DNA of 64,000 nt, taken from positions 124,001 to 188,000 of the forward strand of contig NW_027142325.1 in NCBI RefSeq assembly GCF_036365525.1, given 5' to 3'. The stretch comes from Heterodontus francisci (lineage: Eukaryota). Of the stretch, positions 1 through 64,000 are shown one piece after another. The first letter of the stretch is position 1, and each line of letters starts with the position of its first letter. The notes beneath the pieces are model-generated. The model was not told the DNA's origin. It saw only the letters and a list, made by a program, of their open reading frames with translations, and made no database searches. The position numbers and the translations under genes were made by a program.

Positions 1-1683
1 TGGGATATGATGAAATGGCCAAGGCATTAAACAGGTATTTTGTATCGGTCTTCACAGTGGAGGACATTAATAACATGCCAGTAATTGACAAAGAGACGAA
101 CGTAGGTGAGGACCTGGAAACAATCATTATTACGGAAGAGGTAGTGTTGGGCCAGCTAATGGAGCTAAGGATTGATAAGTCTCCTGGCCCTAATGGAATG
201 TCCCAGCTGATTGGAAAACAGCAGATGTGACGCCACTGTTTAAAAAGGGAGGTAGACAAAAGATGGGGAATTATAGACCGGTTAGCTTAACCTCTGCAGT
301 GGGGAAGATGCTTGAGTCTATTATCAAGGAAGAAATAGCAGGGCATCTCGATAGAAATTGTCCCGTTGGGCAGACGCAGCATGGGTTCATGAAGGGCAGG
401 TCATGCTTGACAAATCTTTTGGAATTCTATGATGACATTACGAGCAAGGTGGACAATGGGGACCCAGTGGATGTGGTGTACCTAGATTTCCAAAAGGCCT
501 TAGACAAGGTGCCGCACAAGAGGCTGCTGCATAAGATAATGATGCATGGCGTCAGGGGTAAAGTATTAGCATGGATAGAGGATTGGTTGACTAACAGGAA
601 GCAGAGAGTGGGGATAAATGAGTGCTATTCTGGTTGGCAATCAGTCACTAGTGGTGTGCCTCAGGGATCGGTGTTGGGACCGCAATTATTTACAATTTAT
701 ATAGATGATTTGGAGTTGGGGACCACGTGTAGGGTGTCAAAGTTTGCAGATGACACTAAGATGAGTGGCAGAGCAAAGTATGCAGATGACTGTGAAACTT
801 TGCAGAGGAACATAGATACATTGAGTGAGTGGGCAAAGGTCTGGCAGACGGAATACAATGTTAATAAATGTGAAGTCATTCATTTCGGTAGGAGTAACAG
901 TAAAAACGATTATTACTTGAATGGTAAAAAGTTGCAGCATGCTACTATGCAGAGGGACCTGGGTGTCCTTGTGCATGAATCGCAGAAGGTTGGTCTGCAG
1001 GTACAGCAAGTAATTAGGAAGGCAAATGGAATTTTGTCCTTCATTGCTAAAGGGATTGAGTTTAAAAGCAGAGAGGTTATGTTGCAGCTGTATAAGGTAC
1101 TGGTGAGGCCGCACCTGGAGTACTGTGTGCAGTTTTGGTCTCCTTACTTGAGAAAGGATATACTGGCACTGGAGAGGGTGCAGAGGAGGTTCACTAGGTT
1201 GATTCCAGAGTTGAGGGGGTTGGCTTATGAGGAGAGACTGAGTAGATTGGGATTATATTCATTGGAATTCAGAAGAATGAGGGGGGATCTTACAGAAACA
1301 TATAAAATCATGAAGGGAATAGATAAGATACAAGTAGAGAGGATGTTTCCACTGGCAGGTGAAGCTAGGACAAGAGGGCATAGCCTCAAGATTAGAGGGA
1401 GCAGATTTAGGACTGAATTAAGAAGGAACTTCTTCACCCAGAGGGTTGCTAATCTGTGGAATTCCTTGCCCAGTGAAGTAGTTGACGCTTCTCCAGTAAA
1501 CGTTTTTAAAGCTAAGGTAAATATCTTTTTGAACAATAAAGGAATTAAGGGATACGGTGGGAGCGCGGGTAAGTGGATCTGAGTCCACGAAAAGATCAGC
1601 CATGATCTTATTGAATCGCGGAGCAGGCTTAAGTGGCCGGACGGCCTACTCCTGCTCCTAGTTCTGATGATCTTATGATCTTA
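1..1683 (+). mobile_element. CR1 LINE, 3' part (ORF2 reverse transcriptase to 3' tail)
   Basis: The 451-aa ORF 227-1582 has CR1 RT motifs ([44 protein letters not shown]). It ends in the CR1 3' UTR cctactcctgctcct plus a (tcttatga)n tail. There is a small internal deletion near 200. Confidence 0.95.
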
Positions 1684-1702
1684 TTACTCTGTATCTTGCC
1701 CG

Positions 1703-4700
1703 TTTTTTTCATCTCTATTTTTATAATATGGCCTTTATGCCCCAGGACCCTTTTATATATTTTATGTCGAGGTGGCCTTTATTTTTCTGGCCCCCTTTAT
1801 ATACATTTTATAAAAATAACTTTATTAAAAAAAGATAAATAAAACAAAACTCAAATTAAAATGCCATTCTCGGCATCAATTATGCACTCCAGCCCCGACA
1901 GTGCTCACCGGTCGTGGAAGGCCTCAAGCGTACCGGCGGACGCCGCATGCTCCTTCTCCGGGGACAACTGGGCACGAACGTAACTGCGGAAGAGGGGCAG
2001 GCAATCAGGGAGGACGGACCCCCCGATGACCCGCAGCCTGGAAATGTGAATTGCCACCTTGGCCAGGCCCAGGAGCAGACCAATGAGGAGATCCTCCTCC
2101 CGGCCCACGCCCCTCCGCATCGGGTGCCCAAAGATCAGGAGCGTGGGGCTGAAGTGCAACCAAAACCTGAGGAGTAGCCCCTTCAAATACTCAAACAGGG
2201 GCTGCAACCTCGCACACTCCATATACACGTGGAAAACGGACTCATCCGGACCGCAGAATTTACAGGCGGCCTGGGAGTCCGTGAACCTACTTAAAAGTCT
2301 ATAGCACGGGACTGCCCTGTGCAACACCCTCCACCCGAGGCCCCCAATGTAAAGGAGGATTCCCGCATAGAGAGACCTCCATCGGGGTTTCCCCTTGCTG
2401 CCAGATGGCAACACGGACTGCCAGGGCGTGTCTGACCAGCTGATGAGGGCGAGGAAGTGGAGAGTGAGCAGGAGCAGCCCGCACAGGAAACCCCTCCCCC
2501 CCAATTGGAATGACCCGGAGGGCATTTCCGATGAGCAGTTCCGGCCAAGCCCCCTCGTCACCCGCAGTGAGGGGCGTCCTGGGGGCTTCAGCTACTTATT
2601 CGGCCGTCGGTCCATCCCTGGGGCCGGCCCACCAGACAGCCAGTTTTTAAGCAGGCGGAGATCGCCCCTCTTCGGCAGCAGGACGATGACCACCCTGCGC
2701 CACGAGACGGGCATCTCCCCGGTCGCCAGGCTTTCCCCCAGGACCTGCGCGTAATCATCCCTCAGGATGTCCCAGAATGCCCTGAGGAACTCCACGGTCA
2801 GCCCGTCCAGCCCTGGGAATTTGCCCCTCGAGAGCTGGTGGAGGGCGCCAGTCAGCTCCGCCAACGTGAGCGGAGCCTCCAATCCTTTGGCGCCCTCCGG
2901 GCTGACCTGCGGCTGGTCCTCCCACAAAACTCTGCGCGCGTCCTCGCTGGACGGATCCGGAGAGAACAACGCACTGTAATAAGTACGGACCAGGAGGTCC
3001 ATTCCCTCTGGATCTGTGACGGAGGATCCGTTGTCAGCCAGCAGCTCAGCGAGCTGCTTACGGACATCCCGCCATTTTTCCAGCGAGTAGAAGAAGGGTG
3101 AGGCGTTGTCCAAATCTTCCAGGATCTGGATCCTCGACCTCACGTATGCGCCTCGGGACCCTATGTGCTGCAGGTCCTCAGCGCGCCCTTCTCTTTGTAC
3201 GCCTACCACAGGGCCAGGTCCGCGACGGCATGACCGAGGCGGGACTCCAAGTCGAGCACCTCCCTCTCTAGGTGCCTGATCTCGGCTTCCCGCCTCTTGG
3301 TCGACCCCTTCGCGTACTCCTGACTGAAGACGCGGATGTGAGTCTTGCCCACATCCCACCATAGCCTCAAGGAGGGGAAGCCCCCCTGCTTCCTTCTCCA
3401 GTCAGCCCAGAATCGACGGAATGAGTCCCGGAATCGCTCATCTTCCAGCAGCCGGTTGTTAAAGTGCCAGTACGCGGACCCCGTGTGAGGAGCGGAATGA
3501 ACTCTGCCCACACCAGGTGGTGGTCCAAGCACTGCACCAGCCGCATGGAGGCTGCCGAGACGCGGGAGACGAGCGCCTGCAAAAAGTAGAGGCAGCCGAT
3601 TCGGGACCCTCCTCCTCCAGACCTCCAGGTGAAGGCGCTGGAGTTGGGATGGAGATTCCGCCAGACGTCCACCAAGTTAAGGGAGCTGATCAGTTCCCTC
3701 AACTTCTCCACCGACGCTTCGCCGCGCTGGGGACCGCAGCGATCCTCCACCTCGAGGGTGCAGTTAAAATCCCCCCCAAGGATGATGCACTTGCCGCTAT
3801 CGATGGAGCTCAAGAGAGCGGACACTTCTTCAAAGAAGCGTGTGGGTTTCCTGCAGAAAATTCACCGCATATCTCCCTTCCCTGAGGACTGAGAGATTGT
3901 GAAATCTGCGGTGAGACCCCCTGCTGCCGTTGATGTTGAGGCTGGCTATGGTTATCTTCATGTCAAAGGTACTTAAAACCCGTCACCAACACCTCACTGT
4001 GAGGAGGGAACGGAAGTTCACCTGGCCCTCCACTCCCCCAGCAACCCATCGAGGAACGCATTAAAACGGCACCTCTCAACCAGTTTCGTGCCCGCACCCT
4101 TGCCCGCTTTCTTGAGGGCGGCATGGACAGACTGGATGATCAGCTCCAGACTCGACCAACGGCCGAGGGCCAGCTGAACTTTATCGCGGCAACCCCTGCA
4201 AGCCGCGAGGAAATCCCAGTGTTCCGCCGTGGGGATGAGAGGAGACTCGGTGGGAGGCACGAGGGACTCCACCACCTCACTGGCAATGGAATCAAGGTTG
4301 TCCTCCATGCCCCGCACCGAGTCCCCATCCTCCTCCTGGTTGTCACTGCCAGCGGTCGACACACCCACCACACACTGTGGGCGGACGTCCCAGCCGCGCC
4401 AGCTGGTCCCGCCTCCGTCACGATCCCACCCACAGGATCGATGGCCGAGGAGTCCCCTCTGGGTTCTAAGATGGAACTGGAGCCTGTGGGCACCAGCGGT
4501 TCAGGACCCCGCTCCACCTCTGTCCCCAGGCCAATGAGCGGTCCAGGGGAGACGGAAGTTCCCGACTCCGGAAATCCAGCCGGTGCTGAGACCGGAGGTG
4601 AAGAGAGGAGGCCATCTCCCGCTCCGCCAGCACCCACAGGCCCAGCAGATGGGGCAGCATTTTCAGTTATAACCAGGTTGGGTGTCTCCGGGTTGTCAGT

Positions 4701-6648
4701 GGATTCTGGCTGGGAGGGCCGACCCTTTGGGGGCTCGCCCTCCCCTCCACGCAGGCCACCGGACCCAGTGGCAGAACGGGAGGCTTCTCCAGAAGCGTCC
4801 CCAGACTCCCCCACCACAAGTAGGGCTTCAATTGCTCCCACAGGAGGGGCTGCATGTAGCGGGGCCTCCCCCTCCCCTCCATCCTGAAGAATAGGGAGCT
4901 CCTACCCAGACTTTGCAGTCTTGATGTTGGTGGTGGTAGGGGGAATCTGGGGACCCGAAACAGGAGACAGCTCCCCTCCAACAGATGGGCCCTGCACCTC
5001 AGGGCCCTGTGTTACCTCTGTGGAGGGGTGCCTTCTCCTCTTTTTCCCGCTGGGGCACAGAGGCTCAGAGACCTCCATGTCATCAGAGGCCTCCGCACCC
5101 TTTTTTTTTTAGTTACTCTGGGCCTGAGCCCAGCCCTGGGACAGGTGGATTCCCTGGGAGCGGGCCTTGGGCTGAGCCCAGGCTCAGGTTGTGTCACGGC
5201 GTCCAGGGAACGAGCCTCTCAGTGTTTACTTTTCCTCCGCGTCTTCCTTCCACTCGGACGGGCACTCCCCTCCCCGCCGGAGGCTGTGAAAACCACAGCC
5301 TCCGGAACCGACTGAGCGGTGTCTGTTGGATGTGTGGGGTGAGTGGGAGGAGGTGCAGTGTCGCCACCCTGGGCCGCCGAAGTGGAACTGGCGGCCGGGA
5401 GGTTGGGGCAGTTCTTATGAACATGCCCCACCCCCTTGCAGACGTGGCACCACACCCCGTCTAAGGTCCAAAAGACGTGGTAGACCGTCCCTGGAACTCC
5501 ACACTGAAGTGGTCCTCCAAGACCTCCTCCCACGCCAGCTGCATAAATAGCTGGCGGCGGAAGGAGTAGACATGTCGGAGGCTGTGCTCCCGAAGACTAA
5601 GCCGGACTGGGGTGATCCCCGACCTCACCTCCCCCAGATGGTGCAGGTGGGGAAGGAGGAGCTCACTGGGAATAAAGGGCGGCACATTTGATAACATTAT
5701 CCGCTGCGCAGTGGCCCCTAGAGGGTTCACCGGCAGGAAAGTCCAACCCACAGTGAGCCCTTTATTCAGGGCCAGGGGCACGGCCCGCTCGGTCTTCAGG
5801 AAGAACACAGCCTGCCCGTACATTTTTGAGGCTGCCACAATGGCTGAGGGGCCGACAACCTCGGCCATTGCCTTTACGCAGGCCTCTATAGACATTGGGG
5901 TGGGGATAGCTCTTTACCCCATGGCTCGAAGTAATGAATTTAAAAGGTGACGGGGTCACACGGGCGGCCACAGAGGCTACAGCCGCATAGGTATGAGAAG
6001 GCCCCGCCACCAGTGATGATGGGCTTGCCATGGTTCAAGAGCCAAACCCATCCCCAAATTGCAGGCAAACAAGCAAAAACAAAGAAACCAACTAGTAGGT
6101 TTGGGGAGAGGCTGAGGGAATACAGGAAAGGGGAAAGACAGGTTGCAAGCGATGACTTTGCTTTTTTTTTCTCCTTGAAGGGTGGTACTCAGAGCACTGT
6201 AAACACTCCTGGTCTTCCGGTTTTCTGGTTGTGGGAGGGGTCTTTTCCTGGGTCAGCCGAAAGCTGCCCAGGCACTAGTTAGATCCTTCTGTCTCTATAG
6301 CCAGGCAGCTTCAGCTGACTCAGGCTGGGCAATTAGGGTGGGGAGGGAGCTTCCTTGTGTATTCAGTGCAATGGCACAGATCCCTGCAGAATTGTACAGC
6401 CCCCACCCCTTGTTGTTCCGGCCTCTTCCACCTCCCACAACAGTCCAAATGAATTAAAGCCTGGTGCTCGACACCCACCTCGAAATACAGCCTTATTGCC
6501 AAAGTCTTTCCTCCTCTGCAGCAAAAGTTGTTCAAAATTTTGCAGTTCAGTCCTCAGCTCTCCCTCTACAACAGCACCTCCAGCAACTGACTGCAGCACT
6601 ATCAGCTGCACCTCGTTGATGCACTCAGCACCTCCAACTGGTTAGCAG
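1703..6648 (-). mobile_element. Tx1-clade L1 non-LTR retrotransposon, copy A (internally deleted, RT missing)
   Basis: Colinear with copy B. ORF1 starts at 6031 (MASPSS..., zinc knuckle CHVCKGVGHVHKNC). ORF2 starts at 3961 (MKITIASLNING; APE motifs GDFN and DH; C-terminal CKFC...HVYMEC). Poly(A) remnant at 1703. About 1.3 kb of RT is deleted at ~2640 and part of the APE domain at ~3840. Confidence 0.9.
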
Positions 6649-6657
6649 CTAACCCCG

Positions 6658-6993
6658 TTTTTTTTTTTCTTTTTTTTTTAGCTGCAAGACGGAGGAGTCG
6701 CTGGAGGAGGTGGAGGGTGAGAGACGCTGCCCAGAGGGGTCGGGATGGGTCGGGCGGCCCGGGATCCGGGGTAGGGAGTCACAGGGGGCGGGGGGAAGGG
6801 GATTAATGCCCCCCAACTCTTTCTGCCGCCCTCCTTTCCCCCCATTTTTTTCCCATGCGGATTCCCTATGTAAACAGGTCACGCTGCAGTTCCAGCTTAC
6901 GGCCACTGGCGGCGCTGCAGTTTGAGGCCTGGATTTTTAAAAACCCACAGCCTGGGCTGAGGGGCGGCTTCAGTCTGGGAAATGCAGACCTGG
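6658..6993 (-). mobile_element. Short GC-rich polyadenylated retroposed insert of unknown origin
   Basis: A T-tract at 6658-6679 follows ctaaccccg directly, and the target repeat resumes with tgctgtccc at 6994. No similarity to the Tx1 3' UTR is visible. Confidence 0.6.
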
Positions 6994-7052
6994 TGCTGTC
7001 CCGGGCTGTATGATAGAGAATCCAGGGAGCTTTACTCTGTATCTAACCCCCG
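6994..7052 (+). repeat. Degenerate unit of the ~60-67 bp target repeat
   Basis: tgctgtccc...gggagctttactctgtatctaacccccg matches the units at 13791-13915. Confidence 0.75.
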
Positions 7053-7293
7053 TTTTTTTTTTTTTTTGTTTTTTTTTTTTGTTTTTTTTTTGTTTTTTTT
7101 TGTTTTTTTTTAGGTGACCTTTATACCCCAGGCCCCTTTTATATATATTTTTATGTCGAGGGGGCCTTTATTCCTCAGGCCCCCATTATATATATTTTTA
7201 TGTCGAGGGGGCCTTTATTCCTCAGGCCCCCTTTATATACATACTTATATTTTTAAAATAACTTTATTAACACCAGATAACTAAACAAAAAAC

Positions 7294-10200
7294 TCAAATT
7301 AAAATGCCATTCTCGGCGTCGACGATGCACTCCAGTCCCTGCGGTGCCCACCGGTCGCGGAAGGCCTCAAGCGTACCGGCGGACACCGCATGCTCCTTTT
7401 CCAGGGACACCCAGGCGCGAACGTAACCGTGGAAGAGGGGCAGGCAAACGGGGAGGACGGACCCCCCGACGGCCCGCAACCTGGACCTGTGAATTGCCAC
7501 CTTGGCCAGGCCCAGGAGCAGACCGACGAGGAGATCCTCCTCCCGGCCCAAGCCCCTCCGCACCGGGTGCCCAAAGATCAGGAGCGTGGGACTGAAGTGC
7601 AGCCAGAATTTGAGGAGCAGCCCCTTCAGATACTCAAATAGGGGCTGCAACCTCGCACACTCCATATAAATGTGGAACACGGACTCGTCCAGGCCGCAGA
7701 AAGTACAGCTGGCCTGGGAGTCCGTGAACCTACTTAAAAGCCTATTGCACGGGACTGCTCTGTGCAGCACCCTCCACCCCAGGTCCCCGATGTAAAGGGG
7801 GAAGACTCCCGCGTCGAGAGACCTCCATCGGGGTTTCCCCTCGCCGCCAGATGGCAACGCGGACCGCCAGGGCGTGTCCGGCCGGCTGACGAGGGCGAGG
7901 AAGTGGAGAGTGTGCAGGAGCAGCCCGTACAGGAAACCCCTCCGCGCCGATTGGAATGGCACGGAGGGCATTTCCTAGAGGCGGCTCGGGTTGTGCGGGA
8001 CCGGCTCCCGAGGAGGGTTTCGGGGCCTGGGTCCGATGAGCAGTTCCGGCCGAGCGGGGGTCAGCTCGGCCGGGATCGCTCCGCACTCCCGAGCCCCCTC
8101 GCCATCCGCAGTGAGGGGCGTCCCGGGGGTTTCGGCTACTCCTCCGCCCGCCGGACCGTCCCCGGAGTCGGCCGCCCGGACAGCCGAGGCGCTCTCCTCC
8201 GCCGGCGGGGGAGCGCCCTGACTGGAGGCGACCATGTTCCAGACTCGGAAAAGATCCCGGTAAAAGACAGGCAACTCCCTCAGAGAGGCGCGGCTAACGG
8301 ACTCCACCGGGAGCTGCGTGTCGTCTTGAAGGCAGTGACACTGGCGGAAAAAATACGTCGCCAGCGCACACCATCTGGGAGGACGCTCGACGTACAGGTA
8401 TCTCTGCAGGGTCCGAAGGCGGAGAGTCGCAGCCTGGGTGCGGACGCACACCAGCGACTGACCGCCCTCCTCGATCGGGAGACTCAGGACCGCGGCAGAG
8501 ACCCAGTGTTTCCTCTTGCCCCAGAAGAAATCGACGAGTTTCTACTGGATCTTGGTGGCAAATACAGGGGGCGGGGCCAAAGTGACCAACCGGTACCACA
8601 GCATGGAGGCCATCAGTTGGTTTATGACCAACGCTCGGCCCCTGTAGGAAAGCACTCGGAGCAGTCCTGTCCAGCGCCCCAGCCGAGCAGTGACTTTCGC
8701 CTCCAACTCCTGCCAGTTTGCCGGCCAGGCTTCCTCAGCGGGGCTAAGGTGGACTCCCAGATAGAGGAGGTGCGTGGTGCTCCACGCAAAAGGTGTCATC
8801 TCCTCCGGCAGGGAGTCCACCCGCCACTGACCAACCAGGAGTCCGGAACATTTCTCCCAATTGATCCTCGCGGAGGACGCGGCAGAAAAGGTCTGCTGGC
8901 AGTCGCGCATCCTCCGCAAGTCAACGGGATCTGTGATTGCGAGGAGCACGTCGTCGGCGTAAGCCGAGAGGACGACCCGCATGGCCGGCTCGCGCAGAGC
9001 CAATCCCGTCAACCTCCTGCGAAGCAGGCACAGGAAGGGCTCCACGCAGATGGTATACAATTGGCCGGACATGGGGCACCCCTGAGGCACTCCTCTCCCA
9101 AATCGAAGGGGCGCCGTCAAGGACCCGTTAACTTTGACTGGACACTCTGCGGCGGCGTATAAAAGTCGGACCCGGGCCACGAAATGCGGCCCGAGTCCGA
9201 AAGCGCGCAGAGTCCCGAAAAGGTAATCGTGATCCACCCTGTCGAACGCCTTCTCCTGATCGAGGGAGAGAAAGGCGACCGACTGACCAGTCCTCTGGGA
9301 AAGATGGATCAGGTCCCGGACCAGGTGGATGTTGTCCTGGATGGACCGGCCCGGGACCGTGTAGGACTGGTCGGGGTGGATCATGTGGGCCAGCTCGGAG
9401 CCCAGGCGGGTAGACATAGCCCGGGCAAAGATCTTATAATCCGTGCTGAGGAGGGAGACCGGACGCCAGTTTTTAAGCAGGCGGAGATCGCCCCTCTTTG
9501 GCAGCAGGACGATGACCGCCCTGCGCCACGAGAGGGGCATCTCCCCGGTCGCCAGGCTTTCCCCCAGGACCCGCGCGTAATCGTCCCCCAGGACGTCCCA
9601 GAACGCCCTGAGGAACTCCACGGTCAACCCATCCAGCCCTGGGGATTTGCCCCTCGAGAGCTGGTGGAGGGCGCCGGTCAGCTCCGCCAACGTGAGCGGA
9701 GCCTCCAATCCTTCGGCGGCTCCGGGCTGACCTGCGGCAGGTCCTCCCACAAAACTCTGCGCGCATCCTCGCTGGACGGATCCGGAGAGAACAACGCACT
9801 GTAATACGTCCGGACCAGGAGGCCCATTCCCTCCGGATCCGTGATGGAGGATCCGTCGTCGGCCAGCAGCTCGACGAGCTGCTTACGGACCCCCCGCCAT
9901 TTTTCCAGCGAGTAGAAGAAGGGTGAGGCGCGGTCCAAATCTTCCAGGATCTGGATCCGCGACCTCACGTACGCGCCTCGGGACCCTATGAGCTGCAGGT
10001 TCCTCAGCGCGCCCTTCTTTTTGTACGCCTGCCACAGGGCCGGGTCCGCGACGGCATGACCGAGGCGGGATTCCAAGTCGAGCACCTCCCTCTCAAGGCG
10101 CCCGATCTCGGCTTCCCGCCTCTTGGTTGACCCCCTCGCGTACTCCTGACAGAAGACGCGGATGTGAGTCTTGCCCACATCCCACCATAGCCTCAAGGAG

Positions 10201-11027
10201 GGGAAGCCCCCCTGCTTCCTTCTCCAGTCGGCCCAGAATCGACAGAACGAGTCCCGAAATCGCACGTCCTCCAGCAGCCGGTTGTTAAAGTGCCAGTACG
10301 CGGACCCCGCCCGCGTGTGGAGTGGAGTGAACTCCGCCCACACCAGGCGGTGGTCCGAGCACGGCACCAGCCGCATGGAGGCCGCCGAAACGCGGGAGAC
10401 GTACGCCTGCGAAATGTAGAGGTGGTCGATTCGCGACCCCCCTCCTCCAGACCTCCACGTGAAGGCGCTGGAGTCAGGATGGAGATTCCGCCAGACGTCC
10501 ACCAAGTTAAGGGAGCTGATCAGTCCCCTCAACTTCTCCACCGACGCTTGGCCGCGCTGGGGACCGGAGCGATCCCCCACCTCGAGGGTGCAGTTAAAAT
10601 CCCCCCCGAGGATGATGCACTCGCCGCTATCGATGGAGCTCAAGAGAGCGGACACTTCTTCAAAGAAGCGCGCTTGCAACGCGCTGGGCCTGGGCGCGTA
10701 CACGTTCACAAAGTGGAGCGGCACGCTACCCAGGTGAACGGCGAGGTGGAGCAAGTGGCCCGGCACTAGCTCCTTGACCCCCAAGATCTCCGGCTGAAAA
10801 GTCGGGGCCAACAAGATAGCCACCCCACTAGAAATAGGGGTGAGGTGACTCATGTAGACCCCACCCTGCCACTCCAGGAGCCAGGTGGCTTTGTCTCCCG
10901 GAACGGTGTGGGTTTCCTGCAGAAAGCTCACCGCGTATCTCCCTTCCCTAAGGACTGAGAGATTGTGAAATCTGCGGTGAGCCCCTCTGCTGCCGTTGAT
11001 GTTGAGGCTGGCTATGGTTATCTTCAT
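7294..11027 (-). pseudogene. Tx1 ORF2 (APE endonuclease - RT - C-terminal zinc finger)
   Basis: Motifs MKITIASLNINGS, LQETH, GGDFN, SDH, KSPGLDG, WRPVSLL, LDQEKAFD, QGCPMS, YADD and CTFC...HIYMEC. One frameshift (~9715) and two in-frame TAG stops (~8543, ~7976). Confidence 0.92.
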
Positions 11028-11059
11028 GTCAAAGGTACTTAAAACCCGTCACCAACACC

Positions 11060-13104
11060 TCACTGTGAGGAGGGAGTGGAAGTGCACCTGGCCCTCCACT
11101 CCCCCAGCAACCCATTGAGGAACACATTAAAACGGCGCCTCTCAACCAGTTTCACGTCCGCGCGCTTGCCCGCTATCTTAAGGGCGGCACGGACGGACTG
11201 GATGATCAGCGCCAGATTCGACCAACGGTCGAGGGCCAGCTGAACTTTATTGCGGCAACCTCTGCAAGCCGCGAGGAAATCCCGGAGTTCCGCCGTGGGG
11301 ATGAGAGGAGATTCGGTGGGAGGCACGAGGGACTCCACCACCTCACTGGCGATGGAATCAAGATCATCCTCCGTGCCCCGCACCGAATCCCCATCCTCCT
11401 CCGGGTCGTCACCGCCAGCGGCCGACACATCCACCACACACTGTGGGGCAGACGTCCCGGCCGCGCCAGCTGGTCCCGCCTCCGTCACGATCCCACCCCC
11501 AGGATCAATGGCGGAGGAGTCCTCTCTGGGTTCTATTGTGAAACTGGAGCCTGTAGGCACCAGCGGTTCAGGACCCCCCTCCACCTCCATCACCCAGGCC
11601 AATGAGTGGTCCAGGGGAGACAGAAGTTCCGGACTCCGGGAAACCAGCCGGAGCCAAGACTGGAGGCGGCGAGAGGAGGCCATCTCCCGCTCCGCCAGCA
11701 CCCACAGGCCCAGCAGATGGGGCAGCATTCTCAGTTATAACTGGGTCGGGTGTCTCCTGGTTGGTGGTGGACTCCGGCTGGGAGGCCCGACCCTCTGGGG
11801 CCTCGCCCTCCCCTTCATTCAGGGCACCCGACCCAGTAGCAGTGGCGGAATGGGCGGTTTCCCCAGGCTCCCCCACCACAAGCAGGGCCCCACTTACTCC
11901 TTCAGGAGGGGCCTCACGTACCGGGGCCATCCCCTCCCCTCCATCCTGAGGAATAGGGAGCACCTGCCCGGACTTTGCAGCCTTGGTGGTGGCGGTAGGG
12001 GGAACCTGAGGACCAGAAACAGGAGGCAGCTCCCCTCCAACAGATGGGCCCTGCACCTCAGGGCCCTGTGTTATTTCTGTGGAGGGGTGCCTTCTCCTCT
12101 TTTTCGCATTTGGGCGCGGAGACTCAGAGACCTCCATGTCATCAGAGGCCTCCGCCTCCGCACCCTTTTTTCCCTTTTTAGTCACCCTGGGCCTGAGCCC
12201 AGCCCTGGGACAGGTGGATTCCATGGGAATGGGCTTTGGGCTGAGCTCAGGCTCGGGTTGAGTCAAAGTGGCCAGGGGACGCGCCTCACGATGTTTCTTT
12301 TTTTCCCCGCGTCTTCCTTCCGCTCGGTCGGACGCTCCCCTCCCCGCCAGAGGCTGTGAAAACCACAGCCTCCGGAACCGACTGAGCGGTGTCTGTTGGA
12401 TGTGTGGGGGGAGTGGGAGGAGGTGCTGTGGAACCACTCTGGGCCGCCGAGGTGGAGCTGGCGGCCGGGAGGTTGGGGCAGTTCTTACGAACATGCCCCA
12501 CCCCCTTGCAGACGTGGCACCGCGCCCCGTCCGAGGTCCAAAAGACGCGGTAGGCTGTCCCCTGGAACTCCACATTAAATTGGCCCTCCGTGTCCTCCTC
12601 CCATGCCAGCTGCATAAATAACTGGCGGCGGAAGGAGTAGACATGTTGGAGGCTGTGCTCCCGAAGACCAAGCCGGACTGGGGTGATCCCCGACCTCACC
12701 TCCCCCAGATGGTGCAGGTGGGGGAGGAGGAGCTCACTGGGAATGAAGGGTGGGACGTTGGACAACATTATCCGATGCGCAGTGGCCCCCAGAGGGTCCA
12801 CTGGCAGGAAGGTCCCCCCCACAGTGAGCCCTTTACTCAGGGCCAGGGACACCGCCCGCTCGGTCTTCAAAAAGAACACAGCCTTCCCATACATCTTTGA
12901 GGCCGCAACAATGGCCGAGGGGCCGACAACCACGGCCATTGCCTTAACGCAGGCCTCAATAGACATGTTGGGGTGGGGATAGCTCTTCACCCCATGGCTG
13001 CATGTCAATAATTTAAAGGGTGACGGGGCCACGTGGGCAGCCACAGAAGCTGCAGCTGCGTAGATAGTAGAGGGCCCCGCCACCGGTGATGAAGGGCTTG
13101 CCAT
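11060..13104 (-). pseudogene. Tx1 ORF1 (gag-like: RRM-like region, CCHC zinc knuckle, long Pro/Glu-rich region), frameshifted
   Basis: Joined from ORF pieces 13104-12286, 12671-11568 and 11728-11060. Motifs LSNVPPFI and CHVCKGVGHVRKNC. Confidence 0.85.
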
Positions 13105-13790
13105 GGGTCTAAGAGCTAAACCCACCCCAAATTGTGGACTTGCACACTAAATAACAGCGACTCACAGAAAAATTTGAAAAGACAAACAAACAAACAACAG
13201 GTTAGTGGAGAGGCTGAGGTAAGAGAGGAGAGGCAAAGGCAGGCTGGAAGGGATGACTTGCTTTCTGGAGGTGGTGCTCACAGTACACTTAAAACAAACA
13301 GTCTTTGAAGTTGGTCTTCCGGTCCTCTGGTTGGGGGAGTCGTCTTCACCTGGGTCAGCTGAAGCTGCCCAGGCACTATCTATCCCCTTCCGTCTGTTTA
13401 GCTGGGCAGCTTCAGCTGACCCAGGCTTGGCAATTGGGGTGGGGAGGGAGCTTTCCTGTGTGCTTTTGCAGCAGCACAGATTCCTGCTGAATTGGCAGCC
13501 CCACCCCTTGTTGTTCCAGCCACTTGTTCCTCCCCCAACAGTCCAAAGTAAATTACTGGTGTTCAGCACCCACCTCCAGACAAAGCCTTGTTTCCAAAAA
13601 ATGTCCCTTTCTTCTCTTTAATGGAGACTGTTGTTGGAGTTTTCCTCTGCTTGTTGGTAGCTGCTCTCCCTTGCTCAGTGCAGCTCCTCTCTCCACCTCT
13701 GCAACCTCCAACTGCCACCAGCACTCTCAGCTGCACCTCGTTGAGGCTCTCAACACTCAGGATCCCAAATCAGAGAGCAGCCAATCCCAG

Positions 13791-13915
13791 TGCTGTCCCT
13801 GTCCTGGAAGTGTTTGATGGGACAGTGTAGTGGGGGCTCTACTCTGTATCTAATGCGTGCTGTACCTGTGATGGGAGTGCTTAATGGGATAGAGTAGAGG
13901 AGATTTATTCTATTT
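13791..13915 (+). repeat. Two units of a ~67 bp tandem repeat (Tx1 target repeat)
   Basis: tgctgtccctgtcctggaagtgtttgatgggacagtgtag...actctgtatctaatgcg at 13791 is followed by a diverged second unit from 13858. Confidence 0.8.
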
Positions 13916-14240
13916 TTTGATGAGGTAAGAGAGACAGTTGATGAGGTTTGTGCGATTGATGCGGTGCACGTGGATTTCCAAAAGGCATTTGCTAAAGTGC
14001 CGCATAACAAGCTTGTCAGCAATGTCAGAACCTACGGAATAAAAGGGACAGGAGCAGCATGGATACAAAATTGGCGGAGTGAGAGGAAACAGAGAGTAGT
14101 GATGAACGGTTGTTTTTTCAGACTGGAGGAAGACATTCTCAAGGGGTCAGTGTTGGAACCCCATCTTTTCCTGATATATATTAATGACATCGATGTGGGG
14201 GCACAATTTCAATATTTGTGGATGACACAAAACTTGCAAT
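13900..14240 (+). mobile_element. Decayed CR1 RT fragment
   Basis: Translates to DFQKAFAKVPH...WIQNW...GSVLEP.LFLIYIND. Confidence 0.85.
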
Positions 14241-14958
14241 TTCTGTGCTGCAGTAATTAGAAGATGTAGTCAGCAGGGCAGCTGCTTAACTGGAACATTC
14301 TCACAGCTGTTAAGCTGGAAAAACCCTTCTCTGGCTGTTCTGCCCCTCTCACTCTCTCACCCCTTTTAAGGTAGAAACTTGTCAGGTTGGGGTGTCAGTC
14401 AGGTGACTAAGGCCTCTCTCCTCTGGGATGATTCATACTATGTTCCAGGATATGGGAAGCGTTGTTCTATGAAGGTATATAAATGTTGTCTATTCTGATG
14501 AAAAGATGTGACTTCATACCTATGGCTGCAGAGTCAGTCTGTCTACAATAATCTTTGTTACCTCCATTCCTGAAGATTGGAGGGGGTGCATGGAATGGGG
14601 TGTTTTTCAATTCAAATTCCCTAACGTTAATTCAGATGTGGATAATGGGTTTCATCTTGAACAGACAGAAATGTTTATTGACAGCGCAGGAGGGGGTCAC
14701 CTGACTTCTTCAATTTTGTCTGTGGCATAAATGTGCCCATTTGTAGTTCAGATCAGCAGTTTGCTTTTATGTCATAATTCCTCCCGTTCATTTCATATTT
14801 CATCACCGTTCCCTTTGTGAGCAACACTAATGTATTCTGTGTAATTTACCATCATCTTTGCACTGGAAATGAAGAAACACTTTGATCAACTTCTGTATTT
14901 TGGAGTTAAGAGACACGAAGCAGCGAGTGAGAAGGACGAAACACCGGAGAGTTTGGTG

Positions 14959-15019
14959 ATGAGGTTTCTCTACGTTTGGCTTTCTGCAGTCCTGCTCTCG
15001 GTCTCGGTGCGGGGTTACA
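14959..15019 (+). CDS. Putative exon 1: signal peptide MRFLYVWLSAVLLSVSVRGY
   Basis: Hydrophobic leader in one of the few non-TE stretches. Phase-1 donor A|GTAGGT at 15019/15020 is compatible with the V1 exon; G|GTTACA at 15013 is an alternative. Confidence 0.6.
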
Positions 15020-15599
15020 GTAGGTGCTTTCCAACAACTGTTCAAATTCATTTTGTTAGCCAATTGCCATTTTTATCATTTCACTACAGGGTCGCGATTG
15101 GGAGAAAGTCCAGGGGAGCGACAGTCAGAGTCAGAGAAACGGGGAGGGGTGGAGTGAGTATCAAGTTTCCAGCTGGACACAGGGATATCATAATTAACCA
15201 CTGTATGGCTCAGGGAATTAGGTGTTTTTAGAAATGATAAATGATGCCAAGGAGAAACTGCAGAAAAGACTTCCTAGAATGGTGCAAAGGATGAGGAATC
15301 AGTTAAGTGGAGTGTTACAGACAGGTGGTAAGTGGTGTGGTGGCTTCCACTTTTCACCTCTCAACTAACCGCAGTCATGTTTTGTTAAAAATGGTGCCTT
15401 AGTCCCTGAGGTTTTATTGCAGGTTAAAAATGAAGATAACGTAAAAGTTATCTCTCTGGAGAGAGAGGGGCAGAGCAGCCTGAGAAAGTCTTTTTCAGCA
15501 GAACAGCTGTGAGAATCCTTGGAATACTATACAAAACTTCACTACTCCTGTAATCAAATCCTCTTGCAATAAAGGCTAACCTAGCATTAGCCTTCTTAA

Positions 15600-17365
15600 T
15601 AAAAGCAAAATACTGCGGATGCTGGAAATCTGAAATAAAAACTAGAAATGCTGGAAATATTCAGCAGGTCTGGCAGCATCTGTGGAAAGAGAAGCAGAAT
15701 TAAGGTTTCAGGTCAGTGACCCTTCATCAGAACTGGCAGATATTAGAAATGTAAACCGTTACAAGCAAGTAAAGCGGGGGTGGGGCAAGAGACAACAAAG
15801 GAGAAGGTGTAGATAGGACAAGGTCACCAAATAGCTGACCAAAAGGTCACGGAGCAAAGATTTGTTAATGGTGCATTGAAAGACAAAGCTTTAGTACAGA
15901 AAGGGTGTTAACGGACTGAAAATTGAACAGCCACAAGTACAAACATGAAAAAAAAAGTGGGTATGCAAACTGAGAAAACTAAGATGAAATAAAATAAAAT
16001 AAACACAAAAGAATATATATTAAAAAAAATAAAAAATAAAAAAATAACTAAAAATAAAAGTAAAATGGAGGGCCCGTCATGCTCTGAAATTATTGAACTC
16101 AATGTTCAGTCCGGCAGCCTGTAGTGTGCCTATTCGGTAGATGAGATGCTGTTCCTCGAGCTTGCGTTGATGTTCACTGGAACACTGCAGCAATCCCAGG
16201 ACAGAGATGCGAGCATGAAAGCAGGGGTATGTGTTGAAATGGCAAGCAACCAGAAGCTTGGGGTCCTGCTTGTAGACTGAGCGGAGGTGTTCTGCAAAGC
16301 GGTCACCCAGTCTGCGTTTGGTCTCCACAATGTAGAGGAGACCACATTGTGAGCAGCGAATACAGTATACTACGTTGAAAGAAGTACAAGTAAATCGCTG
16401 CTTCAACTGAAAGGAGAGTTTGGGGCGTGGGATAGTGAGGAGAGAGGAGGTAAATGGGCAGGTATTACACCTCCTGCGATTGCAGGGGAAGGTGCCGTGG
16501 AAAGAGGATGAGGGGGTGAGGGTAATGGAGGAGTGGACCAGGGTGTCACGGAGGGAACGATCCCTTCGGAATGCTGATGGGGAAGGGAGGGGAAATGCGG
16601 TTGGTAGTGGCATCACGCTGAAAGTGGCGGAAATGGGGGAGGGTGATCCTTTGGATATGGAGGCTGATGGGGTGGAAAGTGAAGACAAGGGGAACCCTGT
16701 CACGGTTCTGGGAGGGAGGGGAAGGGGTGAGGGTAGAGGTGCAGGAAATGGGCCGGACACGGTTGAGGGCCCTGTTAACCACAGTGGGGGGGATTCCTCG
16801 GTTGAGGAAAAAGGTCATATCAGTAGCACCGTCATGGAAGGTAGCATCATCAGAGCAGATGCGTCGGAGACGGAGAAACTGGGAGAATAGAATGGAGTCT
16901 TTACAGGAGGCAGGGTGTGAAGAAGTGTAGTTGAGGTAGCTGTGGGAGCTGTGGGAGCCCAGCCTCCACAAGAAGCCAAGTTTGCAGTCCAATAATGTTT
17001 TAGAAATAGTTTGTGTGTCACTTCAAAATAGTCTGGAGAAAATGTCATTAAATGGAGAGTTTTAAGCATGGGTTTATAATGGATATTAGTAGACAGCCTA
17101 TCCCCAGTGATGGAGACAGAGAAGTCGAGGAAGGGAAGGGAAGTGTTGGAGATGGACCATGTAAAGGTGAGAGAAGGGTGGAAATTAGAAGCAAAGTTGA
17201 TAAAGTTTTCCAGTTCGGGGCGGGAGCAGGAAACGGCACCGATACAGTCATCAATGTACTGGAAAAAGATTTGGGGAAGGAGGCCTAAATAGGACTGGAA
17301 GAAGGAATATTCGACATATCCCATAAAAAGACAGGCATAACTAGGACCCATGCGGGTACCCATAA
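15600..17365 (-). mobile_element. Penelope-like element (Poseidon type), 5'-truncated
   Basis: RT motifs GTRMGPSYA and YIDD. GIY-YIG region VVYCIRCSQCGLLYIVETKRRLGDRFAEH. Pseudo-LTR end at 15600-15740. Confidence 0.92.
15698..15736 (-). ncRNA. Minimal hammerhead-ribozyme-like motif in the Penelope pseudo-LTR (probably degenerate)
   Basis: The minus strand reads CUGAUGA-agGGUC-acu-GACCu-GAAAC-CUUA, i.e. both catalytic boxes flanking stem II. Confidence 0.6.
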
Positions 17366-19521
17366 TGGTGCCCTGCTGACGACATCTTCCAACAACTTCA
17401 GAAGAGAAATTTCAAGGTGATTTTGGGATTCCCCATCAGTGAAACTAAACCAGGAATTTCCCAATTGACTTTGGATAGAGGCTTAACCAAAAGGAGCCTG
17501 CAACACTTCATCCTGTTGTTTTAAAACAGTTCCTGAAATGGTTGCAACCTTTAAACCTTTAACCGGTAAAACCCACACATTCCCAGGAAATGCATTATTT
17601 CCCTCTGAGTTTTGGGAATGGGGAAATCTACCAGGCCTTGCACTTTTCCTGCCCTTGACAACACCTGACCTTGGCCTAGAATGTGACCTAAATAGCTTAC
17701 TTTAGCCTTAGTGAACTTGCTCCTTGCTAAATTGGCCTCCAGGTGAGCTGTCAGTAAACCCTTCAAGAGTTCCCTTAAATGGTTCAGGTAGTCTTCCCAA
17801 GTATCACTGTAAACTAATAGGTCATCCAATTAGATGACACAGTTGTTTAAACCAGCTACCGCCTGGTTCATGAGTCTTTGGAAAGTTGCTGGGGTGTTCT
17901 TTGTATAAGGCATCTTTGTACATTGGTATAAGGCATCGGGGTGAGAAATTCTGAAATTTCTCTTGCTTGGGTGGTCCTGGGGACTTGCCAATATCCTTTC
18001 AATAAGTCAATTTTACTAATGTAGGTGAAGCTTCCTACTCAGTTAATGCAGTCCTCAATACGGGGGATTGGATAGGAATCTGTTCTTGTTACTGATTGAC
18101 TTTGCTGTAGTCATTGCAAAGTCTGGTTGATCCATCTGGTTTGGTTGCCAATACAATAGGGGAGCTCCAGCTGCTTTGGCTGAGTTCAATTAAATCCAGC
18201 ATTTATTTGATTTCTGTGATGACCTGAGCCAGTTTGTCAGGGGTCAGTCTGCATGGGTTCTGTTTTATTGGTGGTGTCTCTCCTCCATCTACATCGTGTA
18301 TTGTTAAAGATGTGCAACCCGGTTTGTCCCTGCAAATTTCCTCGAACTCCCTTAGCAGTGTTGCTAGGTCCTGTCTCTGCTGGTCAGAGAGATAGTTGAA
18401 TATGGTGCCTAGTCTGCTTAATATTTCTGTATTTTCCAATTTTATTGTGGGGGCTTCGATTTGAGAATTTTCTGGATTTTCTTCCTCGCCTAGTTTGTCT
18501 TCACTAGTGCTGTCTTTCTCTATTGCTCTTACTGTTTGGCATACACTTACTGGCCTATCTGGTTCCTGGCTGTGGTATTATTTTAGCATATTGACGTAGC
18601 AGAGTCTTTTCTTTTTTCTCTGGTCTGGGGTATTAATTAAGTAATTCATGTCACTGACCTTGTTCCTAGACTGTATGGGCCACTGAATCTGGATTTTAGA
18701 GGTTCGCCTTGCAATGGTAACAGTACCAGAAGCTGATCCCCTGGTTTAAATTCACGGGCTGCGTTTTTTTTTTGCCTGCCTGCCTTTTCATGGTCTGAGA
18801 TTCTTTCAGGTGTTATTTTCTTACAGCACCGACTTTAAAAAGTCTCTCTCGAAAAGTGGACACGAAATGTAGTAGTGAGGTTTCCTCCCTATGATTCAGG
18901 AATTTTTCTTGAACCAGTTTCAGCGGGCCTCAAAACCCAATTCAAATGGGCTGAAGTCTGTGGATTCATTTGGTGGATCTTTGGTAACAATCGGCAAAAA
19001 GAAAATTTCTTTATCCCAGTCATGGGGGCAATCACAGCACAATGCCCTGATCATGGTTTTCAGGGATTGATAGTATCGTTCCAGAACCCCTGGAGACTGT
19101 GGGCGGTATGCTGAAGATTTCAACTGTTCGATACCAAGGTTGTGCACTTGGAATGTTGGGGAAATTAGTTCCTTGGCTGGACTGAATTTCTTTGGGCAAG
19201 CTGTATCATGTGAAAAATGGTGTCAGACCCTCAACTCGAGCTCTGGAAGTAATTTTTCTTAAGGGTATGTCTTCTGGGTGGCCATATCCATGATGCTTTG
19301 AAGGTATTGGTAACCTGTCCGAGTTTTAGTCAGTGGTCCCACACATTCAACCAGAAGTCTGCTGAAGGGTTCCTCAAAAGCAGGGGTAGGGATTATTAGA
19401 GTAGGTTTGATTGTGGGTTTGGTTTCCCAGCAAGTATGGCAGGTCTTGCAAAATTTAACCACCTCCTTGTGGATTTGAGGCCAGTAAAAATGTTGGGTCT
19501 TTCTGATAGCCACGTGCCCAG

Positions 19522-20559
19522 TGTTATGACTGAAGCGGGAGGAGTGCACTGTTAATTCAGTCCCACTTCTCCATAGGTCACAACATATATGTAAATTTTC
19601 CCACTTACCGAAGCCATCAATCAGATACTCGATGTTTCCCCTAGAATAAAGCACACCAACCAGGTTTCTTTAATAAACAACTAAATTATCTTTTTATTCT
19701 AAACCAAGTCTTAATCAATAATGAAGTAAAATGTACGCACAAATGGAAATATTAAAGCCCCTTATTTCATCCTAGCCCTCACGCACACACATACATACAC
19801 AACTGGTTAACCGGCAAAAAAAAGGATTTTTGTTTACAGCTGTTACAAAGAAATAAGAGGAATAAAAAAAAAGTTTGACTGAAAAGAAGGTATGGATGTC
19901 CTTTGCTTTGGCGAGGTGTCCCAAAGGGGAATAGGCAGCTGTCAATGGAATCTTCCTGGAACAGTTTTTTCCAGGTGATATTCATGATTAGTCTGGGTAG
20001 GCATTCAAAGAGATGCAGGTACAGAAGGCTTCACATAGGTCTTGCATCAGGTGTGCAGCAACAAAGGTTTCAATTCTCACACGTTTGATGCAAAGTTCCT
20101 TTAAAGATGCAAGGTTTCTGCAAACATGCCGGATTTCTTCAAATACAGGAGGCAACACTTGACACAGGGTTTGCTTTTCAAGAGAAAGATGGGCTGCTTG
20201 ATCTTCTGCTCTCCTGGCAGGTCAATAAGCAAACTCCAACTGACTGTTTTTAACAGATCAAAATGAAACTAAAACCTTTTCACAAACAAGCCTTGTGACA
20301 ACCATAAATATTGAATTGTCATTTCCTTGTAAATAGCTCTTCAGGTCAAAACACAAGCCCTGCTATGTTTACTTGAAATCACATGTTTTCCAGTACTTGT
20401 TTACTCGCTGAAACCAAGAACCTTCTATTGATCTTCCTTTTTTTTAAAACAACCACAAAGTTCAGCCTCTTCAGGATTCCAGATGAATCAGTGTCCACAA
20501 TCCAACTATAATTTCTTAAAATATATTGTACAAAGAAAAATAGAAGCACTCACGTAACA
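19522..20559 (-). mobile_element. Solo LTR inserted in the integrase of element A
   Basis: TGTTAT...GTAACA termini and CCAG TSD. It splits HEIAMAG/HVAIRKT. Same family as 58224-59243, in the opposite orientation. Confidence 0.9.
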
Positions 20560-23500
20560 CCAGCCATAGCGATTTCATGGACAATCCTCAGAATCTCCCT
20601 ACAATGTTTAGGCGGAGTACAATTTGGTGAACCACTGTCAACCCCTCCTCTGTAGGTCACTGCGGAGGTCTCCATTTTCTTATTATTAATCCATTTTTGA
20701 AGTAATAACATTCAGGCATCTTCTCAGCCTCTGCATCAGAACAGGCTGTCTGCTCTATTCTTTTTTAACTCAGGGTCTGCCTGCTGGGCTTTAATTGAAG
20801 ATTTACTGTATACTTCCTTCTCTTTCCCCAAGTCTCCAAAAATTTTCAGCCAGTCAGGCCTCAGGCCTGACTTTGTGGTTCAGCTTGCTCTGTTGGATCT
20901 TTTTTAGCCATGTACCTAGTTCCCATACAGTCAGGGAATATTCCATAGATTGGAGTAAGGGGCGCACGGAAAGAAGACTTTGCCGCGTGAGACGTAGTCA
21001 GAGTGTGAAGCTGGGAATTTGACTCGTGGGAATTCGGTGCAGAGGGGAAAAGAGGTGCTTCTTTTTCACCCTCCAGTAGCTGTCGAAGAAGCAAGTTGCT
21101 TCCCAGAAATAGAGGGGAACCTTGAGATAGCAGCGAGGGTTTGAAAAGTTACGATGGTGAGTCTGTGGGTTCAGAGCTTTCCAAAGAAAATTGGTGTATG
21201 ACATTACAGCAAAGAAGGAAAGTGATTGGTTGGTGAACATTTTCTTTTTTTTTCTTATATGAACTAAGGAATTTTAATTGGGTTTAGTCTAACATTATCT
21301 TCTGAGACTCAGGTAATTTATTAGTGAGGTTTCATTAGTAGTAAGCTTTACTGGCAGTAGTAAAGCTTATCAGTAGTGGTGGGGCTTAGTAGTAGTGGGG
21401 TTTATTAATTCTAAACTAAGAAAAATAAATTACTTAACACATAATAAAGCTGGCAGGGCAAGTGATGTTCCGGCTGCAGTATGTGGGAACTGGTGGACGC
21501 TGGCGTGATCCACGGTAAACGTGTCTTCAGTAAGTATATGCAGTGTGAGGAGTTTCGGCTCAGAGTCAATGAGCTGGAGGCCGAAGGCAGTCACACACCG
21601 CTGAGGATAGCGTCTTCTGATGTCAGTGGTCAGGGACAGGAGGGACTGTGAGTGAGGCAAGTAAGGGGATCGAGAAGGCAGAAGTGGAGGAGCCTCAGCC
21701 CTTGCAATTGTCCAACAGGTTTGAGGTTCTTTCAGCTTGTATGGATGAAAGCGAGGACTGCAGATGAGCAAACTGACTATGGCACCATGGTACAGAAAGA
21801 AATTCAAGTGGAGGGAGTAAGGAGAAATGTGGCGGGAGTAGGAGATAGTGTAGTAAGGGGGATAGACAAAGTTCTCAGCGGCCAAGAGCGAGAGTCCAGA
21901 AGGCTGTGTTGCCTGCCCGGTGCCAGGGTTCGGGACATCTGCTCGGGTCTGAAGAGAAACTTGCAGTGGGAGGGGGAGGATCCAGTTGTCGTAGTCCATG
22001 GGTAACAACGACATAGATAGGACTATGAAAGAGGTTCTACCTAGGGAGTATGAGCAGCTAGGGGCTAAATTATAAAGTAGACCCTCAAAGGCAATAATCT
22101 CTGGATCATTAACTGAGCTATGAGCAAATTGTTAGAGGGTAAATTAGATTAGAGGGTTAAATGTATGATTCAGAGTCCGGTGTGGTAGATATTCGTTTTG
22201 ATTCATTGGGCACTGGCACCAGTACTGGGGAAAGTGAGAGCTCTTATCATTGGGACGTTCTTCACCTGAACCATGCTGGGACCAGTTTTGTGGCGAGTCG
22301 TATAACTAGGGTGGTAGAGAGGATTTTAAACTAAATAGTGGGGGTGATGGGATCAACTGAGAGAAGATTAGATAATTTAAAGAGAGAGGAGAAGGCAAGA
22401 GAGCAAGTTAGTAATAAAGGAATTGATCATCTAAGTGTGGCAGAAAGGGACAGAGCGTAAGAGTGCACCAACAGATAAGGCCAGAGGTTGTGAATATAAT
22501 AAAAAGACAGAACTAAAGGCACTCTATCTGAATGCACACAGCATTCACAACAAAGTAGATGAATTGACAGCACAAATAGAAGTAAATAGATATGATCTGA
22601 TTGCCATTATGGAGACATGGCTGCAGGGTGATCAAGGCTGGGAATTGAATGTTCAAGGGTATTAGACACTTCAGAAGGATAGGCAAAAAGGAAAAGGAGG
22701 TGGGGTAGCACTGTTAATAAAGGATGAGATCAGTACGTTAATGAGAGAGGATCTTAGAGTGAAAGATCAAGATGTAGAATCAGTTTGGTGAGAGCTAACT
22801 AACAGAAGGGACAGCAAACATTGGTAGGAGCATATAATAAGAGTAATGCAGTAATCATGGGGAATTTATTCTACATACAGTTGGGGTAAACCTAATTAGC
22901 ATTAATGTTATGAAGGACAAAATCCTGGAATGTATATGAGATGGTTTTTTAGAACAGTATGTTGAGGAACGAACTAGAAGACGGGCTATTTTGGATCTCA
23001 ATGTGCAATGAGAAAGCGTTGATTAATAATCTCATTATAAATGAATTCTAGGAAAGAGTGACCATAATATCGTAGAATTTTACTTTAAGTTTGAAAGTGA
23101 TGTCGTTCAACTGAAATTAGGGTTAAATCTAAACAAAGGAAACTACAAAGGTATGAGGGGCATGTTGGTTGGGAAGATACATTAAAAGGTATGATGGTAG
23201 ACAGACAATGGGCAGCATTTAAAGAATTAATACATGGTTTACAACAAATTTACATTCCTTTGAGACAAAAAAAGCCCAACAGGAAAGGTGATCCAACAAT
23301 GCATAAATAGAGGAGTTAAATATTATGTTAGATCAAAGGAAGAGGCTTACAAAGTTGCCAAAAAAGTAGTAAGCCTGAGGATTGGGAGCAGTTTAGAATT
23401 CAGCAATGGAGGAGCAAGAAACTGATAAAGAAGTAGAAAATAAAATATGAAAGTAAACTAGTGAGAAATATAAAAACGGACTGTAAAAGCTTCTATAGGT

Positions 23501-24385
23501 ATGTAAAAAGGAAAAGATTAGCAAAGACAAACGTGGGCCCATTACAGGCAAAGATAGGGGAATTTATAATGGGGAATAGGAAATGGCAGAGAAACTAAAC
23601 AAATACTTTGTGTTTGTCTTAACAGAGAAAGATACAAAAAAATTGCCAAAAAACTAAAGAACCAAGGGACGAGCAGGAATGAGGTACTGAACAAAATTAG
23701 TATTAGTTAAAAAAAAGTAGTACCGAATAAATTAATGGGAGTGAAAATTTATAAATCCCCTAGACTTGATGATCTATATCCCAAAGTGTTGAAAGAGGTG
23801 GTTGTAGAGATAATGCGTGGTGATCATCTTCCAAAATTCTATAGATTTTCGAATGGTTTCTGGAGATTGAAAGGTAGCAAATGTAACCCCACTATTTAAG
23901 AAAGGAGGGAGAGAAAACTGGGGAACTACAGACCTGTAAGTCTGACATCAGTAGTAGGGGAAATGCTAAAATCTACTTTAAAGGATGTTACAACTGGACA
24001 CTTAGAAAATGATGGTAGGATTGAGCAGAGTCAACATGGATTTATGAAAGGGAAATCATGTTTGACAAACCTGTTAGAGTTTTTTGAGGATATAACTTGC
24101 AGAATAGATAAGGGGAAACCAGTGGATGTGATATATTTGGATTTTCAGAAGGCATTCAATAAGGTCCCACATAGGAGATTCGTAAGCAAAATTAGAACAC
24201 ATGGGATTAGGGGTAATATACTGGCATAGATTGAAAATTGATTAATGGACAGAAAATGGAGAGTAGGAATAAACAGGCCATGACTAGCTGGGTACTGCAA
24301 GAATCATCACAATATATATCAATGATTTGGACATGGGCACCAAATATAATATTTTCAAGTTTGCTGATGGCACAAAACTAGTTGC

Positions 24386-27300
24386 TGTTATGATCCTGTT
24401 GTTTTTTGGGGGGAAAATATGTGGTGTGCCTTTGAGATGACAAAAGATCTGAACTGCTTTAAGAACAAGCAAGCCTCAGGAGTTACCAAGAAGGTGCATT
24501 TTGGTTGCCCGTGGATACAACCATGTGGAGAGAGAGCCAACCAGGTTCCAAGGGTGCATCCTGGTTGCCTTGGATATAACCACTCGGAGATTGAGGGTCG
24601 GTATACAATGCTACGATTGACTTTTAAAGTGGCTTTTTATTTGAGACAGATTGTTCTAACCGACAGACAGCTGGGCCAGCATGAACTGACCAGAGATCTC
24701 TGTTAATTTAAACTGAAGAAAGTAAATTTAGACTATTTTACCCCCCCCCACCCCCTCAAAATTCTAAAAGTTAAGCCACATTGATTTCTTTGAAAGTGGT
24801 ATCAAACTGTTGCTGTGTTCATCGCTGGACAAGAAGAACAACACTTCAACTGCTGAACTAGACTAGTGATTGTCCTACTGTTGGAGAACCTTCCCCCCCA
24901 CCATCCCCCATCAGACAACTGCGAAGACTTCGAGCAACATTGGATAGTTTCTACATTGGGAAGATTCCATTTCGACAGGAGTGTAAATCTGCAAGGACTT
25001 TGTTACTTCTATTTTTAACTGTTGTTTTATCTTAATAGTGTTTAAGAATTTAGTTTTTCTAATAAACAGTTAATTTGTTGATCTAAAGACACCTGGTTTA
25101 GTTCATACCATTCAGGGGTTAATAGATGGTTCAATTCGCCTGTGATTTTCCTTAGTTTGGAAAGTTTAAAGTTAGGCAATCTGTGGAGTGACAGGTCTCA
25201 ATTGACAGTGCATTGCTCCCACCGCAATTAGAATTGTATATTTTTATTAGGGGCTTTGTCTTGAGCGGTCATGTCGTAACATATTAATTGGGGGCTCGCT
25301 CATGATTGAATCTTATTTTAATTAAATGGCTCACATCTGGGGTCAGAATGAGACTAATTTGGAGGGTTTGCAATTGGAATCATATTAATTACTCATTTCT
25401 GGGATAACATATTTAAATTGGGGTCAATTGGAAACTCAATTGTTGGGATCTAATGTAACGCCAATTACAAAGAAATAAAGAACCAGATCTCTTGTATAAT
25501 AAGGTAAAGTCTATACCATTATAATGGCATTAATGGTTGCAGCAGAGTTTTTGGGAAAGCAGAATGTTTCCCTGAGTGACTTGATAACTTTAACTCAGAA
25601 TAAATTAAAAGAATTGGCAGCAAAATTGGGGTTAGAATTGAAATTAGGTGCCAAAAAAGCAGAGATAATTGACATAATAGTCCAACATCTGGAATTAGGA
25701 GAAGAAGATGATGAAGGAGAATATGAGGAACAAGAAAGCAATAGTTCAGAGAGTGATGCAGTGGTATTGGCTAGGATTCAGTTAGAAATGAAAAAACTTG
25801 AGGATGAAAGGGAATTAAGAAAACTTGAATTGTAAAAAGAGGAAAGAGAAAAAGAAAAAGCAATAGTAATAAGTAAACTTGAACAAGAGAAAGAAACAAC
25901 AAAAGACTTAAGCTTGAATTCCAGAAAGAGGATGGGAGAAAGAGTGGGAATTTAAATTAAAAGAGATGGAACTAAAACAAAGGGATGGTCTTGAATCCAG
26001 AGAAAGTTCAGGTCAGGAAGAATCTGAATTTAGCTCAGGACCCAGCGAAAAGCTGTTTAAATTTATACAGTCTCTTCCTACATTTGAGGAAAGGGATGTA
26101 GAGGCAGTTTTCATATCTTTCGTAAAAATAGCCAAACAGATGAAATGTCCGAAAGAAAGCTGGACACTGCTTATGCAGGGCAGGTTGGTAGGCAGAGCTC
26201 ATGAAGTTTATGCCATGCTTCCTGAAGAGGCTTCTGCAGATTATGAGATGGCAAAAAAGGCTATTCTCACTGTGTATGAGTTAGTCCCTGATGCTTACGG
26301 TCAGAAGTTTAGGAACTTACGGAGATTGACTGGGCAGACATATTTAGAATTTGAGAGGATGAAGCAAATTATTTTTGACCATTGGATACAGGCATTAAAG
26401 ATAGAAACCACATATGAGAACCTTTGAGAATTGATTCTCTTAGAAGACTTTAAAAATGCCATTCCTTCAGTAGTGGGAACTCATATAGATAACCTGAAAG
26501 TTTTGAAAGCTAGGCAAGCAGCAGAAATTGCTGATGATTTTGAGCTTGTGAATAAGCCAACCTCTTTTGTCCGTCACCCCCATAAACCTGAGAAGGATAG
26601 AAATTGGGAGAGTGAAAGGAAAGCAAGTAGCCGGGGACAAGAAGGAACAGCTGGGAATGCCTCAGGATCACCTCCTCAGGTCAGAAAGGAAGGTGCTGAG
26701 GATAGAAGTGAGGTTCGCAAGCCAATGTGTTATCATTGTAACAAAACGGGCCATGTTCGTTCAGAGTGCTGGAAATAGTGAGGTAAACCCATAGGATCTG
26801 TTGGGGTATGCAAAGTTAGTGCACAGGAAAAGACTCCGACTGAGAGTATAGCAGACCAGGCTATAGCTTTGATGACAGCTATGAAACCAGATATTAGAAC
26901 GAAAAGAGTGTAGAGGTTAAGAATAAAATACCTGAGAGTTACAATGAATTTCTGTCAAAGGGGTGAGTAACTCCTGTAAGTGAGACAGGAAAACCTATCA
27001 TTATACTCAGCGACACAGGAGCAACCTAATCGCTCTTGCTAGAGAAAGATATAAGGGTTCCACCAGAGAGTGCCTTGAACCCTAAAGTTTTACTTAATGG
27101 AATTGGCGGGGTGTATATACGCATATCTTTGTATAAAGTATGCCTAGAGAGTGACTTAATATCTGAGATAGTTACTGTAGGTGTTGTCCATAGTTTACCA
27201 GTGAAGGGAACTGATCTACTCCGAGGAAATGATTTCTGGATCAACAGTATCAGTGTCTCCTAAAGTTACAGAGAAACCAAGTGAAATTAAGGAAATGGAG

Positions 27301-27965
27301 CAATTACTGGAACAATTTTTCGTGGATATTTCCTGCGTGTATAGTTACCCGAGCAATGGCTAAACAGGATCCATTGTTGGAGGTAAAAGGGGCACCACAA
27401 ATAGATAGCCAAGTATCTGAAACCCTTATTTGGGGATTTAGATAATCCAAATGAGTTGTTTAACAGATCGTCTATCATTGCAGCACAGCAAGCTGATCCA
27501 GAGATATACCGAATAGCACAGAGAGTTCTGTCAGAAGCTGAGGAGACAGGAGTCCCAGAAGGCTGTTATATGGCAAACGGGGTTTTGAGGAGGAAATGGA
27601 GACCGCCTCATAGGCCTGCAGACAAAGGCTGGACAGTTGTTGAACAGATAGTAGTACGACCTAAATATCGCCAAGGATTATTAAGGTTAGCACACGACAT
27701 TCCTTTTGCAGGACATAGGGGAATTTGAAAGACCAAATCACACATAAGCCTGGTCAGGTTTTACAAAGGATGTGAGACAATTTTGTAGGACATGCCATAC
27801 CTGTCAAATGGTGGGAAAACCACAACCTACCATAAAACCAGCACCGCTAGTTCCCACATCAGTGATTGAGGAACCATTTAGCAGCGTGTTAGTAGATTGT
27901 GTAGGAACCTTGCCAAAAACAAAAGCAGGGCATCAATACATACTTAATATCATGGATATGGTAAC
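24386..27965 (+). mobile_element. Gmr1-like Gypsy element B, 3'-truncated (5' LTR, PBS, gag, protease, integrase N-terminus)
   Basis: LTR 24386-25281 (TGTTAT...GTAACA), PBS TGGGGGCTCG at ~25289, gag 25524-26778 with CYHCNKTGHVRSEC, protease DTGA at ~27012, integrase LAHD...GH...CRTCHTC directly after the protease. Confidence 0.9.
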
Positions 27966-28009
27966 AGTGGGAATGTGAGTTGTGAGGGGATGCAAAGAAG
28001 CATCAAGGG

Positions 28010-29350
28010 GATTACTCTCAATCATCAGTAAAGTGATGGAAGGTGTCATCAACAGTGCCATCAAGCGGCACTTGCTTAGCAATAAGCTGCTCAGTGACGC
28101 TCAGTTTGGGTTCTGCCACAGCGACTCAGCTCCTGACCTCATTACAGCCTTGGTTCAAACGTGGACAAAAGAGCTGAACTCAAGGTGTGAGGTGAGAGTG
28201 ACTGCCCTTGACATTAAGACAGCATTTGACCGAGTATGGCATCAAGGAGCCCAAGCAAAACTGAGGTCAATGGGAATCAGGGGGAAAGTCCTCTGCTGGT
28301 TGGAGTCATAACTAGCGCAAGGTAAGATGGTTGTGGTTGTTGGAGGTCAATGACCTGAGCTCCAGGACATCACTGCAGGAGTTCCTCAGGATAGTGTCCT
28401 CGGCCCAACCATCATCAGCTGCTTCATCAATGACCTTCCTTCAATCATAAGGTCAGAATTGGGGATGTTCGCTGATGATTGCACAATGTTCAGTAGCATT
28501 TGTGACTCATCAGATACTGAAGCAGTCTGTGTGGAAATGCAGCAAGACCTGGACAATATCCAGGCTTGGGCTGATAAGTGGCAAGTAACATTTGCGCCAC
28601 ACAAGTGCCAGGCAACGACCATCTCCAACAAGAGAGAATCTAACCATCTCCCCTTGACATTCAATGGCATTACCATCGTTGAATCCCCCACTATCAACAT
28701 CCTAGGGCTACCATTGACCAGAAACTGAACTGGAGTAGCCATATAAATACTGTGGCTACAAGAGCAGGTCAGAGGTAGGGAATTCTGAGGCGAGTAACTC
28801 ACCTCCTGACTCCCCAAAGCCTGTCCACAATCTACAAGGCACAAGTCAGGAGTGTGATGGGATACTCTCCACTTGTCTGGATGGGTGCAGCTCCAACAAC
28901 ACTCAAGAAGTTCGACAACAGGACAAAGCAGCCCACTTGATTGGCACCCCATCTACAAACATTCACTCCCTCCACCACCGACGCACAGTGGCAGCTGTGT
29001 GTACCATCTACAAGATGCACTGCAGCAACGCACCAAGGCTCCTTAGACAGCACCTTCCAAACCCGTGAGTTCTACCAACTAGAAGGACAAGGGCAGCAAA
29101 TGCATGGGAACACCACCACCTGCAAGTTCGCTTCCAAGTCACACACCATCCTGACTTGGAACTATGTCGCCGTTCCTTCACTGTCGTTGGGTCAAAATCC
29201 TGGAACTCCCTTCCTAACAGCACTGTGGGTGTACCTAGCCCACATGGACTGCAGCGGTTCAAGAAGGCAGCTCACCACCACCTTCTCAAGGGCAATTAGG
29301 GATGGGCAATAAATGCTGGCCTGGCCAGTGACGCCCACATCCCATGAATG
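28010..29350 (+). mobile_element. CR1-group LINE (CR1/L2/Crack-like) 3' fragment
   Basis: Motifs LDIKTAFDRVWH, GVPQ and FADD, with a 3' tail gcccacatcccatgaatgaa. A related decayed copy lies at ~44620-45390. Confidence 0.8.
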
Positions 29351-29419
29351 AATTAAAGAAAAGACAGGCCAAGTGAGTTGGCAGGAACATGGCAGATGGA
29401 ATATAACGTGGAAAAATGT

Positions 29420-29833
29420 GGGCCGGAATTTGAGGTTGGGTGGGAGGCTCCACCCACCATCCATAACGTCAGGGGCAAGCCCGCCTTCGCCAGGCCTGGG
29501 AGCAACACCAAGATCATATGTCCCCCAGGCCCTAAGTTGGCCTTAGGTGGGACTTCTGCCAATCAGTGGGCCAGCAGCTCTCAGTACCAGCAGCGCTACT
29601 GCTGGAACTCCACCAAGATTCGGCAGCAAGAGGGACGCCGGTCCCGGATAAAGGTTTGTGAGGCTTCACCAGGGACAATTGTCTTGGCCGTTTCACGCCG
29701 CCACTGCCCCTGGTAAATTTGTAGTGGAGTCGGCAAGGCGTCGGGAATGGCACAGCGTGCCTCCCACTCAATTTTACAACTCCCCCCCACCCATGCCACT
29801 AGCCCACTCCTGTAGGAGGTGTAAAATTCCAGC
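29420..29833. mobile_element. MITE-like non-autonomous DNA element (possibly PIF/Harbinger)
   Basis: Imperfect TIRs GGCCGGAATTT / AAATTCCAGC with tgt on both flanks. It interrupts a CR1 RT at EKC/EVIH. Confidence 0.65.
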
Positions 29834-32800
29834 TGTGAAGTTATTCACTTTGCTGGGAAGAACAGAAATGCAGAGTATTTCTTAAATGGTGAGAGATTGG
29901 GAAGTGTTGATGTCCAAAGGGACCTGGGTGTCCTTGTTCATAAGTCACTGAAAGCTAACCTGCAGGTGCAGCAAGCAATTAGGAAGGCAAATGCTATGTT
30001 GGACTTTATTGTAAGAGGATGTGAGTAGAGGAGTAAAGGAGTCTTGCTGCAATTGTGTAGAGCCTTGGTGAGACTGCACCTGGAGTATTGTGTATAGTTT
30101 TGGTCTCCTTACCTAAGGAAGGATATACTTTCCATACAGGGAGTGTAATAGCGGTTTGCCAGACTGATCCTTGGGATGGTCGGATTGAGGAGACTGGGCC
30201 TATATTCTCTAGAATTTAGAAGAATGAGTGGTGATCTCACTGAAGCATACAAAATTCTTACAGGGCTCGACAGGGTTCTTGCAGGTAAGATGTTTCCCCT
30301 GGCTTGAGGCGTCTAGAACCAGGGGACACAGACTCAGAATAAGAGATAGGCCATTTAGGACTGAGATGAGAAGGAATTTCTTCATGCAGAGTCTGGTGTA
30401 TCTGTTGAATTCTCTACCACAGAGGGCTATTGAGGCTCAGTCATTGAGTATGTCCAAGGAAAAGACTGATAGATTTCTAGACATTAAAGATGTCAAGGGA
30501 TATGGGGATAGTGCAGGAAAAGGGTGTTGAAGTGGAAGATCAGCCATGATCAAGTTGATTAGTGGAACAGGCTCAAGGGGCTGAATGGCCGACTCCTGCT
30601 CCTAGTTCTTATGATCCTATGTTTCCAAGTTCCTATGTTCTTTCTGTATTTGTTCTTTCTCTTTGGCCTCATTTGGCTGGTTTAAGACCACTGGGGCTGC
30701 TATCACTTTACCTCCAGCCAAATCATCGCCGAGCTGCAAATCTATTCCGGCCACAGGCAGACAATGAATAATCCCTATTGTAACTGGTCCAGATACTAGT
30801 GTAGGTGGATCCAATACAAGAGCACTGACATGTATCCATCTTCAGTGCCTCTTACCAGAACCTTTGCCTTGATTGAGCTGTCTGGTGGAACGGTCATCCT
30901 TTTACCCAGCATTAAGGAGTGAGTGGCCAATGAATCTCAGAGCAGAACAATGGATTTTCCTGTCTCATTAGAGGGATATGGGACACCTTTCCCTTTCAAA
31001 CAAAATCCTGATAACCTTCAGGAATCTTTTCTACTTCTGCTACATCTGGGACAGTATTCTTTGAGGAGTGTATTACAGTGGTTTGGGTCACAGGCTTGTC
31101 TGCCTTGTTGCCTACTTGGGCTCCTTTTCCAACTCAGCTCTGTGAACTCCTACAAAATTTACTGTCTCCCCTTTAAATTCCAGCTTTCACATGCCACGTT
31201 TTACTGCAATGGAAACACACAGGTCTGTGGAAAACATTCCTGCCCTTTGCACTTTATTTCCTTACTGGTGCAGGTCTTCTTGCATTCTCACTTTTGGTTC
31301 CCTTTTCACCAGCACCCCATCTTTTATTATTATTAATCCACTTTCTGTCCTTCCCAGAACTCTTGCGATTATTATAGATGGGTTTTCCATGAAAAAGGAT
31401 TTTTGAGTAAGCACATAATCATCTGCCATTTCAGCAGCTTCTCTTACCCTTGTAATTCTTTGCTCCTCCATATGAGTCTTTATGTTGAGGGGGATGCTAT
31501 TTTTAAATCCTTCTCGTAAAATTATTTCTCTCAAATTTCCATTTGAGATTCTAACTTGAGAGATCGGATCCTGTGAACGAAAGCCATGAGTTTAATTCTT
31601 TCAAATTCAATAAAGGTTTGGGCAGGTTTTTTCCTAGCATTTCAAACCTGCGGCTGATAGGCACGTATGCATTTAAGATCGCAGTTTTAGTCTGTTCTTA
31701 ATCAGAGGAGCTTTCTTCTGATAACATGGAATGAACTTCACAAGCTCTACCCACCAATTCATCTTGTACGAGGAGGGTCCAATATTCTTTTGGCCATCCT
31801 AGTCTGTATCTATTTTTTCAAAGAAGATAAAATGGAGCTCGACCTCTTCCTTATTACATTTTGGCACAAATTGTGAGTATCTTAAAACAGCAAAGTTACT
31901 TTGCGAATTGTGGATCTAGTTTGAGTGGCTGGTTGCATTCTCACCTTGTACTTGCAGCCTTTCTAACTCAAACTTTCTCACCGCTTCCTGCCTTTCCTTT
32001 TGAAGTTGAAACTCTTCTTCCTCTTTTTCCTTTTGAAGTTGAAACCCTTTCCTCTTTTCTCAAGTGCAACTCCTCCCTCTCTTTCTGAATTCTAGCTAGG
32101 GCCCTGTTTTCAGTATCAGATCCCATGGTTGCTTCTCCTGGTTCTGGGTTAAAATTAAAATGGCTCACTAGATTCTTCAACATTTTAGGTTTCTTTGTTT
32201 TTTGTTTGAAAGTGACTCCCACCTGGGCAGCTCAGGTTGTTACGACCAGGCGAGGAAGGGATCTCAGGCTCCTCTTTCGCCTCTTCTCTGGGTTGACCAC
32301 AACAGGGTTTATCTTTTTTTAACACAGTGATTTAACTGACCACCTCAGTGAACAATTGCTCCAGTTTTCCTAATATAATTGCAAATGAACCAACAAGACA
32401 GGTATTTTTGAGTGTAAACAAGAAAGATGTAAGTTTATTAACCTTATCACTCTAAACCGGTTAATATTACTAAAATACACTGCGCCTCCATGCCCATATT
32501 CACACAAGAGCCACACACACACACACACACACAAATAAATTACAGAGGGAAAAGCAAATTTTGGGAGGTTGGAGTAGAATCCTTAATAAATGCAGTTTAA
32601 ATACTGAATCTCAGTCCCAGAGTCTTTAGTTGAAATTGTAGTCCTGAAGTCTTCGCTGGGCCATATGCACGGGTCGGGCTGGCTTCTCAGGTTCTGGAAG
32701 GCAGGAGAGGGACTTTATCCTTGTCCCCTGGTTGCTGACTGTAAGGATCTGTAAACTTGTCTTCCACCAGCGTCAGCTTGAGGCTTCTCAGGATCTGTAC

Positions 32801-33479
32801 TGGAGAGAGAGAGAGAGAGATGCTGTTCCCTAGCTAGATCCCAGTTACTGTCTGGCTTCTGAGTCACCACTCACAAATCTCCTGAGTGGGCCAAGCAGTC
32901 ATGTGATGTGACCACCTCTTTGTGTTTGAATCAGCATCTTCCGGAATGATCTTTGAAATTTTCCCCCGAGCTGTTCAGACATACTTGATAGTGGGAGGTT
33001 TGGCTCTTTCAATGTCAATGGATGTCGATGGCTTTTGACGACCCCCATTGATAAGGTTATCCCAGATAAATGAATCGGAGAGCATCCCATTGACCTGGCT
33101 CGACTGAGTAATCACATCTGTCTCCGGCCTGATTCTTTGGTGTTTTCATATGCAAATTGTGCGTGGCCAGCTTGGCTGCCAGCTGTTGCGTTTTCAAAAG
33201 TTATTTGTAACAATGTCCAGTACAAGTCTCAGGCAAAGTTCCATATGATGAAATTAATATTTCCATTTGGCATGTGGGGCTTCCGTCACACCTCTGGACC
33301 ATGCCGAATGAAATGTGACAATGGATGCATTTCATTATAGGAGTTAAAAAAAAGAGAAAACACTGGAAAACACACATGCATTTTTTCATTCACTCTCATC
33401 CACTCTGTCATCCACTCAGAAATCTTAATATTGTTGCAGCTTGTCCTTTTTTCCTCTGAAGCAGCAGTGTTGATTTCAC

Positions 33480-36400
33480 AGAATCACAGAATCGTTACAG
33501 TGCAGAAGGAGGCCATTGTCTCCGCACTGGCTCTCTGAAAGAGCAATTTCCTCAGTTCCATTCCCCTGCCTTCTCTCCATAACCTTGCACATTCTTCCTT
33601 TTCATATAACTGTCTAATTCCCTTTTGAATGCTTCAATTGAACCTGCCTCCACCACATTCTCAGGCAGTGCATTCCAGACCTTAACCACTTGCTGCAGGA
33701 AAAAGTTTTTCCTCATGTCACTTTTGCTTCTCTTACCAAATACTTTAAATCTGTGCCTTCTCATTCTCAATCCTTTCATGAGTGGGAACAGTTTTTCTCT
33801 AGCTACTCTTTCCAGACCCTTCATGATTATGAATACCTCTATCAAATCACCTCTCAGCCTTCTCTTCTCCAAGGAAAACAGTCCTAACTTCTCCAATCTA
33901 TCTTCATAACTGAAATTCCTCATCCCTGGAACCATTCTGGTGAATCTTTTCTGTACTCTCTCCAATGCCCTCACATCTTTCCTCAAGTGCGGTGCCCAGA
34001 ATTCAACGCAATACTCCAGCTGAGGACAATCTAGTGTCTTATACAAGTTCAACAAAACTTCCTTGCTCTTGTACTCTATGCCCTTATTAATAAAGCCCCA
34101 GACTCTCAACCTGCCACCTTCAATGACTTATGCACGTATATACCTAGGTCCCTCTGCTCTTGCACCCCCTTTAGAATTGTACCCTTTATTCTATATTGCC
34201 TCTCCATGTTCTTCCTACCAAAATGAATCACTTCACATTTCTCAGCATTGAACTTCATCTGCCACCTGTCTTCCCCTGCCACCAACTTGTCTATGTCCTT
34301 TTGTAGTTCTACACTATCCTCCTCACAGTTCACAATGTTTTGTATCATCTGCAAACTTTGAAATTGTGCCCTGTACACCAAGGTCTAGGTCATTAATATA
34401 CATCAGGAAAAGCAAGGGTCCCAACACTGATCCCTGGGGAACTCCACTACAAACATTCCTGCAGTCCGAAAAACATCCATTAACCACTGCTCTTTGTTTC
34501 CTGTTACTCAGCCAATTCCGTATCCATGTTGTTACTGTCCTGCTTATTCCATGAGCTACAGGTTTGTTCACAAGTCTGTTATGTGGCACTGTATCAAACG
34601 CATTTTGAAAGTCCATGTACACTACATCAACAGCATTGCCCTCATCAACCCTCTCTGTTACCTCCTCAAAAAACTCGAGCAAATTAGTTAAACATGATTT
34701 TCCATTAAGAAATCCATGCTGGTTTTCCTTAATTAACTCGTATTTGTCCATGTGACTATTGATTTTGTCCCAAATTATTTTTCCTAGAAGTTTTCCCACC
34801 GCTGAAGTCAAACTGGCTGGCCTGTAGTTGCTGGGCTTATCTTTACACCCTTTTTTGAACAAGGGAGTAATGTTTGCAATTCTCCAGACCTCTGGCACCA
34901 CTCTCGAGTATAAGGAAGACTGAAAAATTATGGCCAGTGCCTCTGCGATTTCCACTGTCACTTCCCTCAATATCCTTGGATGCATCTCATCTGGTCCTGG
35001 TGCTTTATCCTCTTTAAGTACAGACAGCCTATCTAATACTTCCTCATTGTCAATTTTAAACCCTCTAGTATCTGACTTGCCTCCTCTTTCAACAATGCTT
35101 AGGTTGCATCTTCTTCCTTGGTAATGACAGATACAAATTTAATACCTCAGCTATGCCCTTTAACTCCATGTGTAAATCCCCTTTCTGGTCCCTAATAGTC
35201 CCCACTCCTCCTTTTACCACCCTTTTACTATTTATATTCCTATAGAAAACTTTGGGATTCCCTTTAATGCTAGTTGCCAGTCTCTTTTCATGCTCTCTCT
35301 TTGCTTCTCTTATTTGATTTTTCACTTCCCCTCTGGACATTTTATATTTAGCCTGGTTCTCAATAGTATTTTCTACCTGGCATCTGTCACAAGCACACTT
35401 TTTCTTCTTTATATTAATCTTTACCTCTTTTGTCATCCAGGGAGCTCTGGATTTGTTTGCCCTACTTTTCCCCATTGTCATCGACCGGTTTTCCTCCCAG
35501 CTTTTAACTCTAATTTATTCGCCCAACTCCATTCTTCTCCCATTGAAGTTGATTATTCTTACTCTGGATTGCTGTTTGTCCTTTTCCATAGTCAGCCTAA
35601 ACCTTATGATCCAATGATCACTATCCCCTAAATGCTCTCCTACTGATACTTGATCCAATCGGCCCACCTCATTCCCAAGAACCAGGTCTAGCAGTGCCTC
35701 CTTTCTTGTTGGACTAGCAACATACTGTTGTAAAACATTTTCGTGAACACACTCTAGGAACTCTTGCCCGTCACTGACCTTTACACTCCTATTATCCCAG
35801 TCTATGTTTGGATAATTAAAGACCCCCATTATAACTACCCGATAATTTTTGCAGCTCACTGGAATTTTCTTGCAAATTTGTTCCTCCACGTCCTTCCCAC
35901 TAGCTGGTGGCCTGTAGATAACACTGAGCAATGTAACTGTATCTTTTTTCTTCCTTAGCTCTAGCCAAATTGATTTTGTCCTCGACCCCTCTGGGACATC
36001 CTTTTTCTCCAGCACTGCAACAGTTTCCTTCAACAATACCGCCACTCCTCCCCCTTTTTCCCTTTCTTACCTTTCCTGAACACCTTGTATCCAGGAATAT
36101 TCAACACCCAGTCCAGCCCTTCTTTGAGCCTGGTCTCTGTTCAAGCCTCAACATCACATTTCCACAAGGCAATCTGCACCTGTACCTCACTGGTCTTATT
36201 ACCCACAGTCCATGCATTCACATACATGCACATTAACCCTGATTCAGACTTTATTACTTTCTCCCTTACGCTGACCCCACCTAATAATTTACTATTCCCG
36301 ACTCCGAGTCGTGGATAGTGATGAGGATTGTCAGAGGATACAGCAGGATAGAGATCGGTTGGAGACTTGGGCGGAGAAATGGCAGATGGAGTTTAATCCG

Positions 36401-38047
36401 GACAAATGTGAGGTAATGCATTTTGGAAGATCTGATACAGGTGGGAAGTATACAGTAAATGGCAGAACCCTCAGGAGTATTGACAGGCAGAGAGATCTGG
36501 GCGTACAGGTCCACAGATCACTGAAAGTAGCAACGCAGGTGGATAAGGTAATCAAGAAGGCATACGGCATGCTTGCTTTCATCGGTCGGGGCATAGAGTA
36601 TAAAAATTGGCAAGTCATGCTGCAGCTGTACAGAACCTTAGTTAGGCCACACTAGGAATATTGCGTACAATTCTGGTCACCACACTACCAGAAGGAAGTG
36701 GAGGCTTTGGAGATGGTACAGAAGAGGTTTACCAGGATGTTGCCTGGTCTGGAGGGCATTAGCTATGAGGAGAGGCTGGATAAACACGGATTGTTTTCAC
36801 TGGAATGACGGAGGTGGAGGGGCGACATGATAGAGGTTTACAAAGTTATGAGTGGCATGGACAGAGTGGACAGTCAGAAGCTTTTTCCCAGGGTGGAAGA
36901 GTCAGTTACTAGGGGACATAGGTTTAAGGTGCGAGGTGCAAAGTTTAGAGGGAATGTGCGAGGCAAGTTCTTTACACAGAGGGTGGTGAGTGCCTGGAAC
37001 TTGCTGCCAGGGGAGGTGGTGGAAGCAGATACGATAGCGACGTTTAAGAGGCGTCTTGACAAATACATAAATAGGATGGGAATAGAGGGATACGGTCCCC
37101 GGAAGAGCAGAAGGTTTTAGTTTAGGCAGGCATCAAGATCAGCGCAGGCTTGGAGGGCCGAATGGCCTGTTCCTGTGCTGTACTGTTCTTTGTTTTTTGT
37201 ACTCTTGTTCTATCTATCTCCCCCAGTATTCTGTGCTCCTTGGTTTTCCTCTCTGATACTTGCTCCTGGTTCACACACCCCTGACAAGTTACCAGTTTTG
37301 CTTCCCTGCAATCTGAGCTCCCTCTCAGGTTCCCACCCCCTGACAATTTAGTTTAAACCTTCCCCCAACAGCACTGGCAAATCTCCCTGCAAGGATATTC
37401 GTCCGTCTTGCTCAGATGCAACCCGTCCATCTTGTACAGGTCCCACCTGCCCCAGAACAGGTCCCAATGCCTCAGAAATCTGATGCGTTCCCTTCTACAC
37501 CAGTTCTTCAGCCACATGTTCAATTGCTCAATTCTACTATTCCTCTGCTCACTTGCATATGGGACTGGGAGTAATCCTGAGATTACTGCTTTTGAGGTCC
37601 TGCTTTTTAGTCTCCTTCCTAGCTCCCTAAAATCTGCTTTCAGGACCTCATCCCCCTTCTTAACTATGTCATTGGTACCAATGTGGACCACGGCCTCTGG
37701 CTGTTCACCCTCCCCCAGAAGAATGTCCTGCAGCCGCTCCGTGACATCCTTGACCCTAACACCAGGGGAGGCAACACACCACCCTGGAGTCATGTTTACT
37801 GCCATAGAAACGCCTCTCTGTTCCCCTAACTAATGAATCCCCTATCACTACTGCTCTTCCACTCTTCGTCCCCCCATTCTGTGCAGCTGAGCCACCTGTG
37901 ATGCCACAAACTTGGATCTGACTGCCACTCCTCTGAGGAATCATCACCCTCACTAGTATCCAAAATGGAAAACCGATTAGCGAGTGAGATCATATCAGGG
38001 GACTCCTGCACTACCTGCCTGGTTCTCTTAGATTGCCTGGCGGTCAC
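33480..38047 (-). mobile_element. Near full-length decayed CR1 LINE
   Basis: ORF1 esterase (GDSLVRG, VVHIGTNDI) 37353-38047, APE 35515-36240, RT 33552-34985, tail at 33480. Confidence 0.9.
36305..37200 (+). mobile_element. 5'-truncated CR1 (HER1-like) nested in the preceding CR1
   Basis: RT C-terminus WQMEFNPDKCEVMHFG, tgttct-type tail, actc on both flanks. Confidence 0.85.
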
Positions 38048-39550
38048 TCATTCTTTGGGGTATGGGGTTACTCTCCCTTTGGACACAATATCCTGATAAC
38101 ATTCAGGGATCTCGTTACATTTTCCTGTACCCAGAGCAGACTGTTTCCTGGGACTTACTGCTGTTGCAATTAAAGCCACAGCCTGCTCTGCTGTGCTTTC
38201 CATCAGGGTCCCTTTTCCAGCACTGGGCAGGTGTGCCCTGATTAACCTTATAGGCTTTCCCCTAAGCTGCAACTGGACTCGCTCTGTGCACTTTTTGTTC
38301 CTCCACATGGGTCTTTATAGAAAGAGGGAGAGAGTTTTTCAATTCCTCAAGTAGAATCAACTCTCTGAGGTTTTCATACGTGGGCTGCACTTTAAGGGCC
38401 CTTAACCACTGGCCAAAAAACAGCTCCTTACTGCTTTCAAACTCGAGGTAAGTTTGATCAGCTTGTTACCGGAGGGTTCGGAATTTCTGGCAGTACGCTT
38501 CTGGTACTAGCTCATATGCCCCAATGATAGCATTTTTAGTCAATTCATAATTTAATGAACCAGCAACAGTGAATAAACCTTTTCCTGTTAGCTTGCTTTG
38601 TCGCTGGAGGATCCAGCTCTTGGCCGGCCATTTCAACTGTCTCGCAAGCTTTTCAAAAGTTACAAAAATGCTTCCACATCCCCCTCATTGAAACTTGGGA
38701 TCAATTGGGAGAACTTTATGAGCTCAGCACATGGTCCTGAGTTAAGTGCAGTCTCCATATTGGCCATGCTTTCACTGGCCCCACACTGCCCCACCCCACC
38801 CCACCCCCAGCTAATTCAAGCCGCCGTAACTCCCTATCTTGCTGCTCCTTCTGGAAAATTCTCTCTCTTTCTTCCTGTCTTCCAATTCATGTTTCCTTTG
38901 TTCGAATTGTGTCCTAGCTAACATTACCTTGTCTGAGTCTGACTCCAACCCTGTCTCCGAATCTTCAGGTTCGAGTGAAAACTGGTTGGCCACAAGTCTT
39001 AGGATGTCGGATTTCTTACCTCTTGCACGGAAAGTAATCCCAAACTGCCCAGCCACATTTTTCAACTTTTCCACTTATAGGGCCTTTATCTTATCCCAAG
39101 TTACTTCATCCTGGCTTGGGAAAGTACTGGCCTCGGATGCGGAGATGTTAGTATTCTAGCAACACAAACCACAAGAAAACCTGTATTGATTTTTTTTTTG
39201 TTGGGATCAATTTGGTTTCTCACTTCCAATTTCTCGTTTGTCTGTGTACAATGCCAGACTAGAGCCCCCAAATTTCTGTTACGACCAGGTGAGGAAGGGG
39301 TCTCAGACTCCCCTTTTGCCCCTTCTCTGGGTTGACCACAGCAGGGTTTATCTTTTTTAACAGAGATTTAACTTACCACCTCAGTGAGCGCTTACTCCTG
39401 TTCCTCTAATATATTTGCAAATGAACCAATCAGACAGGTTTTCTTTCTTGAGTTTAAACAAGAAAGATGTAAGTTTATTAACCTTATCACTCTAAACCGG
39501 TTAAAATTACTAAAATACGCTATGCATCCATACCCACATTCACACAAGAG

Positions 39551-39725
39551 NNNNNNNNNNNNNNNNNNNNNNNNNNNNNNNNNNNNNNNNNNNNNNNNNN
39601 NNNNNNNNNNNNNNNNNNNNNNNNNNNNNNNNNNNNNNNNNNNNNNNNNNNNNNNNNNNNNNNNNNNNNNNNNNNNNNNNNNNNNNNNNNNNNNNNNNNN
39701 NNNNNNNNNNNNNNNNNNNNNNNNN
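39551..39725. other. Assembly gap (N run) at a (CA)n microsatellite within an LTR
   Basis: The sister LTR has (CA)n at the equivalent position (32513-32533). Confidence 0.95.
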
Positions 39726-41047
39726 AAGCAGAGTTGGGAGGTTGGAATCGAGTCCTTTATAAATGGAATGTAAATACTGAGTCTCAGTCCCAGAGTTTTT
39801 AGTTGAAATTGCAGTCCTGAAGATCTCGCTGGGCCATGTGCACGGGTCAGGCTGGTTACTCAGGTTCTGGAAGGCAGGAGAGAGACTTTATCCTTGTCCC
39901 CCGGTTGCTGACTGTAAGGATCTGTAGACTTGTCTTCCACCAGACGCAGATTGAGGCTTCTCAGGATCTCTACTAGAGAGAGAGAGAGAGACAGAGATGC
40001 TGTTCCCTTGCTGGATCCCAGTGACTGTCTGACTTCTGAGTCACCAATCACAAATCTCTTGAGTGGGCCAAGCAGTCATGTGATGTGACCACCACTTTAT
40101 GTCTGAATCAGCATCTTCCGGAATGATCTTTGAAATTCAGGGCTCTCCTCCTAGCTGTTCAGACATACTTGGCAGGGGAGATTTGACTCTTTCAATGTCA
40201 ATGGGTGTCGATGGCTTTTGATGACCCCTCATTGATAAGGTCATCCCAGATAAGTGAATCAGAGAGCACCCCATTGTTCTGACTAGGCTGAGTAATCATA
40301 TCTGTCTCCAGACTGATTCTTTGGTATTTCATATGCAAATTGTGCTTGGCCATCTGGGCTGCTAGCTGTTCAGTTTTTAAAAGTTATTTGTAACAATGTC
40401 CAGTACAAGTCTCAGGCCAAGTTCCATGCGATAAAACTAATATTTCCATTTGGCATGTGGGATTTCCATCACAGGGTTTTCAAATCTTCAATACTTAATC
40501 AATTTAACTTATCATATGACATGTCTCCCTGCTCTTCTGCATGAAATGCGTCCTTTTGTTTCTCGCACCCGAGAAAAGAAATGAATGATATGAGAAAACC
40601 TGTTTGTTCAATTTTCACAGTTTTAGAGATCCATTTTCCTCCCATTTCCAAATATTTTATTTAAGCAGTTCAGAATCCCAGCTTTGAGCCCCCATTTTGG
40701 TATGGACAGGTGGTAACTTGTGTGGGTGGCTTCCAATTTTCACCTCCCAACTGATTGCGATTGTGTTTTCTTAAAAATGGTGCATTTTTAGGGCCAAATA
40801 AACTGACAAACGATAGTTTTCTTGTAGGTTAAAAAAACACCTATTTTCTTTGGAACAATTCCTGAAATGGTCGCAACCTTCACCCACTCGCACATTCACA
40901 CATACACAAGAATAGATAGAGAGAAAAAGGTCGGATGCATTTAAAGTCCAAGGTAATATAAAACTTTGTGGATTACAGAATGCTGTTGAATCATCTGGGG
41001 AGAAAAGTCTTCTTTTAAAGGTACAGGCCTGGTTGTCTGCTTGCTCT

Positions 41048-41362
41048 TTATTTATTTATTTAGAGATACGGCACTGGAACAGGCCCTTCGACCCACCGAG
41101 TCTGTGCTGACCGACAACCACCCATTTTATACTAATCCTACATTATCCCCATATTCCCTACCACATCCCCACCATTCTCCTACCACCTACCTACACTAGG
41201 GGCAATTTACCTATCAACCTGCAAGTCTTTGGCTGCGAGAGGAAACCGGAGCACCCGGCGGAAACCCACAGGGAGAACTTGCAAACTCCGCACAGGCAGT
41301 ACCCAGAACTGAACCTGGGTCGCTGGAGCTGTGAGGCTGCGGTGCTAACCACTGCACCACCC
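41048..41362 (-). mobile_element. tRNA-derived SINE (HE1/V-SINE type)
   Basis: Reverse complement of the 63053 family, with a (TAAA)n tail. Confidence 0.85.
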
Positions 41363-42224
41363 TAAATGAACTTAATTCAATTAATTAATTAATTGAATTT
41401 AAATTCCACCAGCTGCCATGTTGGGATTTGAACCCATGTCCCCAGGACATTAGCCTGGACCTCTGGATTGCTAGTCCAGTGACATTACCACTACGCCACC
41501 ATCTCTCCATTTTTTCTCTCCATCTTGCTGAGGTGTTGTACAGTTCTATTGGTTAAAACTCAGCCCAAGGTTGGTGGTGTGAATTTGGTTTACCTTCACA
41601 GATGGAGAGTCTTAAAGTCACTTTGTAATTTCTCTGCTGTAATGGTTGTTCAGTTCTTGCTCAGCAGGGTTCTGCTTAGCTGGATCTCTCTCTCAGCCTC
41701 TGGCTGGAAACTGGCTTTCGGTGGTCTTGTCTGGATCTTCCTCTCTCTCCAGAGGGCTACCAATTAAGGTCAAAATCCATCACATTTGACTTTCTGTTAG
41801 GTGGTGCATGGCCCTGTTCCCTGGTGTGAGCACACAATGGACCAGGATGTAGAAACCATGGCTATCTATTGACGTCTGAATGGGAATCATTCTGTTATAA
41901 TGATGCTACTTAACTCATTCATTTTGGTTTGGGCTGTGAGTCAGTCTGTCTTCTGAACCTTTTGTTAGTTCATGCAGGTAGATAGGAGTCATCAATATGC
42001 AATGGGTTCTCCCAGAGCTATTTCAGATGAAGTTAACAAGTTTAACCCTCCACAGACGGAACTGTGTATTGTCAACACAAGAGGGGGTTCACGTGATCAC
42101 TACTCCATATTGTCTGTGCAATAATTGTCCTTGTTCTTGTGGTTCAGTGTAAAAGTTGACTTTTTATTTTCATAATTCCTCCAATTCATTGTTTATTTCA
42201 ACACAGCTCCTTCCAAGCATGTGA

Positions 42225-42575
42225 GGAGAGACTGAAGAAGCTGGCATTGTCCCCTTAGAGCAGAGAAGGTTGAGGGAGATTTAGTCGAGGGGTTTAAAAA
42301 CATTGAGGAGTTTTGATAGCGTAAATCATGAGAAACTGTTTCCATTGGCAGGAGGGTGATATTTTCTTACAGAGTGAGTTCAGATGATCTGGAATGCAGT
42401 GACTGAAAGGCTGGTGGAAACAGATTCAATACCAACCATCAAAAGGGAATTGGATAAATACTTGAAGGGTAAATATTGCAGAACCATGGAGAAAGAGTAA
42501 AGGTGTGGGACGAATTAGATATCTCTCTCAAAGAACCAGCACAGGCATGATGGGGGAATGGCCTCCTGTGCTGTT
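42225..42575 (+). mobile_element. CR1 3' remnant (continuation of 15245-15312)
   Basis: ERLKKLALSPLEQRRLR-type RT C-terminus and gaatggcctcctgtgctgt tail. Confidence 0.75.
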
Positions 42576-43169
42576 TGATTTTATTTATAAAATAATGGAT
42601 AGCTGGAAGTGAATTACAGCCTAGAATCTAATCGAGAGTTCTGGGGATTGAAAATCCTGTCCTGTTGCACTGACAGTGGGATATTGCTCATCAGACACAG
42701 CGCTCTCTGATGACCTCAGGATTTAATACAGGATCAGCTCATTTACATACGGAACAACAAATAATATAATGGAGGTGTTTTAGATGATGGAAGTATTTAA
42801 CAATTTCCTCTGGTGGGGGAATTACAGAACAAGGGAGCATAACCTTAGATTTATAGTTAGGCTGTTCAAGGGTTATGTCAGTAAGAACTTCACACAAAGG
42901 GTGACGAGACATTTCCTGCGACACTTGCTGAGACATTTGTTAATAAGACCTGCCTGTTTGAAGTCTGTGCCATGAAATTTATTCATGTAGTGTTGCCTCT
43001 TGTGGTGCTCTGCAGGCTGCCCTTGCTTCCCGGAGACAGGCAGTCCCACAGGTCACTACCTGTGTGACCCCATGCCCCGTTCTTCATTGATATGTGCGCA
43101 AGCAGCAGCATCCCCTGCCAGGGCCTGAACACGTTGAATTGGCACCATCCTGAAGACAACTGGCTGATG

Positions 43170-43490
43170 TAACGTCAGGATTCCAAATTTGAACAGCCCA
43201 GATCCTGGTAACGCTGAATTGTCCACTCCTGAGCAAAGAAGCAAGATGGACTCTACAGCAGCTCCCCTGCTCTGCTTCAAGTAGTGCAGTGGGATCTTTT
43301 ACATCCACCTGAGAGCAGACAGGGCCTCGAGTTAACGTCTCACCCGAAAGACAGGACCTCCAACAGTGTAGCACTGCCTGAGTACTGGACTGGAGTGATT
43401 TTGTGCTGAAGCCTCTGGAATGGGCATTGAACAGACAGCTTTCTGATTGCAAAGTGAGAGTGCTACACACTAAGCCACAGCTCTCACTAT
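43170..43490 (-). mobile_element. Old SINE (SacSINE1/DeuSINE-like) fragment
   Basis: Same family as 48170-48480, in the opposite orientation. Confidence 0.6.
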
Positions 43491-43494
43491 AAAG

Positions 43495-45690
43495 GGTTAG
43501 CATAACTTCCCTGCTTTTGTAATCTATGTCACTATTTATAAAGCCCAGGATCCCATATAATTTTTAAAGACCATTATCCACTTCTCCTGCCACTAAGACA
43601 GATTTTTATATAGAAATGCCCAAGTCTCTTGTCCGAGCTGGAAGTGAATTACAGCCTAGAATCTAATCGAGAGTTTTGGGGACTGAAAATCCTGTCCTGT
43701 TGCACTGACAGTGGGACATTGCTGTTCAGACACAGCGCTCTCTACAGCCTCTTTAAAATTGTATTTTTTGTTATATTGCCTCTCCTCATTCTTCCTTCCA
43801 AAATGCATTATTGCACACTTCTCGGAATTAAATTTCATCTGCCATGTGTCTACCCATTTTACCAGTCTGTTTATGTCCTCCTGAATTCTTTACCATTCCC
43901 CTCATTTCTTTGTTTCGTGTCATCTGCAAACTTTGAAATTATGCCTTGTATACCAAAGTCCAGGTTATTACTTCATCAAAGAACTCAATCAAGTTGTCAG
44001 AAATTATTTGCCTTTAACAGATCTGTGCTGGCTGACATTTGTTAACCCATATTTTTCTAAGTGACAACTAGTTTTGTCTTAGATTATTGTCTGGAATAGT
44101 TTCTCCCCCACCCCACAGCCCCCAATCTACCCACTGACATTAGGCTGACTGGCCTGTAGTTATTAGGTTTATCCCTCTCCTCCTTTTTGAACAGGGGTGT
44201 AACATTTACAACCTGCCAGCCCTCTGGCATCACTCCCATATTGAAAGAGGATTGGACGATTGTAGCCACAGCTTCTGCTATTTCCATCCTTATCCCTCAG
44301 GAATCTAGGATGCTTCCCACATCTGGTCTGGGTGACTTTTCTACTTTGGACACTGCTAACCTTTCAAGTACTTCCTCTTTATCTCGTTTCTCCGAGTCAA
44401 TTTCTCTACTACCTCCTCCATTACTGTGACACCGGCAGCTTCCTCCTATTTTGGGGAGAAATGTTCATTCAGTACCTCAGCCATGCCCTCTGCCTCCACA
44501 CCATTTATTTTCTGGTCCCTAATCACCAGAACCTTTCCTCTGACTATCCATCTACTATGTTTAGAAAGGACTTTAGTGTTCCAGATGTTTATGCTTGTTG
44601 GAGGCCAATCATCTCAGGCCCAGATGCAGGAGATCCTCAGAGTAGTGTACCAGGTCCAACCATCTTCAGCTGCTTCATCAATGACCTTCTCTCCATCATA
44701 AGCTCTGAAGTGGGGATGATCCCTGATGATTGTGCAATGTTCAGCACCTTTTGTGACTCCTCAGAATCTGAAGCAGTTCAAGCCTGCATGTAGCAAGACA
44801 TGGACAACATTCAGGCTTGGGCTGATAAGTGGAAAGTAACATTCGCACCACAGAATTGCCAGGCAATGACCATCTCCAACAAGAGAGAATCTAACCATCA
44901 GCCCTTGACATTCTACAGCATTACCATCGTTGAATACTCCACCATCAACATCCTGGAGGGATTCAGAAGAAACTTAACTGGACCAGCCATATAAATACTA
45001 TGGCTACAAGAATAGATCAGAGATTGAGGGTGACAGTGGTTCAGTGGTGCTGTCACTGATGTAATAATCTAGAAGCCCAGGCTAATTCCCCTGGGGCATG
45101 TGTTCAAATCCCACCATAGCAGCTGGTGGAATTTAATTTCAAATAATTGAAAAGAATCTCAAAATAATTGCCACTTTCAAGAATGGTGCCATAAAACTAT
45201 TATCACTTGCCATTAACAAAAACATTTGGTTCACTAATGTCCTTGTCTGGCCTATAGGTGACTGCAAACCCACAGCAATGTGGTTGACTCTGAACTGCCC
45301 TCTGAAATAGCCCAGCAAGTCACTCAATTGTCTGGGGCAATTAGGGATGGGGAACAAATGCTGGCCTTGCCAGTGATGCCCACAGGAATTTAAAAAAAAC
45401 TTTATGTTACCCACTTATATTTTCTCATACATTCTCTTTGTCTTCTTTCCTTTTTCAGGTCTCCCAAACACTTTCAGTACTGACTCTCTTGGTATAATGA
45501 ATCAGACATTGATCATAAACCTTCTTTTCCTGTCCCATTTTAAACTCAATATCTTTAGTCATCCAAGAAGCTGTAGTATTGGATGTTCTTCCTTTCGCCA
45601 TCCTAGGAATGTTTTTAGCCTGTACCTGAAATATCTCCTCATTAAAGGCCCCCATTGCTCACATTCTGTTTCACCTGTCTATCTTGGTTT
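43495..45690 (-). mobile_element. Highly decayed CR1 fragments with a nested LINE/SINE piece
   Basis: Motifs MKFNSEKCAIMHFGRKN and NVTPLFKK...NYRPVSL. Confidence 0.7.
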
Positions 45691-45704
45691 TGAACCCATC
45701 AACT

Positions 45705-45890
45705 ATAAACCATCTGAACCCCTCTGTTATATTCCAGCCTGTAACTCACTGTTATTTATCCATTATTTAATGTACAAACTACCCAAACCCCTCTGTTATA
45801 TTCCAGCCTGTAACTCACTGTTATTTATCCATTATTCTATGTATAAACTACCCAAACCCCTCTGTTATATTCTAGCCTGTAACTCACTCG
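45705..45890. repeat. 69-bp tandem repeat, about 3 copies
   Basis: aacccctctgttatattccagcctgtaactcact recurs at 45717, 45786 and 45855. Confidence 0.9.
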
Positions 45891-46050
45891 TGTCTGATGT
45901 CTGTGTATAAACCATCCCAATCTGACCATATGATGTTATATCTGCTGTCACTAGATCACAATCAGTATATTGTCTCACAGTTTGATTTTGAAACAGTATT
46001 CTCTGTCCCTGTGCTGTTTTAACATTCTCGCTCTCTCTCTCTCTCCACAG

Positions 46051-46434
46051 AGGTTTCTGCTAATGGTTGGACAATGAGCACTGCGGATGATGTGAGTGTT
46101 GAGGAAGGAGGGTCCGCTGTCTTGCCGTGTACTTTCACCCACCCACACCCTGATCAGACGGTCACCGGCTCTGTGATATAGTACAAAGGCCGTTACAATG
46201 TTATTTTTAAGTGTACATATTCTGGTCCGGGCCATTCACAGAGTGAGCTGTGTGAGAATGTGATACAGCAGGACGGCGGGAATCGATTCAGATTCGTGGG
46301 GAACTTCAATAACAAAGATGTCTCAATAATGATGGAGCGGCTGATCCGGGCGGACAGCGGTCCTTATCAGTGTCGTGTGGAGCTCAATATTGGAAATATT
46401 AATGTACTGAAACTAACGAGTCTGAGAGTGGAAG
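46051..46434 (+). CDS. siglec15-like: Exon 2: Siglec-15-like Ig V-set domain with sialic-acid-binding Arg; premature TAG at 46179-46181
   Basis: Acceptor (ct)n ccacag| and donor G|GTGAGG. Reads VSANGWTMSTADDVSVEEGGSAVLPCTFTHPHPDQTVTGSVI*YKGRYNVIFKCTYSGPGHSQSELCENVIQQDGGNRFRFVGNFNNKDVSIMMERLIRADSGPYQCRVELNIGNINVLKLTSLRVE. Shares AVLPCTFTHPH, FxC...SELC, RFRxxGN and YxCRVE with Siglec-15. Confidence 0.9.
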
Positions 46435-47746
46435 GTGAGGAACAATGTTCAGGGGCTGCAGCTGCCCCGATAGCTCAATGGCTAAAGACTCCACCTGGTC
46501 TGGTCCTGAACCACATGGGTAAATAAACTCTCAGCAATCCCGGGCTTTGAAAGGGGAATATTGCCCGGGATTCCTGCTCCTGATCACTCTCCAGACACTC
46601 CTGCTGGAAGGTGTCTTATTGGACATTGAATAAGACAATGGGCCAGCATGTGATGCTCTCCACAGTCAAATAGTCCATTGCCACTCATTGACCAGGCTTG
46701 TGCTGTAAGGAAGGCCATCTGGGTGAGATCAGTAATAATATTTTAGGATAATGAGCTATTTCAGTTTGGACATTGGGTAAGTGCAGCATGTCCATCTCAG
46801 TCTCAGTGCTGTAGGCCTGCAGTGTCCAGCTCAAAGCTGATTGGACCTGTTCCACCACTTCATATATTCTCAGTGGAGAATTGGCGGGTGGATCACAGGG
46901 AGACGATGTCAATTGGGTCATTGCTGCTCAGCTCACACTTCAGGGCAGTACCGAGGGAGTGCTGCACTGGCTGAGGTGCCATTAGCCGCACCTTAACCTT
47001 CCCCCGATGTTGCCCCTCAAATCGATTGAATCTTCTGGGCATTTCTGGGACCAATGGGAAATGATATTTAACCGAGACAAATGCAGTGTGATGCGGGTAG
47101 GTAGGATCAACACGGAATTCACTGAACATTTACAGGGAATAATACAGAAAGTGGCTGAGAGAGAAAAGGATCGAGACTGTTAATGTACACACATCACTCA
47201 AAATTCACAACCAATGCAGTGAAGCCATTGACAAAACAAACAGGGCATTGGGTTGTATTAACAAAACCATTCAGTACAAGTCAAACCACTTCCCACTTTC
47301 TGCTAGTCTGAGAAACGTCCCTGACCTCTTACCCTCTGTTTCCTGTTTTGTCACCATCTTTCAATCTGTTCTGCTACCCGGCCCCCTGAGCCCACAATCC
47401 CTGGGATCTCCACTGGCTGAGTACTACACTGGGCAATGCCTCTACCTACTGGACCACAGGGAGAGCTCAGAACTGAAATAAATTAAAGTTCTCATCAAGA
47501 CCTGGATTTTGCTGCCTCACTGTGTGGTGGAGGGAGGTTCAATTGAAACATTTAAAAGGGAATTAGATTGAAATAAAGGAAGAATGTGCAGGGTTTTGGG
47601 GAGAAGGCGGGGGGAATAGCAGGAAGTGAATTGCTCTTTCGGTGAGCCGGTGCAGACATGTTGGGCTGAATGGTCTCCTTCTGCAGTGTAGCAATTCTGT
47701 GATCTGTGAAGACACTGATCCATTCTAATGTCTGTCCTTTCCTCAG

Positions 47747-48097
47747 CTGCTAGTGGAAATGTCTCAGTGGTGACTGGGACCGAGGGAGCTTCAGTTACAT
47801 TGCCCTGTATGTTCACACCCAGGAGTTACCGCACCCTGTCCACTGTTACATGGATGAAGAAGGAGCCCTACCAACACATAGTCACATTCAGAGCCCAATC
47901 AAATGGATCTTGGACAACTGCAAATGGTGGAAATCGGTACGAGCTCATCGGGAATCCACAGGAGGGAAACGCCTCAACCAGGATAAACCAGCTGAGTGTG
48001 AATGACAATCACACTTACCTGTGTCTAGTGGAATACACATCATTGGACAATTATCAATATCTGATCCAGACTGAGACACAGCTGCTGGTTGTACATG
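47747..48097 (+). CDS. Exon 3: second Ig V-set domain (no essential Arg)
   Basis: Acceptor tcctttcctcag| and donor G|GTAAGA. Motifs GASVTLPC...VTW...RYELIGNPQEGNASTRINQLSVNDNHTYLCLVEY. Open frame with N-glycosylation sequons NVS, NGS, NAS and NHT. Confidence 0.9.
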
Positions 48098-48169
48098 GTA
48101 AGAAACCATTCCCACATTCTCCAGTGTATCGAGGTTGTACAAGAGGGTGAGCAGTGTAATATAAAACAC

Positions 48170-48480
48170 TCATCAGCTGTGGCTCAGTGGTTATCACTCT
48201 CACCTCTGAGTCAGTCGGTTGTGGGTTCAAGACACTCCAATGCAATACTGATGGAATGTGACACTGTTTAAGGTACTGTGTATGAGAAGAGATATTAAAG
48301 TAAGGCCTTATCTGGAAGAGTATGGGAGTTGACCTAATGTCCTGGTCAATATTTATCTCTGAACCAACATCATCAAACCATAGTCTGATAATTATCTCAT
48401 TGCTGTTTATGGGATCTTGCTGTGTGCAAATTATCTGCTGTGTATCCTGCATTAAAACAGTGACTACACTTCAAAAACAA
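48170..48480 (+). mobile_element. Old SINE (SacSINE1/DeuSINE-like)
   Basis: tRNA-like head gtggctcagtgg...ggttcaag and Deu-like core gtcctggtcaatatttat...cattgctgtttatgggatcttgctgtg. Confidence 0.65.
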
Positions 48481-49194
48481 AGTTCTGTCATTCACTGACT
48501 TCCTGGCTGACCTGCATCTTAACTCCATTTAATGAACTTGTTTCTGGAACCCTTCCTACCCTTGTCGAACAAAATCTATCAATCTCAGTGTTGAAATTTT
48601 CAATACATTCCCAGCATCAATAGCTTTTCCAGGGAGAGTTTCAGATTTCCATTATCCTTTGTGTGAAGAAGTCCTTCCTGACATCACCCCAAACAGCCTA
48701 GCTCTAATTTGAAGGTTATGGCCCCTTGTTCTGGACTCTCCCACCAGAGGAAATAGTTTCTCTCTATCTGTCCGGTGCCAGGGATCGGGACATCGGCTCA
48801 GGGCTGGAGAGGAACTTGCAGTGGGAGGGGGAGGATCCAGTTGTCATCATCCCCATGGGTACCAACAACGTATTTATAGAACCAGGAAAAAGGTTCTGCA
48901 AAGCGAGTATGAGCAGCTAGAAGCTAAATTAAAAAGCAGGACCACAAAGGAAATAACCTCTGGGGTATTACCTGAGCCACGAGCATATTGGCGGAGGGTA
49001 AATAAGATTAGATAGTTAAATGCATCGCTCAAAGAGTGATGAGGGAGAACTGGGTTTTGATTTATGGGGCACTGGCACCTGTACTGGGGAATGTGGGAGC
49101 TGTACCGTTGGCACGGTCTTCATCTGAACCATGTTGGGACCAGTGTTCTGTCGAGTCATATAACTAGGGCAGTAGAGAGGGCTTTTACACTAAA

Positions 49195-51882
49195 AGGAAG
49201 GATGAATGAGAATGGACAGAGACTGCTTGAGTTGTGTACCTATCATAACCTCTGCATCACCAACTTGTTCTTTCACACTAAACCCTGTCACCAGGTTTCT
49301 TGGAGGCACCCAAGATCACGTCGTTGGCACCAGCTGGACCTCATCGTCACAAGGCGAGCCTCTCTAAACAGCGTTCAAATCACACGCAGCTTCCACAGTG
49401 CGGACTGCGACACCGACCACTCCCTGGTGTGCAGCAAAGTTAGACTCAAACCAAAAAAGCTGCATCACTCCAAGCAGTAGGGCCGCCCGCGCATCAACAC
49501 GAGCAGAATTTCTTATCCACAGCTGTTACATAAGTTTCTAAATTCACTTGAAAAAGCCCTTCAAAACACTCCCTCAGGGGATGCAGAGACCAAGTGGGCC
49601 CACATCAGAGACACCATCTATGACTCAGCAATGACCACCTATGGCAAACGTGTGAAGCAGAATGCAGACTGGTTTCAATCTCACTTTGAAGAGCTGGAAC
49701 CTGTCATAGCCGCTAAGTGCATTGCACTGCTGAACGACAAGAAAGCCCCCAGCGAGTTAACATCCGTAGCACTTAAAGCAGCCAGAAGCACTGCACAAAG
49801 AACAGTCAGGCGCTGCACAAATGACTACTGGCAACACCTATGCAGTCATATTCAGCTGGCCTCTGACACCGGAAACATCAGAGGAATGTTTGATGGCATT
49901 AAGAGAGCTTTTGGGCCAACCATCAAGAAGATCGCCCCCCCTCAAATCTAAATCAGGGGACACAATCACTGACCAAGGCAAGCAAATGGACCGCTGGGTT
50001 GAGCACTACCGAGAGCTGTACTCCAGGGAAAATGTTGTCACTGAGACCATCCTCAATGCAGCCCAGTCTCTGCCAGTCATGGATGAGCTGGATGTACAGC
50101 CATCAAAATCGGAACTCAGTGATGCCATTGATCCTTTAGCCAACGGAAAAGCCCCTGGGAAGGACGGCATTACCCCTGAAATAATCAAGAGTGCCAAGAC
50201 TGCTATACTTTCAGCACTGTACAAACTGCTTTGCCTGTGCTGGGATGAGGGAGCAGTACCACATGACATGCGCGATGCCAATATCATCAACCTCTGTAAG
50301 AACAAAGGTGACCGCGGTGAATGCAACAACTACTGTGAAATCTCCCTGCTCAGCATAGTGGGTAAAGTCTTCGCTCGAGTTGCTTTAAACAGGCTCCAGA
50401 AGCTGGCTGAGCGTGTCTACCCTGAGGCACAGTGTGGTTTTCGAGCAGAGAGATCCACCACTGACATGCTGTTCTCCCTTCGTCAGATACAGGAGAAATG
50501 CCGTGAACAACAGATGCCCCTCTACGTTGCTGTCATTGATCTCACCAAAGCCTTTGACCTCATCAGCAGACGTGGTCTCTTCAGACTACTAGAAAAGATC
50601 GGATGTCCACCAAAGCTACTAAATATCATCACCTCATTCCATGACAATATGAAAGGCACAATTCAGCATAGCGGCGCCTCATCAGACCCCTTTCCTATCC
50701 TGAGTGGCGTGAAACAGGGCTGTGTTCTCGCACCCACACTGTTTGAGATCTTCTTCTCCCTGCTGCTCTCTCATGTGTTCAAGTCTTCAGAAGAAGGAAT
50801 TTTCCTCCACGCAAGATCAGATGGCAGGTTGTTCAACCTTGCCCGTCTAAGAGCGAAGACCAAAGTACAGAAAGTCCTCATCAGGGAACTCCTCTTTGCT
50901 GACGATGCTGCTTTAACATCTCACACGGAAGAGTGCCTGCAGAGTTTCATTGACAGGTTTGCGGCTGCCTGCAATGAATTTGGCCTAACCATCAGCCTCA
51001 AGAAAACGAACATCATGGGACAGGACGTCAGAAATGCTCCATCCATCAATATCAGTGACCATGCTCTGGAAGTGGTTCAAGAGTTCACCTAGCTGGGCTC
51101 AACTATCACCAGTAACCTGTCTCTGGATGCAGAAATCAACAAGCGCATGGGAAAGGCTTCCACTGCTATGTCCAGACTGGCCAAGAGAGTGTGGGAAAAT
51201 GGCGCACTGACACGGAACACAAAAGTCCGAGTGTATCAAGCCTGTATCCTCAGTACCTTGCTCTACAGCAGCGAGGCCTGGACAAAGTATGTCAGCCAAG
51301 AGCGACGTCTCAATTCATTCCATCTTCACTGCCTCCGGAGAATCCTTGGCATCAGGTGGCAGGACCGTATCTCCAACACAGAAGTGTTCGAGGCGGCCAA
51401 CATCCCCAGCTTGTACACACTACTGAGTCAGCGGTACTTGAGATGGCTTGGCCATGTGAGCCGCATGGAAGATGGCAGGATCCCAAAGGACACATTGTAC
51501 AGCGAGCTCGTCACTGGTATCAGACCCACCAGCTGTCCATGTCTCCGCTTTAAAGACGTCTGCAAACGCGACATGACGTCCTGTGACATTATTCACAAGT
51601 CGTGGGAGTCAGTTGCCAGTGATCGCCAGAGCTGGCGGGCAGCCATAAAGGCGGGGTAAAGCGTGGCGAGTCGAAGATACTGAGCAGTTGGCCGGAAAAA
51701 GAACAGAAGCGCAAGGGGAGAGCCAACTGTGTAACAGCCCTGACAACCAATTTTATCTGCAGCGCCTGTGGAAGAGTCTGTCACTCTAGAATTGGCCTTT
51801 ATAGCCACTCCAGGCGCTGCTCCACAAACCACTGACCACCTCCAGGCGCTTACCCATTGTCTCTCGAGACAAGTAGGCCAAA
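49195..51882 (+). mobile_element. RTE-clade LINE (BovB-like), 5'-truncated
   Basis: Motifs NENGQRLLELC, DTDH, KAPGKDGI, QCGFRAERST, DLTKAFD, GVKQGC and FADD, plus a C-terminal C2H2-like motif. Several stops. Confidence 0.93.
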
Positions 51883-53219
51883 GAGTGGGGGGAAGAGATC
51901 ATGTGAGAGGAGATGTGGTAAATCAAATGAAAACGATAAGGTAATCGAGCAGAGTGGCGAATTAAGTAGTGATAACCAGAGTGCGGCAAGCTTAAGAGTG
52001 TACCAGCAGAGAAGACCAGAGATGGCAGAAATGGTATAAAGAGAGAGTTAAAGGCGCTGTATCTGAATGCACACAGCATTCGTAATGAACAGTTGCTACA
52101 CTGTATGACAGAGTATACAGGAAGAAATAAATGGGGCCTGTAAGAAAGGTACTGCAATCACATGGGTGATTTTAATCTATATAGATTGGACGAATCAGAT
52201 TGGCAAATGTTGCTTGAAAAATGAGTTCACAGAGTGTATTTCGGACAATTTCACAGAGCAGTACGTTCTGGAACCAACTAGGGAGCATGCTATTCTAGAC
52301 CTGGTAATGTGCAATCAGACAGGATTGGTCATTAACCTCATGGTAAAGGAGCCTCTAGGTGACAGTGATTATAACATGAGAGAATTTCACATTCAGTTTG
52401 AAGGGGAGATGTGTGGGCCTAAGACTAGTGTTTAAACCTAAATAAAGGTAAATACAAGAGTATGCCAGCAAAAAATATAAAATCAGACTGTAAAAGCTTC
52501 TACAGGTACGTAAAAAGGAAAAAGACAAATGTGGGTCCATTACAGGCAGAGTAAGGACAATTTATAATGGGAATAGAGAAATGGCAGAGAAGCTAAATAA
52601 TTATTTTGTGTCTGTCTTCCCTGAGGAAGATATAAGAAATTTCCCAGAATTAGAGATCCAAGGGGTTAGGGGGAATGAGGAATTGAAGGAAATTAGTATT
52701 AGTAAGAAGATTGTATTGGAGAAATTAATGGGGCTGAAGGTTGTTAAGTCCCCGGGACCTGATATTCTACATCCCAGAGTGTTTAAAAAGGTAGCTATGG
52801 AGATAGTGGATGCATTGGTGATCATCTTCCAAAATTCTATAGATTCTGGAGCAATTCCTGCAGATTGGAAGGTTGCAAATGTCATCCCACTATTTAAGAA
52901 GGGAGGGAGAGAAAACAGGGAATTACAGACCTGTTAGCCTTACATCGGTCATTGGGAAAATGCTAGAATCTATTCTAAAGGATGTGATAAATGGACACTT
53001 GGATAATAATGATCTGATTGGGCATAGTCAACATGGATTTATGAATGGGAAATCATGTTTGATGAACCTGTTGAAGTTTTTTGAGGATGTTACTAACAGA
53101 ATTGATAAAGCAGAGTGGTATACCTGGATTTTCAGAAGGCTTTTGATAAAGTCCCCCACAGGAGGTTGTTTAGCAAAATTAAAGCACATGGGATAGGAGG
53201 TAATCTACTGGCATGGATT

Positions 53220-54388
53220 TCTTTCTTTTTCTTTTTCTTTTGGGCCTCCTTATCTCGAGAGCCAATGGATACGCGCCTGGAGGTGGTCAGTGGTTTGTGA
53301 AGCAGCGCCTGGAGTGGCTATAAAGGCCAATTCTGGAGTGACAGGCTCTTCCACAGGTGCTGCAGAGAAATTTGTTTGTTGGGGCTGTTGCACAGTTGGC
53401 TCTCCCCTTGCGCCTCTGTCTTTTTTCCTGCCAACTACTAAGTCTCTTCGACTCGCCACAATTTAGCCCTGTCTTTATGGCTGCCCGCCAGCTCTGGCGA
53501 ATGCTGGCAACTGACTCCCACGACTTGTGATCAATGTCACACGATTTCATGTCGCGTTTGCAGACGTCTTTATAACGGAGACATGGACGGCCGGTGGGTC
53601 TGATACCAGTGGCGAGCTCGCTGTACAATGTGTCTTTGGGGATCCTGCCATCTTTCATGCGGCTCACATGGCCAAGCCATCTCAAGCGCCGCTGACTCAG
53701 TAGTGTGTATAAGCTGGGGGTGTTGGCCGCTTCAAGGACTTCTGTGTTGGAGATATAGTCCTGCCACCTGATGCCAAGTATTCTCCGAAGGCAGCGAAGA
53801 TGGAATGAATTGAGACGTCGCTCTTGTCTGGCATACGTTGTCCAGGCCTCGCTGCCGTAGAGCAAGGTACTGAGGACACAGGCCTGATACACTCGGACTT
53901 TTGTGTTCCGTGTCAGTGCGCCATTTTCCCACACTCTCTTGGCCAGTCTGGACATAGCAGTGGAAGCCTTACCCATGCGCTTGTTGATTTCTGCATCTAG
54001 AGACAGGTTACTGGTGATAGTTGAGCCTAGGTAGGTGAACTCTTGAACCACTTCCAGAGCGTGGTCGCCAATATTGATGGATGGAGCATTTCTGACATCC
54101 TGCCCCATGATGTTCGTTTTCTTGAGGCTGATGGTTAGGCCAAATTCATTGCAGGCAGACGCAAACCTGTCGATGAGACTCTGCAGGCATTCTTCAGTGT
54201 GAGATGTTAAAGCAGCATCGTCAGCAAAGAGGAGTTCTCTGATGAGGACTTTCCGTACTTTGGACTTGGCTCTTAGACGGGCAAGGTTGAACAACCTGCC
54301 CCCTGATCTTGTGTGGAGGAAAATTCCTTCTTCAGAGGATTTGAACGCATGTGAAAGCAGCAGGGAGAAGAAAATCCCAAAAAGTGTG
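53220..54388 (-). mobile_element. RTE-clade LINE, 5'-truncated second copy with open reading frame
   Basis: 335-aa ORF with FADD and CSTCGRACHSRIGLYSH; (AAAG/AAAAAG)n tail at 53220-53240. Confidence 0.93.
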
Positions 54389-55940
54389 AAAAAAACTAAT
54401 TGAAACCTACAAAATACTTAAAGGGATAGACAGAGTAGATGCAGCCATGATGTTTCCCCTGGGTGAGGAGTCTCGAACCAGGGGACACAATTTCAAAATA
54501 AGCGGGAAGCCACTTAGGACAGAAATGAGGAGAGATTTCTTTACTCAGAGGGTTGTGAATCGTTGGAATTCTCTACCCCAGAGGGCTGTGGAAGCTCAGT
54601 CATTGAGTGTGTTTAAAGCAGAGATTGACAGATTTCTAAATACCAATGACATAAGGGGATATGGGGATAATGTGGGAAAAATGCATTGAAGTGGATGATC
54701 AGCCATGATCATCTTGAATGGCAGGGCAGGCTGGATGGGCTGAATGGCCTACTCCTGCTCCTATGTTCCTATGAAGGCAGAGTTATCTAAAGTGAACTGG
54801 GAAACTAGGTTAAAAGGTAGGACAGTAGAGATGCAGTGGCAGACTTTTAGGGAGATATTTAATAACTCTCAGCAAAGATTTATTTGAGTGGAAAGAATGA
54901 TTCTTTGAGAAACATGCATCATCCATGGTTAAATAAGCAAGTTGAGGATAGTATCAAATGAAAGAAACACTGTATAAATCTGCAAAGGTTAGTGCTGTGT
55001 CAGAAGCTTGGACAGTCTGAGAGAGAACTAGCTGGTGATATAAAAACAGATTGTAAGGGTTTCTACATGTATTTAAATAAGAAAAGAGTAACTAAAGCTA
55101 GAATTGGTTCTCTAGAGTGTGAGTCTGGGTAATTGATCATGGTAAACAAGGAAATAGCGGAGGTGTTGAACAGGTATTTTGTATCTGTTTTCACTGCAGA
55201 AGACTGAGAAAACCTGCCAAAGATACTTGAAAATCAGGAGGTGAAAGGGAGGGAGAAATTTAAAACAATCACCATCACCAGGGAAAAGCTGCTGGGAAAA
55301 CTATTAGGCCCAAAGGTTGACAACTCCCCAGGATCAGATGGTCTGCATCCTAGGGTCTTAAAAGAAGTGGCTGCAGACAGAGTAGAGGCTTTGTTTATAA
55401 TCTTCCAAAATTCATAGATTCTGGAAGGGTCTGAGCGGATTGCAAAATAGCAAATGTAAAATCTTCATTCAAGAAAGGAGGGAGACAGGAAGCAGGAAAC
55501 TATAGGCCAGTTCGTCTAACATATATCATAGGGAAATTGCTAGAATCCATTATTAAGGAGTTTATAGAAGGATACTTCGAAAATCATAATGGGATCTGAC
55601 AGACTCAACATGGTTTTGTAAAAGGGAAATCATGTTTAACTAATTTATTAAAGTTCTTTGAGGAATTCACAAGCGAGGTGGATAAAGGGGAATCTGTAGT
55701 TGTGGTGTACTTGGACTTCCAAAAGGTATTTGATAAGGTGTCACATAAAAGGTTACTACACAAGATAAGAGCACATGGTGTAGGAAGTAACATATTAGCA
55801 TGAATAAAAGACTAGTTAGTTAACATGAAGCAGAGAGTAGGGATAAATGGGTCTTTTTCAGGTTGACAAGATGTAACAAGTGGAGTGCCACAGGGTTCAG
55901 TGCGGGTGCCTCAACTATTTTAAATTTATGTCAATGAATT

Positions 55941-56225
55941 GGGGCGGCACAGTGGTTAGCACCGCAACTTCACAGCTCCAGGGACCCGGGTTCGATTCTG
56001 GGTACTGCCTGTGTGGAGTTTGCAAGTTCTCCCTGTGACCGCGTGGGTTTTCGCCGGGTGCTCCGGTTTCCTCCCACAGGTGATAGGTAAATTGGCCATT
56101 GTAAATTGCTCCTAGTGTAGGCAGGTGGTAGGGAATATGGGATTACTGTAGGGTTAGTCGGGACAGACTCAGTGGGCCAAAGGGCCTGTTTCAGTGCTGT
56201 ATCGCTAAATAAAATATAAATAAAA
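55941..56225 (+). mobile_element. tRNA-derived SINE (HE1/V-SINE type), internally deleted
   Basis: B box ggttcgattc, tgtgtggagtttgca core, A-rich tail. Confidence 0.88.
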
Positions 56226-57355
56226 AGAGACCAAATGTATGGTTGCTAAATTTGCCCAGGACACCAAGATAGGAAGTAAGCTGTCAAGAGGACATAAAGA
56301 GTTTACAAAAGGATATAAATAGATTAAGTGAGTGGGTAAAAATTTAGCAGATGGAGTATAATGTGGGAAAATGTGAACTTGTCCACTTTGACAGGAAGCT
56401 TAGAAAAGCGGTATACTATTTAAATGGAGAGAGATTGCAGAACCCGGTGGTACAGAGGGATCTGGGTGTCCTGGTACATGAATCACAAAAGGTTAATATG
56501 CAGGTACAGCAAGTGATTAGGAAGGTAAATGGAACATTGATGTTTATTGCAAGGGAAATTGTGTGTCAAAGTGGGTAAGTTTTACTGCAGCTGGACAGGG
56601 CCTTGTGAGACCACATCTGGAGAACTGTGTGCAGTTTTGGTCTCCTTATTTGAAAAGGATATAATTGTGTTAGAAGCAGTTCAGAGACGGATCACTCGAC
56701 TAATTCTGGGGATGGAGAGCTTATCTTATGAAGAAAGGTTGAACAGGTTGGGCCGAGACTTGTTGGAGGTTAGAACAATGAGAGGTGATCTTACTGAAAC
56801 ATATAGGTTCCTGAGGGGACGTGATAGAGTGTATACTGGGAGGGTGTTTTCTCTTGTGGGGGAGACGAGAACTAGGGGACACAGTTTAAGAATAAGAGCT
56901 CTCCCTTTTAAGATGGCGATGAGGAGAATTTCTTTTTCTCGAACGGTCATTAGTCTGTGGAATTCTGTTCCCCAGAAAGCAGTGGAGGCAGGGTCAATGA
57001 GTTTATTCAAAGCTGAGTTAGATGGATTTTTGATAGACAAGGGAGTCAAGGGTTATGGGGGGGGACAGACAGGAAAGTGGAGTTAGGATCACAACCAGAT
57101 CAGGAATAATCTTATCGAAAGGCGGAGCAGGCTCACAAGAACAAAAGAAATAGCAGCAGGAATAGACCATGTGACCCGTCAAGCCTGCTCCGCCATTCAA
57201 TATGATCATGGCTGATCTTGGGCTTCAATTCCACTTTCCCGCCCAGCCTCAGTCTCAGCCTTAAATATATTCAGTGATGGAGCATCCGCAACCCTCTGGG
57301 GTAGAGAATTCCAAAGATTCACAACCCCTTGAGTGAAGTAATTTCTCATCTCAGT

Positions 57356-58194
57356 TGTCATACTGGGCCCCCCACCTGCCAAGAATGAGGCACATTAATT
57401 TCACCACACGGACATTAAATTTCAAATTGTTGTTGGGAAGAAGAGAAGGCCTGTGACAATGGGTTACCAGGCCCCTGGCTGGAAAGATATTTTTGGAACA
57501 AAGGAGCTATCCCCTGCTCCAATACAATCCACAAACAGATGTGGTCAGACCAGTTAGTCACATGACTAACCTGCTTGGTTGGCATCTCGATTTATTTCTG
57601 ATTTGTACAGTTTTGAACTGAGAATCTGCAGAAAACTGTTTACTCCCAGACTGAAGAAGACCTCCTGTCTGTCTGTCTGCCTGCTCCCATCGCTTTCTCA
57701 CCAGCTTCTGAATCCATTGAAGACACATGAACCCCAAGAGAGAAAAGTCTCCTACAGTGAACAAGGTTTAAGAAGAATACTGGGCCCCAATGAAAAGCAA
57801 GATCTGCTTACAAGCAAGGACTCTGCAGTGAGTTCGAAGACCTGTAACAAAAACTCTTCAGATATTGCTGTAAGCTTTTACGCTTTATTTCTTCTGCTCT
57901 TTTCTGTCCCTATCTGCATGTGTATACCACGTATGCATGCTAGCATGGGCGCGTCGTGCATCCATAGGCATTAACTGAATTAGAGTTTAAGTTTAATAAA
58001 ATTTCACTTTTCTTCTTTAAACCTAAGAAAACCTGTTTGTGCTGGTTTCATTGCCTTATAATTGGAAAGCTGTGAACAAGAGTTCACCAAGGGAGAGCTA
58101 AAAACACAGTGTATTTGAAATAAAACCCTGTTACAGTAATACCAGGTGAAGGCCGAAAGGGAATCCTAGACCTCTTTCTCACCTGATCGTAACA
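57356..58194 (+). mobile_element. Solo LTR
   Basis: TGTCAT...GTAACA termini, CAGT TSD (57352-57355, 58195-58198), internal AATAAA. Confidence 0.9.
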
Positions 58195-58223
58195 CAGTCC
58201 TTATCCTGAGACTGTGCCCCTGT

Positions 58224-59243
58224 TGTTACGAGGGTTTCCATTTTTTGTTATAACTTGAGAATCTATATTTTAAAAACTGAAAAGGATTCCATGGATGCTG
58301 GAATCTTCAAGAAGCTGAACTTTGGATGTTTTTTTATGGGAAGGTCAACAGAAGGTTGACCATTAAACAAATTTTACTGAAAAACATCGGTTTGCAAATA
58401 ACCCAGCAGGGTGTTTGTGCTGTGACTCTGAAAAGGATGTTTACAAGGAAATGACAAACCAAGATTTCAGGTTGTCATACAGCCTGCCTCTGGAAAAGTT
58501 TTTGTTTCATTTTGAACTCTTAAGAAAGGCCAGTGGTTGTTTGGCCAAGAACAGAAAGAAATTTGCTTCCTGACCTGCCAGAAGAAAACAGCTCTCTCTT
58601 TAAAGAATTCCTGCATCAAGTTGTATTGTTGCCTCCCTGTATTTGAAGAAATCCTGAATGTTTTCAGAAACCTTGCATCTTTGAAAGAACTTTGCATAGA
58701 ATGTGCAAGAATTGAAACCTTTGTTACTGCACATCTGATGTAAGACTTATGCAATGCCTTCCGTAGCTGCATCTCTTGAAAACCTACCTAGACTGTTCAT
58801 CAACATTGTTGGAAAGAACTGTTCTAGGACGATTCCCAGTGGCAGCCACCTATTCGCCTTTGGGACACCTCGCCAACACAGAGGACTTCCATACCTTCTC
58901 TTCAGTCTCAGTTTTTTATTCCTTCCAACTGTAACAGTTGTAAACAAAAATCATTTTTTCTCCCGGTTAACCGGTTGTTTATGTGAGTGTGTGAGGGCGA
59001 GGATAAAAATAAAGGGTTTTAATATTTCAATTCATGCATATGTTTACTTCATTATTGGTTAAGACTTAGTTTATAATAAATGGATAATTTTGTTGTTTAT
59101 TAAAAAATATCTGGTTGGTGTGCTTTATTCTGAAGTAAAATAGATTGGCTGTTTCAGTAAGTGGGAAAATTTAAATACATGTTGTGACCTGTGGAGAAGT
59201 GGGACTGAATTAACAGTGCACTCCTCCTGCCTCGGTTATAACA
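58224..59243 (+). mobile_element. Solo LTR (family of 19522-20559)
   Basis: TGTTAC...ATAACA termini and homology to the reverse complement of 19522-20559. TSD unclear. Confidence 0.85.
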
Positions 59244-59741
59244 TCTTGTTTTAGATTCCCCGCATGGCGGAAACAATCTCTCAGTGTCTACCCGATCCAG
59301 AACTTTCAGAATCATGTACATTTCAATGAGATGCCTCACATTTTTCGAAACTCCAGAGAATGTAGTCCCAATTTACACAGCCTTTCATCATAGGACAACC
59401 CCCTCATCCCAGGGACCAATTTAGTGAACCTTCGCTGCAACCTCTCCAATGCAAGTATATCCTTTTTTAAATGTGGAGACCAAAAATGCACACAGTGTTC
59501 CAGATGTGGTCTCACCAAATCCCTGTACAATTATAGCAAGACTTCTTTATTCCTGTACTCCAATCCCCTTGCAATAAAGGCCAACATGCCATTTGCCTTC
59601 CTAACTGCTTGCTGTACCTGCATGCTATCTTTTTATGCTCGAAGGGTGACAGTATTAAACCTTTTCATTGTAAATACAACAGTATTAACTTGTCACTGTA
59701 AATACTACTGTATTAATCCCTGTCACTGTAAGTTTTTTTAT

Positions 59742-60033
59742 TAGAGTCATAGAAAGATACAGCACCGAAACAGGCCCTTCGGCCCACCGAGTCAGCACCG
59801 ACCATCAACCACCCATTTATACTTATCCTACATTAACCCCATATTCCCTCTCACATCCCTACCTTCCCTCAATTCTCCTAACATCTACCTACACTGGAGG
59901 CAATTTTACAATGGCCAATTTACCTATCAACCCTCAAGTCTTTGGCTGTGGGAGGAAACCGGAGCACCCGGAGGAAGCCCACACGGTCACAGGGAGAACT
60001 TGCAAACTCCGCACAGGCAGTACCCAGAATTGA
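59742..60033 (-). mobile_element. tRNA-derived SINE (HE1/V-SINE type), head missing
   Basis: Reverse complement of the 63053 family. Confidence 0.85.
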
Positions 60034-60261
60034 ATTTCTACAGGATTAATCCCTGTCAGTGTAAGGAACTATATTATTCATACACTCCAATTGCCATTTT
60101 CATTCACAGTCCATACTCTTCGCTTAATTGAGGTCCATCACGATATTTCTGTCCTGCAATCGAGATTCACAATTATCCACAGACTTTGATTAATTGTCTC
60201 TGCATTGTTGGTCTCTCACCTTTGCTTGTCTCTAATTTGATTTCTTTCTCTTTCTGTTCAG

Positions 60262-60361
60262 CTGCAGAGACTTTCCCCATTGCGATATTGTGCATTCCAC
60301 TTGGAGTGAAACTCCTCGCCCTTATAGTGATGTGGATTATTTTGTTGAGGGATAAATCCAG
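60262..60361 (+). CDS. Exon 4: transmembrane segment with central lysine
   Basis: Polypyrimidine acceptor tttctgttcag| and donor AG|GTATGT. Reads AAETFPIAILCIPLGVKLLALIVMWIILLRDKSR. The Lys codon at 60309-60311 lies in an LGxKxL context like that of Siglec-15. Confidence 0.85.
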
Positions 60362-60999
60362 GTATGTAATATTGCTGGGAGACTCTTGTCTTTAAATGCC
60401 TGAAGCTTGATTCATGGGTGAGCTTTGGTGGTGATTCAAACACTTGAGCCATTCTGGTCGATGAACAACCACACAGTGCATGTCCAGCAGAGGTCGCTGG
60501 ATCCCAGCAGGATCAGGAACCCTGGGCAATGTTTCCTTTCCCTATCCCAGTAGCTCTTGGACCAATTGGAGAGCCCCGACTGCAGCCCAGCTGGGATTGG
60601 CTAACTCAGCCCAGACATGGGATGGAAACTGGCCCCTTCCTGGTCTGTATGATTCAGCTCCTCACAGCAGGAACTTGCTGAGCTATCGGGGACCTGATTA
60701 AATCTCCCAGACCACCTGTATTCACTATTGTCTAGTTTAATCTGCAAGGTTAAGCCCTCAGGGCATATTATGGTTCAAAACTGATTGAGTTGAATTTGAT
60801 TGCAGTGCTGGGTTATTGACAGTCAGATTCCTGTTCACTTTCCAACCTCAGTCTTTCCCCAAGGCTTTCTGGAAAACACCAACCACTCACCTCAAGACCC
60901 GGAAAAAGAATAAAACACTCTGGGGATTGGCTGCTGTTCAGATGATGAGAATGATGGTTATCACAGTGTTGAAAATGATTTGCAGTTCCCTTTGACTCA

Positions 61000-61117
61000 G
61001 TTTTTGGTCACCTGTCCTCATATCTCCTCATGTGACTCGGTGTTCCATTTTGCCTGATTGTGTTCCTGTGAAGCACATGTTAAAAGTGCTATATAAATGC
61101 AAGTTTTTGTTCTTGCT
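61000..61117 (+). mobile_element. L2-type 3' end
   Basis: tttggtcacctgtcct...gtgctatataaatgcaagtt tail. Confidence 0.6.
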
Positions 61118-61320
61118 ATATAAACAAAGTGACTCCTGACATCGCAGCGGTCTGCTGACATAATCAGAGCGCTCCAAGCTGTGAACATGTGCAAACGGTC
61201 GCCTGCGCTGAGATGCTGCACATACTCAGCCTACGTCTTGCCAGGACTAACTGGTGCATGCGAAGGAAAACATTCTCCCCCCTCGCCCACTCACTCCCCA
61301 CTCCTCGCTTCCAGCCACCC

Positions 61321-61812
61321 TGCTCTCCAGCTGCTCACTCCCCTCTTCCGCCCACCATCCTGCTCTCCAGCTGCTCACTCCCCTCTTCCGCCCACCATCC
61401 TGCTCTCCAGCTGCTCACTCCCCTCTTCCGCCCACCATCCTGCTCTCCAGCTGCTCACTCCCCTCTTCCGCCCACCATCCTGCTCTCCAGCTGCTCACTC
61501 CCCTCTTCCGCCCACCATCCTGCTCTCCAGCTGCTCACTCCCCTCTTCCGCCCACCATCCTGCTCTCCGGCCGCTCACACCTCGCTTTCGTCCTCCCCCA
61601 TCCTGCTCTCCGGCTTCTCAGTCCCCTCTTCCTCCCACCATCCCACTCTCCGGCCGCTCGGGGAGTGAGCAGCCGGAGAGCAGGATGGTGGGGGGGGGAA
61701 GTGGGGAGTGTGCAGCCGGAGAGTGGGATGGGGGGGGGGAAGCGGGGAGTGAGCGGCCGGAGAGCAGGATGGGGGGTGAAGCGGGAAGTGAGTGAGTGGA
61801 CAGCGGGATGGC
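61321..61812. repeat. 40-bp minisatellite with an inverted arm
   Basis: Six identical copies of tgctctccagctgctcactcccctcttccgcccaccatcc (61321-61560), diverged copies to ~61658, then reverse-complement copies to ~61812. Confidence 0.95.
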
Positions 61813-62457
61813 ACTGAAACCTCACTGAATTACGGAGGGTGTGCAGCACTGTCAGAGGTGCTGTCCTTCTGAGAAAGTTTAAACAGTGCAACGTTCTCCG
61901 AGTATCAACCAAAACATGTCCATTGTCTGCTGTCATGTTTGCTTATGAAATGACAGTCACTGCTCCTAAAGTAATTCACTTTAGGTGAATTAAGATGACT
62001 AGCTACTAAATAACTGGCGCATGCGCAGGAGGGAGGGGAGACTGTTGGGGGTGGGATGGCGGTGGCAGCATGACAATATTTGAGTGGATCTTTGGGTTGA
62101 AGTTGTTTATCTGTGATAAACAGATAAACCATCATTAATCCTGGCAGCTGCCTGAACGTCGCAGACACTGATGTTACAGTGGAACAGGCTGCATTTTCGC
62201 ATGTGCTAGTACTGCGCCACCTGATGGTTGCGTTGTCAGCAAACGTCGCCCTTTATAAATGCAAGTTGTTGTTCTTGCTGAAAACAGGAACAACAATCAG
62301 ACCCATTGTGTCAGTGTTTAACACTGATAATCTAATCTGTTTTTAAATACATGGGGAATCCTATGTAAACAGCTGCAGGTTGTATATGGCGGTTCTGAAA
62401 ATGCTCTTATTTTACTGTTAATATGGCTCATTTTATTTAATCTTGTTTTGTCCCCAG

Positions 62458-62473
62458 AAAGGAGCAGGACTGA
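62458..62473 (+). CDS. Putative terminal exon: short cytoplasmic tail (R)KEQD*
   Basis: Strong acceptor tcttgttttgtccccag|. A phase-2 join gives TGA at 62471-62473. AATAAA lies downstream at 62754-62759. Confidence 0.5.
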
Positions 62474-62753
62474 TCCATCGCAGGAGGCTGAGAAACTGAA
62501 TGTTCAAACCGCAATATAAACCTGTTCCACTCGCCCTGCACTGAATCTCATCCAGCAATTTAAACTGGACTTGCTTTGGTCATCATTCACTGTGTGATCC
62601 TGGGTACTGAGTACAAAATTCGTCCTGTTAATCAGCTATTCAGCAAGGTTCTGCATCACACTGTGATGATCATTTAGACTTAGTGGGACAGTGTAACATG
62701 GGTGATAGCGAATCAACAGCCCGATTTAAATCCCTGCCATTGGCTGGAATGGA

Positions 62754-62759
62754 AATAAA
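62754..62759 (+). terminator. Candidate polyadenylation signal AATAAA
   Basis: About 280 nt after the predicted stop codon, in unique sequence. Confidence 0.35.
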
Positions 62760-63052
62760 AATGGGGAGAGATATAAAGCAGGCTGCTGATTGGCCGTTTT
62801 ACACTATCACACAAAGTCCAGATGACCCCGTTACTCTGAATGGAATCTGAATGTGAACATTCTCAATATCAGTCTGTCTAAATGGCCAGGCTTTATTTAT
62901 GGTGTAAACAGTGGGAGAGCTCATGGGGCAGAGGTGACTGTGAGTAGGACAGGTTTGAAACCCCAATTATTCCAGCTGCTTTGCTCAGGGAACTGGCTGC
63001 TGTTTCTAGCTCCTCGGCTGTGACGGGAGATTCTGCTGGAGGTCAGTCAGCT

Positions 63053-63412
63053 GGGCGGCACAGTGGCGCAGTGGTTAGCACTGCAGCCTCACAGCTCCAG
63101 GGATCCGGGTTCGATTCTGGGTACTGCCTGTGTGGAGTTTGCAAGTTCTCTCTGTGTCTGCGTGGGTTTTCTCCGGGTGCTCCGGTTTCCTCCCACAAGC
63201 CAAAAGACTTGCAGTTTGGTAGGTAAATTGGCCGTTATAAATTGTCACTAGTGTAGGTAGGTGGTAGGGAAATATAGGGACAGGTGGGGATGTTTGGTAG
63301 GAATATGGGATTAGTGTAGGATTAGTATAAATGGGTGGTTGATGTTCGGCACAGACTCGGTGGGCCGAAGGGCCTGTTTCAGTGCTGTAGCTCTAATCTA
63401 ATCTAATCTAAT
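63053..63412 (+). mobile_element. Full-length tRNA-derived SINE (HE1/V-SINE type)
   Basis: A box tggcgcagtgg, B box ggttcgattc, CR1-derived 3' end gggccgaagggcctgtttcagtgctgta, (ctaat)n tail. Confidence 0.92.
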
Positions 63413-63554
63413 AACTGATCTCAGAGTGAATCTGTGCTTTTACTGTCAGTCGATCAAAGTTACATGATGGAGCTGCAATGATTGTGAACAGTGCAATAAA
63501 TAATTCTTTGTGTATGTACTTTGGCTCCTCCTTAGCATCGCCTTTTACTACATT

Positions 63555-63935
63555 TCATAGAATCATACAGCACAGAAGGAGGCCATTCGGCCAATTGTGC
63601 CTGTACTACCTCCTTGAAAGAGAGTTCCAATTAGTTCGACTCAACTGCTCTTTCCCCATAACCCTGCAAAGTCTTCCCTTTCAAATATTTATCCAATTCC
63701 CTTTTGAAAGTTACTATTGAATCAGGCAGAACATTCCAGATCAGAACTCACTGTGTAAAAAATGTCTCCTCTTGTCACAGATCAGGCAGCATCTGTGGAG
63801 TGAGAAACAGAGTTAACATTAGTATTGAATCCGCTTCCACTGCCCTTTCAGGCAGTGCATTCCAGATCACAACAACTCGCTGTGTAAAATAACTGTCTCC
63901 TCATCTCACTTCTGCTTCTGGTTCTTTCTTAGCTC
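63555..63935 (-). mobile_element. CR1 3'-end fragments with a short Penelope pseudo-LTR piece
   Basis: catagaatcatacagcacagaaggaggccattcggcc tail; ggcagcatctgtggag...gagttaac at ~63785. Confidence 0.65.
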
Positions 63936-64000
63936 TGTGTCCTTTGGTCACTGAACACTTGAGAACCAATTTTGGGATGTGGTAGCCCTGGTGAGGCCAG

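Follow-up and report, generated by a model that had tools for sequence, protein, structure and literature searches.

Background

In paired receptor families such as Siglec-5/14, KIR, LILR/PIR and SIRP, near-identical ectodomains are carried either on a charged transmembrane (TM) segment with a short tail or on tails with ITIMs. Siglec-15, which in mammals is a single gene, is viewed as a conserved activating receptor that stands alone. The V domain of human Siglec-15 has the disulfide C64-C142, an extra C'-C'' disulfide, C95-C104, and the Arg R143; Y154 and E155 are described as sialic-acid contacts in the G strand (PMC10264397). R143, an essential residue of the F strand, makes a salt bridge with sialic acid (PMC10264397, PMC7226832). 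Siglec15 is named among the highly conserved Siglecs of fish (PMC7226832), and Siglec-15 is presented as a target in cancer immunotherapy and bone (PMC10264397).

The locus compared with these systems is in a window of 64,000 nt of horn shark (Heterodontus francisci) DNA, which is the whole stretch that was analysed. It is probably one activating-type member of a multigene receptor family of sharks, rays and skates that comes from the Siglec-15 lineage, and the stop codon found in its first V exon is likely not fixed.

Exons of the locus

Five exons are present on the + strand:

14959..15019, + strand, exon 1 (E1): ATG start and signal peptide MRFLYVWLSAVLLSVSVRGY; phase-1 donor GTAGGT
46051..46434, + strand, exon 2 (V1): V-set of Siglec-15 type; phase 1 at both ends
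47747..48097, + strand, exon 3 (V2): V-set, intact; phase 1 at both ends
60262..60361, + strand, exon 4: stalk and TM segment AETFPIAILCIPLGVKLLALIVMWIILLRDKS; Lys codon 60309-60311; phase-2 donor
62458..62473, + strand, exon 5: coding tail (R)KEQD and stop codon TGA 62471-62473

The initial annotation had read five phase-compatible exons, a V1 with Siglec-15 motifs, a second V-set domain, a central TM Lys and a tail lacking Tyr motifs, and all of these are borne out. Positions and phases of the five exons fit, and no lesion affects V2, the TM exon, the tail or any of the splice sites. V1 contains the motifs LPCTFTHPH, FKC...SELC and YQCR. The Cys codons are in LPC, FKC, SELC and YQC, and the F-strand Arg is the CGT at 46374-46376. 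There is also an in-frame TAG at 46179-46181, located at an invariant Trp of the family. V2 has Leu (YLCLVEY) at the place of the V1 Arg. The exons were searched singly; in Pfam both Ig exons are V-set domains, at 5.2e-16 for V2 and 1.4e-06 for the part of V1 after the stop.

The tail reads ...RDKS-RKEQD-stop and has no Tyr. With a second acceptor 4 nt further, the exon would start at 62462 and encode a tail of 19 residues up to 62519. The short tail is identical to that of the RefSeq model P0187, and the long frame is identical to the tail of P0183. The predicted protein would consist of a signal peptide, a Siglec-15-type V domain, a V domain without the Arg, a TM segment with Lys and a nine-residue tail without Tyr, and would have no C2 domain. 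A search of the window by tblastn with nine C2-plus-tail segments found no C2 exon or remnant and gave only chance-level matches. The best of these (E 0.23) is the TM exon, and the best within intron 3 has E 0.24 over 23 residues, in agreement with the earlier statement that intron 3 holds no C2 exon.

Residues 1-50 of P0187 match positions 14869-15018 at 100% by tblastn, and that model uses an in-frame ATG at 14869, upstream of 14959. The TM exon of P0187 is also 100% identical to exon 4 (tblastn). E1 matches residues 1-19 of P0183, P0198 and P0236 at 89% (tblastn). No signal exon nearer than 14959-15018 was found in the window by blastn of the E1 region or by short-query tblastn with 8 family signal peptides. 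Given the pattern of P0187, E1 may function in another gene or be a copy taken from one.

Relationship to Siglec-15

The best PDB match of both V1 and V2 is Siglec-15 (7zoz), at 1.2e-05 and 2.3e-09, respectively. A profile made from 12 family members also has Siglec-15 first, at 3.1e-21; V1 alone contributes 76.7 bits. Other single V domains stay below 50 bits, CD33 is at 1.5e-08, and the only protein that comes nearer to Siglec-15 is pIgR, whose score is a sum over several domains. V1 of the closest intact paralogue matches pig Siglec-15 (P0244) at 1.4e-12; this is the sole non-elasmobranch protein among 25 matches from 111 candidates. The pig protein matches 7zoz at 3.8e-173.

An alignment with 7zoz places 'yqCRVEl' of V1 at 'yfCRVEf', which includes the Arg position, and the FKC and SELC Cys residues at FRC and SELC. 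Both of these Cys residues are invariant in 12/12 family members, and from the Cys pair it appears that the extra C'-C'' disulfide is kept in V1. The Arg is not invariant; it is absent from 5 of the 11 members that cover its column. Y154 and E155 have no counterpart in this copy, which reads NIGNINVLK, and some paralogues keep K-F-Q/E-T. Around the Lys the TM segment aligns with that of Siglec-15. The TM Lys is in the sequence IPLGVKLLAL, comparable to FVPLGIKVLIL in gull, SALGIKLLLF in lungfish and ALGLKALLL in pig. The PLG-x-K context is common to Siglec-15 of bird, lungfish, coelacanth and pig.

A receptor family of sharks, rays and skates

A search with P0011 gave 90 matches, and sharks, rays or skates are the source of all 90. 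Some of these members have a TM Lys and others have ITIM tails, the latter being the ITIM-bearing partners that the initial annotation had proposed to look for. The family layout is a signal peptide, V1 and V2, followed either by a TM Lys and a short tail or by an uncharged TM segment and ITIM tails. V-V is the rule in this family and not an unusual property of one gene, as had been thought. Neither is this kind of gene hidden, as RefSeq models many horn shark members and names some of them Siglec-15. None of the papers listed by literature searches deals with this family; a whale shark gene-family list that includes Siglecs (PMC8455134) may contain it.

By tblastn, the window exons match P0183, P0187, P0192 and P0198 at 81–89% for V1 and 84–92% for V2. 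In a domain tree, both V domains of the locus are placed within groups of horn shark members, with support of 100/99 for V1 and 95/81 for V2. V2 is identical at 113 of 116 residues to the inhibitory paralogue P0192 and at 112 of 116 to P0001, and no database protein was found that equals it. P0187 has identical E1, TM exon and tail, but its V1 differs at 11 of 126 residues and its V2 at 10 of 116; it shares the rare VSANGW and YKG---RYNV variants of the window V1. P0001 is a near-twin on an unplaced scaffold of 534,573 bp. It is identical over the 3' end of V1 (35/35) and shares a LINE-derived exon. A residue comparison shows that activating and inhibitory horn shark members exchange sequence blocks.

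Origin of the V-V layout

Family V1 forms a clade of its own (99/99) on a long branch, outside the canonical Siglec-15 V clade (91/86); the tree has no named non-Siglec outgroup and cannot by itself place V1 inside or outside the Siglecs. A tree that joins family V1 with the first V of V-V-C2 proteins is not rejected (p-AU 0.42, for a clade that was named after the tree was seen). Such V-V-C2 proteins occur in a chimaera, a sevengill shark, lungfish and a characin. Family V2 groups with the second V of the chimaera and sevengill proteins (99/95). Since these second V domains match, the V-V layout is, on the sequence comparison, an old one, and the derived feature is the loss of C2.

The chimaera protein (Callorhinchus milii P0034, with a TM Lys) and the sevengill protein (Heptranchias perlo P0031, with an ITIM tail) have the same order of V domains as the family, and they too represent activating and inhibitory forms. 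They differ in that they keep C2 and in that their first V is in the canonical Siglec-15 clade. In Heptranchias, the V-V-C2 gene shares its chromosome-sized record with a V-V family member. The lamniform proteins Carcharodon P0135 and Cetorhinus P0263 are elasmobranch and have a Siglec-15-type V with YFCRVE, as in the family, but they have a single V plus C2, a TM segment without Lys and a longer tail with Tyr. Judging from this V-C2 protein, sharks have a separate gene that is nearer to a Siglec-15 orthologue.

The family is a paralogue lineage and not a one-to-one orthologue of Siglec-15, because its V1 is a clade of its own and the separate lamniform V-C2 protein is inside the canonical clade. 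By sequence the family is nearest to Siglec-15; in the tree its V1 is outside the canonical clade. The idea of a Siglec-15-related family of cartilaginous fish holds: in the searches made, all members came from sharks, rays and skates.

Introns, repeats and the assembly gap

Four intronic features are relevant to the analysis:

39551..39725, no strand: assembly gap (N) in intron 1, inside a copy of an intronic repeat
49295..49323, + strand: start of an alternative exon in a sense-oriented LINE, intron 3; acceptor AG 49293-49294
49821..51089, + strand: LINE reverse-transcriptase ORF, intron 3; Pfam RVT_1 3e-30
52187..52432, + strand: repeat-derived ORF, intron 3; C-terminus of RefSeq model P0001

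LINE reverse-transcriptase ORFs are present in the introns, where 4 of the 10 ORFs tested match Pfam RVT_1. The alternative exon at 49295 reads G-FLEAPKITS, the same as in P0001, and residues 195-276 of that model match 52187..52432 at 100% (tblastn). A Pfam search of the latter ORF gave no matching family.

The gap overlaps no reading frame. Its left flank (39277-39550) aligns to 32238-32510 with an offset of 7036-7040, and its right flank (39734-40473) aligns to 32561-33290 with an offset of 7173-7183. Because both flanks are collinear with this second repeat copy (32238-33290), where approximately 50 nt separate the two aligned parts, the gap hides little. A search of the window by tblastn with family proteins and by blastn with the E1 region found no family exon next to the gap. 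A placement of the P0187 V exons inside the gap was considered and dropped, as the collinear flanks do not leave the room.

Transcripts

Read contigs are from four runs of a single animal; X1 is DNA-like and X5, X6 and X7 are RNA-like. The V1-V2 joint, 46434 to 47747 (GT..AG), is present in X5, X6 and X7 and not in the DNA-like X1. The V2-TM joint is found in X5, where the loose end of a contig behind 48097 equals 60262-60280, a sequence unique in the window. Of the RNA junctions that had been suggested as a check, the RNA-like contigs give those of V1 to V2 and of V2 to TM. Transcripts are made from the locus or from a near-identical twin.

In another X5 contig, the loose end behind 48099 equals exactly 49297-49323 and is found nowhere else in the window. 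By this splicing, transcripts of this copy take in an intronic LINE. Splicing of V2 into the exonised LINE would truncate the product and leave it with no membrane anchor.

The stop codon in V1

Position 46180 is G (TGG) in every contig that covers it in the four runs, and A is never seen. For X1 (4.36/4.36) and X7 (4.49/4.49) the G rests on one contig each at a depth below 5, where the tool warns of possible error. These two contigs span 46150-46222, carry the YKGRYNV indel variant of the locus itself and show no other difference. In X5 and X6 the G belongs to the transcript of a paralogue, which departs from the window sequence after 46186. The near-twin P0001 locus could be the source of contigs that appear specific to this locus. 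As a separate point, the contigs are unable to show that an A allele is absent.

A comparison with six horn shark paralogues shows only two private residues in the window V1, the stop (46180) and an Asn (46309). At each of these two positions the DNA-like run X1 has the letter of the family. The Trp at the position of the stop (W94) is invariant in 12/12 family members. Since the reads have TGG in the same local context, the TAG is most likely an allele or a base error. We infer that it is probably one allele of a polymorphism, or an error of base calling or assembly, and not the mark of a fixed pseudogene. The initial annotation had called for a construct with the Trp repaired; the stop is indeed present in the assembly, but all covering contigs already read TGG. 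The stop codon that the assembly shows in this copy should not count as proof of a pseudogene.

Alternative explanations

The stop codon could be real and fixed in a dead copy of a birth-and-death cluster, with the intact reads and transcripts coming from a near-identical twin or from paralogues. The TAG at an invariant Trp in the assembly, introns swollen with LINEs, transcripts that in part end in LINE-derived exons, and a V2 equalled by no database protein found would be expected of such a copy; in addition, the RefSeq model of the twin, P0001, begins at an internal Met past the stop position, as if V1 were broken. This explanation is unlikely. Except for the stop and a single Ser-to-Asn change, all V1 residues also occur in an intact paralogue, and the other exons and splice sites are intact. 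No contig of the four runs has A at 46180, and the X1 and X7 contigs with G carry the indel variant of the locus and are otherwise identical to it. Rather improbable is a second explanation, that the exons are not one gene, E1 belonging to the P0187 gene and the block at 46-62.5 kb being a 5'-truncated duplicate or having another first exon. Here the identity of P0187 to E1 over 50/50 residues, which include 30 upstream of the signal peptide, goes together with the absence of the P0187 V exons from the window; E1 is also 31 kb upstream, beyond the assembly gap, and the junctions seen in the contigs are those of V1-V2, V2-TM and V2-LINE. Nevertheless E1 is the sole signal-exon match in the window and its phase fits V1. 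The junction codon AAG (Lys) gives ...RGY-K-VSANGW, exactly as in P0187, and P0187 and the window have the rare V1 variants in common. The collinear flanks of the gap make a large missing block of exons unlikely.

It is very improbable that the gene is a generic IgV receptor (pIgR, TIM, JAML or CD300-like) with a superficial likeness to Siglec-15 and an automatic best-hit name in RefSeq. Single exons do score TIM-1 and pIgR near Siglec-15, the RefSeq names of members include pIgR-like, JAML-like, HAVCR1-like and sialoadhesin-like, JAML is first in the whole-model fold search, and family V1 is outside the canonical clade. The family profile nevertheless ranks Siglec-15 first, more than 25 bits above any other single V on V1, and Siglec-15, from pig, was the only named family to which the V1-only search led. 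LPCTFTHP, the extra Cys pair, the Arg and the TM PLG-x-K are all common to Siglec-15. Furthermore, the chimaera and sevengill V-V-C2 intermediates tie family V2 to proteins whose first V is in the Siglec-15 clade, and the joint tree of family V1 with the first V domains of these proteins is not rejected.

Proposed function and comparison with known systems

An activating-type member of the elasmobranch family remains the preferred explanation of the locus. E1 would be joined to V1 across 31 kb, V1 may bind a sialylated or related ligand, and the TM Lys may recruit an ITAM adaptor of the DAP12/DAP10 type. A literature search on DAP12 in shark gave nothing on shark adaptors among the matches listed. 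The sister genes, which have nearly the same ectodomain on an uncharged span with ITIM tails, would give an opposing signal. The family then represents a lectin receptor turned into a paired-receptor system: V and the Lys are kept, a second V is present, C2 is dropped and the members are split into activating and inhibitory forms. It also provides naturally occurring forms of the binding face that can be studied.

A possible but tentative extension is that the animal is heterozygous for a null (TAG) and a working (TGG) activating receptor within a paired-receptor cluster that swaps cassettes. The function would then be polymorphic as in KIR/Ly49, in a lineage that was V-V-C2 early and lost C2 in elasmobranchs. 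If this is true, a lectin receptor lineage of cartilaginous fish independently acquired polymorphism of the KIR/Ly49 kind.

JAML (3MJ6), which has two V domains, is the best whole-model structural match to the V-V ectodomain (3.6e-16), but the identity is only 18%, the TMq is 0.33 and the Siglec motifs are absent, so that the likeness is one of architecture only. That search returned two-V-domain proteins and scFvs and did not separate Siglec-15 from other V families.

Siglec-15 itself (human Q6ZMC9/7ZOZ, pig P0244, gull P0121, frog P0136) resembles the locus in LPCTFTHP, the canonical and extra disulfides, the F-strand Arg, the TM Lys in an LG-x-K context and a short tail without ITIM. It differs in the second domain, which is a C2-set in Siglec-15 and a V-set at this locus, where C2 is nowhere found. 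The elasmobranch family is multigene and has inhibitory sisters, whereas a published account of fish Siglecs treats Siglec15 only as activating (PMC7226832). The split between a charged TM segment with a short tail and ITIM tails is similar to that of Siglec-5/14, KIR, LILR/PIR and SIRP, but these paired families are of different lineages, and the V-V ectodomain is particular to the elasmobranch family.

Predicted gene structure

Five exons are present on the + strand, and their phases, as read from the window sequence, are mutually compatible. The initial annotation had proposed these five exons, and all of them are found at the proposed coordinates; the V1 and V2 exons are both recognized as V-set domains by Pfam.

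Exons and coding features of the locus (window coordinates)
14959–15019, + strand: exon 1 from the ATG, encodes MRFLYVWLSAVLLSVSVRGY; donor GTAGGT, one base left over
46051–46434, + strand: exon 2 (V1), V-type Ig domain, VSANGWTMSTADDVSVEEGGSAVLPCTFTHPHPDQTVTGSVI-stop-YKGRYNVIFKCTYSGPGHSQSELCENV...GPYQCRVELNIGNINVLKLTSLRVE
46179–46181, + strand: in-frame stop codon TAG in V1
46374–46376, + strand: V1 Arg codon
47747–48097, + strand: exon 3 (V2), second V-type domain, intact
60262–60361, + strand: exon 4 (TM), encodes AETFPIAILCIPLGVKLLALIVMWIILLRDKS; Lys codon 60309–60311
from 62458, + strand: exon 5 (tail), (R)KEQD, then TGA at 62471–62473

Two acceptor AGs situated 4 nt apart (segment 62456–62519) allow exon 5 to start at 62458 or 62462, which gives two tails. 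The first is RKEQD-stop and matches the tail of horn shark protein P0187; the second has 19 residues, RSRTDPSQEAEKLNVQTAI-stop, and is the same as the tail of horn shark protein P0183. P0004, a Heptranchias model without a TM segment, ends in the longer frame as well (tblastn, 84% over 19 residues), and therefore skipping of the TM exon at the locus could yield a secreted form.

The stop codon in V1

Position 46180 is G, which changes the stop to TGG, in all covering contigs from four sequencing runs of one animal (G depth X1 4.36/4.36, X5 251.1/251.1, X6 37.2/37.2, X7 4.49/4.49). The X5/X6 contig that carries the G stops 7 letters beyond 46180 and then diverges to paralogue sequence, thus the G in these two runs is uninformative for the locus. 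The contigs from X1 and X7 are centred on 46180, at depths below 5 that the tool flags as possibly erroneous. The X7 contig spans 46150–46222 and differs from the window solely at 46180. It includes the YKGRYNVIFKC stretch, which is common only to the locus and P0187, and P0187 would show a further mismatch to it at a Thr/Ile codon (46215–46217). Set against the horn shark paralogues, V1 of the window has just two residues of its own, the stop and an Asn (codon 46308–46310); in X1, which is DNA-like, 46180 and 46309 are both G, and this restores the family residues.

A near-twin of the locus exists (see P0001 below) and is a caveat on the G reads; contigs also lose minor variants, so that an A allele at 46180 may persist unseen. 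The TAG is probably not fixed in the species and an intact TGG version was probably read, as judged from X1 and X7 at depths below 5 in one animal.

Transcripts and exonisation of a LINE

Contigs from the four runs were mapped to positions 45900–48400 at 97% likeness; the kinds of run (DNA or RNA) are the tool's guesses. Coverage by X1 is flat over introns and exons, as in DNA, whereas X5, X6 and X7 have high depth on the V1 and V2 exons and are thin or empty over intron 2, as in RNA. The V1–V2 joint, 46434 to 47747 (coordinates after the tool's +2 shift), has GT..AG borders and skips 1312 nt. It is found in one contig each of X5, X6 and X7 and is absent from the X1 contigs over 45900–48400. 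One X5 contig continues past 48097 with 19 letters that equal 60262–60280 and are unique in the window, i.e., a V2–TM junction. The contigs cover 45900–48400, and the links of exon 1 to V1 and of the TM exon to the tail are predicted joins.

Another X5 contig carries, past 48099, 27 letters identical to 49297–49323. This segment follows an AG at 49293–49294 within a sense-oriented LINE of intron 3, which indicates that part of the transcripts splice V2 into the LINE. The LINE (49295–49323) and another intron 3 repeat (52187–52432) give exons to transcripts and to the RefSeq model P0001. The predicted product that uses these repeat exons would be without a TM segment.

When the V2 exon is searched alone against 1.84 billion representatives (309 matches with E ≤ 0.001, 24 of them with E ≤ 1e-30), the best match is P0001 (XP_067884631.1). 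This Heterodontus francisci protein, annotated as "uncharacterized protein", comes from an unplaced record of 534,573 bp. It begins at an internal Met of V1, and the 3' end of V1 is identical to the window (35/35); V2 differs at 4/116 residues. After V2 it continues with GFLEAPKITS..., and its final 82 residues are identical to window 52187–52432. P0001 models a twin of the locus and uses the same LINE exons; the twin is a recent duplicate or else the other haplotype.

Introns and the missing C2 exon

The introns had been described as filled with transposable elements, and this is correct in that four of ten scanned ORFs, taken from the longer ones in the introns, match reverse transcriptase.

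Gap and reverse transcriptase ORFs in the introns
39551–39725: N gap, intron 1
28354–28725: reverse transcriptase ORF
34323–34982, minus strand: reverse transcriptase ORF
49821–51089: reverse transcriptase ORF
53287–54291, minus strand: reverse transcriptase ORF

Intron 1 has two copies of a repeat of approximately 1.05–1.2 kb (32238–33290 and 39277–40473), 7 kb apart and 81–94% identical, with the N gap in the second. The left (39277–39550) and right (39734–40473) flanks of the gap both align to the first copy in the same order and orientation, with offsets of 7036–7040 and 7173–7183, respectively. In this intact copy, approximately 50 nt separate the parts that match the two flanks. As both flanks are collinear with one repeat, the sides of the gap look continuous inside a single repeat copy. 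The gap is crossed by no reading frame, and it is unlikely that it conceals a large exon block.

No C2 exon or remnant is detected by tblastn (E up to 50) when nine Siglec-15-type proteins are compared to the window over their C2 and tail segments. The highest-ranking match (E 0.23) is the TM exon, and within intron 3 the best one has an E value of 0.24 over 23 residues, in agreement with the initial annotation, which saw no C2 exon in this intron.

Two other repeats are present. A 69-nt unit occurs three times in tandem at 45704–45910, approximately 140 nt before the V1 acceptor; the other two copies share 90% and 71% identity with the first. In intron 4 a stop-free frame (61159–61665) has a proline- and serine-rich repeated unit of approximately 39 residues (...CSPAAHSPLPPTILLSSCSLPSSAHHPALQLLTPLFRPPS...), probably a non-coding tandem repeat.

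Horn shark paralogues

A search with the ray family member P0011 gives 90 matches, all from shark, ray or skate. The horn shark has activating forms with a TM Lys and short tail (P0183, P0187) and inhibitory forms with an uncharged TM and VxYAAV-type tail motifs (P0192, P0198, P0214). Window V1 differs from these members at 10–18/126 residues (11/119 for the partial model P0214) and V2 at 3–10/116. The differences (46053–46433 and 47749–48096 compared with the five proteins) form a few cassette-like blocks: KG---RY or NRDSWD; NIGNINVLK, TVGKFQTQK or NIGNVQTPK; SY or ER; SLD or LRS. The blocks are shuffled between activating and inhibitory genes, a pattern that from the aligned residues looks like gene conversion. 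The variable V1 blocks map to the part that forms the ligand face in Siglec-15 (C'-C'' region and strand G).

P0187, a horn shark "Siglec-15" of 333 aa, is identical to the window at 14869–15018 (50/50, of which 30 residues precede the signal peptide) and in the TM exon (34/34), and its RKEQD tail matches. Its V1 and V2 differ from those of the window at 11/126 and 10/116 residues, and its own V exons are found nowhere else in the window. P0187 comes either from another haplotype or from a nearby duplicate whose flanking exons are identical, or else exon 1 is shared or misassigned.

Relationship to Siglec-15 and origin of the V-V layout

In single-exon searches of the PDB, human Siglec-15 (7zoz) is the top match for V1 and for V2, with TIM and pIgR close behind. 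A profile of 12 activating family members places 7zoz clearly first (3.1e-21, 76.7 bits on V1); pIgR reaches approximately 63 bits summed across several domains, and CD33 1.5e-08. In a weak second stretch of the profile match, the TM of the family is aligned with that of Siglec-15 around the Lys. A search with P0187 V1 only finds a single protein from outside the elasmobranchs, pig P0244 (1.4e-12), alongside 24 elasmobranch proteins; P0244 is Siglec-15 (3.8e-173 to 7zoz). The V1 Arg and the Cys of SELC in the window align with those of 7zoz; according to the available part of PMC10264397, which describes the 7zoz structure, human Siglec-15 has R143 on strand F and disulfides C64–C142 and C95–C104. 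The PLG-x-K context of the TM Lys is also present in gull, lungfish, coelacanth and pig Siglec-15.

Canonical V-C2 Siglec-15 is found in gull, frog, coelacanth, great white shark and basking shark. Proteins with V-V-C2 are found in Callorhinchus (TM Lys), Heptranchias (ITIM tail), lungfish and a characin, and a V-V protein in gar. Three groups emerge when 51 V domains are placed in a tree (129 columns, midpoint root, without a named outgroup). One is family V1 (13 rows, support 99/99). The second unites family V2 with the second V of Callorhinchus and Heptranchias, and includes some ray and whale shark models that have a single V (19 rows, 99/95). In the third, the canonical Siglec-15 V domains are joined by the first V of the V-V-C2 proteins of Callorhinchus and Heptranchias (19 rows, 91/86). 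In the "Siglec-15/12-like" proteins of lungfish, characin, gar and salamander (P0027, P0054, P0143, P0070, P0083), the two V domains pair by species, which by sequence grouping indicates separate tandem V duplications, several times in the Siglec-15 lineage outside cartilaginous fish. If family V1 is constrained to group with the first V of the chondrichthyan V-V-C2 proteins, a group picked after the tree had been seen, the tree loses 0.98 log-likelihood units (p-AU 0.42). On the simplest interpretation, the ancestor was a Siglec-15-like gene of chondrichthyans with a V-V-C2 layout, whose C2 exon was lost in elasmobranchs; the gene was then amplified into activating and inhibitory copies, with V1 evolving fast.

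Possible function and comparison with known receptors

By analogy with Siglec-15 (available parts of PMC7226832 and PMC10264397), V1 would bind a sialylated ligand via the Arg, and the TM Lys would recruit an adaptor of the DAP12/DAP10 type; the inhibitory sisters would counter the activating signal. Against the likeness to Siglec-15, 5 of the 11 members represented at this column of the 12-member family alignment lack the Arg.

Among the papers listed in the literature searches, none deals with a Siglec-15-like family of sharks or rays, and the available part of a paper on fish Siglecs (PMC7226832) has no mention of sharks. New for this locus are the reads that speak against a fixed stop, the LINE exonisation, the collinear gap flanks and the relation between exon 1 and P0187.

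The locus differs from human Siglec-15 in that the strand-G residues that contact sialic acid (PMC10264397, available part) are unmatched in the window copy. An AlphaFold model of P0187 (12-row alignment, mean pLDDT 74.7) displays two beta-sandwich domains and a TM helix, and its best whole-model match in the PDB is JAML, a two-V receptor.
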